64,000 nt of DNA from an uncultured delta proteobacterium (lineage in GTDB: Bacteria; Desulfobacterota; RBG-13-43-22). How positions within the stretch are numbered: the stretch's first letter is position 1; the number at the start of each line of letters is the position of its first letter. Shown piece after piece: positions 1 to 64,000 of this stretch. The stretch covers positions 1,312,001 to 1,376,000 of the forward strand of contig CAWBOS010000010.1 of NCBI GenBank assembly GCA_963790475.1. The letters run 5' to 3'. Below the pieces are notes generated by a model, which worked only from the letters and a program-made list of their open reading frames with translations, was not told where the DNA came from and made no database searches. The translations under genes were made by a program, and so were the position numbers.

Positions 1-638
1 TAGCCGCCGAGATGCTGCCCGAATCCCTCCGGGACAGCCTGGAATCCGAATTAGGGCTGATGGTCCGCCAGAGCTATGGAACAGCCGATATCGGCTGTCT
101 GGGTTTTGAGTGTATCGAAAAAAACGGGATGCACTTCCCGGATGACTGTATCGTCGAGATCGTCGATCCCCGGACCGGCAAACAAGGCGGCCCCGGAGAA
201 ATCGGAGAAGTGGTGGGTACCTGTTTTAACAAGGTCTACCCTTTGATCCGTTTCGGCAGCGGAGATCTGTCCTACTTCAGCGACGAGCCCTGCCCTTGCG
301 GCCGGACCTCACCTCGACTGATGAAGATCGTCGGCCGGGTGGATCAAATGACCAAGGTCAAAGGCATGTTCATCCATCCCGGATTGGTGGATATAGTGGC
401 CGCCAAATTTTCTGAAATCTGCGCCTGTCAGGTCGTCGTGACCCGAGAAGGACATCAGGACAAGATGACCTTTCGAGCTGAATTGACCCAACCCTGCCCT
501 GACCCGAAGAAATTGACTGAGTCCCTAAAAAAAATGATCCAGGAAATCCTGCGGATCCGGGGTGAGGTTCAATTCCTTCCCAAAGGTTCATTGCCCAAGG
601 AAGCCAAGAAGATCGAAGATAAGAGGGTTTGGGAATAG
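1..638 (+). CDS. Phenylacetate-CoA ligase (PaaK/F390 synthetase) family protein, 5'-truncated by the window edge
   Basis: Motifs SYGTAD, PLIRFGSGD, CPCGRT, GRVDQMTKVKG and C-terminal IEDKR are typical of the PaaK-like adenylate-forming family; the frame is open from the window start. Confidence 0.85.
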   Translation, partial: AAEMLPESLRDSLESELGLMVRQSYGTADIGCLGFECIEKNGMHFPDDCIVEIVDPRTGKQGGPGEIGEVVGTCFNKVYPLIRFGSGDLSYFSDEPCPCGRTSPRLMKIVGRVDQMTKVKGMFIHPGLVDIVAAKFSEICACQVVVTREGHQDKMTFRAELTQPCPDPKKLTESLKKMIQEILRIRGEVQFLPKGSLPKEAKKIEDKRVWE

Positions 639-817
639 ATCTCGCCACTTCAGACTTATGAAAAAGAAATGAGCGGACAGGATTAACAGGATTTACATAT
701 ACCTTGCTCAGACTCCGGAGGACCCTGAGCAACCTCGATCCGCTTCCAGCGGAAATTAAGGCTTCCTTCGCAGAACGATTCGGAAATAGGGGTTCCCCGG
801 TTCGGGGTTGGTGAAAG

Positions 818-850
818 AAAGCCCTTTCCTGCCAGAAAGGGCTTTTTTTT
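818..850 (+). terminator. Rho-independent terminator
   Basis: aaagccctttc-ctgcca-gaaagggc followed by T8. Confidence 0.8.
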
Positions 851-855
851 ATTCC

Positions 856-884
856 TTGACAACAGCCGGAACGAACAGTAAATT
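856..884 (+). promoter_or_regulatory. Sigma70-type promoter upstream of the ferritin-like/rpoH genes
   Basis: TTGACA(856-861)-17 bp-TAAATT(879-884). Confidence 0.55.
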
Positions 885-1010
885 AATGGATAACGTTTAT
901 GCATTCAAGGGAAAAACCGCCCCAAGAACCCAAGGGCTCAAAGAAAACCCTCCGCGGAAAAATTCCTTTGACCTCAAAAAATTCGACCGCAAAAACCAGG
1001 AGGACCGACA

Positions 1011-1457
1011 TTGTCTCTTTCCACTCTTCGAGAAATCATCCAATTTGCTATCGATAAAGAAAAAGACGCCCAAACCTTTTATCGTTCCGCTGCTACGCTT
1101 TCTCAATATCCGGGAATAGCACCCTTCTTTTCAGAATTGGCGGCCGAGGAGGAAAAGCACCAAAAATTATTGGAAGAATTGCCCGATCCCATGACTCTTC
1201 CGGAGAATTCCAAAACCATTCCCGATCTGAAAATCAGCGATTACCTGGTAGATCAGAAATTTCACAAGGACATGAGATATCAAGAGGTGATGATCCTGGC
1301 CATGAAAAACGAGGAGAAATCTCTGAAGTTCTACCAGGCCTGGCAGGCCAAAGCTCAGGATCCGGCCCAGAAAAAACTATTTACCTATTTAGCCGACCAG
1401 GAGGCCGGGCATAAATATCGCCTGGAATCAATTTACGACGAAAAAATATTGGATTGA
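1011..1457 (+). CDS. Ferritin-like/rubrerythrin family protein
   Basis: Repeated AIxxE..FY / ExxH motifs (EEEKH, DQEAGH); TTG start after AGGAGG. Confidence 0.85.
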   Translation: MSLSTLREIIQFAIDKEKDAQTFYRSAATLSQYPGIAPFFSELAAEEEKHQKLLEELPDPMTLPENSKTIPDLKISDYLVDQKFHKDMRYQEVMILAMKNEEKSLKFYQAWQAKAQDPAQKKLFTYLADQEAGHKYRLESIYDEKILD

Positions 1458-1466
1458 TATGAGGAG

Positions 1467-2414
1467 ATGAACCCCTCCCTGCCTGAAGATCCAGCGAATA
1501 CTCTCATTGAGGAGATAGAAACGGAGACCGAGCCCCTTTCAAAAGGCCCGGTAGTCCCCTATGACCCTCTCCAGCGCTATTTGTATGAGATCAATCGCTA
1601 TCCTCTTCTGACTCCGGAAGAAGAGAAGACTCTTCTTACACGCTATCAGCAAGCCCCGGACTCCGATTTGGCCTATAAGTTGATTACCTCCAATCTGCGG
1701 CTGGTGGTCAAGATCGCTATGGAATTTCAACGCTACTGGATGCAGAATTTGCTGGACCTGATCCAGGAGGGGAATATCGGGCTGATGCAGGCCATTAAAA
1801 AATTCGACCCCTTTCGAGGCATTAAGTTTTCTTATTATGCCTCTTTCTGGATCAAGGCCTACATACTCAAATTCATTATGGACAACTGGAAGCTGGTTAA
1901 AATCGGAACCACCCAGGCCCAGCGCAAACTTTTCTATAACCTAAAAAAGGAAAAAGGCCGCCTGCTGGCCTTGGGAATCGATCCGGTTCCCAAACTCCTT
2001 TCGGAAAGATTTGCCGTCAGCGAAAAAGAAATCATTGAAATGGATCAAAGGTTGGGAGAATGGGAACTCTCTCTGGATGCCCCGGTGGCCGAGGATTCAT
2101 CCGTGGATCACAAGTCCATCTTGCCCGATAAAGAAGCCTCTCCGGAAAGGGCCTTGAGCGAACTGGAATTAAAGAATATTTTCAAAACCAAACTCCAAAA
2201 TTTTCAAAAAGGGCTGAGTCCCCGGGAAAATATTATTTTTGAAAAACGGATCCTGGCCGACGAACCCCTTACCTTGCAGGAGTTGGGGGATCAATTCCAG
2301 GTTTCCCGCGAAAGGATCCGGCAGTTGGAGGAAAAACTCTTAAAAAAAGTCAAGGCCTATCTGGAAAAAGAACTCCCGGATTTAAAACCCGACTATTTAT
2401 CTGAAGCCCCTTAA
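1467..2414 (+). CDS. rpoH: RNA polymerase sigma factor, RpoH (sigma32)-like
   Basis: SNLRLVVKIA, DLIQEGNIGLM, FSYYASFWI, RpoH-box-like IGTTQAQRKLFYNL, region 4 VSRERIRQLE. Confidence 0.85.
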   Translation: MNPSLPEDPANTLIEEIETETEPLSKGPVVPYDPLQRYLYEINRYPLLTPEEEKTLLTRYQQAPDSDLAYKLITSNLRLVVKIAMEFQRYWMQNLLDLIQEGNIGLMQAIKKFDPFRGIKFSYYASFWIKAYILKFIMDNWKLVKIGTTQAQRKLFYNLKKEKGRLLALGIDPVPKLLSERFAVSEKEIIEMDQRLGEWELSLDAPVAEDSSVDHKSILPDKEASPERALSELELKNIFKTKLQNFQKGLSPRENIIFEKRILADEPLTLQELGDQFQVSRERIRQLEEKLLKKVKAYLEKELPDLKPDYLSEAP

Positions 2415-2514
2415 TAGCTGATAGCAAATAGTTTATAGCTTACAGCTTATAAAAATGGGCCTTTGCTATAAGCTATGAGCCTTGAGCTATAAGCGAATTC
2501 GTGAGCTATCAGCT
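2415..2514. repeat. Degenerate 7-mer tract (AGCTnAn) followed by its inverted copy
   Basis: tagctgatagcaaatagtttatagcttacagcttat ... gctataagctatgagccttgagctataagc ... gagctatcagcta. Confidence 0.65.
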
Positions 2515-2542
2515 AACTTATTTATTTGGACCAATTTCAGTA

Positions 2543-4336
2543 ATGAAAAAAAAATCTCCTGTCACTTCCCTTCTTTTCCTGACCGTGGTTATCCTTTTTC
2601 TCTTCGGGGGTTCCGGGTGTCAGGGCCGATTGCCTATTTTAAGTCCCCAACAACCCACACCGGCGCCCCCCCCGGGAAAACCCCTGTTAAAAACTCCGGA
2701 CAAGGAATCCGAAGCCTATTATCGTTTTTTACTTGGCAGTCTCTATGCCGAGGAAGAGGATAATTCCCAGGCCATAGAAGAAATCAAGAAGACCTTGGTC
2801 TTGGTGCCCGATTCCCCGTTTTTAGAATTTTCCCTGGGTCGTCTTTATCTCAAGACTTCCAAGCCCACCGAGGCCATACAACACACCCAAAAGGCTATTA
2901 CCCTGGATCCGAAATTTCAGGAGGCCTATTCCCTTTTAGCGGAGATTTATATCTCCCTGCAGAAATGGGAAGAGGCTATTAAGACCTATCAGACCCTTTA
3001 TGTTTTGAATCCCCAGGATGAAGAGGCCCTCTTTAATTTGGGAATCTTGTTCCTGCAGGTTCAAAAAGTCCCTCAGGCCGTGGAATCCTTTCAAAAATTG
3101 GTAAAAATAAATCCGCAATCCGAGAAAGGGCATTTCTTCCTGGCCAAGATCTATATGGAGATGAAACAGTACGATCGAGCCAAAACGTATTTCCAGGAAA
3201 CCATCAGGATCAACCCGAATCATCTCAATGCCTATATGGGTCTCGGCCAGGTTTATGAATTGACCGATCAACCCAAAAAAGCCCTGGCCGAGTACCAGAC
3301 CGTCCTCCAAAAGTCCCCGAAAAATTTAGAGGCCCTGGAACGGGCTGGAAATCAATGGTTAAAATTGGGAGACTGGGACCAGGGTCATACCCTTTTGGAG
3401 TCCTTAAAAATATACTCCAATCAAGATTTTGAACGACGATTCCGAATCGGGATCATCTACCTGGAAAACAAGTACCTCAACCAATCCTTTGAAGAACTCA
3501 GCCTTCTGTTGAAAGAAAAATCCGAGGACCAGAAGATTAAATATTTCCTGGCCATAGTCTTGGTGGAACAACAAAATTATAAGAAGGCCCTTGAATTTCT
3601 GACCTCCATTTCCACCCAATCGGAATATTATCCCCAGGCCCTGATCCTGCATTCTTTTATCCTGGAAAAAGAAAAAAAGTTTGAGGAGGCCATACGGCTT
3701 TTGCAGAAGGCCTTGATTATTGTCCCCAAAAAGGTAGAGATTTATCTGACCCTGGCTGCCCTTTATGAGCGGACGAACAATCTGGCGGAGGCAAAAAAAG
3801 TACTCCAGGAAGGGATTGAAATAGATCCTGATCAAGCCGAGCTCTTTTTCCGTCTTGGGGTCATTTTGGACAAAACGGGGCATAAAAGGGAAAGCATCCA
3901 GCAATTGAAATTGGCCATAAAAAAAGATCCTTTTCACGCCAACGCCTTGAATTACTTGGGTTATACCTATGCCGAGCGAGGAACTAATCTGGATGAAGCG
4001 GAAGATTTGATTAAACGGGCGCTGAAGTTTCGTCCCAACGACGGCTACATTCTGGACAGCCTGGGGTGGGTCTATTTTAAAAAGAAAAAATTTGATGAGG
4101 CTCTCATCGAACTGGAGAAGTCCTGGAAGCTGGCCCCCAATGACCCGGTCATAGGAGAACATCTGGGAGATGTCTACGCTAAAAAGGGCCTGTGGGAAAA
4201 GGCCTTGAAGGCTTATCGCCGGATATTGGAGATCAACCCGGCGGTCAAAGAGAAAGAGACCATCCTGAAAAAAATCAAAGAGGCCCAGCAAAAACTGGAG
4301 GACGAAAAAGGGGGGGTAGAAAATTCGAATTTATAA
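2543..4336 (+). CDS. Tetratricopeptide-repeat lipoprotein
   Basis: Signal peptide with lipobox GSGC, many TPR units, ALNYLGYTYA and ILDSLGWVYF motifs; ATG at 2543 preferred over the upstream GTG inside the repeat. Confidence 0.85.
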   Translation: MKKKSPVTSLLFLTVVILFLFGGSGCQGRLPILSPQQPTPAPPPGKPLLKTPDKESEAYYRFLLGSLYAEEEDNSQAIEEIKKTLVLVPDSPFLEFSLGRLYLKTSKPTEAIQHTQKAITLDPKFQEAYSLLAEIYISLQKWEEAIKTYQTLYVLNPQDEEALFNLGILFLQVQKVPQAVESFQKLVKINPQSEKGHFFLAKIYMEMKQYDRAKTYFQETIRINPNHLNAYMGLGQVYELTDQPKKALAEYQTVLQKSPKNLEALERAGNQWLKLGDWDQGHTLLESLKIYSNQDFERRFRIGIIYLENKYLNQSFEELSLLLKEKSEDQKIKYFLAIVLVEQQNYKKALEFLTSISTQSEYYPQALILHSFILEKEKKFEEAIRLLQKALIIVPKKVEIYLTLAALYERTNNLAEAKKVLQEGIEIDPDQAELFFRLGVILDKTGHKRESIQQLKLAIKKDPFHANALNYLGYTYAERGTNLDEAEDLIKRALKFRPNDGYILDSLGWVYFKKKKFDEALIELEKSWKLAPNDPVIGEHLGDVYAKKGLWEKALKAYRRILEINPAVKEKETILKKIKEAQQKLEDEKGGVENSNL

Positions 4337-4355
4337 GCTTCTTTTTTCCTCATTT

Positions 4356-5129
4356 ATGCTGACATTTTTCCTGCCGATAGCTGCCCTGGCGTCTGCTCCA
4401 AGTCTGCCACTTCCTCTCAATGCCGACACTATCAAAAAAAATGATTCCGCTCTTGAGACGCTGATCGACCGTTTGGGCGTGCTCGATGACCCTGTTTCCC
4501 GGGAGGGGGCGGGTACTATCGTCGTCCAGTCCCCGGGAGAAAGATACCGGTTTCAATTTCGTCTGATCGCCCGCGGACCCGAGGCCTTACGCATGGAAAT
4601 ATTCGATCCTTTCGGACGGTCCATGCTCTATCTCATTTCTTATCAAGGGGAAGTCCGTTTGTTTTCCATTCCCCAAAAAAAAGAAATCCCTTTCAACCTG
4701 CCCGCCTTAGGCCCGTGGTCCGCTTTCCCGCAAATACCCTTCGTAGAAATGTTAAAAATATTTTGGGGACGTGTCCCCCTTTTCCCTTATCAGACGAACC
4801 AAACCGTTATAGACCTGGAAAAGAAAAATAGATCGATAAAGCTCTCGCTTCTTGGATCTGTTCAACAAGAGTTATGGATGACCCCCAATCCTTTTACATT
4901 GACTCAATCGCGCATAACCAATCCTTCCAATAAAGAGCAAGTTGAGATAGTCTTTTCTAATTTTTCCGAAGCAACCGGGAACCATACCCCGATGCGTTGT
5001 GAAATCAAGGATGAAACCGGGGAACATGTGCTAACCATCCGTTATGAAACCCTGGTCCCCCGACCGGACATTACTGATGAAATTTTCAAATTACCTGAAT
5101 TCTCCGATTCCCAACCCTCCGCTAGATAA
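4356..5129 (+). CDS. LolB/DUF4292-like envelope protein
   Basis: Hydrophobic N-terminus, LRMEIFDPFG motif, position after the TPR gene. Confidence 0.5.
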   Translation: MLTFFLPIAALASAPSLPLPLNADTIKKNDSALETLIDRLGVLDDPVSREGAGTIVVQSPGERYRFQFRLIARGPEALRMEIFDPFGRSMLYLISYQGEVRLFSIPQKKEIPFNLPALGPWSAFPQIPFVEMLKIFWGRVPLFPYQTNQTVIDLEKKNRSIKLSLLGSVQQELWMTPNPFTLTQSRITNPSNKEQVEIVFSNFSEATGNHTPMRCEIKDETGEHVLTIRYETLVPRPDITDEIFKLPEFSDSQPSAR

Positions 5130-5565
5130 AACCGACCAAGGATGAAACACTCAACGATTGCCGGGTTACCAGCAAGCTCATAAACCCTGCGAAACAGGCA
5201 AAAACCGGCGCCGCCATGGTAATCATGACATTTCGTACTGATCGGTACAACAAAAACAATACGGTCAGGATCAGGAACAAGGAAATGGGGATGGAGACCA
5301 TGAACCGGCCGAAGGATTCCTGCATCTCATTAAACATACCACTCCACACCATAAAATATCCCTCGGGCAATTTGATTTTCGAAATCTCCTTTTGAGCCCG
5401 TTTGACGGCCCCTCCCAGGTCTTTGGAGGGTACGGAGAACTTGATGGGGATGAACCTTCTGAAATCTTCACGGTAGATAAAAGAAGCCCCGGTATCGAAA
5501 TGGATATTGGCCAGACGGGAAAGGGGCACCAGTCCGCCGCCGGGAAGGGCGATTGGGATCTCTTA
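5122..5565 (-). pseudogene. Internal fragment of a CusA/CzcA heavy-metal RND efflux pump
   Basis: IPIALPGGGLVPLSRLA...IYRE..RRFIPIKFSV..DLGGAV..LPEGY..WSG.F..LSVSSLVGFI; truncated at both ends (full length is about 1000 aa). Confidence 0.8.
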
Positions 5566-5826
5566 GAGAAAGTTTGAAGGATGCCAGCCTTCAGAAGATT
5601 TAGAGAAAATATTTTTAAGGTATTTTTTGATGGCAGTCACGGAGCGATAATTTCTCATATTCAGGTTCCAACCCTCATCTTTGATAGAATGAAGTCACCC
5701 GATTTGTTTTTTTCTCTCATCTTCAATAGTTACCAATTCTTAATCCCGAAAAAGTCAAACCTTGAAGTCCCTTGGCAAGACCGGGAATCTACCTAAATGA
5801 AATTATGGAGTTAGGAAGAGGGATAT

Positions 5827-6123
5827 TTAGATGGAAATTCCGGATTGGGGCGGTCCTCGGTAAGAGAGGTTGGGATAAAAGGCTGACCCTTCAAAATAAA
5901 ATTTCTTCTCGATCCAAAATGTATAAATTTTATTGAGATCGACTTCGGTAATAGCCGAGAACTGGCTGATGGCCGAGGATAATGATTTCTTTAATGAACA
6001 GAGGGGACAGGTATTGCTGGAGGCAATTTGATGCGGATCAAAGGCAACGTAAACCACGGAAAATAAAAGATACACAGTGAAAAACAGCAAAAATATTTTA
6101 GGCAGGTATTTTCTCGGAAACAT
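5827..6123 (-). CDS. DUF2946-like small protein (TM helix, CxxC, C-terminal RGPP), a probable leader of a metal-efflux operon
   Basis: N-terminal TM, H...CPLC and YRGPP near the C-terminus; upstream of the czcA remnant. Confidence 0.65.
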   Translation of the reverse strand: MFPRKYLPKIFLLFFTVYLLFSVVYVAFDPHQIASSNTCPLCSLKKSLSSAISQFSAITEVDLNKIYTFWIEKKFYFEGSAFYPNLSYRGPPQSGISI

Positions 6124-6540
6124 GACCTCGACTCTATCGGTATTCGCAGATGCTATTTTCCCGTATCTTCAATGGGACATCAGATGGTTGGACGATTTTT
6201 TTACGATCATGCCTGGTTTTATGATTGTGTTTGATTCAAAAAATTCTTTTAAAAAATAACCCTCCTAACTTACTATTATTGATAAGGATTATAATTCAAG
6301 GAAACTTTTTTGTCAAGAAAATATCATAATAAATTTAGGTGAGAACGGGCCTCACGATTCCTTATGATAAATTGACCTGCCTTGGAAGTTGCTTCGGAAA
6401 GGTGAATTAATAAAAGGTAGACAGGCCCATAAACTTGGATTAGATTTCAGAATATTGCTTTGAGAACCTTTGAGGCATAATCTGAAAAATGAGCCACAGC
6501 GGTCCTGGACCGTTGGTGGATAAAATAACTTTTTAACTCC

Positions 6541-7734
6541 ATGAAACCCTGGCAGCAAAATCTTTACAGCCTCTGGCTGGCCCAATTGATTGCGGCGCTC
6601 GGCTTGAGCATGATCATCCCCTTTCTCCCCTTTTACCTGCGCGACCTCGGCGTTTCGGGAAAACAGGCCGTCAAAATCTGGAGCGGGTTTATCTATTCGG
6701 CCCCTTTCATGATCTCCGCCTTCATGCAGCCGGTCTGGGGGTTGTTGGGGGACCGGAAAGGCCGAAAACCTATGGTGGTCAGGGCCATGGTCGCTTTGTC
6801 CCTGGCCAATTTCCTGATGGGCTTTGCCAGGAGCGCTCCACAGCTTTTAATTCTCCGATTTTTACAGGGAAGTCTTTCCGGTTTCGTTGCCCCGTCTCTG
6901 GCCCTGATGGCCTCTTGCGCGCCGGAAGAAAAGACCGGCCACGCCTTGGGCACCCTGCAATCCTCCCTGGTGACCGGTATGATTGCCGGACCTCTCTTGG
7001 GCGGAGTGTTGGCCCATTTTGTGGGCTACCGGCCTCTCTTTTTCGGAACGGCCTTTTTCTGTCTTACCGGCGCAATCATTGTCATCTACTTTGTGAAGGA
7101 AGATTTCGTGCGTCAAGAGAAAAAAGACCGATCCAGTATAAGCCAGAATGTTGGCTTTGTCCTTCATTCTCCGGAACTGCGAGGATTGCTGTTTCTGTTG
7201 ATCCTGGTTCAGTTGTCGACGGTGATTGTCGCTCCCTTCCTAAGTCTTTACGTGGAATACTTAAAAGTCCTTCCAACACAAGTCGGTCTGATGACCGGGG
7301 TCGTTTTCGGTATTACCGGGATAACCAATGCCATCTTTGCCCCCATTTGGGGTAAAAGATCGGATCGGATCGGTTCCGGTAAAATTCTCCGCCGTTCGCT
7401 GCTGGGGATAACCCTGTTCTCCTTTCCCCAGGCTTTTGCCACCAACATCTATCAGTTATTGATCCTCCGCGGCGGATTAGGTGTCTTTTTTTCCGGGGTG
7501 ATCCCGACCATCAATACCATTGTCCGGCGTTCGACCCCTCAAAATAATCAAGGAGGAATTTTTGGAATCTTTCAAAGCGGCCTTCTGCTTGGAAATATGA
7601 TCGGTCCTTTGATCGGGGGGGTCTTGTCCGCTTCACTGGGGTTACGATCGATATTCTTGATTAGTACCGGGATTTTTTGCCTGGCTTTACTTTGGGAAAG
7701 AATTTTAGGGAGAAAGACCCCTGATCAATTCTAG
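6541..7734 (+). CDS. MFS transporter (DHA1, MdtG-like)
   Basis: About 12 TM segments; WGLLGDRKGRKP motif A and its repeat WGKRSDRIG. Confidence 0.9.
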   Translation: MKPWQQNLYSLWLAQLIAALGLSMIIPFLPFYLRDLGVSGKQAVKIWSGFIYSAPFMISAFMQPVWGLLGDRKGRKPMVVRAMVALSLANFLMGFARSAPQLLILRFLQGSLSGFVAPSLALMASCAPEEKTGHALGTLQSSLVTGMIAGPLLGGVLAHFVGYRPLFFGTAFFCLTGAIIVIYFVKEDFVRQEKKDRSSISQNVGFVLHSPELRGLLFLLILVQLSTVIVAPFLSLYVEYLKVLPTQVGLMTGVVFGITGITNAIFAPIWGKRSDRIGSGKILRRSLLGITLFSFPQAFATNIYQLLILRGGLGVFFSGVIPTINTIVRRSTPQNNQGGIFGIFQSGLLLGNMIGPLIGGVLSASLGLRSIFLISTGIFCLALLWERILGRKTPDQF

Positions 7735-7820
7735 CAGCCGATAGGTTTTCCCTAAACTATTTTGGTATAATATTGCTCATCGGCGATTGATGCAAAAAAG
7801 GAGGCTTCAAATCTTTACTG

Positions 7821-8303
7821 ATGCGTTTCTGGATTGCCCCTCATCTGGCCTTTTTGGTCCAATGGCTTCGGGTCCTGGGAGTGGATGTCCGACTCTGGGA
7901 CAAGGGAGTGATTCTTGATCCGGAAGAAGAAACGATCACTCAATGGGATCGTTATCCCCTGCCCCTGGAAGGGACCCCGATCAAGAAAATCACCCTCTCT
8001 TCATCGACCAGGGATACCCTTTTAAAAGAATTTTTTGAGGTCACCGGCATCCAACCCAGCTTGTCTCAAATGTTCAAACGCTGCCTCCGCTGCAACAGCC
8101 TATTGATTGCCTTAAGTCCTGAAGAGGCCAAAAACAAATGGCCCGACTTACCTCCCTACGTGTTCCAAACCCAGAAACAGTTCAACTGGTGTGATCATTG
8201 CCAACAACTCTTCTGGGCCGGAACCCACGTCCGGAACATGATCCGGACCCTGGAAGACTGGAAGGTCATCTCTTATCCGAGCCGGAAGGAAAATAGTATT
8301 TGA
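7821..8303 (+). CDS. Mut7-C RNase domain protein
   Basis: WLRVLGVD, FKRCLRCNSLL, CDHCQQLFWAGTH zinc-ribbon pattern. Confidence 0.8.
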   Translation: MRFWIAPHLAFLVQWLRVLGVDVRLWDKGVILDPEEETITQWDRYPLPLEGTPIKKITLSSSTRDTLLKEFFEVTGIQPSLSQMFKRCLRCNSLLIALSPEEAKNKWPDLPPYVFQTQKQFNWCDHCQQLFWAGTHVRNMIRTLEDWKVISYPSRKENSI

Positions 8304-8413
8304 CAGGATTGACCGAGCGAACAAAATCAATTTCGCATTTTCAGATTTTTTTTTTGACGAATAGAACGGGAAAGGGTAATATACGCCAACTCAATCAAAT
8401 AAGGAGGTTGACC

Positions 8414-9205
8414 ATGAGCTATGAATTGATCAAGGTAGAAAAGAAGGATCATGTGACCATCGTAACGATTAATCGTCCGGAAGTAATGAATTCCATCAGC
8501 CCCCCGACCAGTGCGGAAATGGATAAGGCCTTTAATGAATTCGACCAGGACCCCGAGGCCTGGATCTGCATCATCACCGGAGCGGGAGAAAAGGCTTTTT
8601 CAGCCGGTAACGACCTGAAGTATCAAGCCACACATGGGTCGGAGAAGATGCGTGAGATCATGAAAGGGGTTAAAGGCGGTTTCGCCGGGATTACCCGGAG
8701 AATGGATTGTTTTAAACCTTTTATAGCCGCCGTAAATGGATTGGCCCTGGGTGGTGGGTTCGAGATCGCCCTGGCCTGCGATATCATCATCGCCTCGGAA
8801 AATGCTTTTTTTGGTCTGCCGGAACCCCGCGTCGGATTGATACCCGGTGCCGGCGGAGTGCATCGTCTTCCAAGGCAGATCCCCTATCATGCGGCCATGA
8901 GTATGATCCTGACCTCAAAACGGATTACCCCCCAGGAAGCCCTGCAACTTGGAATCGTTTCTGAAATAGTCCCCCTGGCCAACCTTCTGCCGACGGCCGA
9001 AAAATACGCCGCTGAAATTTTGAAGGCCGCTCCTTTGTGCATCCGGGCCTGCAAGGAGGCCACAATTAAAGGGATGACCGTTACTCTGGAGGAGGCCATG
9101 GCTACTACCTATCCGGGACAGGTGGCCATGTATCAGTCCGAAGATTTCATCGAAGGACCTAAGGCCTTTGCCGAAAAACGTCCTCCGCAATGGAAAGGAA
9201 GATAA
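8414..9205 (+). CDS. Enoyl-CoA hydratase/isomerase (crotonase, CaiD-like)
   Basis: AFSAGNDL, IAAVNGLALGGGFE, FGLPEPRVG, AFAEKRPPQWKGR; ATG at 8414 after AAGGAGG. Confidence 0.92.
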   Translation: MSYELIKVEKKDHVTIVTINRPEVMNSISPPTSAEMDKAFNEFDQDPEAWICIITGAGEKAFSAGNDLKYQATHGSEKMREIMKGVKGGFAGITRRMDCFKPFIAAVNGLALGGGFEIALACDIIIASENAFFGLPEPRVGLIPGAGGVHRLPRQIPYHAAMSMILTSKRITPQEALQLGIVSEIVPLANLLPTAEKYAAEILKAAPLCIRACKEATIKGMTVTLEEAMATTYPGQVAMYQSEDFIEGPKAFAEKRPPQWKGR

Positions 9206-9219
9206 GTCTTCCTATAACT

Positions 9220-9253
9220 TCTCTTGTAGTCCGCATTGACGGACTACAAGAGA
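9220..9253. terminator. Perfect 14 bp hairpin (terminator or mRNA stabiliser)
   Basis: tctcttgtagtccg-cattga-cggactacaagaga directly after the stop; no adjacent U tract. Confidence 0.5.
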
Positions 9254-9293
9254 TACAACTGCTTTTTTATTCCACACTACACAAGGGGCCCCT

Positions 9294-10514
9294 ATGATCG
9301 TAAAACCTGAGGAAGTCGGATTGTCAGGTGAGCGCCTGACCCGGATCGACCAGCATCTCAAGAGGCGTTATATCGAACCCAAAAAAATTGCCGGAACCCT
9401 GACCCTGGTAGCCCGCCACGGCCAGGTCGCCTATCTCTCCCCTCTGGGTCTTATGGATATGGAACGGCAAAAGCCTATGACCGAAGACACCATATTCCGC
9501 ATCTACTCCATGACCAAACCGATCACCTCCGTGGCCTTGATGATGTTGTATGAAGAGGGGTATTTTCAATTGGACGATGAAGTTTATAAACACATCCCGG
9601 AATGGAGAAATCTTCAGGTCTATGCCTCCGGGAATTATCCCCTGTTTCTCACCCAACGCCCGGAACGGTCTATGACTATCCGCGACCTGATGACCCACAC
9701 CTCCGGTCTAACCTACCACTTTATGGAAAGAACCAATGTTGACGCCGCTTATCGCCAGCTCGGCATAGGAGTTGTGGGCGGCCCCAGTACACTTCGAGAG
9801 ATGATCGAGAAATTAGCCTTCCTGCCCTTGGAGTTTTCACCCGGAACAAGATGGAACTACTCGGTCTCCACCGACGTCCTCGGGTATCTGGTGGAGGTGA
9901 TGTCCGGGATGAGGTTCGATGAATATTTAAAGAAAAAGATATTCGAACCGTTGAAGATGGCTGACACGGGTTTCTATGTGCCTCCGGAAAAATTAGACCG
10001 TTTTGCCGCCAATTACAGCCGGCAGCCGGACAAAACCATTAAAGTGGAAGATGATCCTGGTAACAGCACCTACTCCAAACCGCCGACCTTTTTTTCCGGT
10101 GGCGGGGGTCTCGTTTCAACCGCTGCCGATTATTATCGCTTTTGCAAGATGCTGCTCAACCGTGGAGAGCTGGACGGCGCCCGCATCCTGGGACGTAAAA
10201 CCATCGAGTTGATGACCATGAATCATCTACCCGGGGGAAAGGACATGAGTGAACTGTCCGTCAGCACCTTCACCCAGGTTGCCACGGCGGGAACCGGATT
10301 CGGTCTGGGCTTTTCGGTCCATCTCGGGTCCGACAAATCTCAGGTGATCGGCTCTGTTGGGGAATACGCCTGGGGCGGGGCAGCCAGCACGGCCTTCTGG
10401 ATCGATCCGTTGGAAGACTTGATCGTTATTTTTCTTACCCAGTTTATGCCCAATGCCACCTTCAACTTTCGAAACCAATTGAAGGCCATTATCTATCCGG
10501 CGATTCTGGATTAG
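9294..10514 (+). CDS. Serine hydrolase, beta-lactamase class C / esterase VIII family
   Basis: SMTK (SxxK), LMTHTSGL, PGTRWNYS, WGG motif. Confidence 0.9.
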   Translation: MIVKPEEVGLSGERLTRIDQHLKRRYIEPKKIAGTLTLVARHGQVAYLSPLGLMDMERQKPMTEDTIFRIYSMTKPITSVALMMLYEEGYFQLDDEVYKHIPEWRNLQVYASGNYPLFLTQRPERSMTIRDLMTHTSGLTYHFMERTNVDAAYRQLGIGVVGGPSTLREMIEKLAFLPLEFSPGTRWNYSVSTDVLGYLVEVMSGMRFDEYLKKKIFEPLKMADTGFYVPPEKLDRFAANYSRQPDKTIKVEDDPGNSTYSKPPTFFSGGGGLVSTAADYYRFCKMLLNRGELDGARILGRKTIELMTMNHLPGGKDMSELSVSTFTQVATAGTGFGLGFSVHLGSDKSQVIGSVGEYAWGGAASTAFWIDPLEDLIVIFLTQFMPNATFNFRNQLKAIIYPAILD

Positions 10515-10580
10515 ACTTTTTATAGAATTCCCTATAGTCTTTTATCTGTCCCACTTCAACACTCATCTTACTGGGAAGGC

Positions 10581-11111
10581 ATGAAGGAGAATCTCACAGA
10601 AAAGCGGGTTGAAATCCCGCTTTCTGCCAATACGATTTGTAAAAAAATTGCAGAAGCTCAAGATTCTTTTGCCCTTTGGGGAGAAGCTTTGCAGAGGGAC
10701 CCGCACATCGTTTCACTTTTGAAAAGTTCGGAGTTAAAGATTGCCGCATCCGCTAAGGCCGTTCACGATTCTGGCGTTTTCGCCCTCTGCCAGCACTGTT
10801 CCGATGAGGATGGGGAGAGTTGTTGCGGGTCGGGCATCGAGAACAAATACACCCCCCGGCTTCTTTTGATAAACCTTCTCCTTGGGGTAACTCTCCCGGA
10901 AAAGCGTCTTTGGTCAAAGGGCTGTTTCTTCCTTTCGGAAAACGGCTGCGGCCTTAAAATACGGCAGGTGTTGTGCGTCAACTACCTTTGCCTTAAGATC
11001 CAGAGGATGCTGCCTTCAGACGTTCTTGTAACCTTACAGCGAATTACCGGCGAGGAAATGGATGCGGGGTTTATCCTCCACGAGGCAGTCAAAAAATTCA
11101 TTGGGGATTAA
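10581..11111 (+). CDS. Cys-rich hypothetical protein (possible Fe-S or Zn binding)
   Basis: CxxC..CC..C..C..C..C pattern in 176 aa. Confidence 0.6.
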   Translation: MKENLTEKRVEIPLSANTICKKIAEAQDSFALWGEALQRDPHIVSLLKSSELKIAASAKAVHDSGVFALCQHCSDEDGESCCGSGIENKYTPRLLLINLLLGVTLPEKRLWSKGCFFLSENGCGLKIRQVLCVNYLCLKIQRMLPSDVLVTLQRITGEEMDAGFILHEAVKKFIGD

Positions 11112-11315
11112 CTAAGGGGCAAGTAAATATTCTACAAAAATAGGCCGGGCGGCGATTCTGTTCTTTATCTCATTTAAATTCCGGCCTCCGCTTCCTGCCA
11201 GGACAAATACAAACAGAGCACCTTGCTCGACCGAGGCGTCCGGGTAAGCAATAAAAGTGCTCTCCCAATCATCGGTACTCAATGCAAAAGTTACCTAATT
11301 TTCTTAATTTTCCCC

Positions 11316-11344
11316 TTGACCCTCTCTTTTTCCTGTTTTATACT
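11316..11344 (+). promoter_or_regulatory. Strong sigma70 promoter at the head of the STAND array
   Basis: TTGACC(11316-21)-17 bp-TATACT(11339-44), AT-rich upstream. Confidence 0.65.
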
Positions 11345-11398
11345 CCCGCAACCCAAAACGATTAATTGCTGTTAACCAACTTTTGAGGAGTTGGCGAA

Positions 11399-11539
11399 AT
11401 GCAGTGTCCTAAGTGCCTGTTCGATAATCCCGAGGGGGCCAAGTTTTGTAATGCCTATGGGGACCCTTCCTCCCTCCCTATCTCCCCGTCTTGTTCCTTG
11501 CTTCAAATAACCCCCAACTCACGGAGAAGGGTTGTTTGA
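11399..11539 (+). pseudogene. 5' stub of a zinc-ribbon STAND gene
   Basis: GAGGAG RBS then MQCPKCLFDNPEGAKFCNAYG, matching the paralogue N-termini (MRCPACGHENLDGAKFCNECG), then unrelated sequence and a stop at codon 47. Confidence 0.75.
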
Positions 11540-11543
11540 AAAA

Positions 11544-12236
11544 ATGAAAATAAATCTCTTCGCCTCCATCATTCTCATCCTCATTTCCATTTTAATTCTA
11601 ATCATTCACCATATCACCCAGGCGGAATTTTTGCTTCACCTTGCCGCCATTCCTATCGAGGTCCTCGTGGCCGTTATCATCGTAGAGCAGTTTCTGGAAC
11701 ACAGAGAAAGTCAGGAAAAGCGCCGACAGATGATGTATATCAAGAGCTACATGTTCCGCTCCGAGATGCGTAATCTTTTTATTGCCGATTTCGCCGCCCT
11801 CAAGTCACCCCCGGTCACCTTTGAGAAGATCAGAAGGGCCTCCCTTCAGGAATTGAAGGAATTCAGGAAAAGCGCCAAGATCGTAGAGTATAAGTCTCCG
11901 GAGGCCATGGAGTCCGTAATACAGGAATATGTCAGGGCATTTCACGTCTGGCACAGTTTTTTGGAGCGAGCCATGAATTACGGTTTTGAGAACGTGTTCC
12001 AGGATATGATCTTTATCATCCACTTTATTCATACGGTTAAGAATTTTAAGGAAAAGAACCCGAATAAATTATTTATCGATGAGGCGGCCGGCAACGGGGT
12101 CCTTTTCGAGAGTTCGGTAAAGGTGTTGGGCGATGGTATTCGCTCTTTTCTCGATTACACCCTTGAGCTTAAGGAAAAGCAGCCGAAACTCTTTGACGAG
12201 GTGTTGTCGGACTATGAACGTCCATCAAGAGGATAA
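11544..12236 (+). CDS. Hypothetical membrane protein (2 N-terminal TM helices plus a soluble helical domain)
   Basis: ORF of about 230 aa with a hydrophobic N-terminus; no recognised motif. Confidence 0.65.
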   Translation: MKINLFASIILILISILILIIHHITQAEFLLHLAAIPIEVLVAVIIVEQFLEHRESQEKRRQMMYIKSYMFRSEMRNLFIADFAALKSPPVTFEKIRRASLQELKEFRKSAKIVEYKSPEAMESVIQEYVRAFHVWHSFLERAMNYGFENVFQDMIFIIHFIHTVKNFKEKNPNKLFIDEAAGNGVLFESSVKVLGDGIRSFLDYTLELKEKQPKLFDEVLSDYERPSRG

Positions 12237-12314
12237 AGCTGCTCAAGGTTTTCATATAAGACTTTGGTCTTGGCCTGAATTATTTTTACAAATCCGTAAA
12301 TATCAGGAGAAAAA

Positions 12315-15300
12315 ATGAGATGTCCGGCCTGCGGTCATGAGAATTTGGATGGTGCCAAATTTTGTAATGAATGCGGGGCAAAACTTGAGCTGGCCTGTCC
12401 CCGGTGCGGGAAGGTAAATCCCCCGGGAAGCAAATTCTGCTGTGAGTGTGGGCAACCCTTGTCTGCGCCTCAGGAATCACACCCGCCAAAAAGCCTTCCG
12501 GAGAAATGGCCCCAGCCCTACCCCTTTCCCTTGCCCAAAGAATTATCCGAGAAGATCCTGGCCCAGAAGGGCCGGATCGAAGGGGAGCGCCGGCAGGTCA
12601 CGGTCATGTTCTGCGACCTGGAGGGCTCCACCGCCCTGACCGAGAAGCTTGGGGACGAAAGGGCCTTTTCACTCATCGACGAAATCTTCGATATCTTAAC
12701 CCAGCAGGTCCACAGATATGAGGGGACGGTCCAGGAGTTCCGGGGAGACGGCATCATGGCCCTTTTCGGCGCCCCCATTGCTTTGGAAAATGCCGCCCAG
12801 CGGGCTATTCGCTCGGCCTTGGCCATCCACCAGGAGGTGACCAAGTTCGGCCACCAGATTCAGGAGGGAACCAGGGGGACGGGGATTCACATGCGGATCG
12901 GGATCCACACCGGCCCGGTCGTCCTGGGCACCATCGGCAGCGACCTGCGTCTGGAATTCCAAGTCATCGGCGATACGGTAAACCTCGCGGCCCGGATGGA
13001 AAGCCTGGCCGAGCCAGGAAGCACCTATGTGACGAATGATACCTTTAAGCTCACTGAAGGGCTCTTTCGCTTTGAAGGCCTGGGGGAAAAGCTGGTCAAG
13101 GGGAAAGAGACGCCGGTCCGGGTCTATCGGGTCATCGCTCCCAGCAGCCATAGCACGCGGTTCGATGTCAGCGCCGAGCAAGGCCTTACGCCATTCGTGG
13201 GCCGCCTGCGGGAAAGAGAGCTGTTACTGGATGCCTTTGAGCGGGCCCGTGATGGCCGAGGCCAAGCGGTCTCTATCGTTTCCGAGGCCGGGATGGGTAA
13301 ATCACGCCTGCTCTATGAGTTCCGGAAAGCCGTGCTCAACGAGGACATTACTTTTCTGGAAGGCAAATGCCTTTCCTTCAGCCGTGGCGTGGCCTATCAG
13401 CCCATTGCCGACATCCTCAAATCGAACTTCGATATCCGGGAGGATGACTGGGACCCGGCGATCAAAAATAAGGTCAAACAAGGCTTGCAGACCATCAAGA
13501 TGGGAGAAGGTCCTGCCCTGCCCTATCTTCTGGAGCTTCTCTCGGCCAAAGACAGCGGCATTGAAAAGATCCAACTCAGCCCCGAGGGGAAGAAGGATCG
13601 AACCATGGATACGCTCAAAAAAATTATACTGAAGGGCTCCGAAATGCGCCCACTGGTCATAGCCATCGAGGACCTCCATTGGATCGATAAAACTTCGGAA
13701 GACCTCCTGAAATATCTTTTGGGAAGCATCGCCGGGGCCAGGATACTCTTTATCCTCACCTACCGGCCCGAGTTTATTCCCACCTGGGGCCCCCGCTCTT
13801 ATCATAACCAACTTCTTCTTAACCGCCTCTCCAACCGGGAGAGTCTTCTCATGGCCCAGCACATCCTGGACACCAGGCAACTGGAAAGTGCTTTGGAAGA
13901 AGTGATCCTGGAAAAAACCGAAGGGGTCCCCTTCTTTGTCGAGGAGTTTATCAAATCCTTGAAGGACCTGGACATCATCGAGAAAAAAAATCAGACCTAC
14001 CGCATCACCAAGGAGCTTCAGACAGTCCGCATCCCTTCCACTATCCAGGACATCATCATGGCCAGGGTGGATGCCCTGCCCGAGGGGGCCAAGGAAGTGC
14101 TTCAGGTGGGCTCTCTCATCGAGCGTGAGTTCGCTTATAAGCTGATCAAGGCGGTTATGCACCTGCCCGAGGAGGAACTCCTCCGAAGGCTTTCAATTCT
14201 CAAAGATGCGGAACTGCTTTACGAGCGGGGCCTATTTCCTGATTCGACCTTCATCTTTAAACATGCCCTGACCCGGGAAGTGATCTACGGCACCCTCCTG
14301 GAGGGAAAGAAGAAAGAGATCCACGGAGAAATCGGTTGGGCAATCGAGGAATTATATAGTGATAATATAGATGAGTACTGCGGCCTATTAGCAGAGCATT
14401 ATAGGGCGAACGAAAATTATTTGAAAGCCTCGATTAATTACCAGACGGCTGCCAGAAAACCGGCCAGAGCCGTTTCATTTACCAATGCCGTTTCTTTGGC
14501 TGAGAAGGGGTTGATCTGTCTGGAGAAGCTGCCTCGGACAGACGAGGTAGGAAGGAAGATCGTCGATGCCAGGACAACGCTTGGACTTTATTTTATTCAG
14601 TTACAACACTTCGACACCGCCAAGAAAATCATCGACCCCGTGGTCGAACCGGCCTTAAAGCATGATTACCGGCGAAGACTTTCTCAAATTTATACGGTGC
14701 TTGGTATCCATAGTCATTTAATCGCGGAGGACTATCCCCAGGCTATTGAATATTTGGAAAAGGCCATAAAGATGGCCGAAGAGATGGATGATTTTGTTTC
14801 TTTGATATTTGCCCAACATTATTTAGGACATGTTTTCGCGGATAATTGCCTTTTCGACCAAGGCCTGTATTATATAGGAAAGGCCTTGAAGATCGTCGAA
14901 ACCTTTAACGTCCCCTGGAGTATAGCCATGCACAAGGCCTGTATCGCTTATACCATCTATTGTTCTCAGGGGAAAATCGGATTGGCCTATGAGACCGGCA
15001 GGGAGGCCTTATTATTGGCTGAAGAAAGCGGCGATATACTCTCAAAAGCCGAGGCCTATACCAACCATGGGGCCTGCTGTTTCTTTAAAGGATTCCTGGA
15101 GGAAGCGGAGGAGAATCTCTTAAAGGGGATTGATTTTAGTGCCAAAGCCCAATTATTTGGCCAAGGATTTGTGGCCCATTTATCTTTGGGAATGGTCCAT
15201 TCTCGCAATGGTAATTATGGAAAGGCCATAAACTATTTTGGGAAGGCCATCGAGTTTGAGAAATTCGGCACTCTCACCCCTTCCTATTTTAATTTGGCTC

Positions 15301-15680
15301 AGATAGCTCTTGTTTCAGCCAAGGTGATGAACCATGAGAAAGATATCGATTTAGAGCTTTTACCCGTCCATATGTCCCATAACAAAATTAAGAGATTTGA
15401 TAGCTTCTTTAGGAAACGTTTAAGCGAGATTTTTATAAACATTGATGGCGATCATTGGTCGGACGCTGAAAATTGGCTTAAGCAGGCCATTGAAATTGAC
15501 AAGAACAACGGGGTTATTTCTGAGTTGGGCCTGGATTATGTCCTTTACGCTGAATTATCCAGGCATAAAGGAGATCGTTCAAAGGCCAAAGAGCTTCTCG
15601 GAAAGGCCATAGAACTTTTTAAAGAATGCGAGGCCGACGGCTGGGAGAAGAAATATGAGAAGGAGATGGCCGAGATGTGA
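12315..15680 (+). CDS. STAND protein 1: double zinc ribbon + class III nucleotide cyclase + AAA/STAND ATPase + TPR
   Basis: 4 CxxC; VMFCD, EFRGDG, GDTVNLAAR; Walker A SEAGMGKS, Walker B IEDLHW, EGVPFF, FKHAL; TPR-like tail. Confidence 0.92.
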   Translation: MRCPACGHENLDGAKFCNECGAKLELACPRCGKVNPPGSKFCCECGQPLSAPQESHPPKSLPEKWPQPYPFPLPKELSEKILAQKGRIEGERRQVTVMFCDLEGSTALTEKLGDERAFSLIDEIFDILTQQVHRYEGTVQEFRGDGIMALFGAPIALENAAQRAIRSALAIHQEVTKFGHQIQEGTRGTGIHMRIGIHTGPVVLGTIGSDLRLEFQVIGDTVNLAARMESLAEPGSTYVTNDTFKLTEGLFRFEGLGEKLVKGKETPVRVYRVIAPSSHSTRFDVSAEQGLTPFVGRLRERELLLDAFERARDGRGQAVSIVSEAGMGKSRLLYEFRKAVLNEDITFLEGKCLSFSRGVAYQPIADILKSNFDIREDDWDPAIKNKVKQGLQTIKMGEGPALPYLLELLSAKDSGIEKIQLSPEGKKDRTMDTLKKIILKGSEMRPLVIAIEDLHWIDKTSEDLLKYLLGSIAGARILFILTYRPEFIPTWGPRSYHNQLLLNRLSNRESLLMAQHILDTRQLESALEEVILEKTEGVPFFVEEFIKSLKDLDIIEKKNQTYRITKELQTVRIPSTIQDIIMARVDALPEGAKEVLQVGSLIEREFAYKLIKAVMHLPEEELLRRLSILKDAELLYERGLFPDSTFIFKHALTREVIYGTLLEGKKKEIHGEIGWAIEELYSDNIDEYCGLLAEHYRANENYLKASINYQTAARKPARAVSFTNAVSLAEKGLICLEKLPRTDEVGRKIVDARTTLGLYFIQLQHFDTAKKIIDPVVEPALKHDYRRRLSQIYTVLGIHSHLIAEDYPQAIEYLEKAIKMAEEMDDFVSLIFAQHYLGHVFADNCLFDQGLYYIGKALKIVETFNVPWSIAMHKACIAYTIYCSQGKIGLAYETGREALLLAEESGDILSKAEAYTNHGACCFFKGFLEEAEENLLKGIDFSAKAQLFGQGFVAHLSLGMVHSRNGNYGKAINYFGKAIEFEKFGTLTPSYFNLAQIALVSAKVMNHEKDIDLELLPVHMSHNKIKRFDSFFRKRLSEIFINIDGDHWSDAENWLKQAIEIDKNNGVISELGLDYVLYAELSRHKGDRSKAKELLGKAIELFKECEADGWEKKYEKEMAEM

Positions 15681-15803
15681 TTACCTGTTTATGAGGTTAT
15701 AGGGGTTAATGCAAAAATCACACAACTACGTCTACTAAGGGAGCAAAAAAATAAACACCCCTTTCCTAAAGGGGGATAGCGATTGGACATATTTGCATCC
15801 GGA

Positions 15804-15832
15804 TTGACAATTTGGACAACTTAAGATAATCT
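15804..15832 (+). promoter_or_regulatory. Sigma70 promoter, probably giving a leaderless mRNA
   Basis: TTGACA(15804-09)-17 bp-TAATCT(15827-32); ATG starts 7 nt later with no SD. Confidence 0.5.
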
Positions 15833-15838
15833 CCGTCC

Positions 15839-17008
15839 ATGATCAAAAGAATTTTAGAAAAAAAGCTGGTGGCTCTCTCCGGGCAGTTCCCTGTCGTCAC
15901 CCTGACGGGACCACGACAATCGGGAAAGACAACCCTGGTACAGCAGGCATTTCCTGATTGGGAGTATGTCTCCCTGGAGGAGTTGGATAACCGTGAGTTT
16001 GCGGAGCAAGATCCGCGCGGGTTCCTTTCCACTTACTCTCAAAAAGTGTTGATTGATGAGGCCCAAAGGGTACCATCCCTTTTTTCCTATCTTCAAGGAG
16101 TGGTCGACCGGCTCAACCGACCGGGCCAGTACATCTTAACCGGCTCCCAGAATTTTTTGCTCCATGAAAGAATTTCCCAATCCTTAGCCGGCCGCACCGC
16201 CGTCCTGAAACTGCTTCCCCTGAGCCTGGAAGAGCTTCCTAAGGGGAGGACACCCGGCAAGAATTACTACGCCTTCCTTTTCCGGGGGTTTTATCCCCGG
16301 CTGTATGCCCAAACCGTTTCTCCCACCGATTGGTATAGGAGCTATGTTCAGACCTACCTGGAAAGGGATCTCCGCCTGATCAAGAACATCCCCGACTTGG
16401 GGCTGTTCCAAAAATTTGTGCGCCTTTGCGCCGGACGGGTCGGACAAGTGCTGAACCTGAGTTCCCTGGCCCAGGATACCGGCATCAGCCCCAATACCGC
16501 CCGGTCCTGGATCTCTTTATTGGAAAGCAGTTACCTGGTGTTTCTACTTCAGCCCCACTTCCGCAACTTTAACAAGCGCCTCATTAAAATGCCGAAACTC
16601 TATTTTTACGATCCCGGATTAGCCTGCTATCTCCTGGGAATCGAAACCCCGGAGCAGGTCAAAACGCATTTTCTGAAAGGAGCCCTTTTTGAGTCTCTGA
16701 TCATTTCGGAATTGATCAAGTATCGGGTTCATCGCGGCTTGGAAGCCAACTGTTATTATTGGAGGGACAAGGTCGGCCATGAAGTTGACTGCCTCCTTGA
16801 TTTCGGGGAACGGCTGGTCCCCTTGGAAATCAAATCCGGGGAAACCATCACCTCCGGCTTTTTTGAAGGGCTGAATTACTGGAATCGTCTGGCCAAGGCA
16901 GATCCCCGTCATGCCTTTCTGATTTATGCCGGTTCCAAGAAAGAAGAAAGAAGCCAGGGACGGGTTTTGAGCTGGGGTAAGATTCAGGATGTTTTTAATG
17001 TGGTTTAG
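15839..17008 (+). CDS. AAA+ ATPase with DUF4143 and a C-terminal PD-(D/E)xK-like motif
   Basis: GPRQSGKT, LIDEAQ, LTGS, SLAGR, PKLYFYDPGL, EVD...LEIKS. Confidence 0.9.
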   Translation: MIKRILEKKLVALSGQFPVVTLTGPRQSGKTTLVQQAFPDWEYVSLEELDNREFAEQDPRGFLSTYSQKVLIDEAQRVPSLFSYLQGVVDRLNRPGQYILTGSQNFLLHERISQSLAGRTAVLKLLPLSLEELPKGRTPGKNYYAFLFRGFYPRLYAQTVSPTDWYRSYVQTYLERDLRLIKNIPDLGLFQKFVRLCAGRVGQVLNLSSLAQDTGISPNTARSWISLLESSYLVFLLQPHFRNFNKRLIKMPKLYFYDPGLACYLLGIETPEQVKTHFLKGALFESLIISELIKYRVHRGLEANCYYWRDKVGHEVDCLLDFGERLVPLEIKSGETITSGFFEGLNYWNRLAKADPRHAFLIYAGSKKEERSQGRVLSWGKIQDVFNVV

Positions 17009-17025
17009 ACTCATGGAGAAAGTCG

Positions 17026-20000
17026 ATGAAATGTCTGAAATGCCATACGGAGAATCCTGAGACCAAAAAGTTTTGCACGGAGTGTGGAGCAAAGCTTTCA
17101 CTGATTTGCCCTCATTGTAAGGCAGAGGTCCTGCCGACAGAAAAATTTTGTGGTGAGTGCGGGCACCCTTTATCCGTTCCTCCCAAGACAACCCCCAAAC
17201 CACTCCCCTCTATTGATGAAAAGATTGCCAAAATCCAGCATTATCTTCCCAAGGATCTGGCTGACAAAATCTTACTGCAGCGGGAGCGGATCGAGGGGGA
17301 GCGCAAGCAAGTGACGGTGCTGTTCACCGACATGGTGGGCTCCACCTCCATGTCGGAGAAACTCGATCCCGAAGAGTCCTTCGGCCTGATGGAACAGGTT
17401 TATGAGATCCTCATCCGAACGGTCAATGAGTACGGGGGAACGGTGAACGAGCTGACCGGCGACGGGGTCATGGCCCTCTTCGGCGCCCCCATCGCCCTGG
17501 AGGACGCGCCCCAGCGGGCTATCCGGGCCAGCCTGAGCATCCACCGGGAGCTGGTCCAGTTCAACGAAAAGATGCGCCGAGAGAAAGCCGGTCTGCCCTT
17601 GCTGCGGATGCGGGCCGGGATCAACACCGGACCGGTGGTGATGGGCACCCTGGGTAATGACCTGCGGGTCGATTTCAAGGTCGCCGGCGATACGGTCAAT
17701 CTGGCCTCTCGTATGGAAGGCCTGGCCGAGCCCGGCACCACGTATGTTACCGCTGAGACCTTCAAACTCACCGAGGGGTTCTTTCGCTTTGAAGGATTAG
17801 GGAAGAAAGAAATCAAAGGCAAGGCCGAGCCCATCGAGGTCTTTCGGGTCATTGCCCCCAGCAACCGCAGGACCCGCTTTGATGTGAACGCCGAACAGGG
17901 ACTGACCCCATTCATAGGTCGTCAGCGCGAACTCGAACTTTTGCTCGATGTTTACACCCGGGCCAAAAGCGGCCGGGGCCAGGCCATTTCCATCGTGGCC
18001 GACGCCGGCATGGGCAAGAGCCGGCTGCTCTACGAGTTTCGCAAAGCCCTGGCCAATGAGGAGGTGAACTTTCTGGAAGGCAAATGCCTCTCTTACAGCC
18101 GGGGAGTGGCCTATCACCCGGTGATCGACCTGCTGAAAGGGCAGTTTGACCTCCGGGAAAACGACGGCGACTTTGAGGTGCGGGACAAGGTCAAACGAAA
18201 CCTGAAACTCCTGCAAATTGACGAAATCACCACCCTGCCCTATTTTCTTGAGCTTCTTTCGGTCAAAGACAGCGGCCTGGACCGAATTTCTTTAAGCCCG
18301 GAAGGCAAGAGAGACCAGACCCTTCAGGCCCTGACCCGCTTCGTTCTCAAGGGGGCCGAGATCCAGCCTCTGATCCTGGCCGTGGAAGACCTTCACTGGA
18401 TCGACCGGAGCTCCGAAGAGGTCTTGAAAGACCTCCTGGAACACATTGCCGGGGCCAGGGTATTGCTGATCTTCACCTACCGGACCGAGTACGTCCACAC
18501 CTGGGGGTCCCGCTCCTTTCACAGCCAGGTCACCTTAAACCGGCTCTCCAACCGGGAAGCATTGGCCATGGTCTCTCATCTTTTAGCCACGGAAAGCGTG
18601 GCCGAGAACCTTCAGGACCTCATCTTGGAGAAGACCGAAGGGGTTCCCTTCTTTATCGAAGAGTTTTTGAAGTCCCTCAAGGACCTCCAGGTCATCCGCC
18701 GGCAAGACACGGTTTACGCCCTGACCAAAGACCCCAAAGACGTTACCATCCCTTCCACCATCCAGGACGTGATTATGGCCAGGGTCGATGCCCTGCCCGA
18801 AGGGGCTAAAGAGCTCTTGCAGACAGGGTCGGTCATCGAGCGCGAGTTTTCCCATGAACTTATTCAAAAGGTAACCAAACTCTCTGAATCGGACCTCCTG
18901 ACCCATCTCTCGGCCCTTAAGGATGCCGAGCTCCTCTACGAGCGGGGGGTGTACCCGAACTCCACTTACATCTTTAAACATGCCCTGACCCGAGAGGTGG
19001 TTTATGACTCGATCCTGACCAGAAGGCGCAAGGAAATTCATGCCACCGTGGCCGAGGCCATGGAGCAAATTTATCAACCCAACCTTGATGAACACCTGGG
19101 CACCCTTTGCCATCACTTTATGACCGGGGATAACTACGAGAAAGGCGAGACCTACGCCAGGCTGGCCGTTCAAAAGGCGCAGAAGGCCGGCTCATTGCCG
19201 GATGCCATCAATCAATCCAAGAAAAGAATCGCCTGTCTTGAGAAATTGCCTCTGGCCGAAGAGGTTCAAAGAAAAATAATAGACGCCCGGACAATTATGG
19301 CCCTCCGCCTGATTGAACTCAATCATTTTATTGAAGCCAAAGAAGCTATTGACCCGATTATCGACCTTGTCAAAAAGCTGAATTATAAAAAGCGTCTTGG
19401 CCAGGTGATAACCATTATTGGATCATATCAATCTAGTGTGGAAGAAAATTTCCCGGCAGCCTTTCAATCTTTCGAAAAGGCCTTAACTCTTTCGCAGGAA
19501 GCAAATGACATCGTAACTTCAGTTTTTTTAAATTATTGGCATGGAGTAACTTTGGCCAACAACTGCGAATTTGAAAAGGCCACCGGCCTCATGCAAAAGG
19601 CCGTTGACATAAATGTGGCAGCCAAAAATTTATGGGGGATCGCATCCACTCAAGCCACTTTTGCCTATTTATGTTTTTTCTTGTCCGGAAGGATAGATTT
19701 GGGATTCCGGACCTCGGCCGAAGCCGTTCAAATAGCTGAAGAGAGCGGAGATGGTTATTCCAAAGGTGTAGCTTATGCTTGCCACGGCGTTTCCTGCTTT
19801 GGGCGGGGATTATTCGAAGAAGCAGAAAAGTATTTTTTAAAAGGCATCGCCTTTTGTGAAAGGGTCAATCAACCGACTTTTAACTTGCTCGAACATTGTT
19901 ATTTGGGTGAGATCAATTTTGAAAAAGGAAATTTTTTAAAATCAGAAGAATGGTATAGGAAGCATACCAGATTGTGAAAGAGGGCCGCATATTTCCTTCT

Positions 20001-20396
20001 TTCTTGGGTTGGGGAAAATCAAGATTGCTGAAGACAAAGAGTATGATCGATCCAAAGAATATCGACCTGGAATCTCTTTATGTCTATTCTAAAAATAATA
20101 AAATCAAAGCCTACCAAGGTTTGATTTCCATTGATATCGGGGCCATTCTAATGAATCTGGATGGATGTCTGCCCGAAGCCGAAATTTGGATTCAAAAGGC
20201 CATTGAGGAAGACCAAAGAAACGGCACGCGGTTTTTTTTAGGAAGAGACTACGCCCTTTACGCCGAATGGTTCAAACGAAAGGGCGATCGATCCCAGACC
20301 CGGGAAAACCTGGGGAGAGCCATAGAAATTTTAAAAGAGTGCGGCGCCGATGGCTGGGTGGAAAAATATGAGAAGGAGCTAACCGCACTGCAATAG
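17026..20396 (+). CDS. STAND protein 2: DZR + cyclase + ATPase + TPR, split by a 1 bp frameshift near 19961 (ORFs 17026-19977 and 19974-20396)
   Basis: Same motifs (VLFTD, ELTGDG, ADAGMGKS, VEDLHW); restoring one G gives EWYRKAYQIVKEGRIF and joins the ORF ending ADGWVEKYEKELTALQ like the paralogues. Confidence 0.88.
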
Positions 20397-20428
20397 ATGA
20401 ACTGAATTCTGACTACCGGAGGTAGAAA

Positions 20429-23400
20429 ATGGAATGTCCTAAATGCCAGGCTGAGAATCCGGAAACTAAAAAGTTTTGCAGCCAGTGCGGGACAAAACTT
20501 TTAAAGGTCTGCCCTCAGTGTGGCGCTGAAATTCTTCCAAACGATAGATTTTGCGGCGAGTGCGGACAGGCCTTGTCTGCACACCGGGAATCACACCCGC
20601 CAAAAAGCTTTCCGGAGAAATGGCCCCAGCCCTACCCCTTTCCCTTGCCCAAAGAATTATCCGAGAAGATCCTGGCCCAGAAGGGCCGGATCGAAGGGGA
20701 GCGCCGGCAGGTCACGGTCATGTTCTGCGACCTGGAGGGCTCCACCGCCCTGACCGAGAAGCTTGGGGACGAAAGGGCCTTTTCACTCATCGATGAAATC
20801 TTCGATATCTTAACCCAGCAGGTCCATAAGTTTGAGGGGACGGTCCAGGAGTTCCGTGGAGACGGTATTATGGCCCTTTTCGGCGCCCCCATTGCCCTGG
20901 GAAATGCCGCCCAGCGGGCTATTCGCTCGGCCCTGGCCATCCACCAGGAAGTGACCAAATTCAGCCACCAGGTTCAAGAAGGAGTCCGGGGAGCGGGGAT
21001 TCGCATGCGGATCGGCATTCATACGGGCCCGGTCGTCCTGGGCACCATCGGCAGCGACCTGCGTCTTGAATTCCAGGTCATCGGCGATACGGTCAATCTC
21101 GCGGCCCGGATGGAAAGCCTGGCCGAGCCGGGAAGCACCTATGTGACCAGCGATACCTTTAAGCTCACCGAGGGGTTCTTTCGCTTTGAAGGCCTGGGGG
21201 AAAAGGTGGTCAAAGGGAAAGGGACGCCGATCCGTGTTTATCGGGTGATCGCTCCCAGCAGCCAAAGTACGCGGTTCGATGTCAGCGCCGAGCAGGGCCT
21301 CACCCCATTCGTGGGCCGCCAGCGGGAGCTGGAACTCCTTCTCGACGGCTATGAACGAGCCAAGTCCGGCAAAGGCCAGGCCTTTTCCCTCATATCGGAG
21401 GCCGGGGTGGGGAAATCCAGGCTGCTTTATGAATTCCGGAAGGCAGTGGGCAACGAAGAGATCACCTTTCTGGAGGGCCGCTGTCTTTCTTACGGCAGGG
21501 ATGTCCCCTACCATCCCTTCATCAGCGTCCTGAAAGCCAACTTTGAGATTAAGGAAGGGGAAATCGATTCAGAAATCAGGCGGAAAGTCGAGCGAGGGCT
21601 GGACCTGATCGGATTGGATCGAGGCTCCAGCCTGCCCTATTTCCTGGAGCTATTATCCGTCAAGGACAGCGGCATCGAACAAATCTCCCTCAGCCCCGAG
21701 GGGAAAAAGGACCGGCTTCAGGAGGCCTTCCGGCGGATCATCCTCAAGGGTTCCCAGGTACGTCCCCTGGTTATTGCCATTGAGGACTTGCAACGGATGG
21801 ACAAAAGCTCCGAGGAGGCCTTGAAGTATATATCGGAAAGCATCCCGGGATCGAGGATTCTTTCCATCTTCACCTACCGTCCGGAATTCATTCCTTCCTG
21901 GGGAGGCAAGTCCTTCCACAGCCAGTTGACCTTGCAGCGTCTTTCCAACCGGGAGACCCTGGATATGGCCGCCCATCTCCTGGGCACTAAAGAAATAGAA
22001 AGGTCCCTGGAGGAGCTGCTTTTAGAGAAGACCGAAGGGATTCCCTTTTTCCTGGAGGAATTTATCCATTCCTTGAAGGACCTGAAAATCATCGAGCGAA
22101 GAGGCCTGGCCTTTGGCTTATCAAAAAGTATCCTGGAAAAAATGGCCGTCCCCACCACCATCCAGGAAGTGATCCTGGCCAGGGTGGACCCCTTGCCCGC
22201 CAGGGCCAAAGAAGTGCTTCAAGCCGGGTCGGTTATCGAGCGGGAGTTCGACTTCCGGCTGATCAAACAAGCCACCGGATTCCCGGAACCGGAGTTGCTT
22301 TCCAACCTTTCCCTTTTAAAGGACGCCGAGCTTTTATATGAACGGGGCATCTATCCCCAGTCGAGCTACATCTTCAAACATGCCCTGCCCCGCGAGGTGG
22401 TTTATGATTCCATCTTGTCCGACCGTAAGAAGAGACTCCACGAAGAAATCGGCCGGGCCTTGGAAACCCTATACCGGGACCGCTTAGGGGAATATTACGG
22501 GGTCCTTTCCGAGCACTTCATAAAAAGCGGCCGTTATGAAAAAGGGGGAGAATATGCCAAATGGGCGGCCAAAAAAGCCGAGAAAACCGTTTCCCTAAAC
22601 GATGCCATTTCCTACATGAAATATCCTGCCTGGAAAAACTGCCCCCATCCGAAGAGAATGAAAAAGAAGAGATCGACGCCCGAACCATCATGGGGACTTA
22701 CATTTTACAAATGAATTATCCGGTCCGGGCCAAAGAGGCCATTGACCCGATCATTGATCGGGCCTTGAAGCTTAACTATAAACGCCGGCTCCCGCTGATA
22801 TATGGCATATTAGGGCAACATTCGCTTGAGGTTGAAGAAGACTTCCCCGCGACCTTCCATCATCTTGAACAGGCCTTAAAGATTTCCGAAGAGACCCATG
22901 ATATTCTTTCCCTGTTTGTCACCAATTATAGCCTGGGTTTCTCGCTGCTGTGCGATTGTGCTTTTGAAAAGGCCTCTCATCACTTTGAAAAAGGCCTGGA
23001 AATAAACCAAGCGGCCAATAATCTTTGGGGCATATCAGCTATGAAATCTTTTTTGACCCTTATCCAGCTTTATCGAGGCCAAATCGATCTTGGCCACCAG
23101 CTCAGTGCGGAGGCCCTTCATTTGGCCGAAGATAGCGGCGATATCTACTCCAAAGGGATTGCCTATACCGCCCATGGTGTTTCTTGTTATTGCAAAGGAT
23201 TTCTTGCTGAGGCGGAAAACCACTTATTAAAAGGAAATGATTTTTGCGAAAGGATCCATTTTTTCGCCTGGAACCTCGTGGCCCAATATCATTTAGGTGA
23301 GCTGTATCACTTTCTCGGAAAATATGAAAAGGCCGTCGGCTGTTTTGAAAAAGGGGTTTCTTGTTTGGAAGAGGCTCGTTTCGGTCCCTCAAGAAAAAAT

Positions 23401-23790
23401 ATAAATAGAATGGGAATTGCCAGGGCCAGGGTTTTGATCGATCGAGGAGATATTAATTTAGGACTCCTGTATGGGTATATCCGGGAGAATAAGCTGAAAG
23501 AGCTCGACGGTCGAATGCGAAGATTCATGGCTGAGATTTTATTGCATCTCGATGATGATCACATGGACGAGGCCGAGTCCTGGATCAATCAGGCTATAGA
23601 AGCCGATCAGCGGAATCAAATGAGGTGGTGTTTGGCCTGGGATTATCTTTCCCATTCCGACCTCTTGAAGAAAAAAGGCGACCGGTTTAAGGCCACGGAG
23701 ATCCTGGGCCGGGCCATAGAAACTTTTAAAAACTGCGGCGCTGATGGGTGGGTGCAAGAGACTGAACAGAAGTTGGCCCTTATTTCATGA
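20429..23790 (+). pseudogene. STAND protein 3: DZR + cyclase + ATPase + TPR, frameshifted near 22620 (ORFs 20429-22714 and 22561-23790)
   Basis: Same architecture; alignment with the paralogues implies about 7 nt missing at DAISYMK/ISCLEKLP; conserved motifs altered (EDLQRMD, KHALPRE). Confidence 0.75.
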
Positions 23791-23849
23791 CAGTGAATTC
23801 CTAATAATCAATTCTTGATGAGACAGGTTACGAAAGCGAAATGGCTGAA

Positions 23850-24194
23850 CTAATCCGACTGCTGTCTGGCCTCATGGTCGAGCGCTTCAATCATCCAGGT
23901 GTTGATGCTCTTTCCAGAGGCGTCGGCCAAGGCGATAATCCGCTCATGCAAATCCGGAGAAATTCGCAAATTGAACCGCCCGGTGAACTTCCGACGCGGA
24001 TTCACCCCGTCCTCTACGCACATTTTCAGGAAAACCTTGAGGGATTTCCTTCCCTCTTTGCGGAGCCCTTCGACCGAAGAGGCATAAAAGTCAGCACCCC
24101 CATTCAGGCCGACAAACTCCCCCCGAAACATACCGATATCAGGGTCATACTTGATGACCGCTTTGTATCCTTCAATTTCCATAACACTGATCAT
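23850..24194 (-). CDS. hicB: HicB family antitoxin
   Basis: GYKAVIKYD..FRGEFVGLNGGADFYA..; C-terminal RHH GRFNLRISPDLH..SINTW. Confidence 0.9.
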   Translation of the reverse strand: MISVMEIEGYKAVIKYDPDIGMFRGEFVGLNGGADFYASSVEGLRKEGRKSLKVFLKMCVEDGVNPRRKFTGRFNLRISPDLHERIIALADASGKSINTWMIEALDHEARQQSD

Positions 24195-24445
24195 GGCTTC
24201 ACCCCGTGTTGTTCAAACCACTTGCGGATGCTTTCTACGCAGCCCTTATCCGTATCCGGAGATGGATGCGGACGATGGAACACCCGACGCTCGCCGAAAA
24301 GCCGAACTCCGACGCGTGAGCCTTCATGCTCGGTCATTTCGGCCCCCAATTCACGAAATAACGCCAGGATGTCAGACCATTTAATGCCTCCGCTCGTGGG
24401 ACGACTGAAAATTATTTCCAACGTTGAATGGTGCCTGCGTTTCAT
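24191..24445 (-). CDS. hicA: HicA family toxin
   Basis: IKWSDI.ALF..LGA....EGSRV...FHRPHP; ATGA overlap with hicB; TTGACA upstream. Confidence 0.9.
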   Translation of the reverse strand: MKRRHHSTLEIIFSRPTSGGIKWSDILALFRELGAEMTEHEGSRVGVRLFGERRVFHRPHPSPDTDKGCVESIRKWFEQHGVKP

Positions 24446-24543
24446 GAAAATATATGGTGCCAATTATTAGTGCCATTGTCAATAGAAATTGTTTCGAGGA
24501 ATAAATAGGATAACGCCTTTAGCGTTTGAAAAGAGGTTTTTTA

Positions 24544-24736
24544 TTCACCGCGAAGACACAAAGGACGCAAAGAGAATCATTTTTATTCAATCCCGTGAGA
24601 GGCGGGATTGAATGAACCAGCTCTGGCCTCCGGCCAAAAAATTACCTTGAGGGTAGCGAAGGTTATTCATTGCCGGCCCCTCACCGGCAATCAATAAAAA
24701 ATTCTCTTCATGGCGCCCTCCGCGTCTGCGGTGGAA
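24544..24736. repeat. Twin-hairpin element, copy A
   Basis: TTCACCGC...GCGGTGGA ends; internal stems with loops TGAGAGG (24596-602) and CCCCTCA (24677-83). Confidence 0.7.
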
Positions 24737-24924
24737 ACATATATTTCAAAAAGCTAAACTGAGACTAAATATGATTATAAACATAAAACACGGAAGCAAA
24801 TGGATTTCCAAAGATTTATCACGATATCCCCCCGGAAGACGGCTAGGCCCCGTCCGGAAGTTACCCGGAAGAGGTAGTCCCTAACCGGGCAGTTGACTTC
24901 GAAAAATTCGCCAAAGCCCAATTT

Positions 24925-24996
24925 CGTCATTCCGGGCATGACCCGGAATCCAGGAATTTAATTTTTTCCTGGACCCCGGCTTTCGCCGGGGAGACG
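24925..24996. repeat. REP-like doublet, GTCAT..CCGG..ATCCAG family
   Basis: cgtcattccgggcatgacccggaatccag ... ctggaccccggctttcgccggggagacg. Confidence 0.75.
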
Positions 24997-25090
24997 GTTA
25001 AAGGGGGTCTTTTGGTCTAAGAAAGATCGACAAAACTTTGTCGATGTTCAGGCACTAAGCGCCTAACACCTTCGGTGAGGAGGAGTTAAA

Positions 25091-28000
25091 ATGAATTGTC
25101 CGATGTGCGGGCTTGATAATCGAGAAGGGGTAAAGTTCTGCGAGGAATGCGGGGCCAAGATGGAGCTGACGTGTCCCGGTTGCGGGTCAATAATCCCATC
25201 AGGCAAAAAATTCTGTGGCGGGTGCGGCCGGTCCCTGATCTCGACTCAACCCCCAACTCCGGTTGCATCCGCACCACCTTCCTCTCCCCCACCCGCTTCC
25301 TTCGCCAATGGCCGCTACGCGGTCAAGAAGTTTCTGGGAGAAGGGGGCAAGAAGAAGGTTTATCTGGTCCATGACAGTTTGCTGGACCGGGATGTGGCCT
25401 TTGCCCTGATTAAGACTGAGAAGCTGGATGCCGCCAGCCGGCAGCGCATCAGCCGGGAGGCCCAGGCCATGGGAAGATTGGGCGACCATCCCAACATCGT
25501 CGGAATCTATGATATGGGGGAAGAAAAAGGCCAGCCCTATGTAGTCCTGCCCCTCCTGCCGGGGGGAGATGTAGAAGGTTTGATGGAGAAGGCCCCGGAG
25601 CGGCGGCTGCCCATCGAAAGATCCATCGATATTGCCAAGGCCGTCTGCCGGGGCCTGGAATATGCCCACAGCAAAGGGGTGATTCACCGGGACATCAAGC
25701 CGGGTAATGTCTGGCTGAACGCCGATGGTATCGCCCAGATCGGCGACTTCGGACTGGCCCTGGCCCTCGACCTTTCCCGCCTTACGAATGAAGGGATGAT
25801 GGTCGGTACCTATTATTATATGCCTCCGGAACAGGCCATGGGCGGTGAGGTTTCTCCCCAGGCCGACTTGTATTCCTTAGGGGCTATGCTCTACGAGATG
25901 GTTGCCGGCCGGCCGCCCTTCACCGGTGATGACACAGTGGCCATTATCGGCCAGCATATCAATACCCCGCCCGTTTCTCCTTCCTGGCACCGTCCCGAAC
26001 TGTCCCCTGCTTTGTCTGCTCTGATCATGCGGCTTTTGGAAAAAGATCCCCACCATCGCCCTGCCTCAGCCGGAGAAGTCCTCAAGGCCCTGGAGGTCAT
26101 TGAGACCGGCAATGCGGAAAAAGTCACCTCCAGGGAAGAAGCAGTCCTGACTGAGAACCCCCTATATAGGCGGGTATTCGTCGGCCGGGAGCCGGAACTC
26201 CGGCAACTGCAATCGGCCTTTGATCTGGCCGCCTCCGGCCAGGGCTCTCTGATGATGGTGGTGGGGGAACCGGGTATCGGCAAGACATCACTCAGCGAAC
26301 AATTGGCCACCTATGCCACCCTTCGAGGCGGCCAGGCCTTAGTGGGACACTGCTACGAAGAAGGCTCCCTGTCTCTGCCTTATCTCGCTTTTGTGGAGGC
26401 CTTGCGCTCTTATGCCGGAACTCGAGACATCAGTGAGCTTCAAAAAGAACTGGGTCCGTGGGCGGCCGATGTGGCCCGAATTGTCTCCGAGGTCCGGGAG
26501 AGGCTGAGCATTCCACCCCGGCTCAAGGGTGACCCCGAGGAAGAAAGGTACCGGCTGATGCAGGCCGTCTCCGACTTCCTGGGAAATGTCGCAGCAAACA
26601 AGCCCCTGGTGATCGTGCTGGAAGACCTGCACTGCGCCGACCGCGGCACATTAGAAATGCTGGGCCATGTGGCCCGCAATCTGGGTAATAAAAGACTTCT
26701 CCTGGTGGGCACCTACCGGGATATCGAGGTGGACCGGACTCATCCCCTCTCCTCTTCCCTGGCCGACTTAAGACGTCTGCCCACTTTCAGCCGCGTACTG
26801 CTTAGAGGACTCAATGCCGATGAGGTACGACGGATGCTGGCCGGAATTGCCGGGCAGGAGGTGCCCTGGGGTCTGGCCCAGGTTGTGCACCGCCAGACCG
26901 AGGGCAATCCCCTTTTTGTCCAGGAAGTGATTCGTTATTTAGCCGAAGAAGGGGTCTTCGTCCGGGACAAAGGACGCTGGCAGCCGGCCAAAGATACGCC
27001 GGTGGAAATGCGCATACCCGACGGGTTGAGGGATGTAATCGGCAAGCGTCTTTCATCCCTGAGCGAGACCTGCAACCGGCTGCTCTCCACCGCCGCAGTC
27101 ATCGGCCGGGACTTTCGTTTGGAGGTCCTCCAGAGGGTAGCCGGACTGTCCGATGAGGACCTGTTCAAGGCCCTGGAGGAGGCCAGAAAAGCAGCCGTGA
27201 TCGAAGAACGGACCGGCACCGGGGCTGTGGTCAACTACCGATTTGCCCACGCCTTCTTCCGCCAGACCCTCTATGAAGAGATCATCGCCCCCCGGCGCAT
27301 CCGCCTCCACCAGCAGGTGGCCAGGGCACTGGAGGAGGTCTACAAAAACCGGCTGGCAGAGCATGCTGCGGAGTTAGCCGAGCACTTCTCCTATTCATCC
27401 GATTCAGAGGACCTTAAAAAAGCAATCAGTTATTCTGAAATGGCGGCCGAGAGGGCGACCTCAGTCTTTGACTACGGGGAAGCGGTCAGACTTCTGGAGA
27501 AAGCGCTTCAGGTGCAGGAAGTTTTAGATCCCGAGGACAAAATCAGAATGTGTGATCTTTTACTCTCCCTGGGGGATACCTTGACCATGGCCGGTAATCC
27601 CAGGAGGGCACTCGATCACGAGTTTGAAAAGGCCTTTCATTTAGCGGAAGATGCAGGCAGCAGGCATCGTGCCGCCAAGGCAGCGGTGCTGTCCATGACT
27701 GCTTTGAGGTTTTATGGCTGGGGTTTCGCTGAGAGTTCGCCCGAAATGGTGAAATGGGTTGAACGCGCCGATCGATATGCTAAGCCGGGTTCGGCGGAAC
27801 GGGTAAAAGCCGATATCGGCTTGGGAACGGTTAAAATGTACAGTCAGTATAACGAGCCCTTTGAATCCTGGGTATCATACTTTGACCGGGCACTCGAATT
27901 ATCCCGTGAATTAAAAGATCCCGGGACTTTCTGGGAAACTGCAGGGGATTATCTGTTTTGGGTTTGGTCTCCTGATCATGCCGAAAAGCAATTAGAACTG

Positions 28001-28912
28001 GCTGAAGAAATATTGCTGAAATCACATGCAGGAGTAAATATCAGAGGACTTGTCTATGCTATGGGATATGCCGCCAATGTTTTTTTGGCCCGGGCCCATT
28101 ATGAAAAAATGAAAGAGATAATAAATATTATACAAAAAATTACAGACCAATCCAATCAAATACACAATAAAATAGGTTTTCTGGTTTGGGAAATTATTTT
28201 GAAACTATTGGATGGCGAGTTATCGCCAGCCGTTCAAAAATGCCATGAGCTGGCCGAATTGGGGGAAAAGGAGTCTTTAGTAGAGTTTGTTGATGTCGCC
28301 ATGATTTCGTTTCTGCCCAGGCCTCTCCAATACTTAGGGATAAGCAGTGATGTTTTAAATAAGTCCAGGTCTCGCATCCAGGATCCCTCTATACATGGAA
28401 CAATCTTCTCATTCCTGCATAATAATCAACTTGATAAAGCCCTGGAGCTTATTGACTGGTTGATTGAATTAAGAATGAAAAGAGGAGCCTCTCAAGATGA
28501 AACGTTGAGTTATCCCGATGTGTTTCTACTTGAAGCCTGTATACGATTAAACCATACCAAGGCCATCCAATTTTTATATGACCGCCTCAAGACCTGCCCG
28601 CATGTCACCAGCGCTGTCTGGTCAACGACATGCACGGCCCTTCCCCTGGGAAGGGCCGCGGAATTACTGGGCCATCCGGATGAAGCACTATCTCATTACA
28701 GAGACGCCTTGAAAGTGGCTATTTCACTCAGATATCGGCCGGAAATTGCCATTGCCCGCTATGAGATTGCCCGGCTGTTACTGGAAAAATATCCTGAAGA
28801 GAAAAAAACAGCCTTGGAGCATCTGGATTTTGCTATCGGCGAATTCCGGGAGATGAAAATGCAGCCATTCCTGGAAAGAGCACTGAGGCACAAGGAGATC
28901 CTTAAGGCGTAG
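25091..28912 (+). CDS. STAND protein 4: DZR + Hanks-type Ser/Thr kinase + STAND ATPase + TPR
   Basis: 4 CxxC; HRDIKPGN, DFG, YMPPEQ, DLYSLG; GEPGIGKT, LEDLH, EGNPLF, FAHAF. Confidence 0.92.
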   Translation: MNCPMCGLDNREGVKFCEECGAKMELTCPGCGSIIPSGKKFCGGCGRSLISTQPPTPVASAPPSSPPPASFANGRYAVKKFLGEGGKKKVYLVHDSLLDRDVAFALIKTEKLDAASRQRISREAQAMGRLGDHPNIVGIYDMGEEKGQPYVVLPLLPGGDVEGLMEKAPERRLPIERSIDIAKAVCRGLEYAHSKGVIHRDIKPGNVWLNADGIAQIGDFGLALALDLSRLTNEGMMVGTYYYMPPEQAMGGEVSPQADLYSLGAMLYEMVAGRPPFTGDDTVAIIGQHINTPPVSPSWHRPELSPALSALIMRLLEKDPHHRPASAGEVLKALEVIETGNAEKVTSREEAVLTENPLYRRVFVGREPELRQLQSAFDLAASGQGSLMMVVGEPGIGKTSLSEQLATYATLRGGQALVGHCYEEGSLSLPYLAFVEALRSYAGTRDISELQKELGPWAADVARIVSEVRERLSIPPRLKGDPEEERYRLMQAVSDFLGNVAANKPLVIVLEDLHCADRGTLEMLGHVARNLGNKRLLLVGTYRDIEVDRTHPLSSSLADLRRLPTFSRVLLRGLNADEVRRMLAGIAGQEVPWGLAQVVHRQTEGNPLFVQEVIRYLAEEGVFVRDKGRWQPAKDTPVEMRIPDGLRDVIGKRLSSLSETCNRLLSTAAVIGRDFRLEVLQRVAGLSDEDLFKALEEARKAAVIEERTGTGAVVNYRFAHAFFRQTLYEEIIAPRRIRLHQQVARALEEVYKNRLAEHAAELAEHFSYSSDSEDLKKAISYSEMAAERATSVFDYGEAVRLLEKALQVQEVLDPEDKIRMCDLLLSLGDTLTMAGNPRRALDHEFEKAFHLAEDAGSRHRAAKAAVLSMTALRFYGWGFAESSPEMVKWVERADRYAKPGSAERVKADIGLGTVKMYSQYNEPFESWVSYFDRALELSRELKDPGTFWETAGDYLFWVWSPDHAEKQLELAEEILLKSHAGVNIRGLVYAMGYAANVFLARAHYEKMKEIINIIQKITDQSNQIHNKIGFLVWEIILKLLDGELSPAVQKCHELAELGEKESLVEFVDVAMISFLPRPLQYLGISSDVLNKSRSRIQDPSIHGTIFSFLHNNQLDKALELIDWLIELRMKRGASQDETLSYPDVFLLEACIRLNHTKAIQFLYDRLKTCPHVTSAVWSTTCTALPLGRAAELLGHPDEALSHYRDALKVAISLRYRPEIAIARYEIARLLLEKYPEEKKTALEHLDFAIGEFREMKMQPFLERALRHKEILKA

Positions 28913-28945
28913 GTTGGATATTGGACGATTCGAAATGGGAATAAA

Positions 28946-29164
28946 TCAGGCGGCCAGGTTTGGAGAAGATGAATATTTTATAGGCAGAAGTCTATCAAGA
29001 GAAACGTGTTTTGAGGCATCCATGATTTCTATCCCGACAATCTTTTCATTTTCCCCGATATCAAGAACAATGTCTTCGGAAACCCTCCGATTAATGACAT
29101 CCTGCCTTCTGTCATCAAGCCTGATATATAGAAGGTCACCCTTTTCCTTGTATATTATATCCAT
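28946..29164 (-). CDS. DUF2283 family protein (putative antitoxin)
   Basis: MDIIYKEKGDLLYIRL...IVLD......IVGIEIMDAS. Confidence 0.8.
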   Translation of the reverse strand: MDIIYKEKGDLLYIRLDDRRQDVINRRVSEDIVLDIGENEKIVGIEIMDASKHVSLDRLLPIKYSSSPNLAA

Positions 29165-29165
29165 G

Positions 29166-29429
29166 CTATTCCTTCCATTGCCCGTAATAAACATACACAG
29201 TTACAGTAATAATGTTTTCATTTTCGTTAAGGGAAAAAACCTCCACGCGCTTTTGTTCATAATGCCTGCCATGACGATACCCATTAAATTCATAAACTTT
29301 GGCTTTCCCTTGCCTTTCATATTTGGCCGGAATGGGAAGACCCGAAATAATAACGTCCTTTATTTCTTCCTGGTTTGTACCCCGCTCCAAAGCACGTTCC
29401 AACGTGTGGGTATCTATCTGGATTTCCAT
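29166..29429 (-). CDS. DUF4258 family protein (RelE/BrnT-like putative toxin)
   Basis: HTLERALERG...EEIKDVI...IITVTVY; paired with DUF2283. Confidence 0.75.
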   Translation of the reverse strand: MEIQIDTHTLERALERGTNQEEIKDVIISGLPIPAKYERQGKAKVYEFNGYRHGRHYEQKRVEVFSLNENENIITVTVYVYYGQWKE

Positions 29430-29653
29430 TTATTAACTCATAATAATATCTATAGAGAAAATCACGCTGGTAGAATTTTAGAAGATTTTACCTTTAGACA
29501 GAAAGAGTATAAAACAAGAAAAAGATCGGGTCAAGGAGAAAGACAGCCCAAATAACAAGATAACAATTCGTTTACCGGGAACTTTTTAAAGAGGAAAGCC
29601 GACTAACATTAAGTACAAACGAATACTGATTAGAATAAAAAAAGGAGGAAGAT

Positions 29654-30112
29654 ATGCTCGATTTAAAATCTGAATTCATTTGTGAAGTTGTCGGGGATTT
29701 GGGGGAACCGCAACAAATCGGTCTGACACCCCATGGTGCCCGCATGATATTGCCGGTGATCGGTGGCACCGTGAAAGGACCGGAAATAAACGGGGAGGCG
29801 CTGTCCTTTGGAGCGGACTGGCTTCTCTTCCGGTCCGATGGTGTAGGCGAGGTGGACGTTCGCGTCACCATGCGCACCGACGATGGCGAACTCATTTATG
29901 CCTCTTATAGAGGAATATTGAAAGTCGATCCGGGGATTATGGCCCGTATTCAAAACGGCGAGGACATCGATCCCTCGGAGTATTATTTTCGTACCACCCC
30001 GGTATTTGAGACCGGCTCTGAAAAATACAACTGGCTGAATCAGATCGTCTGCGTCGGGGTGGGGAAAATCGAACCAAAGCGCGTGCGCTATAAAATTTAT
30101 CAGATACTTTAA
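29654..30112 (+). CDS. DUF3237 (UPF0311) family protein
   Basis: GGTVKGP, GADW, TDDGELIY, YYFRTTPVFETGSEKYNWLN. Confidence 0.88.
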   Translation: MLDLKSEFICEVVGDLGEPQQIGLTPHGARMILPVIGGTVKGPEINGEALSFGADWLLFRSDGVGEVDVRVTMRTDDGELIYASYRGILKVDPGIMARIQNGEDIDPSEYYFRTTPVFETGSEKYNWLNQIVCVGVGKIEPKRVRYKIYQIL

Positions 30113-30169
30113 AGGAAGCCGCCTCCGGTGCAGAAGTTGACCCTCTCCTCGACGCCATTCCGGACTTGG

Positions 30170-30310
30170 AGACTGTGTCACAATTGCATTTATGTCATTC
30201 TGCGCAAGCGAAGCGCGACACGGAATCCAGTATTTTCCAATAAGTTCTGGATACCGGCTTTCGCCGGTATGACGGCTTTGATGGCACTTTCAGTAATTAC
30301 GACACAGTCT
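30170..30310. mobile_element. MITE-like element: terminal inverted repeats enclosing a GTCAT-family REP doublet
   Basis: agactgtgtcacaatt ... aattacgacacagtct flank gtcattctg..cggaatccag..ctggataccggctttcgccggtatgac (30194-30273). Confidence 0.6.
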
Positions 30311-30351
30311 TTAGGGAATTAACCCTAATAGAGATTAGGGAGGACTGATCC

Positions 30352-31005
30352 ATGAAACTTCAAAAGGTTGGTGGTTATGCATCAATAGTGTACGGACTCC
30401 TGGCATTATTCTTCCTGGTGATCATTATTTTTGTTCTCCCCGGCTTGGGGCTCGTTGAACCGAGCGATTGGAGTGACCCGGTTAAGGGCATGGCCGCTGG
30501 TGACAAGTCTCCTGCTACATTTTTCTTAATGAATTTGGATTTTGTCTTGTTAGGCATTACCATCGTACTTATCGCTCTGGCCCTTCAGGAGCGGATGGAA
30601 GAAGAGGCGCCGAATCTCATGCGGCTCGTCGTTATCGGCGCCTCCATCAGCGCCGCCTTGTGGTTCAGTGGCGGTTTGATCGCGATCACCGGTTTTCCAC
30701 CGATCATCAGCGCCAAAGATATCTCAGCCTACCGGGCGCTTAATAATGTGTATTTTGGTCTGGGTATTGCCGGAGACCATGCCTCCGGCTGGTCTTTACT
30801 ATTGAGCGGCTGGGTTGCCATTAAGACCGGTAAGCTCCCACGCCTGCTCGGTTTCCTGCTCATTTTTGTAGGGATCCTCTGGATACTGGAATTTTTTTCC
30901 TGTGGACATTACCTCTATGGCCTGCTGGTGCTGGTAGGCCTATTGATCCATGTTATAGCCAACCTCTGGCTGGGCACGGTATTCTTGCGGAACAGGAGTT
31001 ATTAA
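30352..31005 (+). CDS. Integral membrane protein (about 6 TM, DUF4386-like)
   Basis: Hydrophobic helices; W.LL.GW..IKTGKLPR.LG pattern. Confidence 0.6.
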   Translation: MKLQKVGGYASIVYGLLALFFLVIIIFVLPGLGLVEPSDWSDPVKGMAAGDKSPATFFLMNLDFVLLGITIVLIALALQERMEEEAPNLMRLVVIGASISAALWFSGGLIAITGFPPIISAKDISAYRALNNVYFGLGIAGDHASGWSLLLSGWVAIKTGKLPRLLGFLLIFVGILWILEFFSCGHYLYGLLVLVGLLIHVIANLWLGTVFLRNRSY

Positions 31006-31028
31006 AGGAGAACAGATAACAAATCGGA

Positions 31029-31205
31029 TTCACCACAGAGTCGCAAAGAGCGCAGAGGTAGAATATTTTTTCTTTCCGCTGAGAAGGCGGAAAGGGAAAA
31101 GAGCTCTATGCATTTGCCTGCCCCTCACAGGCAAATGCAAAATCTTACTTGGCGTACTCGGCGTCTCTAACGAGTCCTGTTTTTATCAGGGCGAGTGGGC
31201 GGTGG
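31029..31205. repeat. Twin-hairpin element, copy B
   Basis: TTCACCAC...GCGGTGG ends; stems with loops TGAGAAG (31080-86) and CCCCTCA (31121-27). Confidence 0.7.
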
Positions 31206-31222
31206 CCATAATTGCTTAACGA

Positions 31223-34200
31223 ATGATCGGAGAAAACTCGGATATGCCTGCTGATGAAAAAAATATTCCGGAGGGAACCATCACTCTTTTTATCATTGAT
31301 TTGGTGGGTTCCACCGGTCTCAACCAATCCTTAGGGGATGAGGTTTACGCCACTGTAGAGCGCGGAATTAAAAAAATAGCTTTTGAGCTGATATCCACGA
31401 ACAACGGCATCGTCTTTAAGGATACCGGTGATGGTCTGATGGCGGCCTTTCGGTCGGCCCGCAAGGCCGTGGGGTGTGCCAGGGAGTTCCAGCGGTCGGT
31501 CGCCCAGCGCAATCGAACCCAGGGCGGGGCACCTATTAGATTGAGGATCGGTCTTCACACCGGAGAGGTTCTCGCCGAGAATGGCGACTTCCGGGGCGAG
31601 ACCGTGATCATCACCAAAAGAATCGAGGAGGTGACCCCTCCCGGAGCGATATATGCTTCCGAGACGGTCCATGGTGTTTTGGGCACCACACGCACAGAGT
31701 TAGAGGATCGGGGCGAATTCGAGTTGAAAGGAATCACTGCGCCCTGGCGTCTTTACGAGGTACCATGGGTCGAGATGGAAGCCGGCAGGGTCCTTCCTCA
31801 CAATGAGCCGACGCCCTTTGTGGGGCGATCGATGGAATTCTCACACCTGCTCGAATTGGTCGAGCGAACCAAGAAGTCATCAGGTAGCATGGTTTTTATC
31901 GGAGGCGAGGCCGGGATCGGAAAGACCAGGCTGACCGAGGAGACTGCCAGGGAAGCAAGGCGATTAGATCTGCTGGTTCTGACCGGTCATTGTTTGGAGA
32001 TGGAAAATGCCCCGCCCTATCTTCCGGTCATAGAGCATATTGAGCAGGCCGCCCGTATAATCTCCCCGGAAACCTTGCGCAAGACACTGGGAGATAATGC
32101 CCCCGAAGTCGCCAAATTAGTTCCGGAGCTCAGAAGACGTTTCCAGGATATCCCCGATCCGGTGGCACTTCCTCCCGAGCAGGAGCAGCATTTTCTAATA
32201 CACGGAGTGTGCCAGTATATTGAACGGGCGGCCCAGGTAAAGCCTTTGCTTCTGATTTTCGAGGACCTCCACTGGGCCGATGAATCCACCCTGCTGCTCC
32301 TCGATCATCTGGCCAAACGCCTCCCTGAGATCGGTGTTCTGGTGATCGGGACTTATCGTCATACCGAAGTGAAACCCGGCAGTCCATTGGCCACGGCCCT
32401 GCCCAATCTCCTTCGCCAGCGGCTGGCCGAGGAAATCCTCCTTAAAAGGTGTACGGAGGAGCAGGTCTCTGCCTTGCTTAAAGCACGGGCCGGCAATTCT
32501 CCACCTCAGGAGCTGGTCTCTCTTTTCTGTTACGAGACCGAGGGCAATCCTTTCTTCGTCGAAGAGCTGTTTCGCCACCTGCACGAAACAGGAAAGCTCT
32601 TTGATGATGAGGGTCGTTTCAAATCCCTGGCCTCTATTCCCGATACGGAAGTTCCCCGGAGCGTTCGGCTGCTTATCAGCCGGCGACTTCAGGGCGTCAG
32701 CAAAGCCTGCCAGGGCGTACTCACTAATTCCGCCTGCCTGGGCGGCAATTTCGATTTCAATCTGATTTCCCGGCTTACCGATCTCGACGATGATGCCCTT
32801 CTTTCCGCGCTCGACGAAGCCGTAGAGGCGAACATCCTTCGGGACATTTCTTCCGGCCGAGAGGCGCGTTATAACTTTACCCATGAGCAGATACGCCAGA
32901 CGCTGCTGGCCGAGATTTCGACCCCTCGCCGTCAGAGGCTGCACTATAACATTGCCAACACCATGGAGCAGTTCTACGGTGAGGACGTTGAAAAATATTG
33001 TTCTGAGATTGCCCACCATTTCTACCAGGCCGGAGCCCTGGCCGATGGCTCTCGAACCGCACGGTACTTACTGCTGGCCGGCGAACGGGCACGGGCCGCC
33101 TCGGCCTTTGATGAGGCGATTAAGATGTTTGACAGCGCCGAAACGGTACTGCCGTCGGGTGATTCCGCCGCACTGGCCGGTATCTATTATTCCCGGGGGA
33201 TGGCCTTACGGGGATTGGGGCGGATGGAAAAGGCCTTGACGGCCTTTCAGCACTCCATAGATCGGCTGCCACCCGGAAAGGTTCAGGATCAGTCCATCCA
33301 GGCCAGGGCCAATCTTCTGCTGGACCTTTACCGCGGTCATGAAGCGGTCCGGGATTTAGAAAAGCTGCTCTCCAGAGCGCGGGAGACCGGGGACAAGGCC
33401 CAAGAAATGGAATCCCTCCTGGACCTGGGCAGGGCCTGTTACATTATCTCCCTTAACGAACCGGAGGGCGGGGAGCGCGTCCTTAAGTGTTATGAACAAG
33501 CCTACCGGATCGCCAAAGATATGGGGAATAAAACGGGGATGGTGCGCGCCTTGCTTCCCACCCAGCATCTGGTCGATTATTGGCTGGATTTTCGGGAGCG
33601 GGCCAAGGCCAACGTCGAAGAAGCCGCCGGGCTGGCGAAGGAGATCAAAAAAGAGGAACTCATCTGCGACTGTACTCAAGCCCGGTTTCGCTTCCTCAGC
33701 CCTAAGGCAGTAAATACGATGACCGCTGCACTCCTTGAAAAAATTAAAGCCCTCCGTGATCCGCTTCGTCTGAAGGAATATTACTTTTATCTCATGTGGC
33801 ATTACCTTCGCCTGGGTGCATTTGACCGAAGTGTTGAGGCTTGTGACGCGGGGATAAAACTCGCCGACGAACTGGGGGCGAAACCGGTGCAATACAACAC
33901 CATAAAGACCCTGGCCCTGATTAATCTCGGCCGATACAGGAAGGCCTGGGATGCCCTCCAAGAAGAGGTTACGGAAGAGTCCTTCGGTTTCGCTATGCAG
34001 CAGTACGGAATGACTTTTTATTTGATGGACCTGTTTTCTTTTAGGCAGGCGGCTGAGCAGGCCCAGAGGACCTCTGAGTTGGCCAAAAAGCTCAACCGGG
34101 CCTGGATGAGAAGAGGAGTGCAGAATATACGTGTCCTTTCGCTGGCCCGTCTTGGAACTCTGGATGATTCGACGCTGGGGGAGATTCAGCAGGATCTACG

Positions 34201-34636
34201 ATCTTTCGGTGCTGCGCTCGGGCGGCCCACCATGGCCGAAATCCTGTTGATGAAGGGATCCCTTGAAGAGGCCTTAAAGATGTCGGAAGAGGCGAATGCT
34301 GAAGCCGAAAAAGCCGGAACAAACCTCAACCTGATACCGGGCCTTGAATTGTCAATCCGCATCCTCCTCGGCCTGAACAGGCCGGCTGAGGCCCTAACCG
34401 TGGCTGATGAAGCACGCCAAAAAGCCGAGCAAAGCGGTTATCGACCGCTGCTCTGGCGCATCTTAATCGGGCGAGGCCAGGCCCGGAAAAGGCTGGGAGA
34501 TGAACAGGGCGGGACTGAAGATTATCTGGCCGCGGCCAGGATTTTAAATGAGCTTATGGAGACCATCCCCAACGCAAAACTGCGGCGGGATTTTGAGACC
34601 AATCCGCTCGTAGCACCGATTTTGGCGGAGAAGTAG
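31223..34636 (+). CDS. STAND protein 5: class III cyclase + STAND ATPase + TPR (no zinc ribbon)
   Basis: LFIIDLVGST, FKDTGDG, RIGLHTG; GEAGIGKT, FEDLHWAD, EGNPFF, FTHEQ. Confidence 0.9.
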   Translation: MIGENSDMPADEKNIPEGTITLFIIDLVGSTGLNQSLGDEVYATVERGIKKIAFELISTNNGIVFKDTGDGLMAAFRSARKAVGCAREFQRSVAQRNRTQGGAPIRLRIGLHTGEVLAENGDFRGETVIITKRIEEVTPPGAIYASETVHGVLGTTRTELEDRGEFELKGITAPWRLYEVPWVEMEAGRVLPHNEPTPFVGRSMEFSHLLELVERTKKSSGSMVFIGGEAGIGKTRLTEETAREARRLDLLVLTGHCLEMENAPPYLPVIEHIEQAARIISPETLRKTLGDNAPEVAKLVPELRRRFQDIPDPVALPPEQEQHFLIHGVCQYIERAAQVKPLLLIFEDLHWADESTLLLLDHLAKRLPEIGVLVIGTYRHTEVKPGSPLATALPNLLRQRLAEEILLKRCTEEQVSALLKARAGNSPPQELVSLFCYETEGNPFFVEELFRHLHETGKLFDDEGRFKSLASIPDTEVPRSVRLLISRRLQGVSKACQGVLTNSACLGGNFDFNLISRLTDLDDDALLSALDEAVEANILRDISSGREARYNFTHEQIRQTLLAEISTPRRQRLHYNIANTMEQFYGEDVEKYCSEIAHHFYQAGALADGSRTARYLLLAGERARAASAFDEAIKMFDSAETVLPSGDSAALAGIYYSRGMALRGLGRMEKALTAFQHSIDRLPPGKVQDQSIQARANLLLDLYRGHEAVRDLEKLLSRARETGDKAQEMESLLDLGRACYIISLNEPEGGERVLKCYEQAYRIAKDMGNKTGMVRALLPTQHLVDYWLDFRERAKANVEEAAGLAKEIKKEELICDCTQARFRFLSPKAVNTMTAALLEKIKALRDPLRLKEYYFYLMWHYLRLGAFDRSVEACDAGIKLADELGAKPVQYNTIKTLALINLGRYRKAWDALQEEVTEESFGFAMQQYGMTFYLMDLFSFRQAAEQAQRTSELAKKLNRAWMRRGVQNIRVLSLARLGTLDDSTLGEIQQDLRSFGAALGRPTMAEILLMKGSLEEALKMSEEANAEAEKAGTNLNLIPGLELSIRILLGLNRPAEALTVADEARQKAEQSGYRPLLWRILIGRGQARKRLGDEQGGTEDYLAAARILNELMETIPNAKLRRDFETNPLVAPILAEK

Positions 34637-34721
34637 TAACTTGTAAAATGCCTTCAGAAAAATATTAGGAATCAAAAGGAAGCCTTCCCCCTCGTGGGGT
34701 GTATGGACCGAGGTGGATTGA

Positions 34722-34762
34722 CTTCCTCCCCCTTGAGGGGGGAGGATTGAGGTGGGGGTGAA
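34722..34762 (-). repeat. GC-rich REP-like palindrome (CACCCCCACCT..CCTCCCCC..GGGGGAGG family)
   Basis: cttcctcccccttgaggggggaggattgaggtgggggtgaa; related halves occur at 45617-45733. Confidence 0.6.
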
Positions 34763-34830
34763 AAGAAAAATTTGTATTGGGGAGAGGGATATGAATTGTG
34801 ACAATACGGTGAAACAGGAAAGGAGAGAAT

Positions 34831-36033
34831 ATGAATAATTCACCAACACTTTGTTACGGCACGCCGGAGGAGGCGGGAATGCTTCCTGAGCGTATCGAAA
34901 GAGTCAAACGGCTGGGCGCGGGCTGGGTAGCTGACGGTCATACCCCATCCTTGGTTATACTGGCAGCCAGGAAAGGTATCATTTTCTTACATGAAGCTTA
35001 TGGCGTTCTAACCCCTGAGGCGGGTTCGCCGCCACTCCGGCTCGACTCCATCTTCCCCCTCTCATCCCTCACCAAACCGGTTACGGCCACCGCGGTCATG
35101 ATCCTGGTAGAGGACGGCCTGCTGGGCCTGAACCGCCCTCTCGTCGATTATATCCCTGAAATCTGTGGTGAGGGCACAGAAGAGGTCCTGGTCCATCACC
35201 TGCTCACCCATACCTCCGGTTACAACGGTGAGGCCTTACTTGCCTTTATGATCGAAAGAAGAGGAAAATGGCCGGAGTTTCCGCCTTGTCCTGAAAACCA
35301 ACACCCTTTAATCCATGAACTCCTCCATCGTCAATACCCGGCGCCACTCCATAAAACGCCAGGGGTGGAGATGTCTTATTGTGACCATAATTATCTTTTG
35401 CTGGGGGAGATCGTCCGACGGGTGAGCGGCTCTTCTCTGGCCGATTTTGCCGCGGAGAGGATCTTTCAGCCCCTCGGCATGAGCGACACCTATTACATTA
35501 TCCCCCAATCTCTGGAGGCAAGAATTGTCAAGCGGCTGGCGGATGCGCCTTATGCCAAACGCGAAAGCCGTTTCTACGAAGGTCTGAATTCGCGTCAAAT
35601 CCAGGAGACGCCTTATGGACACGCCGGTGTCTTCTCCACGGTCATGGATATGGCCGTTTTCGGTCAGATGTTCCTTAATGGCGGCCGGTATGGAGATAAG
35701 CGCATCTTAAGCCGGCCAACCGTCTCGGAGATGACCCGGAATCAGATCTCGGGTATCGGCCTTGATTGGTTTGGGACCTTTATACCCGAGGCCTCCTGGG
35801 GTTATGGCTGGGGAGTGACTGGCAATACAAAATGGAAGTACTTTCGGGGAAGTCTGAATCCATCAAAATCATTCGGGCACCCGGGCGCCGGGGGGGCCGG
35901 TTTATTTGTAGACCCCGTGCAGCAAATCGTACTCGCTTACTTTACAGTTACGCTCGAAGCCACACCGCGGTTAGAGCAGAAAACCGACTTTGACCTGTTT
36001 GAGAATTTGATCTACTCCTCTATGAATGAATAG
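34831..36033 (+). CDS. Serine hydrolase, beta-lactamase family
   Basis: SLTK, LLTHTSG, IFQPLGMSDT, FGHPG. Confidence 0.9.
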   Translation: MNNSPTLCYGTPEEAGMLPERIERVKRLGAGWVADGHTPSLVILAARKGIIFLHEAYGVLTPEAGSPPLRLDSIFPLSSLTKPVTATAVMILVEDGLLGLNRPLVDYIPEICGEGTEEVLVHHLLTHTSGYNGEALLAFMIERRGKWPEFPPCPENQHPLIHELLHRQYPAPLHKTPGVEMSYCDHNYLLLGEIVRRVSGSSLADFAAERIFQPLGMSDTYYIIPQSLEARIVKRLADAPYAKRESRFYEGLNSRQIQETPYGHAGVFSTVMDMAVFGQMFLNGGRYGDKRILSRPTVSEMTRNQISGIGLDWFGTFIPEASWGYGWGVTGNTKWKYFRGSLNPSKSFGHPGAGGAGLFVDPVQQIVLAYFTVTLEATPRLEQKTDFDLFENLIYSSMNE

Positions 36034-36130
36034 CTTAAATTGAGGCGGAGGTATCGGGGAATTAACCCTGTTGGGATTAAAATAAAAATCAAATCGTTTC
36101 AAAACCTTCATCCAAAAAGGAGACACAGCC

Positions 36131-37666
36131 ATGCAAGACTATCCGTGGTGGAATGAGACCCAAAAAAAGCTGATGCGGGATGTCCAAATGTTTACCAACG
36201 ATGTTCTCCTTCCCCTGGGAGAAAAATGCGTTTATAAAAAGGAATACCCTTGGGAAGCCATGCGGGAAATCGGAAAAAAGGGTTGGCTCGGAGCGACGAT
36301 TCCCCAGAAATATGGGGGTCATCAAGAGGAGTGGGGTGTAACCGGGGCTTGCATTCTTTTGGAAGAAATCAGTCGGGCCGGAGTATTATCCTCTGGTTAT
36401 TCTACAACACTGATCGGGGCCACACATCAAATTGTTCATGACGGCACCGAAGAGCAGAAACAGAGATGGTTACCCAGGATTGCCAAAGGAGAGCTTCAAG
36501 GTTGTATCACCATGACCGAACCCTATGCCGGTTCGGATATAGCGTCCATAGAAACTACCGGCGTCCAGGAAGGGGATTTCCACCTGGTGAATGGAATAAA
36601 AAGGTTCCAGACGAATGCGGCTGCGGCCGATCTTTACATGACCTATGTAAAGACCACCAAAGACCCGAAAGAGATCAGAAGTTACCATCACCTGACGGGG
36701 ATGATTATTGAAAAAGGGACGCCGGGATTCAAAGTTGAGCGGGTAAACGATTGGATGGGCAGCAGCGGAATGTACAACTGTTACCTGCGGTTTGACAACG
36801 CTAAAGTGCCCGTCGGTAACGTGATTGGAGGGCAAGGGAACGGCTGGCGGGTGATGATGAGTGGATTGAATATCGAGCGCGCCATCGGCGCCGCCGGCAA
36901 TTTGGGCCAAATGAGAGAGGCGATGCGCTACGCCAAGCAGCACCTGGAAAGACGCGTCCAGTTTGGGCAAACGACCGGTTCCATAACGACCAACCAATTC
37001 AAGCTGGCGGATATGTATTCCAAATTTCAACTGGCCCGCCTTTTGATCTATTATACGGCTTACTGCGCTGATTTGGGACGGGAAGTTCCCATTGAAGCAG
37101 GTTTAGCCAAGCTTTATGGTTCCGAAGTAGCCCTTGAGATTGCTTTGGATGCCATCCAGTGCATGGGCGGGAACGGAGCCATGCAGATTTATCCCGTGGA
37201 ACGATATATGCGGGATGCCAAACTTGGGCAGATCGCGGCCGGGACAAGTGAAGTGCTAAGGCTTTTGATCTACCGGATGGGAAATCGATATTTTGCCGAG
37301 GATTTAAAAGCCCCGGTGCGTATGATCGATGATGAATTAAAAATGCCTTTGCCCATAGGGAAGCTTCCTCCCCCGCAGAAAGTAAGAGAGGAAATGGATG
37401 TTTTAAAGGTTCTGGCCGAGAACTATCGAGTGAATCCCGGCCTGCACATGACCCTTTCCGACATCAAGCAATTCTTAGATGCCCCGGATGAGGCTTTGCT
37501 GAAATATTTGGCTTCTTTGGAAGAGAAAGAAATGGTTTCCCAGTTAAAAAATAAAAAAGGCGAGGTGGAATTGGTCAAGGCGACTTTAACGGGTATCAAA
37601 GAAGCCAATCCTCCGGATTATTATCGGCATATCCCTTCCTGGGTATTGCCCAAGGATGTTTTTTAA
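36131..37666 (+). CDS. Acyl-CoA dehydrogenase with an approximately 120 aa C-terminal extension
   Basis: MTEPYAGSD, NGIKRF, LNIER, RVQFG, AIQCMGGNG, ERYMRDAK..IAAGTSE. Confidence 0.9.
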   Translation: MQDYPWWNETQKKLMRDVQMFTNDVLLPLGEKCVYKKEYPWEAMREIGKKGWLGATIPQKYGGHQEEWGVTGACILLEEISRAGVLSSGYSTTLIGATHQIVHDGTEEQKQRWLPRIAKGELQGCITMTEPYAGSDIASIETTGVQEGDFHLVNGIKRFQTNAAAADLYMTYVKTTKDPKEIRSYHHLTGMIIEKGTPGFKVERVNDWMGSSGMYNCYLRFDNAKVPVGNVIGGQGNGWRVMMSGLNIERAIGAAGNLGQMREAMRYAKQHLERRVQFGQTTGSITTNQFKLADMYSKFQLARLLIYYTAYCADLGREVPIEAGLAKLYGSEVALEIALDAIQCMGGNGAMQIYPVERYMRDAKLGQIAAGTSEVLRLLIYRMGNRYFAEDLKAPVRMIDDELKMPLPIGKLPPPQKVREEMDVLKVLAENYRVNPGLHMTLSDIKQFLDAPDEALLKYLASLEEKEMVSQLKNKKGEVELVKATLTGIKEANPPDYYRHIPSWVLPKDVF

Positions 37667-37767
37667 GTTGCCCCTATTCAACCTGTATTCAATTAATTTC
37701 GGCCTGGGGTCGATCCTTACCAATTCATTTGGGGAAGACCCCCCCACCTTTTCTTAACTCAAAGAGA

Positions 37768-37829
37768 TATGAAAAGGAATTAACCGCGCTTCAATAGATG
37801 AACTTAATTCTGACTACCGGAGGTAGAGG
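37768..37829 (+). pseudogene. 3' stub of a STAND gene (YEKELTALQ*) plus its conserved 32 bp spacer
   Basis: Homologous to 20367-20428: same peptide, same-length spacer atgaact.aattctgactaccggaggtaga. Confidence 0.8.
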
Positions 37830-40800
37830 ATGAAATGCCCGAAATGCCGTACTGAAAATCCAGAATTGAGGAAGTTCTGCAAGGAGTGCGGAACAAAGCT
37901 TTTATTGGTCTGTCCTAATTGTCATTTTGAAAATGCTCCCGGAGATAAATTCTGCGGCGAGTGCGGTCATGATCTTAGCCAACCTAAAGAAGCCTCCCCG
38001 CTGGATTACTCCGCCCCCCAATCCTACACCCCCAGGCATCTGGCGGAAAAGATCTTGACCCATCGTAGTGACCTTGAGGGAGAGCGGAAGATCGTCACCG
38101 TCATGTTCGCCGACGTAGCGGGCTTTACGTCCCTCTCAGAAAAGCTGGACCCTGAGGAAGTTCACCGGATCATGGACGGCTGCTGTCGTATCCTGGTCGA
38201 TGAAATCCACCGCTGCGAGGGAACGGTCGGCGAATTCCGGGGTGACGGGGTGATGGCCCTGTTTGGCGCGCCCATTGCCCACGAAGATCATGCCCAGCGG
38301 GCCTGTCATGCCGCCTTGGCCATTCAACAGGCCCTGGTCCCTTATGGCCGGGAAATCCAGCGAAGATACGGGATGGATTTTAAAATACGCATGGGCCTCA
38401 ACTCCGGCATGGTGGTGGTGGGGAGTATCGGGGATGATCTGCGGATGGATTACACGGCCATGGGTGATACCACCAATCTGGCCGCCCGGATGGAAACCAG
38501 TGCTCGGCCCGGCGGCGTACTGGTGTCCAATAACATTTACCGGCAGACCAAAGAGTTCTTTGAATTCTCTTCCTCCGAATCCTTACAGGTCAAGGGAAAA
38601 CAAGAGCCGGTCGAGGCCTACCAACTCTTGAGACCCAGCCAGGTGCACACCAGGATCGCCGCTTCCACGGCCAAAGGTCTTACCAGGTTTATGGGCCGCA
38701 GCCGGGAGATGGAAACCCTTTCCGAGGCCTTCGAAAAGGTTGGGTCCGGAGAAGGCCAGGTGGTCGGCATCGTCGGCGAGGCCGGGGTGGGTAAATCGAG
38801 ACTGCTGCTGGAGTTCCGCCATCTTCTCCCGAAAGGCTACTGGTATTTTGAAGGTCAATGCCTGCACTACGGCGGGGCCATGCCCTATTTGCCCATGCTC
38901 GATGTTCTGCGGTCCTTCCTGGATGTCAAAGAAGGGGAACAGGAACATGTAGTCCGGCAGAAGCTGAAAGAGAGGATCCTGGGGCTGGATGAAAATCTCC
39001 GACCCATCATCCCGCCCATCCAGGAACTCCTGTCTCTCCAGGTCGATGATCAAGCCTACGCCAGGCTGGAGCCGAAACAAAAGAGAGAAAAAACCTTTGA
39101 GGCCATCCGCGACCTGTTGATCCGGGGCAGCCAGGATCGGCCCCTGATCCTGACCATTGAAGACCTGCATTGGATCGATAAGACCAGCGAAGAATTTCTA
39201 AGCTATATGATCGGCTGGCTGCCGAGGACCCGCATCCTCCTCCTGCTCCTCTATCGTCCTGAATACACCCATCAGTGGGGAAACAAATCCTATTACCAGA
39301 GGATCGGTCTGGAACAGCTCACTACCAACACCAGTGCCGAGCTGGTGGGAGCGATCCTGGATGGAGACGTGGTGCCCGAGCTGCGGGATTTGATCCTGAC
39401 CCGGGCTGCCGGAAACCCGCTATTCATGGAGGAACTGACTTATAACTTATTGGACAACGGCACCATTCAAAAAAAAGATAATCATTTTATCCTGGCCCAA
39501 GACGTCTCCCGTCTCCAGGTCCCGGACACCATCCAGGGGATCATAGCCGCCCGCATGGACCGTTTGGAAGAAAGTCTCAAACGAATCATGCAGGTGGCGG
39601 CGGTGATCGGCCGGGAGTTCGCCTTCCGCATCCTGGAAACCATCCTGGAAATGAAAGAGGGGCTTAAGTCCGGGCTGGTCAACTTACAGGGGTTGGAATT
39701 CATCTACGAAAAAAATCTCTTCCCCGAGATGGAGTATATCTTCAGACACGCCCTGGTGCAGGAGGTAGCCTACAACAGCTTGCTGATCGCCCGCCGGAAG
39801 GAAATTCATGAGAAGATCGGCCAGGCCATTGAAGAGCTTTATCCGAAAAGGCTGGAAGAATTCTACGAGATGCTGGCCTATCATTATTCCCGGAGCGATA
39901 ACCATGATAGGGCCTGTCGCTTTCTGAAGTTGTCGGGAATCAAGTCCATTCGAAATCATTCACTTTGGGAGGCCTTTCGATTTTTCCAGGAAGCCCTAAG
40001 CTTCCTCAAAAAGATGCCGCAAACCGAAGGAAACAAAAGGGAGCAGGTTGAGGTCATTTTATTAATGGCCGTCCCGACGAGACTCCTGGCCTATCCGGAA
40101 AATTCCTTCGAATTCCTTCGGGAGGGTGAAAGGCTGGTCAAAGGTCAAGGGATCGGAGATGGAAAAAACAGGGCATCTTTAAACTACTTCACGGGCATGT
40201 ATTATTCGGTTAAGGGAAATCATCTGCTGGCCAGAAAATATCAGGAAGATTCTTTTGCCGATGCCGAAAAATTACAGGATATTGAAATCATGGCCCCTGT
40301 GACCCATGGCCTCTGCGTTGCTTATCTCATGGAAGGAGAACATGAAAAAATAGTAAACAAAGCGCCCAGAACCATCGCCTTGCTGGAAAAAACTCACCGG
40401 GAATCCGATTTTTTTAGGTCAACCGCCAATATCTATGCGATGCTCCAAGCCCATTATGGGGAGAGCCTGGCATGTTTAGGGGAGTTCAGGGCTGCAGAGC
40501 CCATATGTGAAAAAGCACTTTCTTTTGCCCAGGGGCTCAACCATTTTTTTACCATTGCCATGGTTGAAAGTCTATTTGGGGCTTTATTCATGGTGAAGGG
40601 AGATGGGGAAAAGGCTGTGAAACATTTCCAAGGCGAAATAGAATATCTTGAAAAATCGCAAACGGCACTCTATTTGCCTTTGGCTTGGGGTTCCCTCGGA
40701 CACGGATATTATTTGGTCGGTGAGCTTACCAGTGCCTTAAAATGCACGGAAAAGGCTTTTAAGATGCAGCAAGACATCGGAATACCCTTTTTTTTGTCCT

Positions 40801-41198
40801 GGTTTCATTTGACCCTAAGTATGATTCATGGCGATTCAGGCAAGTTGGAAGAGGCCAGGGTCCAGGCCGAGCAGGGACTGAACTTAGCCCAAACGACCCA
40901 TGAAGAAATGAATGAAGGGATATTATGGCTTGCTCTGGGCAGGGCCATTGGAAAACTGGAGAAGGTCCAATTTGATATGGCGGAAGAGTATATCCATAAG
41001 GGAATGAAGATTTTGGATGAACTGAAGATCAAACCCTCTTTTTCCATTGGTCCTCTCTACCTCGGAGAGCTTTATGCCGATGCCGGTCAGAAAGAAAAAG
41101 CCCTGGAAAACCTGGAAAAGGCCGAGACCATGTTTCGGGAGATGGGCATGGATTATTGGCTGGCCAAGGCGCAGGAGGCACTGGCCCTACTCACCTAA
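37830..41198 (+). CDS. STAND protein 6: DZR + class III cyclase + STAND ATPase + TPR
   Basis: 4 CxxC; VMFAD, EFRGDG, DYTAMGDTTNLAAR; GEAGVGKS, IEDLHW, AGNPLF, FRHAL. Confidence 0.92.
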   Translation: MKCPKCRTENPELRKFCKECGTKLLLVCPNCHFENAPGDKFCGECGHDLSQPKEASPLDYSAPQSYTPRHLAEKILTHRSDLEGERKIVTVMFADVAGFTSLSEKLDPEEVHRIMDGCCRILVDEIHRCEGTVGEFRGDGVMALFGAPIAHEDHAQRACHAALAIQQALVPYGREIQRRYGMDFKIRMGLNSGMVVVGSIGDDLRMDYTAMGDTTNLAARMETSARPGGVLVSNNIYRQTKEFFEFSSSESLQVKGKQEPVEAYQLLRPSQVHTRIAASTAKGLTRFMGRSREMETLSEAFEKVGSGEGQVVGIVGEAGVGKSRLLLEFRHLLPKGYWYFEGQCLHYGGAMPYLPMLDVLRSFLDVKEGEQEHVVRQKLKERILGLDENLRPIIPPIQELLSLQVDDQAYARLEPKQKREKTFEAIRDLLIRGSQDRPLILTIEDLHWIDKTSEEFLSYMIGWLPRTRILLLLLYRPEYTHQWGNKSYYQRIGLEQLTTNTSAELVGAILDGDVVPELRDLILTRAAGNPLFMEELTYNLLDNGTIQKKDNHFILAQDVSRLQVPDTIQGIIAARMDRLEESLKRIMQVAAVIGREFAFRILETILEMKEGLKSGLVNLQGLEFIYEKNLFPEMEYIFRHALVQEVAYNSLLIARRKEIHEKIGQAIEELYPKRLEEFYEMLAYHYSRSDNHDRACRFLKLSGIKSIRNHSLWEAFRFFQEALSFLKKMPQTEGNKREQVEVILLMAVPTRLLAYPENSFEFLREGERLVKGQGIGDGKNRASLNYFTGMYYSVKGNHLLARKYQEDSFADAEKLQDIEIMAPVTHGLCVAYLMEGEHEKIVNKAPRTIALLEKTHRESDFFRSTANIYAMLQAHYGESLACLGEFRAAEPICEKALSFAQGLNHFFTIAMVESLFGALFMVKGDGEKAVKHFQGEIEYLEKSQTALYLPLAWGSLGHGYYLVGELTSALKCTEKAFKMQQDIGIPFFLSWFHLTLSMIHGDSGKLEEARVQAEQGLNLAQTTHEEMNEGILWLALGRAIGKLEKVQFDMAEEYIHKGMKILDELKIKPSFSIGPLYLGELYADAGQKEKALENLEKAETMFREMGMDYWLAKAQEALALLT

Positions 41199-41209
41199 TG
41201 CATCGAGCA

Positions 41210-41319
41210 ATGTTTCAGCGCAGTCGCAAAGTACATCGAGAGAATCATTCTGTCCCGCCCAGTGAGAGGAGGGATAGAAGTTCTTCTTCGCGTTCTTGGC
41301 GCCTTTGCGGTGAAAACAT
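41210..41319. repeat. Twin-hairpin-family element, copy C (single hairpin)
   Basis: atgtttcagcgca...tgcggtgaaaacat ends; shares agtcgcaaag with copy B, gagaatcatt with copy A, and a TGAGAGG loop. Confidence 0.6.
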
Positions 41320-41330
41320 GCGGTTTGACC

Positions 41331-41831
41331 TTACCTCCCGCAATCGCTCGCATCCCCTTTGATCTTATCCAGGGCGTGGGGAATGGCCGGCAAGATCACC
41401 GGCATCATCTCTTCAATGGCTTTTAGACCACCGGGAAGATTAACGATCAAGGTCTCTCTTCTGATGCCCACCTTTCCTCGGGAAAGTTGGGCCAAGGGGG
41501 TATGCTTCAACCCTTCCAGCCGCATGGCTTCGGCCATGCCGGGAATCTCCCGTTCGATGACCCGTTCAGTGGCTTCGGGAGTGATGTCCCTCGGACTTAA
41601 ACCGGTTCCACCGGTGGTGAAAATAAGGTCCAATTTTATCCGGTCGGACCAATCCACCAGGGTGTCTATTATCGAGGGGATCTCATCAGGGACAACTGCT
41701 GTAGTTTGAACTTCAAAAAGATCGGCAGGAAGAAGGCTCCGGATCCTGGGACCGCCTTCATCGGCCCGCAAACCCTGAGATCCCCTGTCGCTGATGGTTA
41801 AGATGCCTACTTTAATCGGTTCAAGGTTCAA
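41331..41831 (-). CDS. mogA: Molybdopterin adenylyltransferase MogA/MoaB
   Basis: ILTISD, VVPDE, TTGGTGLSPRDITPEAT, IVNLPG. Confidence 0.9.
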   Translation of the reverse strand: MNLEPIKVGILTISDRGSQGLRADEGGPRIRSLLPADLFEVQTTAVVPDEIPSIIDTLVDWSDRIKLDLIFTTGGTGLSPRDITPEATERVIEREIPGMAEAMRLEGLKHTPLAQLSRGKVGIRRETLIVNLPGGLKAIEEMMPVILPAIPHALDKIKGDASDCGR

Positions 41832-41940
41832 GGTTTAAGGTCCCCCAAGAAGGTTCAAGGTGCAGGGATAAAGAATAACGGTGTAAGGTCCACGGTTCAC
41901 GGTAAAACCGTAAACCTTACACCTTATACCTCGAACCTTT
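41818..41940. repeat. Degenerate 7-mer tract (GGTTCAA/GGTnnAn) with inverted copy
   Basis: ggttcaaggttcaaggtttaagg...ggtgtaaggtccacggttcacggt / accgtaaaccttacaccttatacctcgaacc. Confidence 0.65.
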
Positions 41941-41943
41941 CTT

Positions 41944-44026
41944 TTATTCCTCCAGCGCCGCCTTGGCTTCCTGGATCACTTTCTCGCTCATATATGCCGG
42001 GATCTCTTCATAATGAGAAAACTCGGACTGGAAAGAACCCCGGCCCTGGGTCATGGCCGTCAGGTCCGGGGCATATTTGGCCACTTCGGACATGGGCACC
42101 TGGGCTTGAATGACCTGATAGTTCCCCATGGAATCCACGCCCAGGACTTTTCCTCTACGGCTGTTCAAATCCCCGATGACATCCCCCATGCTCTCATCCG
42201 GCACAGTTACGGTAACCTTGACGATCGGTTCCAGCATAACCGGCTGGGCCTGCTGGATTCCCTTCTTGAAGGCCATGGAAGCGGCGATTTTGAAGGCCAT
42301 TTCCGAAGAATCGACTTCGTGGGATTTGCCGTCATAAAACCGAACCTTGAAATCCACCACCGGATACCCGGCCAATACCCCGTTTTGCATGGCCTCGGTA
42401 ATGCCTTTTTCCACAGCCGGGACAAAATTCCGGGGGACATTCATCCCTACCAGGGCATCCTGAAATTCAAATCCCTTGCCTCGCTCCTGCGGAAAGACAT
42501 CAATATGGACCTCAGCGAACTGACCACGGCCTCCGGTTTGTTTCTTGTGCCGATAGATAATTCCTTTGGCTGATTGACGGATGGTTTCCAGATAGGGAAT
42601 TTTGGGGGCCTTCAGGATCACTTCAACACCGAACTTTCTTTTTACTTTCTCGATGGTTGTTTCCACGTGAACCTGACCCATGCCCGAGAGAATGATCTGC
42701 TTCGTCTGAGAATCCCGATCCAGACGCAGGGTAGGATCTTCTTCCATAAGACGGGTCAAGGAGGAAAAAACCTTATCTTCTTCGCCCTTATTTTTGGCTT
42801 CGATGGCATAAGAAATGACCGTTGAAGAAGGTGGTGTAAAGGGGAAAATGATCGGATCTTTCTCATCGGCCAGGCTATCGCCGGTGACGGTCTCTTTCAA
42901 TTTGGATACGGCCAAGATACATCCCGGATATCCGGCCGGTATCGGTTTTTGGGTTTTCCCTTCCAGAGCAAATAACTGTCCGAACCGTTCCCGAACCCCC
43001 TTGTTGACATTATAGAAACCGGAATCGGCGGTGATTTCTCCTGAAAAAACCCGAAAAATGGTTAACCGGCCGGCATAAGGATCGGCCAGCGTTTTAAAGG
43101 CCAGGGCGGAAAAAGGCGATTCTATCGAAGGCTCTTTACTTTTTTCCTCTTTAGTCTTGGGATCCTGACCGATCTGGGCCCCGCGATCCAAAGGCGAAGG
43201 TAAAGCTGCGTTAATGGCCTCCAAGAGCATATCGGTCCCGATATTTTTCAGGGCCGAACCGCAGAAGACCGGCGTAAAGGTCCTCAGCAATACCCCTTTT
43301 CGAAGCCCGATGGCCAGCTCTTCAGAGGACAATTCCTGACCTTCGAGAAATTTCTCCAGCAGGGCGTCATCGGCCTCGGCCAAATGTTCGATCAGATTAT
43401 CCCGGGAGGTCTGAATTTCATCGGCCATCTCCTGAGGCAAAGGGATCTCTTTCCCTTCTCCCTGGGACCCCGAATACTCGAAAGCCTTTTTATTCAAAAG
43501 AGAAACCACACCGCTGAAAGTATCGCCCGTTCCAATCGGCAACGTCATCGGCACGGCCCTGGTTTTCAACAAGTTCTGGATGGAGGTCAGGGTTTTTTGG
43601 AAGTCGGCCCGTTCTCTATCCAATTTATTAATAAAGATAAGACAAGGTATGCCCTGCTTTTCAGCCGCCATCCAGATGCGTTCGGTTTGGACCTTCACCC
43701 CGTCTATGGCATCGACTACCACTACCAATCCATCCAGGACCTGGAGACAGGCAAAGGTATCGGCAATGAAATTTTCATCTCCGGGGGTATCAGCCAAAAA
43801 AACCTTGTGTTTCTTCCAGTCATAATGATGGAAGGCTGTATTGATGGTCAGGTGGCGTTTCAGTTCTTCGGGCTCAAAATCCAGGACTGACGAGCCGTCA
43901 TCCACCTTCCCCAGTCGATCGATGGTCCTGGTGGTAAACAACAGGGCTTCCCCCAGGGAGGTTTTACCCGCTCCGCTGTGGGCCACCAGGCCTATGAGTT
44001 CTGATCCGCTCAAGATTCTTTTCCAT
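41944..44026 (-). CDS. fusA: Elongation factor G paralogue (EF-G2 type); true start probably the ATG at 44026 with a 1 bp insertion near 43996
   Basis: AHSGAGKT, NKLD, KKQTGGRGQF, DGKSHEVDSSEMAF, GDLNSRRG; GAGGT-ATG MEKNLERIRT joins IGLVAH if one C is removed. Confidence 0.9.
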
Positions 44027-44111
44027 ACCTCAATCCTTTCCCCCGGTACTGACAAATGATGCTTTACTTACCTCAATAGGTCAACAAAAGTCAAGAGATT
44101 TAACATAAGGA

Positions 44112-44210
44112 AAGGGTTCGAGCTTTCAAGGGTTCGAGGATTCAAGGGTTTTAATTTCCATGCCTTTCACCCCGCCAGGCGGTCCTTAAACCCTTGACCT
44201 TTGAATCTCA
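44112..44210. repeat. 8-mer tract element (GGATTCAA/GGGTTCGA), homologous to 51595-51686
   Basis: Shared core ttcaagggtttta..ttccat.cctttcac.cc...ccctt g...ttgaatc. Confidence 0.65.
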
Positions 44211-44337
44211 AACCATCCCCAACTCTTTTGGAGAAGATTCAAAATATTTTTTCTTGACAACTATAAATTTACTAACATATTGTAAACATAAAAAATAATG
44301 TTTTCACTTCTTTTAAATCCAGCCAAGGAGGTAGGTT

Positions 44338-45540
44338 ATGAGTCGAGTAAGGTTATTTGGGGTGCTAAGTCTGATTTTTATTTTTTTGGGAACATTATCT
44401 GGTCCTGTTCCAGCAAAGGCCGCTGAACCTATTAAAGTGGGAATTATTCTTCCTCTGACCGGCGGACAGGCCGCTTTTGGAGAAATTGAGAAAAATTCAT
44501 TTATCATGGCCTTTAACGAAATTCAGAAGGCCGGCGGGGTGAGAGGTGAGAAAATCGAATTAATATTCGAAGATGATACCGGTAAACCCGATATCGCCAG
44601 AGCGGCCGCGGAAAAACTCATCTCCAAGGACAAGGTGGTCCTGTTAGGGGGGGGTTATGGAAGTTCGGAAACCCGGGCCATAGCGGGGGTAGCTCAGCAA
44701 AATAAGATGCCTTTTCTGATCAACACCGGCTCCGCCGATATTATCACCGAGCAAGGCTGGAATTATGTTTTCCGTCTGAATCCTCCGGTAAGTGAGTATG
44801 CCGAGGCAGCGGAAACCTTCTTGAAGGATGTGGCCAAGCCCAAGACGGCGGTCATACTTTTTGAAAATTCCCTGTTCGGGACCAGCGGGTCCAAAGAGTT
44901 TGAAAAATCCTGCCAGGATTTGGGGATTCATGTTCTCCTTAAGGAAGGATATGAAAAAGGCGCCGTTGACTTTAAACCCCTTTTGATAAAAGTAAAATCG
45001 GCAAATCCTGACCTTATCTACATGATCTCTTATATCATGGACGCTTCTTTGCTTATACGGCAGTCTATGGAACTGGACCTCAACCCCAAGCTCTTTATGG
45101 GAGGGGGGGCGGGGTTTACCCTTCCGGAATTTTATCAAAATGCCGGTAAGGCGGCCGAAGGAGTTTTCTCAGCCACATTATGGATCCCCTCCCTTCCCTT
45201 CCCCGGGGCCATGGCTTATTTCAACAATTATAAAAAGCTACACGGAAAAGATACCGAATACCATGGGGCTGAAGCCTACTCGGCCATGTTTGTGATCGCC
45301 GATGTCTTAAAAAGGGCCAAATCTTTTTCACATGATGATATCCGTCAGGCCCTGGCGACTACCGACATGAAGACCGCCTTTGGCAGAGTCAAATTTATTT
45401 CCTATGGAAAAAAAACCAACCAGAACAAGCTGGCCACTTATTTAGTTCAATGGAACAAAGGAAAGTTGGAATGTGTCTGGCCCAAGGAATTCGCCACCAC
45501 CAAATACCTGTTCCCTCACAAACCATGGAAACAACGTTAG
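44338..45540 (+). CDS. livK: Branched-chain amino acid ABC transporter substrate-binding protein
   Basis: Signal peptide, IKVGIILPLTG, EDDTGKP; first gene of a liv operon. Confidence 0.85.
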   Translation: MSRVRLFGVLSLIFIFLGTLSGPVPAKAAEPIKVGIILPLTGGQAAFGEIEKNSFIMAFNEIQKAGGVRGEKIELIFEDDTGKPDIARAAAEKLISKDKVVLLGGGYGSSETRAIAGVAQQNKMPFLINTGSADIITEQGWNYVFRLNPPVSEYAEAAETFLKDVAKPKTAVILFENSLFGTSGSKEFEKSCQDLGIHVLLKEGYEKGAVDFKPLLIKVKSANPDLIYMISYIMDASLLIRQSMELDLNPKLFMGGGAGFTLPEFYQNAGKAAEGVFSATLWIPSLPFPGAMAYFNNYKKLHGKDTEYHGAEAYSAMFVIADVLKRAKSFSHDDIRQALATTDMKTAFGRVKFISYGKKTNQNKLATYLVQWNKGKLECVWPKEFATTKYLFPHKPWKQR

Positions 45541-45616
45541 CCTTAATTATAGGGCAGGCCGATCAAGCGGTCTGCCCCTCGAAGGAAATGGATCTTTAGT
45601 ACGAAAATAACCTTGT

Positions 45617-45733
45617 CCACCCCCACCCCTTCCCCTGCCGCCCCGCAGGCCCCTCCGAGGCCTGCGGCGAGACCATTCGACGAGCTCATGTCGAGTCGCT
45701 CAGACGGGCCGGGGAGGGTGAGGGAGGGGGGAG
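45617..45733. repeat. Composite GC-rich palindromic element after livK
   Basis: ccacccccacccct...ccgcaggcc/ggcctgcgg...ttcgacgagctcatgtcga...ggggagggtgagggagggggg. Confidence 0.5.
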
Positions 45734-45790
45734 GATTTTCATGCTTTGTTGCTCCCTATAAAGGCATGAAAGTTTAGTGAGGAAAGGCCT

Positions 45791-46666
45791 ATGCTCGTCT
45801 TTATCCAGACCCTGGTAGCCGGGGTTTTGATCGGTGGTCTTTATGCCTTAATCGGTATAGGAATGACGCTCATCATGGGTGTTATGGGAATCATTAATCT
45901 GGCTCATGGCCAGATTATGATGGTCTCGATGTACATCACTCTGGTTTGTTTTAAATATCTGGGGATGGACCCGTACCTTTCGCTCATTGTGACTATGCCG
46001 GCCCTTTTCATCATCGCTTTCTATATCGGCAAATATCTTCTGGTTCCTTTGATAGGCCGGGATACCATCCTCCCCGAGAACCAAGTGTTGATGACCGTAG
46101 GAATTGGAATTTGTTTTACGGAAATTATGCGGTTTATCTTTACCTCCAACTATCAGTCGGTCCGAACCGGGTATTCCAACAAGGCCTTTTATCTGCAGGG
46201 CGTTTCTTTCAGCCTTCCTTTAATCATCGCCTTTTTTATCGCCATTGCCATTACGGTCCTTCTCTTCCTTCTCCTGATGAAGACCGATATCGGACGGGCG
46301 ATTCGGGCCACAGCGCAGGATAAAGAAGCCGCCGTGCTGATGGGAATCCCTCAACGAAAGATCACTTACGCTACTTACGGTCTGGGGGCGGCCTTAACCG
46401 CAGCCGCCGGCTCTTTGCTCTTGCCGATCTATTATCTTTTTCCCGATCTGGGGGGTGATTTCACCTTAAAGGCCTTTATCATAACCATCCTGGGGGGACT
46501 TGGGAGCACGGTAGGAGCCATTCTGGGTGGACTCACTTTAGGAATCGCGGAGTCCTTGGGAGCCTCCTATATCTCTATGGGCTACAAAGACGCAGTCGGG
46601 ATGGTCATTTTTCTTCTGGTTCTTATCTTTATCCCCGGCGGCTTGAAAAGGTTTACGAAAATATGA
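45791..46666 (+). CDS. livH: BCAA ABC transporter permease
   Basis: YALIGIG.TL..G...[22 protein letters not shown]...ILGGLGS. Confidence 0.88.
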
Positions 46667-46709
46667 AACGAAAATAGATCTCTTATTATGCTAAGACCGG
46701 ATGGTTCTC

Positions 46710-46789
46710 CGTCATGCCGGACCTGATCCGGCATCCAGGGATTTGAGGCTTAGATAATAACCTGGATTCCGGCTTCCGTCGGAATGACG
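46710..46789. repeat. REP-like doublet, GTCAT family
   Basis: cgtcatgccggacctgatccggcatccag ... ctggattccggcttccgtcggaatgacg. Confidence 0.75.
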
Positions 46790-46909
46790 ATCTAACTCTT
46801 TGTTTATGAATTATTTTCATGATTCGTGGTTTCGCGCCCATAGACGTGACCTGAGGGTTTGGTGTGAGAAACAAAGTTTAATGGCCTATGCTTAAAAGGA
46901 GATGATCTG

Positions 46910-47860
46910 ATGAAAGGACTTAAAGCCCTAATCTTTTTTTTAATAGCCGGGATCTTGCCTTTGATCATTAAACAGGATTATTATCTCCATCTTTTAATCC
47001 TGGTTTTGATGTGGGTCATTATAGGCTCCTGCTGGAACCTGATCGCCGGTTATACCGGTCAGGTCTCCTTTGGACAAGCCGCCTTTTTCGGTATAGGGGC
47101 TTATACGGCCGGTATCTTACATACCAAATTAGAACTTTCAACTTGGTGGGGCCTAGCCTTTGGAGGATGGACGGCTGTAATCTTGGGCCTGATCATTGGC
47201 TACCTTTGTTTTCGTTTGAGAGGTCCTTATTTTGCTCTGGCCACTTTAGCCAGTGGAGAAATATTAAGACTGATTGCCAATAACTGGGTAAACTTTACCG
47301 AGGGTATGGTCGGGATCATGACCCTGCAAACTTTTTCCAGCAAACTTCCCTATTATTATCTGGTATTGGGTCTGGCGACCCTCTGTCTTGGGGTCATCTA
47401 TTTGGTTATGCACTCCAAATGGGGTTATTATTTTGTCTCCATACGGGAAGACCAGGACGCGGCTGAATCTCTGGGGATCAACGCCACACTCTACAAAAAC
47501 ATCTCCTTGGCCATCAGCTCCTTTTTTACCGGGACGGTGGGAGCGTTTTATATGAATTATATGGGCTTCATCGATCCTTCGGTGGTTTTTGCTCTCCATG
47601 ATATTTCCATACAAGCCATTCTGGTAGGTATTATCGGCGGTGTCGGCACCCTCTGGGGCCCGGCCATTGGTGCTTTGGTAATGGTTGGAATACAGGAACT
47701 CTTCCGAACATCCATCTTCGGCCTGGCCCCCCATTGGATCAGTCAAGGCCACGCGATGGCCTTCGGACTTTTGGTGGTTCTAACCATCCTTTTCATGTCT
47801 AATGGGGTCGTGGGTGATTGGGGCAAGATCAAAAAGATTTTTCTCAGAAAGGCCGTATAG
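46910..47860 (+). CDS. livM: BCAA ABC transporter permease
   Basis: WNLIAGYTGQVSFGQAAFFGIGAY, RLRGPYFALATL, IREDQDAAESLG. Confidence 0.88.
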   Translation: MKGLKALIFFLIAGILPLIIKQDYYLHLLILVLMWVIIGSCWNLIAGYTGQVSFGQAAFFGIGAYTAGILHTKLELSTWWGLAFGGWTAVILGLIIGYLCFRLRGPYFALATLASGEILRLIANNWVNFTEGMVGIMTLQTFSSKLPYYYLVLGLATLCLGVIYLVMHSKWGYYFVSIREDQDAAESLGINATLYKNISLAISSFFTGTVGAFYMNYMGFIDPSVVFALHDISIQAILVGIIGGVGTLWGPAIGALVMVGIQELFRTSIFGLAPHWISQGHAMAFGLLVVLTILFMSNGVVGDWGKIKKIFLRKAV

Positions 47861-47868
47861 GAGGACTC

Positions 47869-48591
47869 ATGCCTATCTTCGAATCCCAAGACGTAGTCAA
47901 GTATTTTGGAGGGTTGGCTGCCGTAAACGGGGTTAGTTTTCAGGTGGAGGAGGGAGAAATCTTCGGTCTCATCGGTCCCAATGGTTCAGGGAAGACCACG
48001 GTCTTTAATTTAATCAACAACTACTTCCCCTTGACTTCAGGAGATTTCAGGTTATTCGGCAAAAGCATCAAGGGAATGAAAACCCATAAAATCTGCCACC
48101 TGGGTATTGCCCGAACATTCCAGGTCGTCAAACCCCTGGCCCGGATGACCGTCCTCGAGAATGTTACCGCCTCGGCTTTTTGCCGGGTGAATACAATAAA
48201 AGAGGCCCAAAATTTGGCCATGGAGACTATCGAATTTTGCGGCCTTTCCGGTTATAAAGATCAATCGGCTAAAGGGTTACCGATCGGAATGCGTAAACGG
48301 TTGGAGATCACCCGGGCCCTGGCTACTCAGCCCAAATTATTATTATTAGATGAAACCGCAGCCGGGCTTACCCCCAAAGAGGTGGACATGGCCATTGAAT
48401 TGATAAAAGAGATCAACCGACGCGGGGTAACCATCATTGTCATCGAACATATCATGAAGGTCATCATGACCATTTCCAACCGTATCTTAGCCATCAACCA
48501 AGGCGAACCCATTGCCACCGGGACCCCTGAAGTAATTGCCCAAAATCCACAGGTCATAGAGGCATATTTGGGGGAGGACACCCATGCTTAA
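47869..48591 (+). CDS. livG: BCAA ABC transporter ATPase
   Basis: FGGLAAV, GPNGSGKT, GIARTFQ, LLLLDE, VIEAYLG; ATG at 47869 after GGAGGA. Confidence 0.9.
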   Translation: MPIFESQDVVKYFGGLAAVNGVSFQVEEGEIFGLIGPNGSGKTTVFNLINNYFPLTSGDFRLFGKSIKGMKTHKICHLGIARTFQVVKPLARMTVLENVTASAFCRVNTIKEAQNLAMETIEFCGLSGYKDQSAKGLPIGMRKRLEITRALATQPKLLLLDETAAGLTPKEVDMAIELIKEINRRGVTIIVIEHIMKVIMTISNRILAINQGEPIATGTPEVIAQNPQVIEAYLGEDTHA

Positions 48592-49288
48592 AATTAATCA
48601 CTTGGATGTTTCTTACGGGGATGTTCAGGTCCTTTGGGATGTCTCCTTCGAGGTCCGGGAAAATGAAATTCTCGTTTTGATCGGAGCCAACGGGGCCGGT
48701 AAATCGACCACCCTTCGAAGCATTTCCGGGCTTCTGGTCCCTTCGAAAGGGTCCATTGAATTTAAAGGAACCCGATTGGACCAGATCTCGAATCATAAGG
48801 TTGTTGAACTCGGGGTCGCCCATGTCCCGGAAGGCCGTCGTCTCTTCCCGGAAATGACTGTTGAGGAAAATCTGATTATGGGGTCATTAAACGCCAAGGC
48901 CAAAGTCAAACGTCAGGAAACGCTCAAAGAAGTTTTTCGCCTCTTCCCCCGATTAGAAGAACGTCGGAAGCAATATGCCCGAACTTTGAGCGGAGGAGAA
49001 CAACAGATGTGTGCTATCGGCCGGGGGTTGATGGCCCTGCCGGAACTCTTGCTCTTTGATGAACCTTCTCTCGGGTTGTCACCCATCCTGGTGCAGGAGA
49101 TCTTCCATACTATTGAAAGGATAAATCAGGAAGGCGTAACCGTGTTATTGGTTGAACAAAACGTCAAACATACCCTGTCTATCTGCCATCGCGCCTACGT
49201 CCTGGAAAACGGCCGGATTGTTTTGGAAGGGACCGGAGGGGAACTTCTCAATAATCCTCATGTCAAGGAAGCCTATCTGGGAATATAA
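48584..49288 (+). CDS. livF: BCAA ABC transporter ATPase
   Basis: GANGAGKS, VPEGRRLF, LSGGEQQM, DEPSLGL, LVEQN. Confidence 0.9.
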   Translation: MLKINHLDVSYGDVQVLWDVSFEVRENEILVLIGANGAGKSTTLRSISGLLVPSKGSIEFKGTRLDQISNHKVVELGVAHVPEGRRLFPEMTVEENLIMGSLNAKAKVKRQETLKEVFRLFPRLEERRKQYARTLSGGEQQMCAIGRGLMALPELLLFDEPSLGLSPILVQEIFHTIERINQEGVTVLLVEQNVKHTLSICHRAYVLENGRIVLEGTGGELLNNPHVKEAYLGI

Positions 49289-49292
49289 AATC

Positions 49293-49396
49293 AAGCTGAT
49301 AGCTCTTAGCTCAAAGCTGAAAGGTCTAAAAAGAAACATGAATATCAGGAAAGCTCAAAGGAAGGGCATTTCCTATGAGCTACGAGCTATTAGCTA
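49293..49396. repeat. Degenerate AGCTnAn 7-mer tract with inverted copy
   Basis: aagctgatagctcttagctcaaagctgaaag ... ctatgagctacgagctattagct. Confidence 0.6.
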
Positions 49397-49400
49397 ATTT

Positions 49401-50390
49401 ATGGACGCTCTGATCTTGCAGCCGGCGAGGGGACGCGACTTCGTCCACTCACTCAAACAAGACCCAAACCCATTTTCCCCATTCTTAATCGGCCTCTTCT
49501 CGAAATTACCTTTAACTACCTGAGTCATTTCTCTGTCCGGAGGGTGATCCTGAATACCCATCACCTGGCCGCTCAGATTGACGACTTTGTTCAAACCCAG
49601 AAAGAATATCGCTCATTTGAAATAGAAACCCGTTTTGAACCACAAATTTTGAATACCGGCGGAGGAATCGGCAACACCCGAAATTTCTATCGATCCGATC
49701 CTTTCGTAGTGGTCAATGGCGATATCCTCACGGATATTGACTTGAATAAAGCGATTGAATTCCACCAATCCCATAAAGGACCGGTCACCCTGATCCTGCA
49801 TGATTATCCTGAATTCAATCAGTTGCCGTGGATAGTCACGGGCGTATAAAGAAACTAAGAGATGCAGAAGGCCATGGTCTTGGCCTTTACCGGTATACAC
49901 ATTCTGGATCAAAATATTTTCAATTTTCTCCCTGGTTCCGGCAGCTATGATATCATCCCAATCTATCAGCAGATGATTGAAGAAGGCCATGACGGTTTGG
50001 GCGTATATCAGTCAAGATCATTACTGGCGGGACATAGGAACACCCAGGTCCTATCTTAAAGTCCATGAAGAATTATTGTCGGGACAGTTTGAATCCCCTC
50101 AATCCCCTCAAAGGGGAACTAACGCTGCCCTCAAAATCCTCCTTCCCCCCTTAAAAAGGGGGTTTAGGGGGATTTTAATTCACCCCGAAGCCGTTATTGA
50201 ACCAGGAGTAAAATTCTCCGGCTGGGCCTGCATTGGGAAAGGGTGCCTGTTAAAAACAGGGTGCCAAATCCGCAATTCGGTTCTTTGGGAGGATGTCACC
50301 GTGGAGATCAGGAGGTCTCCAGTTTCGGAGTCCATTCTCGGCCAGGGTGTTCATCTCAAGAATGATCTTCATGGTGGGGTAATGATTTAG
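49401..50390 (+). CDS. Sugar-phosphate nucleotidyltransferase (MurU / mannose-1-P guanylyltransferase-like) with several frameshifts
   Basis: MDALIL(A)AGEGTRLRPLT..PKP after restoring one G; ILNTHHL, TGGG, VNGD, FTGIH, WRDIGTP and hexapeptide tail spread over several frames. Confidence 0.75.
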
Positions 50391-50434
50391 TACGCAAGTA
50401 AATCTGAACTAAGCTCTTGGGTACTTTGTTTACC

Positions 50435-50511
50435 GTCATGCCGGACTTGATCCGGCATCCAGGACTTTTGATGTTTAAATTAAACTGGATTCCGGCTTTC
50501 GCCGGAATGAC
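50435..50511. repeat. REP-like doublet, GTCAT family
   Basis: gtcatgccggacttgatccggcatccag ... ctggattccggctttcgccggaatgac. Confidence 0.75.
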
Positions 50512-50582
50512 CAACAATTCCCCAGTAAAGCAATATTTTCAGACTTCTTATCGCCCGCTTTAGGCGGGCCTAAAGGCTTACT

Positions 50583-51588
50583 ATGAAACCTTTGATCCAT
50601 TTTCTCCAACGACATCTTCCCTCAACCACCGGATTTACCGGCCGCTTGCGTATCAAACCCCTGAAGGGAGACGGCTCGGATCGACGGGTCTATCGCCTGT
50701 TTGCCGGAGATCATACTTTCATTTGTGTTTATCACCCCAACGGTCGCCGGGGAATTCCTTCCGAAAATGACTCCTTTGTTTATATCGCTGAACACCTAAG
50801 AAGCCAGGGGCCTGCCCACGCCCCTGATCCAGGCCTACGATCCCGGCCGCGGTCTGTTTCTGATGCAGGATTTCGGAGATTTTTCCCTGGAATCGGTCAT
50901 AAAAAAAATCAAGGAGCCGCGGCTGATCAAACGGGTCTATGAGACCATCCTGAAATTGCTTTTGAAAATTCAGATCGAGGGGGCCAAGGATTTTGATTCC
51001 CGATACTGTTACGACACACCGCTGTACGACGGCCGATTTGCCTGGGAGCGGGAATCCCGGTACTTTGTCGAGGCTTTTCTAAAAGGCTATTTGGGTTGGA
51101 AAACGGTCCCGCCTTCAGCGGAAAGAGAATTGCAGGTGATCGCCATGGCTGTGGATCAGGAAAAGAAGCGATTGTTTCTTTACCGGGATTTTCAATCCCG
51201 AAATATCATGATCTGGTCCGAAGGGATCGGATTGATCGATTTCCAGGGGGGCCGCTGGGGTCCGCCGCAGTACGACTTGGCCTCCTTATTGATCGACCCT
51301 TACGTCACTATCCCGGAGCAGATCCGGGCAGATCTTTTTGATTATTATCTTCAAGAATTGTCCGCAAGAATCCCCATCCGATCAAAAAGCCTTCGGGAGA
51401 ATTATGAGATCATCGCCTTTCAGAGAAATCTTCAAATCCTGGGTGCCTATGCCTTTCTCTCCCGGGTCAAAGGCAAAACCTATTTTGAAAATTATATCCC
51501 CGCCGCTTTATCTGATTTGAAAAAAAGGGCTTGCGGAAAGATATTTCGCCCTTACAAATCGGTCAGGAAAATGATCGCTGAAATTTAA
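50583..51588 (+). CDS. Aminoglycoside phosphotransferase-family kinase (AmgK-like), frameshifted near 50810
   Basis: GDGSDRRVYR in the first ORF; QDFGD, YRDFQSRNIM, IDFQG, YDLASLL, QRNLQILG in the second; adjacent to the nucleotidyltransferase. Confidence 0.8.
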
Positions 51589-51594
51589 AAGAAA

Positions 51595-51686
51595 AAGGAT
51601 TCGAAGATTCCAGGGTTCAAGGGTTTTACCTTCCATACCTTTCACTCCCCCCCGCGATCCTTGTCCCCTTGGCACCTTGAATCTTT
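51595..51686. repeat. 8-mer tract element homologous to 44112-44210
   Basis: aggattcgaagattccagggttcaagggttttaccttccatacctttcac...ccccttggcaccttgaatc. Confidence 0.65.
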
Positions 51687-51691
51687 AGGTT

Positions 51692-53017
51692 TTATTTCAA
51701 TGAACGCATAAAAATCCGTGTAAAAGCACCGGCAGAACGCATTTGTTTTTCTATAATCCGGTTGTAGTGTTGGACATCTTTTCCCGGCGCACCGGCGATG
51801 AATTTTCGGGCGTCATAATCCCCCTCCATACTGATCTTCTCAATTTGCATATATAGCCCCTTATCGGTAACGATAGCTTTCAGGACCGAAGACAAGTCCC
51901 CGGCAACGGCATGTGATTCTTTGGCCGCCACCTGGCTTGGGAAATGGTCGGCAAAGACTGGATATGTTGTGTCCTTGGAGGAGTCCCGCAGGGCTTCTAT
52001 CATACTATCCCTATTATCGTGTTTCTGAAAGGCATCGTGGAATTCCTGGCAAAGTAATTTTTCGATCAGAATATGGGCCCTGGACACTTCCCCGACAGCC
52101 CGTGACATTGGTCCATGAATGCCGATCATATCCAATAGGGGAATGGAAAGCATGGTCAAAGTGCTTCGACCGGGCATAATGGTGGCATGGTAGGGCATGG
52201 TCAGGTCCTGCAAATAATGCAAGCCCCAACCGGCGAAGCGGTATCCCCAGTAAGGATGGCCTGTTTGAAAAGACAATTTGGCCAGCGAATGGAAGAGGTG
52301 CACTCTTTGTTCCGGAAAGGTCTTTTGAAAATTCGGGGCAACTTTATAAATGATCTTGGATTCATGATAAAAACCCATATGAAAAGGCGCCTGTGTCCCA
52401 TAATCGAGCTTGGGATTTCCGAATGGCTGTTTGCCATAGCCGTATTCTTTGCCGAAACGGGTATTATTATTTTCCCAAAGTCCGATATCCAATCCGTAAT
52501 CCGGTTCGTCGGAAGCCGAAGAAAGCACCTCCAGGGCGCTTATCTTTTCTCCCGGCTCAAGCCGGATGTAGATGTTATTCTGAAAATCTTTCGTCAGGGT
52601 GCTCACAGCGGACTTCGGCAGGCGTTTGTTTTTGGGGACCGGACTGCCGGGAAGAACCATGACAAAGAGAGGAAGCTCCAGGTCGGGATTCACTCGCAGG
52701 GCCTTTAGGAAACGGATACGAAGGTTGGTTTCCTTGCTGCTCAAAAAATACAGGGTTTGAGGTGCAGGCGGATAGGCCCGGACGTTGGAGACGGCCCAGG
52801 CTTCTTCCGCCTTAAGCAGTTCCCCGATTTTGACCTTCTCTTTCAATAAGAACGAGTCCAGAGGCTCGGCGGAAACCTCTTGCCCGTATTCCGGTTGCCC
52901 ACCAAGGGCCGGAGTGGTCAGGTAGGCGTGATTAGTCCAGGCGTTTGCGGAAAGCGGCAGAATCGCCAGAAGGGCCGCTCCGATTCCAAAGATCCTGAGA
53001 TGGATTTTAAATGGCAT
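51692..53017 (-). CDS. Secreted Zn-dependent phospholipase C / P1 nuclease-fold protein
   Basis: Signal peptide ending ANA then W..H; DEPD, FH, HYLQDLTMPYH, H...E zinc ligands. Confidence 0.7.
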   Translation of the reverse strand: MPFKIHLRIFGIGAALLAILPLSANAWTNHAYLTTPALGGQPEYGQEVSAEPLDSFLLKEKVKIGELLKAEEAWAVSNVRAYPPAPQTLYFLSSKETNLRIRFLKALRVNPDLELPLFVMVLPGSPVPKNKRLPKSAVSTLTKDFQNNIYIRLEPGEKISALEVLSSASDEPDYGLDIGLWENNNTRFGKEYGYGKQPFGNPKLDYGTQAPFHMGFYHESKIIYKVAPNFQKTFPEQRVHLFHSLAKLSFQTGHPYWGYRFAGWGLHYLQDLTMPYHATIMPGRSTLTMLSIPLLDMIGIHGPMSRAVGEVSRAHILIEKLLCQEFHDAFQKHDNRDSMIEALRDSSKDTTYPVFADHFPSQVAAKESHAVAGDLSSVLKAIVTDKGLYMQIEKISMEGDYDARKFIAGAPGKDVQHYNRIIEKQMRSAGAFTRIFMRSLK

Positions 53018-53118
53018 GTGCTTCCCTCCTGTCGTGATTAAAATTAGTTTATTTTACAAACCGGAAAGGAAAAAGCAAGAAGTCTTTTTTTACTAAGTTG
53101 GAATTTTATTAGGGATCA

Positions 53119-53421
53119 ATGCCGAATACAGGCCTTATTTTTTTGCCCCCCTTCTCTCGGCTCCGAGAAATCAAGATAACTCCTTTTAATCAGGGAGGCG
53201 GGGTACTGCTGGAAGAAAAAAATTCCGGGGCCTTGAACAAACGCGATGCCGCATTGATCGGGGTTTTTTTATCCCTTTGTCACACCTTGGTTGAAGACAC
53301 CTTGATTTTTGCCGCTATCGGGGCCAACCTGATCGTTATCCTCTTGGCCCGCATTTGTTTTGCCGTCGCCGTCCTTTTCCTCCTTCGATGGCTGCTGCCC
53401 CGGCAAGCAGAAGTCAGGTGA
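53119..53421 (+). pseudogene. C-terminal fragment of a nucleoside-recognition (gate) domain membrane protein
   Basis: GGVLLEE...FLSLCHTLVEDTLIF...GA.....L.R; the N-terminal part is missing. Confidence 0.5.
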
Positions 53422-53581
53422 AACTCGAACCTGTTAAAAGGACTCTATTTTCTAAAAATACCGTCTTCCCCTTCGTAAAATACAATAAAGGCCCTATTTA
53501 TTTAACGGGCCATTTATGATTAAAATTTCTGGTATTAATCGGATTAGTCATCTTAATACCCAAAATGAAAGGAGAACAACC

Positions 53582-53992
53582 ATGAAGGAAAGAAGAGATT
53601 TTTTGAAAGGGTCACTGATCGTTGCCGGCGCGGCGGTCCTGGGAAATGCGATTCAGGTACAGGCAGCAACCATGTTCCCCAAAGGGCTCATTTACACCAA
53701 AGAGTCCACTGGACGTTGGGCCGGCAAGGAAGGGGCCCATGTACCGGTGGCCACTGTGAAGGGGAGAATGGTTTCCGTGAAAACCCCCCATCCCATGACC
53801 AAAGAACATTATATTGTCAAGCATACCCTCGTGACTGCTGAAGGCAAATTTTTGGGGGAAAAGACGTTTACTAACACCGATGCCGCCCCCCCCGAGTCCT
53901 CATACACGCTCCCGGAAGGATTGAAGGGTACTCTCTGGGCCACAAGCTTTTGTAATATTCATGATTTTTGGGTCACTGAATTCACGGTGTGA
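53582..53992 (+). CDS. Tat-exported superoxide reductase (neelaredoxin/desulfoferrodoxin-like)
   Basis: RRDFLK Tat signal; HVP, HPMTKEHYI, CNIH ligands; ATG at 53582 after AGGAG. Confidence 0.8.
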   Translation: MKERRDFLKGSLIVAGAAVLGNAIQVQAATMFPKGLIYTKESTGRWAGKEGAHVPVATVKGRMVSVKTPHPMTKEHYIVKHTLVTAEGKFLGEKTFTNTDAAPPESSYTLPEGLKGTLWATSFCNIHDFWVTEFTV

Positions 53993-54214
53993 GCAGCCAG
54001 GTTTCTCATATTCAAAGGCTTATATTCGGGGCCATAGTGCCAATGGGCCTCTTGCCAAAGTCCATTCTTTTTAAAATGGTTTAGTCCCGCCAAAGGCGGA
54101 ATCGCCTGACAATAGGCTGGAATCAATAGAGGTCAGCCCCTCCCAGCGGGGCTGACCTATTAAATAAGAAATCCATATAACCAATCTTCTGAATGTGACA
54201 GGGAGGTATTCCTG

Positions 54215-55159
54215 ATGAAGGTTATTGACCTTGAACTGGACCTGCCCCCGGATGCCGAACAACTGGTTTCCCGGTTAAAAGACTATCTCTTCCATTCCAC
54301 GAAAAAGGGCATGGCCAACTACGGCAACGTTTTCGGGGTCCAAAGGGCACGCGCTTTGGATTTCACGCCGGAAGAGATCAAAAATTTAAAAAAAGAAAAG
54401 TCCCCGGCGAAAATAGAAAGGGTGTTGAAGCAAAGGGCCAAGAAAGCCCTAATGACTCTCCCTCGATTTGTGGAACAGATGGATGAAGCGGGAATCGAAT
54501 GGGGTGCGGTTTTTGCCGGCGATTCCGATAAGACCGCAGCGGTGGTTTCCCAATTTCCCGATCGATTCATAGGGACAGCCAACATTAATCCTCTGGAGGG
54601 CATGAAGGCCGTCCGGGAACTGGAAAGAGCGGTTAAAGAGCTGGGAATCAAATGTTTTTACGCCAGTCCTTTCCGGTACGGGATCCGGGCCAACGATCGT
54701 CGGTTCTATCCTCTTTATGCCAAAGCCGTTGAATTGAATATCCCGGTTTTTATTTATACGACCATGACCTATCGCACGGACCTGCCTATGGACATCGGAC
54801 GGCCGTTATATGTGGACGACGTGGCCATGGACTTCCCCGAAATGCGGATTGTCGCCGGGCTGGGGGGCTGGCCCTGGGTACCGGAACTTATCGGGCTGGC
54901 GCGAAGGCACCAGAATCTGTATATCAGCACGGCGGGTCACCGTCCGAAATATCTGAGTACTCCCGGATCGGGTTGGGAGATGCTCATGCAGTTTGGCAAC
55001 ACTTTGCTTCAAGACAAGATTGTCTTTGCCTCGTCCTGGTTTACCTTTGCCCTGCCTATCAAACAGGTAGTCGAAGAAATGCTGGCCCTGCCACTCAAGG
55101 ACTCCGTCAAAGAAAAATGGATGTATAAAAATGCCCGAAGACTTTTCGGACTGGACTAA
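54215..55159 (+). CDS. Amidohydrolase family 2 protein
   Basis: PDRFIG, AVRELERAV, YPLYAKAVEL.IPV, DFPE, GGWPW, N.RRLF. Confidence 0.85.
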   Translation: MKVIDLELDLPPDAEQLVSRLKDYLFHSTKKGMANYGNVFGVQRARALDFTPEEIKNLKKEKSPAKIERVLKQRAKKALMTLPRFVEQMDEAGIEWGAVFAGDSDKTAAVVSQFPDRFIGTANINPLEGMKAVRELERAVKELGIKCFYASPFRYGIRANDRRFYPLYAKAVELNIPVFIYTTMTYRTDLPMDIGRPLYVDDVAMDFPEMRIVAGLGGWPWVPELIGLARRHQNLYISTAGHRPKYLSTPGSGWEMLMQFGNTLLQDKIVFASSWFTFALPIKQVVEEMLALPLKDSVKEKWMYKNARRLFGLD

Positions 55160-55207
55160 TGATTAGAGAGGGGTCGGGCCCATGAATGTTCCATTAAAAG
55201 GTTTTTT

Positions 55208-57108
55208 TCAGGCCCTCTTCTCGAGCTCTTCCCACCGCTGATAGGCGGTCTCTATGGCCTGCTCCAACTCACTCAGTTTGGCTTTGATCCGGTCCATCTC
55301 CTCCTTTTCTTTCTTGTAAAACAGAGGATCGGACCAGATTTCATAGAGCCCTTGCCGCTCTGATTCAAGGAGGTTGATTTGTTGGGGGAGTTCTTCCAAT
55401 TCTCTTCTTTCCTTGTAGCCCAGCTTCTGAACACCTTGGGATTTGGGCCTTTCCACCTTTTTCCCGGGATCTTTTTTCTTAGTCCGGGGTCCTTCCGCTG
55501 TTTGGGATCTTTGAATCAGCCAATCGTCATATCCTCCGGCGTATTGAATGACCCGTCCCTGTCCTTCAAAGGCCATGGTACTGGTCACTACATTGTTTAA
55601 GAAGGTCCGATCATGGCTGACCAGCAACAGGGTCCCCTGATAGTCGAAGAGAAGTTCTTCCAAGAGCTCCAGGGTTTCCAAATCCAGATCGTTGGTGGGT
55701 TCATCCAGAACCAGGACATTGGCCGGCCGGGCAAAAAGCTTGGCCAGCATCAGTCGGTTCTTTTCCCCCCGGAAAGAACTTTAACCGGTGTCCGGCTTTT
55801 TTCGGGTGAGAAGAGAAAATCCTGAAGATAGCCTATGAGGTGTCGGTTCTGCCCGTTTTGGATAATGAAGTCATTTCCCTCTCCGACATTTTCCAGGACT
55901 GTTTTCTCTTCATCAAGCTGGATGCGGAGTTGGTCAAAATAGGCGATCTGAAGGTGGACCCCGTGACCAACCTTGCCGGTCCGGGGCGGGATGCTTTTTA
56001 ACAGGATGTTCAATAAGGTGGTCTTGCCGCAACCGTTCGGCCCGATGATTCCAACCTTGTCCCCCCGCAGGACGATGGTAGAAAAATCCTGGATTACCTG
56101 AGTTTCCCCGAAAGCAAAGGAAATCTTTTCCGCTTCGATAACCAATTTTCCGGTTCTTTCGGCCTCCTGAATCTGCAGTTTCACATTAAGGTTTTTTTTG
56201 CGGCGTGTTCGGAAGGCTTCACGCATTTTGATCAAGGCGGTGACTCGGCCTTCGTTCCTGGTTCTGCGGGCCTTGATGCCTTGTCTGATCCAGGCCTCTT
56301 CCTGAGAGAGTTTTTTATCAAACAAATCGTTTTGGTTTTCTTCGGCTTCCAGGGAGTCCCGTCTTCGTTTCAAAAAAGTTTCGTAATCACAGGAATAGGA
56401 AAAAAGGCTTCCCCGATCGAGCTCCAAAATCCTGGTGGTCAGTTTTTTAAGAAAAGCACGGTCATGAGTGACAAAAAGCAGGGTCTTAACATAGCGGGAA
56501 ACAAAGGTCTCCAGCCAGAGGATGGATTCGATATCCAAATGATTCGTCGGCTCATCCAACAGAAGGATATCGGGTTCGGCAACCATGGTACGGGCAAAAA
56601 GGGTGCGTCGTTTCATCCCCGCCGAAAGATTCGAGAACTCAACCCCCGAAGGAAGCTGGGTTCGGGACAAAATGGTTTCCACCTTTTTTACCAGGGTCCA
56701 CCAATCTTCGGAATCCAAAGGGTGCGGTTGATCGGCTTTCAGAAGGGTAGATGGATTGGCAGGATCTAATCCTCTCTGCTCCTCTTTGGTGTCGATGTTC
56801 CGGTGATAATCAATCAGGGCCTTTCTTTTGGGGCCAAGGCCTCCGGCTACCACATCAAAAATCGATCCTTCAAAATCAGAAGAGACATCCTGGGACAGAT
56901 AAGTTACGGTGACGCCTTGCTGCCGCCAGACTAAACCTCTATCGGGCAGGATCTCCCCCTGTAAAAGTCTCAGCAGAGTGGATTTACCTGCTCCGTTACG
57001 GCCCAGAAGACCTACCCGTTCCCCCTTTTCGATCTGAAAGGTAATATTTTCCAGCAAGGGGGGATCAGAAAACCCCCAGCATAAATCCCGCGTGCCGATA
57101 AGTGCCAT
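55208..57108 (-). CDS. uup: ABC-F ATPase Uup, split by a homopolymer frameshift near 55760
   Basis: Two ABC domains, EEAWIRQGIKARRTRNEGRV, LDEPTNDLD, C-terminal Y.RWEELE. Confidence 0.9.
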
Positions 57109-57195
57109 AAATCAATCCTCAAACGAATTTTATCACCGGCTCTGAACCAAAATAAATCTTTTCTATAGTTATTAAGGGTCTCATGAGACGGCTTA

Positions 57196-57333
57196 GTCAA
57201 AAGTCGCCGGAATCCCATTTCCTCATTCCGGTAACGCATCAAGTGCGGGATAGACTCCAGCCGGAATCCAGTATTGTTAAGGAGTTGAAAATTTCTGGAC
57301 CCCGGTTTTCACCGGGGCGACGACTTTTTACGA
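57196..57333. mobile_element. MITE-like element with AAAAGTCG termini enclosing a GTCAT-family doublet
   Basis: gtcaaaagtcgcc ... ccggaatccag ... ctggaccccggttttcaccggggcgacgactttttacga. Confidence 0.5.
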
Positions 57334-57480
57334 TCTTATCTCACGATAGTCTTGATAGGAAAATGGTATGCTCAAATTCAATGGGACCGGGGGGTCCCGG
57401 GCATCAGAATTTAACAGATATTGTCTTGAGACCCTTAATAAGTTACCATTCGGAGATTGATCTTTATCGAGCTTTGAGGT

Positions 57481-57873
57481 CTAACTTCGTTCCACAAATT
57501 CTACAATATTCCCATCCGGGTCTTTGACCATGGCAATGCGCACACCGGGCCTGATCTCTCTCTCCGTGACCGTAAATTCTACTCCGTTTTTTTTCAGATC
57601 CTCACAAAGCTGAGAAAGATTCTCGATCACGAAGGTCACATAACGATATCCCAATTGTTTTTCCAGGCCGATGGCGCCGCCGGGCAGCACTGTCTTTGGT
57701 TCGATCAGTTTGAAGTCGCTTTCGCCGAAGCGGAGCCGGTGCATAGTCCCGAACCCTAAGGGCATCGTTCCCACAAACTCCAGCCCCAACAGGTTCTGAT
57801 AAAAATTGAGACTGGCCTTGATGTCGCTGACGATCACACCGAGATCTAATGAATTCTTGGCTGGTTTCATCAT
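57481..57873 (-). CDS. VOC/glyoxalase family protein
   Basis: VSDIKASLNFY..LLG, KDPDGNIVE. Confidence 0.88.
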   Translation of the reverse strand: MMKPAKNSLDLGVIVSDIKASLNFYQNLLGLEFVGTMPLGFGTMHRLRFGESDFKLIEPKTVLPGGAIGLEKQLGYRYVTFVIENLSQLCEDLKKNGVEFTVTEREIRPGVRIAMVKDPDGNIVEFVERS

Positions 57874-57918
57874 TTTTATTTATTCCTTTGCAATGTTGTC
57901 CTTATTTTTCTCTATCCC

Positions 57919-59004
57919 TTAGCCATTTTTCTCTTTGACCATAAGGGGCGCTTTACCTTTGGCTTCCAAAATACTGCTTCCCAGATCGCCCACATTATTA
58001 AATGGTTTCGGTCTGCCTTCCGCGGGAAGAAGATGAATCGCTTCAGTCGGGCAGGTTGTCGCGCAAAGCCCGCACCCCAGGCATTTTTCCCGATCGACCC
58101 GGGCCTTTTCCCCCACTTCGATGGCCCCCACCGGACAGCGATCAAGGCAGACTTCGCAGGCGGTACATTCTTCTTCATCGACCACGGCCTCAAAAACGGC
58201 ATTAAAGTGCCTTTGTCTATAACTCCCCCATTTGGTAATGGCCTTTAAGGCGGCACAGCAGCATGGGCAACAGTTACAGATATTCGACAGATGCACAGAG
58301 TTGGCCCCGGCATGAACCAGCCCGGATTTATCCGCTTCATCCAGGATGCTAATAGCCTCATCGGCCGTTATCTCGCGCCCCAGTCCGGAATCGATATAAT
58401 ATTCCGCGGCCACACCGAAACTAAGACAGCTTTCCCTGGGGTGATGGCAACCCTCGCCCAACAGGTCCGCCTCTTTGCGGCACACGCAATCCGCTACCGC
58501 GATTTTTCTGGCCGCCCGCACACTTTCCTCAAGCCGTTGGTAGGGAAGAAGGACCTTTTGAGTATCGATATTCTTCTCCATGGGAATCACCTTGAATCCG
58601 GGGATATTATGGTTCCCAAGTTCTTTGATATAGGCGGCCTCGTAATATTCCTTAAAAAGGGCGGCCAGTTCTCGGTCGATTTTCTTTACCGAATATTCGT
58701 AAAGCCCGATCATAAAGGGGGCCGCCCGGTAAAAGGGGATGCCTTGTCTTCGGAAACGAAAGATCAGTCCTTTCTCGGCCATGGCATCCAATCGCTTTCC
58801 CAGATTATCGGCCTTCATATCCAGGCGGTCGGCGATCTTCACCAGTTCCTCCGGCAAGGTCGACAGCCTGACCGTAAGCCTGGCCTCCTCCTCGGTGAAA
58901 AGCCGCTTTAGGATCTTAATCTCAACCCCTGATTCCGTTTTTAAAAACCCTCTGGGGAATTGGTGCAGAAAATCGCGTAACACCTCATAATCGTTCTCAG
59001 GCAT
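57919..59004 (-). CDS. 4Fe-4S dicluster protein with an N-terminal HTH-like region
   Basis: CVCR, ICNCCPCCC, CTACEVCLDRCP, CLGCGLCATTCP. Confidence 0.85.
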   Translation of the reverse strand: MPENDYEVLRDFLHQFPRGFLKTESGVEIKILKRLFTEEEARLTVRLSTLPEELVKIADRLDMKADNLGKRLDAMAEKGLIFRFRRQGIPFYRAAPFMIGLYEYSVKKIDRELAALFKEYYEAAYIKELGNHNIPGFKVIPMEKNIDTQKVLLPYQRLEESVRAARKIAVADCVCRKEADLLGEGCHHPRESCLSFGVAAEYYIDSGLGREITADEAISILDEADKSGLVHAGANSVHLSNICNCCPCCCAALKAITKWGSYRQRHFNAVFEAVVDEEECTACEVCLDRCPVGAIEVGEKARVDREKCLGCGLCATTCPTEAIHLLPAEGRPKPFNNVGDLGSSILEAKGKAPLMVKEKNG

Positions 59005-59095
59005 GATTAAAACCTCCCTAAGCAAATTGAAGAAATTATTTCCATGATCTAAATGGGAGCCAATAAACTGATTAATCCCTTAACAGGCTGTTGAG

Positions 59096-60079
59096 CTAAA
59101 GGCCTTTAGGATCGGCCTCATTCAGTAAGGGTTGTCCTTTCAGATAGCGGCTGAGATTTTCCAGAAAAAGCCTATCCCCCCTGAAGTGGGTACCGCTTCC
59201 GGCGTTTGAGGAATGGGGCGTGATAATGACATGGTCCATATCCCACAGAGGACTGTCTGATTCCAAGGGTTCCGGTTCGAATACATCGAGAACCGCCCAG
59301 GCCGGCGTGCCTGCCTGGAGCGCTTCGATCATATCCTTTTGATTGACCAGTTTACCTCGGGCAATATTGACAAAAGTGGCGTTCTTCTTCATCTTTTGAA
59401 AAAAGGCCCGGTTGGCGAGTTCCCGGGTTTCATTGTTCAGGGCACAGGCCAGGACTACCACATCGGCCTGCGGCAAATATTCTGAAAGGCGGTCCAGGGT
59501 GATCACGGTATCGGCCAGGGGATGCTGATTGGCTGACCGTCTTACGCCGACCACCTCGCAATCAAAGGCCCTTAGCCGTTTGGCTATCTCCTGACCGATA
59601 TTCCCGAACCCGATGATCAGCCATTTGGTATGCCAAAGTTCCCGAAAACCGGTTACCTTCCAGGTATGGACCGCCTGGTGTCGTTTTCGATCAAAGACCC
59701 CCTGATACTGCATCATCACATTGGCCAAAACATATTCCGCAATAGCAATGGCCTGGGCATTACTCCTGGTCACCCGGATACCTTTTCGCATCATTTCTCC
59801 ATAAAAAGGAAAATCCAGGCCGGCCATAAAGGTCTGAAGCCATTTAACGGTTCCCCCCTCCAGAACAAGCCGGACAAATTTCTCCATGACTCCGGAGAAA
59901 AGAATTTCCATATTCAGCCAGGCAAAGTCGGGTTTTAAGGTCGTAGGGTCGATCTTTTCATTCTCGGCCGACAGGCGGCCTTCAGCGCCTATCAACAGGG
60001 CTTCGAGATCAGGACTTATGCTCTTAATTTCCTTTTTAAGGCGCTGGTAAGACTTTTCTTCAATCAATAACGTGGTCAC
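59096..60079 (-). CDS. D-2-hydroxyacid dehydrogenase family protein
   Basis: GFGNIG, NIARG, LDVFEPEPL, ITPH. Confidence 0.9.
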   Translation of the reverse strand: MTTLLIEEKSYQRLKKEIKSISPDLEALLIGAEGRLSAENEKIDPTTLKPDFAWLNMEILFSGVMEKFVRLVLEGGTVKWLQTFMAGLDFPFYGEMMRKGIRVTRSNAQAIAIAEYVLANVMMQYQGVFDRKRHQAVHTWKVTGFRELWHTKWLIIGFGNIGQEIAKRLRAFDCEVVGVRRSANQHPLADTVITLDRLSEYLPQADVVVLACALNNETRELANRAFFQKMKKNATFVNIARGKLVNQKDMIEALQAGTPAWAVLDVFEPEPLESDSPLWDMDHVIITPHSSNAGSGTHFRGDRLFLENLSRYLKGQPLLNEADPKGL

Positions 60080-60322
60080 TCGGGCCTCCTTGTTTTATTA
60101 AACTTATTTTTTCATATCTATTGAGCTTTTTAAAATTCAAAACCTTTTTTGATCAGATAAAACACTTCCCTAATCTGCTCTGTCCTGGGCGGGAAAAAAC
60201 TTTGACCAACCTCTTCATCTGAATTGGTTCATTACCCTTGGCGGGAAGTTGAATGAGGATGAACTATTCTAACCCTAACCAACGGTTCAAGTCAATCCCA
60301 AAGGGAGACGACGAGTTTCTTC

Positions 60323-60351
60323 TTGACCCCACTGGTAGCCTTTTTTATAAT
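60323..60351 (+). promoter_or_regulatory. Sigma70 promoter
   Basis: TTGACC-17 bp-TATAAT. Confidence 0.7.
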
Positions 60352-60413
60352 AGTCTGACTTTTGCTAAACCCGAAGATTCCCGGCAGTCCGCTGCTATTG
60401 GATGGAGGTAGTA

Positions 60414-61142
60414 ATGTCGATCCCCTTTATTAAATCTCTGCTCTCGGTGCTCCTTCTCCTCTCCGCTTTGTTGGCCCTTTTTACCATGTTCGAAATTTAT
60501 GGGCGTACGGAGAAGAAGTACAACGTAACCAAGCTGCAGAAGGTTCATAGGGTCAATGGGTTTTTCTTTCTTCTTCTCTTTATGATCATCTCCTTTTTAT
60601 GTCTCCGTTACTTTTTATATGCCCAACCCGACCTTGCACCCCGAGGCGCGCTCCATACGGTGATTTCTCTGGCCCTCTTTTCCCTTCTTTGCTTCAAAGT
60701 CTTCGTGGCCTCCGGTTATAAAGGGTTCTATGGTAAAATGCCCGTTGCCGGTCTTTGGATTGCCCTGCTTACCTTTGTTCTTTTTGGCACCTCGGGCGGC
60801 TATTACCTCCTGGCCGAGGTCATGGGCAAGGAAAAGGGGCCGGAGCCAGCGATCCAGCGGGGGGAAATCCCTCTGCTGACGGACCCCAAGAGCATTGCTA
60901 CCGGACAGGCCCTTTTTTCCCATTTGTGCAAAAGCTGTCACTATTCCAACCGGACCGACACGATCATCGGACCCGGTTTGAAGGGTCTGCTCAAAGGGCC
61001 ACGGCTGCCGGTCAGCGGAAGACCGGCGACCGCCGAGCACGTCTTTAATCAACTTCGAAAACCTTTTAAGGATATGCCTTCATTCAAATATCTCCCTGAT
61101 GAAGAGGTCTTTGAGATCATCGCCTATTTAAACACCCTCTGA
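60414..61142 (+). CDS. Membrane protein (4 TM with His residues) fused to a monoheme cytochrome c
   Basis: TM helices with HR..G and LH; CKSCH, GPGL and distal MP. Confidence 0.8.
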   Translation: MSIPFIKSLLSVLLLLSALLALFTMFEIYGRTEKKYNVTKLQKVHRVNGFFFLLLFMIISFLCLRYFLYAQPDLAPRGALHTVISLALFSLLCFKVFVASGYKGFYGKMPVAGLWIALLTFVLFGTSGGYYLLAEVMGKEKGPEPAIQRGEIPLLTDPKSIATGQALFSHLCKSCHYSNRTDTIIGPGLKGLLKGPRLPVSGRPATAEHVFNQLRKPFKDMPSFKYLPDEEVFEIIAYLNTL

Positions 61143-61171
61143 GCCGAACCGGAACTTAAAGGAGAACTTTT

Positions 61172-63241
61172 ATGCCCCGAGACATACCCATTGGCAATGG
61201 CAGCCTGCTGATCACCTTCGACGAGGATTACGGCCTGCGAGATATTTATTATCCTCATGTGGGCAAGGAAAATCATAGCGACGGGCATAAGTTCAGGATG
61301 GGGGTCTGGGCCGAAGGGAAATTGTGGTGGATCGACAAAAGCTGGGACCTCCTTCTGGATTACGCCCCTGACACCCTCTCCACGCAGGTAACCGCCGGCA
61401 ACCAGTCCTTGGGGGCTTTTTTGGAGTGCAGCGATTTGGTGGACTACCGGGAGAACATCTATTTAAAGAAAGTCCTCATTAAAAACCAAGCCGACCGGGA
61501 AAGGGAATTCCGGCTCTTTTTTCATCAGGATTCTTATATCCTGGAATCTCCCAGCGGTGACACCGCCTATTATGATCCGGATGAAAAGGCCATCATCCAT
61601 TACAAGGGCAATCGTTATTTGCTTATCAGCGGTATCCGCGGCGGACAGCACGGCCTCGACCAGTATGCCACCGGGGTCAAGGAATTCCATGGTCTGGAGG
61701 GGACCTTCAGAGATGCCGAAGACGGCTTACTCCAGGGAAACCCCATTGCCCAAGGCTCGGTGGACTCGACCCTGTCTTTCTGGGTGACCATCGGGCCTCA
61801 TGAGGAGCAGTTGATCTATTACTGGATCGTGGCCGGAAGAGATTACGCCGAGGTCAGCCAACTGAATAAGATGGTCCTGGGTCATGGGCCGGAACACTTC
61901 GCCGGGCGGACCCGGAATTATTGGCAGGCCTGGTTGAATACCCGGGAACGGGATTTTGCCGACCTGCCGGCCGAGGTAACCGACCTCTTCAACAAGTCTC
62001 TCCTCATACTCAGTACCAACCTCGACTCCGGCGGGGCCATCGTGTCCGCCAACGACACAGACATTCAGCACTTCGCCCGGGACTCCTACAGTTATATGTG
62101 GCCCCGGGACGGGGCCTTCGCCGCCTATGCCCTGGATATGGCCGGCTACCTGGGACCCACCCGGACCTTTTTCGACTTCTGCCTGGATATCATCAACGAA
62201 GGCAAGGAGTCCATGGGCTTTTTTCTCCACAAATATCATCCGGACGGGTGTCTGGGAAGCTCCTGGCATCCCTGGCAAACCGACGGCCAGAAAAGGCTGC
62301 CCATTCAGGAAGACGGCACCGGGCTGATGCTTTGGGCCCTTTGGTTCCATTTCAATAGATTCCGTGAGATCGAATTCGCCGCCCACCAATACGAACACCT
62401 GGTGATACGCTGCGGAGACTTTCTGGCTTCCTACCGGGACAACGACACCGGCCTGCCCTTGCCTTCCTATGACCTGTGGGAGGAAAAATGGGGTGTCCAC
62501 ACTTTTACCGTCTCCGCTGTCTTCGCCGGACTGAAAGCCGCTGAGAATTTTAGCCGATTTTTCGGAAACACCAAAAGGGAACGGATCTATGGCCGGGCGG
62601 CCGCGGAGGTAAAGGCCGCCATGGAGGAACATCTGTTTCATAAAGAACAGAATCGGTTTCTGAAGAGCGTTCTTCCCCGCGAAGACGGTTCCTGGGAGAG
62701 TGATGCCACGGTGGATGCCAGCATTTATGCCCCTTTTTACTTCGGTCTTTTTCCCCCCGATGACCGACGGGTTGTCAGCACCATGCAGGCCATCCAGGAT
62801 CGTCTCCAGGTCAAGACCGAGGTGGGGGGATATGCCCGTTATGAAGGGGACGGCTACTTTCGGGCCTCCGAGGATTTGGCCCAGGTCCCGGGCAATCCCT
62901 GGCTTATCTGTACCCTCTGGCTGGCCCAGTGGCATATCGCCAAGGCCAGGACCCGAGCCGAACTGGCCGAGGCCCTGCCCTTCTTGGAATGGGTGAGCCG
63001 GCGGGCCAGGCCTTCCGGGGTCCTGGCCGAACAGGTTCATCCCCACACCGGGCAGCCCCTGTCGGTTTCGCCCTTAACCTGGAGCCACGCCGCCTATATC
63101 ACCACCGTGCTTGAATACATCGATAAATTTAATGGTCAAGAGGTCTGCCCTACCTGCGGCCGGTCCTTGATCCTGAACCGGGAAAATACACCATCCGCTG
63201 AAAGGAATCGAGTCCATGACCACAAAGGGGAGGCTGATTGA
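61172..63241 (+). CDS. Glycoside hydrolase family 15 (glucoamylase-like)
   Basis: YSYMWPRDG, QEDGT, DLWEE, LAEQV, PLTWSHA. Confidence 0.92.
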   Translation: MPRDIPIGNGSLLITFDEDYGLRDIYYPHVGKENHSDGHKFRMGVWAEGKLWWIDKSWDLLLDYAPDTLSTQVTAGNQSLGAFLECSDLVDYRENIYLKKVLIKNQADREREFRLFFHQDSYILESPSGDTAYYDPDEKAIIHYKGNRYLLISGIRGGQHGLDQYATGVKEFHGLEGTFRDAEDGLLQGNPIAQGSVDSTLSFWVTIGPHEEQLIYYWIVAGRDYAEVSQLNKMVLGHGPEHFAGRTRNYWQAWLNTRERDFADLPAEVTDLFNKSLLILSTNLDSGGAIVSANDTDIQHFARDSYSYMWPRDGAFAAYALDMAGYLGPTRTFFDFCLDIINEGKESMGFFLHKYHPDGCLGSSWHPWQTDGQKRLPIQEDGTGLMLWALWFHFNRFREIEFAAHQYEHLVIRCGDFLASYRDNDTGLPLPSYDLWEEKWGVHTFTVSAVFAGLKAAENFSRFFGNTKRERIYGRAAAEVKAAMEEHLFHKEQNRFLKSVLPREDGSWESDATVDASIYAPFYFGLFPPDDRRVVSTMQAIQDRLQVKTEVGGYARYEGDGYFRASEDLAQVPGNPWLICTLWLAQWHIAKARTRAELAEALPFLEWVSRRARPSGVLAEQVHPHTGQPLSVSPLTWSHAAYITTVLEYIDKFNGQEVCPTCGRSLILNRENTPSAERNRVHDHKGEAD

Positions 63242-63243
63242 GA

Positions 63244-63465
63244 ATGGGAAAGGTTGAAGACAGTTTTGATAACGAGATGATCTGCACCAAGTTCTGCGGC
63301 GTTTGCCCGACCTATCCGGGGGTCAAGGGGCAATTACTTTTTTGCGCCCGCGGTAAAAGCAGTTCCCCGAAGCAGAAGGCCGGATGCAACTGCGGGCTTT
63401 GCGATATCTGGAATAAATACGATCTCGCCGATTTTTATTACTGCCGCCAAGGGCCGGCCGAATGA
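63244..63465 (+). CDS. Small Cys-rich protein, DUF2769-like
   Basis: C...C..CPTY......LFCARGKS......GC.C..C.......L...YYC..G. Confidence 0.7.
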   Translation: MGKVEDSFDNEMICTKFCGVCPTYPGVKGQLLFCARGKSSSPKQKAGCNCGLCDIWNKYDLADFYYCRQGPAE

Positions 63466-63481
63466 TCCGGGCACATAGAAG

Positions 63482-63554
63482 TCAGCGATCAGCATTCAGC
63501 TAACCCCTTAACAGTAAAGGATTTCGCTGATAACTAAAAGCTGATGGCTGATAG
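63482..63554. repeat. Degenerate 7-mer (TCAGC/GCTGA) inverted tract
   Basis: tcagcgatcagcattcagct ... gctgataactaaaagctgatggctgatagc. Confidence 0.55.
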
Positions 63555-63567
63555 CTCTCATAAGGTG

Positions 63568-64000
63568 TCAGTTTTTGAAAAAAAGAGTGTTCTTGACCGG
63601 ATTCTTTCCGTCAAAATAAATGGGTAATCCCTCCCAGCCCCAAAACAAACCTGCGGATACTTTCATGGCTTGTACATGCAGATGGGGTTGACTCGTCCAT
63701 CCGGAATTCCCCGCCCGGGCAATGGCCTGCCCCTCCCTGACCTTTTCGCCCACTTTGACAAGGATACTTCCTTTTTGCAGATGACCCATTAAAACCCCGA
63801 ATTCTTTGGTGGCAATCAACACATGGTTGCCGACATTGTAAGGAGGATTACCGCGCCAGGGGGTTTCATTAGGCCATTTGTCTTCGACATCAAGGACTTC
63901 GCCTTCACACGGACTGTAAACGATTTGGTTAAAAACAGCATATCTCTCCTTTAGCATGGGCAGAAACCCATAGGCATCATTTCCCCAGGGGGTGACCTTG
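63568..64000 (-). CDS. M23 family metallopeptidase, 5'-truncated by the window edge
   Basis: GNHV, HLQKGS, GNSG....PHLH. Confidence 0.85.
   Translation of the reverse strand, partial: KVTPWGNDAYGFLPMLKERYAVFNQIVYSPCEGEVLDVEDKWPNETPWRGNPPYNVGNHVLIATKEFGVLMGHLQKGSILVKVGEKVREGQAIARAGNSGWTSQPHLHVQAMKVSAGLFWGWEGLPIYFDGKNPVKNTLFFKN

Follow-up and report, generated by a model that had tools for sequence, protein, structure and literature searches.

A strain-variable island in an uncultured delta proteobacterium gathers six paralogous STAND proteins, predicted signalling sensors with cyclase or kinase domains

The window, meaning the whole 64,000-nucleotide stretch of DNA that was analysed, carries six plus-strand genes of one family between positions 12315 and 41198, as delimited by ORF calls and Pfam (Table 1). 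The family plan runs from a double zinc ribbon (DZR) through either a class III cyclase or a Ser/Thr kinase to an AAA_16 STAND NTPase (NOD) and a TPR region. An earlier sequence-only reading had described an array of STAND sensors here, and that observation is confirmed: the six co-oriented genes were borne out by the ORF calls and Pfam, and it was right to count five cyclases, one kinase and five zinc ribbons. Its limits for the array, 11316 and 41319, also fit features of the DNA: the best promoter-like match starts at the former, and the latter lies just short of the convergent MogA-like gene. Ten unrelated genes between the copies break up the array.

Table 1. Coordinates of the features in the window
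Feature	Position	Strand	Description
Variable segment (island)	11140..41330		30.2 kb, between convergent genes w10581 and MogA-like gene
Best sigma-70-like promoter match	11316..11344	+	TTGACC-17-TATACT; inverted twin at 29534-29506
Membrane-anchored protein	11532..12236	+	Conserved hypothetical, all-helical, 234 aa; upstream of g1
g1	12315..15680	+	DZR-class III cyclase-AAA_16 STAND NOD-TPR, intact, 1121 aa
Recombination/conversion tract	12465..13200	+	g1 linker and cyclase domain; partner 20579-21315 in g3
AAA_14 + DUF4143 ATPase	15839..17008	+	Pfam; between g1 and g2
g2	17026..20396	+	DZR-cyclase-NOD-TPR, two frames: 17026-19977 (983 aa) and 19974-20396 (140 aa)
g3	20429..23790	+	DZR-cyclase-NOD-TPR, two frames: 20429-22714 (761 aa) and 22561-23790 (409 aa)
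HicB	23850-24194	-	Pfam HicB 1.3e-16
HicA	24191-24463	-	Pfam HicA_toxin 2e-10; toxin-antitoxin pair with HicB
Two dispersed intergenic repeat elements	24520..25066		Dozens of copies, 72-87% identity, across the genome's contigs
g4k	25091..28912	+	DZR-Ser/Thr kinase-AAA_16 NOD-TPR, intact, 1273 aa
DUF3237 gene	29654-30112	+	Pfam
DUF4386 gene	30352-31005	+	Pfam
g5	31223..34636	+	Degenerate cyclase-AAA_16 NOD-TPR, no zinc ribbon, 1137 aa
Beta-lactamase-family serine hydrolase	34831-36033	+	Pfam
Acyl-CoA dehydrogenase	36131-37666	+	Pfam
g6	37830..41198	+	DZR-cyclase-NOD-TPR, subfamily B, intact, 1122 aa

Pfam matched DZR, Guanylate_cyc and AAA_16 in g1 at 43.6, 97.9 and 87.7 bits, together with TPR, and in g4k Pkinase and AAA_16 at 162.4 and 103.1 bits, together with DZR and TPR. 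The g5 protein combines a weak Guanylate_cyc match (41.8 bits) with AAA_16 (98.7 bits) and TPR, and TPR_MalT was found in g6 at 58.8 bits against a cut-off of 45. Walker A (GxGKS/T) and Walker B (hhhhED) motifs are present in all six proteins, the Walker B region of g3, EDLQRMD, departing from a near-invariant EDLHW. Cyclase catalytic positions were placed by what we take to be the class III motifs; by that placement, g1, g2, g3 and g6 have the two metal Asp residues, the Arg and the Asn/Arg pair. In the g5 cyclase, Ile replaces the transition-state Asn and the second substrate position falls in a deletion; this domain looks inactive. Against the Glu/Cys versus Lys/Asp substrate rule for class III cyclases, as given in PMC1262709, the residues that specify the substrate form non-canonical pairs (Glu/Gln, Glu/Lys and Glu/Thr), and these pairs, like the apparent inactivity of g5, count against the signalling role favoured below.

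The ATPase core noted earlier is a true STAND/NLR-type NOD in its modelled fold. An AF2 model of the g1 NOD, built on an 85-row alignment (pLDDT 88.9, pTM 0.86), matches Apaf-1 (3shf, E 6.7e-11, TMq 0.58), the TPR-STAND protein PH0952 (6mfv, E 5.1e-10), MalT (8bob_C, E 2.6e-9, TMq 0.60, TMt 0.66) and, with a low TMq of 0.34, Avs3 (8dgc, E 1.2e-8), with further matches to CED-4, ZAR1 and NOD2. Sequence profiles reached none of the solved STAND structures.

Gene lengths of 1120-1270 codons had been reported for all six genes and hold for g1, g4k, g5 and g6, but g2 and g3 are not ORFs of 1120 codons as assembled, because a net -1 frame change splits each (near 19976 and near 22612-22620, respectively). 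The "two further gene stubs" noted earlier do exist as pieces, most simply as the detached C-terminal parts of g2 and g3, and a search of the window outside the six genes gave no family fragments. Both genes may be broken; the breaks are uninformative, since frame-splits are equally frequent in unrelated genes of this genome (5/32, about 0.15 per kb; the rate in the family itself is about 0.135 per kb), and apparent pseudogenes are thus indistinguishable from assembly indels. Such breaks could suggest a graveyard of decaying copies without function, or scattered paralogues mis-joined in assembly, and so could the degenerate cyclase of g5, the Walker B departure of g3, the 9.68% contamination listed for the genome and, elsewhere in it, one paralogue split in two (X) and another in three (Y), with in-frame stops, and a TPR-only relic (C10:914052-914624). 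However, only two of the six genes are interrupted, the others being complete ORFs of 1121-1273 aa whose motifs are preserved, and paralogue DNA is less than 77% identical outside a single 736-nt tract, so that a mis-join is improbable on a contig of 2.02 Mb. Tandem family genes also occur in independent assemblies, in 11 of 32 informative metagenome loci and in the genomes G004, G009 and G010, and decay or misassembly is a very improbable account of the locus.

The 30.2-kb segment that holds the array is a strain-variable insertion. Its flanking genes are adjacent in all three congeners that allow the test (G004, G010 and G011), with about 54 bp in place of the segment in G004, and the same junction holds other cargo in relatives, for example an MNT/HepT pair in G003. 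Neither a tRNA nor flanking direct repeats were found at the island. A 37-nt element at the promoter-like match is found elsewhere in the genome as well, and the dispersed repeats, which have no Rfam match, left a partial copy at the right border of the island, within 41198-41331. Among the interspersed genes, the 234-aa membrane protein has no Pfam match and, despite a confident AF2 model (pLDDT 93.0), no fold match in the PDB; it has 131 homologues, and a protein 78% identical to it also lies upstream of a STAND pair (G004:C38). The AAA_14/DUF4143 gene matches the PADLOC candidate family PDC-S01 (E 5.5e-102), and one metagenome locus (L034) repeats the order family gene, AAA_14-DUF4143, family gene. 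A 91%-identical HicB adjoins a g3-like gene in G009. The beta-lactamase-family hydrolase and the acyl-CoA dehydrogenase have no PADLOC match.

Recent local duplication did not stand as the origin of the copies. NOD identity within the window is 26-65%, and g1 has its nearest relatives on another contig and in other organisms; the six genes are old paralogues and not recent duplicates. The closest relatives of g6 in the genome are two paralogues outside the window (C13b and X). The kinase copy is likewise, on its NOD, an old lineage and not a fresh swap: the g4k NOD is 24-28% identical to those of the cyclase copies except g5, to which it is 36% identical and with which it clusters (support 100/99). 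The earlier idea of interchangeable outputs holds on an evolutionary scale. Separate domain trees, suggested as a check by the sequence-only reading, proved strongly incongruent by AU tests (p 8e-5 to 3e-49), and the tract shared by g1 and g3 is identical at 698 of 758 aligned bases (92.1%, with an identical run of 180 nt) next to NODs that are 63.7% identical; together, these trees and the 92%-identical cyclase tract indicate that modules move between paralogues, and chimeras of family modules were found in other genomes. The TPR is the most divergent part among paralogues (10-45% identity in most pairs; 63-65% between g6 and C13b), yet orthologue-like proteins of other organisms retain it, g1 and P0007 being 62% identical in TPR1 and 67% in the NOD, a pattern that fits distinct, conserved ligands.

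The protein type is common in databases. Among 7997 scored relatives of the cyclase type 7545 reached E<=1e-20, as did 5648 of 8000 for the kinase type (g4k), both with the same architecture in the top 120. Copy number varies in relatives, as had been anticipated, with 0 to 14 NOD matches per genome among 14 congeners and no 1:1 orthologous array among them. Some metagenome relatives adjoin conflict-type genes, namely two WD40-caspase proteins (L035) and a patatin phospholipase with two cNMP-binding domains (L075). Around the four other family loci of this genome the neighbours are metabolic or housekeeping genes, with no specific PADLOC match; at one of them, paralogue C15 has a MauE/DoxX gene upstream and two radical SAM genes downstream, one of which carries SPASM. 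That setting invites the idea that the family regulates peptide-modification (RiPP) or other secondary-metabolite pathways, as TIGR03903 would, the island copies being orphan regulators. Except in g4k, TIGR03903 indeed gives the best NCBIfam match in all of the six proteins (190.5-369.5 bits); in g4k a PknB-type kinase model outscores it and it comes second, at 277.7 bits. TIGR04510 (peptide-modification-system cyclase) matches weakly, and Radical_SAM and B12-binding families each account for 3 of 150 neighbours in the metagenome loci. All TIGR03903 scores, however, fall far below the curated cut-off of 705.75 bits, kinase and cyclase never share one window protein, Pfam found neither precursor-peptide nor maturase genes in the window, and most neighbours elsewhere are unrelated to RiPPs. 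A role in regulating RiPP or similar pathways is thus very unlikely.

The statement that no cNMP-binding effector gene lies in the window was confirmed, all 10 cNMP_binding matches of the genome, which also has 18 cyclase-domain matches, being elsewhere; one of them, in a cNMP_binding-rhodanese gene, lies 1.2 kb upstream of C15. Linkage is seen in other genomes: cNMP_binding is the top neighbour family in 74 metagenome loci (7 of the first 150 neighbours), and it does not figure in the reported top 25 families of the other 76 neighbours. An HMM search found 8 cNMP-binding ORFs in 584 kb of metagenome loci versus 10 in the 6.34-Mb genome, an enrichment whose baseline is one genome and whose loci are not independent. 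A conserved stand-alone cNMP-binding protein of 143-163 aa adjoins family genes in four metagenome loci; other such neighbours are a Crp-type regulator and a sigma-54 activator.

If the array were an immune or conflict locus, its TPR sensors would recognise phage or other invader proteins as Avs do, with oligomerisation leading through cNMP or phosphorylation to trans-encoded effectors (e.g., cNMP-binding phospholipases) that arrest or kill the cell, and with recombination between paralogues diversifying recognition as in eukaryotic NLR clusters. Consistent with this are the fold shared with Avs3, ZAR1 and NOD2, the differing cargo at the junction (MNT/HepT included), HicAB and the PDC-S01 candidate inside the island, which weigh against a purely signalling role, the fluctuating family content, the shuffled modules and the relatives beside WD40-caspase and cNMP-binding patatin genes. 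PADLOC models of Pycsar PycC also match the cyclase domains at 65-98 bits (29-98 bits over all PycC matches), and the literature predicts cyclase-NLR "all-in-one" proteins and an immune clade of STAND-fused cyclases. The similarity to PycC, however, is no higher than to the generic Pfam cyclase model, and PADLOC, suggested earlier as a check, gave only domain-level matches in the window apart from the PDC-S01 candidate, covering the cyclase or kinase domain, with the NOD and TPR matched by no model. An effector in the window is lacking, the genome's other family loci sit among metabolic or housekeeping genes, the commonest linked readers are the small stand-alone cNMP-binding protein and transcription regulators, and the sensors are about 60% identical across distant organisms. 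Immunity is therefore an unlikely, if not negligible, role.

The domain content, the STAND fold, the intact catalytic and Walker motifs, module exchange, the variable insertion and, in other genomes, linkage to cNMP-binding genes argue instead that the family proteins are probably ligand-gated, oligomerising signalling sensors, and from these we infer a ligand, oligomerisation, a product and a physiological role, most likely metabolic, environmental or peptide signalling. The old paralogues gathered in the island would belong to a very large family of one-component sensors, cytoplasmic and of the MalT/AAA_16 branch of STAND NTPases. At rest, each protein would be closed, nucleotide-bound and autoinhibited; a ligand on its own TPR sensor would allow nucleotide exchange and NOD oligomerisation, bringing the N-terminal output domains together. 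Cyclase domains could then dimerise head to tail, as catalysis requires, and produce a cyclic mononucleotide, and kinase domains could trans-activate, different TPR sensors thereby feeding different inputs into a shared cNMP pool or into phosphorylation. The cNMP would be read by cNMP-binding proteins encoded elsewhere in the genome, and homologous recombination between paralogues would re-assort zinc-ribbon, output, switch and sensor modules over evolutionary time. The sequence-only reading is thus partly supported, in its STAND NOD, module exchange, variable content and insertion, and not in recent duplication, a fresh kinase swap or a tie to immunity; where it had left the choice between immunity and metabolite sensing, contexts lean to signalling, with some conflict-type neighbours elsewhere.

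Several known systems share parts of this design. Avs and bNACHT defence proteins follow the same tripartite effector-NOD-repeat logic, although the outputs in the window are a cyclase or kinase and not a nuclease, protease or similar, and PADLOC Avs/NLR models gave no match to the window proteins. The antiphage Pycsar and Pucsar systems have the class III cyclase domain in common, but in these two-gene systems the second, adjacent gene encodes a cNMP-binding TIR or TM effector, of which the window has none. The predicted "immune clade" of cNMP cyclases fused to STAND NTPases (2026 preprint 10.64898/2026.08.12.744502) is described with NACHT and AP-ATPase fusions; the window proteins are of the AAA_16/DZR type. 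The best curated full-length model, TIGR03903 (TOMM system kinase/cyclase fusion protein), spans cyclase, NOD and TPR or kinase and NOD; its members combine kinase and cyclase in a single chain, whereas a window protein has just one of the two, and no TOMM genes were found near the array. A kinase and MalT-like protein of M. tuberculosis, which we take to be PknK, resembles g4k, which differs in its N-terminal double zinc ribbon. The M. tuberculosis entry reads "Kinase + MalT-like ..." in PMC1262709, and the likeness, by description, lies in the Ser/Thr kinase with a MalT-like ATPase/repeat region behind it. The Mclx proteins (Rv0386, Rv1358 and Rv2488c), cyclase-AAA/NB-ARC-LuxR proteins almost exclusive to Mycobacterium according to PMC4452763, likewise fuse an N-terminal class III cyclase to a STAND-type ATPase, a comparison by shared domains only; in some members the cyclase is degenerate or its substrate residues are non-canonical, and frameshifts are common among the copies (PMC4452763). 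As described there, they differ in ending with a LuxR HTH and in having no double zinc ribbon. STAND NTPases of the MalT/PH0952 type (Pfam AAA_16 and TPR_MalT) likewise place a P-loop NOD before a TPR-like sensor; MalT has a C-terminal LuxR DNA-binding output, whereas the window proteins, which have no HTH, carry N-terminal enzymatic outputs and a double zinc ribbon.

The six plus-strand genes spanning 12315-41198 (g1, g2, g3, the kinase copy g4k, g5 and g6) form one family, on the evidence of their listed ORFs and of Pfam scans. Of these, five have a class III cyclase domain (Guanylate_cyc at 88-98 bits, with g5 at 41.8 bits, against a curated cut-off of 21.9 bits), and g4k carries a Ser/Thr kinase instead (Pkinase, 162.4 bits; threshold 31.7) with the kinase catalytic motifs HRDIKPGN and DFG in its translation. 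AAA_16 was found in all six (80.6-103.1 bits; cut-off 32.6), as were TPR_12, TPR_MalT and other TPR models, which in g3 fall on a detached piece, and a double zinc ribbon (DZR, 40.6-49.9 bits) begins every gene except g5. The ORF listing and domain counts therefore agree with the sequence-only reading, which had reported five cyclases, one kinase and five zinc ribbons. Its "two further stubs" are most simply the detached tails of g2 and g3, since family searches of the window recovered no other family piece. The array is non-contiguous, with unrelated genes standing between the copies: an AAA_14/DUF4143 ATPase, HicA/HicB (minus strand), DUF3237, DUF4386, a beta-lactamase-family hydrolase, an acyl-CoA dehydrogenase and a 234-aa membrane protein.

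Coordinates of the family genes and associated features (window positions unless a contig or locus is named)
Feature	Location	Strand	Length or content
g1	12315-15680	+	1121 aa
g2	17026-19977 plus 19974-20396	+	two frames
g3	20429-22714 plus 22561-23790	+	two frames
g4k	25091-28912	+	1273 aa
g5	31223-34636	+	1137 aa
g6	37830-41198	+	1122 aa
Cys-rich protein, left island border	10581-11111		176 aa
Helical membrane protein before g1	11532-12236		234 aa
Intergenic repeats	24520-24770; 24843-25066		about 240 bp; 100-220 bp
Partial repeat copy	within 41198-41331
Promoter-like element	11309-11345	+	37 nt
Promoter-like element	29505-29541	-	37 nt
Low-GC segment	28912-29500
Frame-split unrelated gene	49415-50387		intact congener ORFs 317-374 aa (4 loci)
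Frame-split unrelated gene	50583-51585		intact congener ORFs 334-340 aa (5 loci)
Kinase-only array	G010:C23:258416-293315		frames 1280-1297 aa
C15 locus	G000:C15:30753-40726 (L014 4753-14726)
Small cNMP-binding proteins	L038 2328-2804, 6455-6946; L040 320-754; L046 3237-3668; L067 660-1091		143-163 aa; 63-88% mutual identity
WD40-caspase genes	L035 931-3420; 10723-13167
cNMP-binding patatin	L075 14051-16300
Band_7/SPFH protein with DZR	L043 14435-15559

Walker A (GxGKS/T) and Walker B (hhhhED) motifs occur in all six genes, with g3 deviating beside Walker B. When the PDB was searched by sequence, queries with g1, a full-length profile or a NOD-only profile returned cyclase and TPR chains and zero STAND chains, so a fold search was needed. 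An AlphaFold2 model of g1 residues 280-740 alone, made from an 85-row alignment, reached a pLDDT of 88.9 and a pTM of 0.86, and the top Foldseek matches to it (E 6.7e-11 to 1.9e-7) were Apaf-1 (E 6.7e-11, TMq 0.58), the TPR-STAND protein PH0952 (5.1e-10), MalT (2.6e-9, TMq 0.60, TMt 0.66), CED-4, Avs3, ZAR1 and NOD2. The central module of g1 is thus predicted to be an NBD-helical-winged-helix NOD like that of Apaf-1 and MalT. The STAND ATPase core and TPR tail of the sequence-only reading hold, by AAA_16 and TPR matches in all six and by the NOD fold for the g1 model, and the P-loop motifs, this fold and the C-terminal repeats place the six proteins among the STAND NTPases, in the MalT/AAA_16 branch. 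In STAND proteins, a repeat sensor frees a nucleotide-gated switch, which forms an oligomer that turns on the N-terminal effector by proximity. By analogy, the anatomy of the window proteins fits this established logic: the TPR sensor would release the nucleotide-gated NOD switch, and the NOD would oligomerise and activate the N-terminal output through proximity, with a cyclase that needs dimerisation or a kinase that activates in trans being the natural outputs that such a switch would have.

The best solved relatives of the cyclase domain are CyaB (3r5g) and Cya2 (2w01). With positions assigned from the general class III motifs, g1, g2, g3 and g6 keep the two metal-binding Asp residues as well as the Arg and the transition-state Asn/Arg pair. 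In g5 the Asn is replaced by Ile and the preceding segment is deleted, and for these reasons its cyclase is probably inactive. The pair that specifies the substrate is Glu/Gln in g1 and g3, Glu/Lys in g2 and Glu/Thr in g6, so none is of the adenylate or guanylate type under the rule stated in PMC1262709 (Lys/Asp for ATP, Glu/Cys for GTP); class III membership is independent of this canonical pair.

Comparison of the separate domains gave direct evidence that modules move between paralogous copies. The cyclase of g1 is 93% identical to that of g3, 74% to that of C15 and 64% to that of C13a, the latter two being paralogues elsewhere in the same genome (G000). The NOD of g1 is nearest to that of the external relative P0002 (89%) and then to that of C13a, on another contig (85%), with g3 at 65% and C15 at 30%; among the window copies, NOD identity ranges over 26-65%. 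The TPR region of g1 is 26% identical to that of C13a and about 60% identical to proteins of other organisms. Maximum-likelihood trees of 16-17 rows, holding the genome's own copies and six external proteins chosen from 120 listed matches, recovered clades of g1, g3, C15 and P0002 for the cyclase (support 100/100), of g1, P0002 and C13a for the NOD (100/100), and of g1 and P0002 with external proteins for the TPR (100/99). AU tests of these clades, named from the trees of the other domains, rejected each domain's clade on the data of the others (p 8.3e-5 to 2.9e-49, and 0.013 in one weaker test), and the separate domain trees are in this sense mutually incongruent. At the DNA level, g1 12465-13200 and g3 20579-21315 are 92.1% identical (698/758) with an identical run of 180 nt, next to NOD DNA that is 63.7% identical, and this tract is the sole recent exchange seen. 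Chimeras were also found in the congener G004, which joins a g2-like cyclase (81%) to a g1-like NOD (73%), and at metagenome loci, where a subfamily-A NOD is joined to a subfamily-B TPR. In the NOD tree g4k pairs with g5 (support 100/99; the two are 36% identical), whereas its identity to the remaining NODs is 24-28%; the branches are long and call for caution. The exchange of outputs is real and ancient.

The family plan is widespread. For the cyclase type, 7545 of 7997 scored candidates were relatives at E<=1e-20, and the top 120 are of about 1120 aa, have the architecture in common and are 56-81% identical; the kinase type gave the same pattern (5648 of 8000 scored candidates), with three members on one public contig. 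Their database names are generic, such as "class 3 adenylate cyclase/TPR repeat protein", "AAA family ATPase" and "protein kinase". Among 14 congeners, matches to the NOD profile ranged from 0 (G002, G005 and G006) to 14 per genome, the absences being soft since these genomes are MAGs. Arrays in other assemblies differ in composition, and of 74 metagenome loci, 32 show 3.5 kb or more next to a family gene, and 11 of those 32 have a second family gene; a scan of genome contigs with a single protein gave nine loci only. One congener, G010, has a kinase-only array of five STAND genes within 35 kb, one of the genes with a TGA inside.

The flanks of the array were traced in 13 other genomes of the genus, using the genes at 9294 and 10581 on the left and the MogA-like gene at 41331 and EF-G on the right. 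In all three genomes that could be tested, with both flanks on one contig (G004, G010 and G011), the flanks are adjacent or 1.2 kb apart and the island is absent; in G004, about 54 bp stand where window 11140-41330 would be. This segment is a variable insertion. The contig terminates beside MogA in four further congeners, and in four others MogA adjoins another conserved block, of thioredoxin-reductase-like, hydrolase and RND efflux genes, once with an MNT/HepT pair. With the island absent or other blocks present in congeners, the junction is a rearrangement-prone site. No tRNA, flanking direct repeats or Rfam family was found at the island ends, nor any integrase or transposase among the ORFs scanned. 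The birth-and-death cluster of the sequence-only reading stands as regards turnover, with 0 to 14 NOD matches, flanks joined without the island in three of three genomes and no fixed 1:1 array; recent local duplication does not, at NOD identities of 26-65%.

Several smaller features accompany the island. The Cys-rich protein at its left border occurs in only four of the 13 congeners and has zero Pfam, NCBIfam or PADLOC matches. Two dispersed intergenic repeats occur in dozens of copies (72-87% identity) on most G000 contigs; they have no Rfam match and could be a MITE-like, REP-like or small RNA family. A promoter-like element (TTGACC-17-TATACT) forms an inverted pair 18 kb apart, and about 15 further copies lie elsewhere in the genome; the minus-strand copy of the pair faces a low-GC segment in which no minus-strand ORF of at least 100 aa is listed. 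The 234-aa protein just before g1 is conserved, predicted to be all-helical and membrane-anchored (AlphaFold2 pLDDT 93.0), and has no Pfam family, PDB fold match or informative Atlas match. Its 131 homologues, including anammox, Chloroflexota and Aminicenantes records, make it a broadly conserved hypothetical family. A 78%-identical gene precedes two STAND-cyclase genes at a different place in G004 (contig C38, counted once with locus L021, which is the same contig), and, considered as a candidate partner or effector of the array, the protein shows linkage to STAND genes in these two genomes only, G000 and G004.

Frame breaks in the family at first resembled gene death. Both g2 and g3 have one frame change, near 19976 and near 22612-22620, respectively, and both fit 1-nt indels. 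Beyond the window, the genome holds five further family loci and one relic: C13a and C13b, in tandem, and C15 are intact, X is in two pieces, Y is in three with in-frame stops, and the relic is a TPR-only fragment. As 4 of 11 family loci were thus frame-split, a baseline was measured on unrelated genes, using ORFs of at least 250 aa from 13 congener loci (L001-L013) with a match of at least 60% identity in G000. The matches came to 33 distinct genes, with 23 whole, 6 frame-split (including g2) and 4 partial, so that 5 of 32 unrelated genes are split while their congener orthologues are intact, and per kilobase the breakage of the family is not above background. Frame breaks are thereby discounted as evidence of gene death, and the five split genes, two in the window and three elsewhere in G000, point either to indel errors being frequent or to gene decay being widespread. 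In public read data, run X1 contains 34% of sampled words; contigs from it, short and at about 3x depth, are exact matches to parts of g2 and g3, list no indel, leave 19761-20011 uncovered and span zero gene junctions, the sole "joint" having a side of only 20 nt. Given the background-level breakage, the fit to 1-nt indels and reads that miss the sites, g2 and g3 are treated as possibly intact. Apparent pseudogenes may be assembly errors; Y and the TPR-only relic look truly decayed.

What the outputs serve was approached through the neighbours. A search with the cNMP_binding profile bore out the earlier statement that the window has no cNMP-binding gene, and effector models found no match there. 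The whole genome has 10 such matches, one of them, with a rhodanese domain, just upstream of C15. A MauE/DoxX gene accompanies it, and downstream lie two radical SAM genes, of which one has SPASM; this locus may be a cluster for peptide modification that cNMP controls. At the other four family loci of G000 the neighbours are metabolic or housekeeping. Of 226 neighbours at metagenome loci, examined in batches of 150 and 76, cNMP_binding outnumbered every other family in the first (7/150) and lay outside the 25 most frequent families reported in the second. A custom HMM found 8 cNMP-binding ORFs in 584 kb of loci versus 10 in the 6.34-Mb genome, for a crude Poisson p of about 6e-6 that takes a single genome as baseline and non-independent loci. 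These are five small stand-alone proteins, one Crp-type regulator, one sigma-54 activator and one double-cNMP-binding patatin. The five small proteins are one family, adjoin a STAND gene at four loci, and have no close orthologue in G000; at L038 a unit of reader and cyclase occurs twice. At L043, a STAND-cyclase pair and a cNMP-binding sigma-54 activator have close by a Band_7/SPFH protein that ends in a double zinc ribbon, the zinc-ribbon module thus being found on an unrelated neighbour too, and hydrolase or acyl-CoA genes were noted near several family loci as raw co-location.

Judging by the linked readers, the signal is a cyclic nucleotide, and an ordinary signalling role is considered somewhat probable because the sensors vary between paralogues yet are kept across organisms, most of these readers are regulators and the contexts in G000 are metabolic. 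An immune role of the array, judged unlikely, would draw on the variable insertion, the toxin-antitoxin genes and candidate-defence gene inside it, published predictions (10.1101/2020.01.06.895854, PMC7159879 and 10.64898/2026.08.12.744502) and conflict-type neighbours at other loci. Such contexts, which are conflict-system-like, are WD40-caspase genes on either side of a STAND-cyclase pair (L035) and a 2xcNMP-binding-NTE-patatin phospholipase adjoining a three-gene array (L075). For this immune option, PADLOC-DB (a version from 2023) matched cyclase (PycC models) or kinase (PD-T4-6, mad6) domains and otherwise only the AAA_14/DUF4143 gene, as candidate family PDC-S01, and no defence STAND model was matched; the arrangement of family gene, AAA_14-DUF4143 and family gene is repeated at locus L034. 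More doubtful still is the fuller proposal that the island is a prokaryotic NLR resistance-gene cluster, in which ectopic recombination of tandem or dispersed paralogues would shuffle four kinds of module (zinc ribbon, output, NOD switch and TPR sensor) to yield novel pairings of recognition with response, directed at phages or other invaders, with cNMP read by trans effectors such as the patatin beside the L075 array.

If ordinary signalling alone is the role, a mechanism is still assigned to a very large family, whose plan counts thousands in public data under generic annotation. The locus is a compact natural experiment, with six sensors and two kinds of output on one chassis, and opens two questions to test: do NLR-like switches of bacteria control signalling by cyclic nucleotides via induced proximity, and are arrays of this sort for signalling or for immunity? 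The analysis adds formal evidence that paralogues have exchanged modules, shows that tandem arrays recur, links the family to small cNMP-binding proteins and gives a caution on pseudogene calls. No experimental study of a zinc-ribbon-cyclase-AAA_16-TPR protein was found in the openly accessible literature searched, and the mentions of cyclase-STAND fusions that were found are in silico only.

Cyclase-STAND and kinase-STAND fusions themselves are already known, as the sequence-only reading had said of the former: they are known from the Mclx proteins (PMC4452763), from TIGR03903 and from the three sources of the immune predictions, Dyrka et al. (bioRxiv 10.1101/2020.01.06.895854), Kaur et al. 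(PMC7159879) and the Pucsar preprint (10.64898/2026.08.12.744502). Mclx (cyclase-ATPase-LuxR) ends in a LuxR HTH, whereas the window proteins match no HTH family (Pfam, E<=0.01). Pycsar pairs its cyclase with an adjacent cNMP-binding effector (TIR or TM), in contrast to the window, and the window proteins differ from Avs and bNACHT in matching no known defence STAND model in PADLOC. Among curated models, TIGR03903 (TOMM kinase/cyclase fusion) ranks first for five of the six proteins and second for g4k, at scores of 190.5-369.5 bits that are below the cut-off of 705.75 and, except for 369.5 (just over), under half of it; none of the 17 matches in G000 is above the cut-off. TIGR03903 has kinase and cyclase in one chain, whereas each window protein has one of the two.
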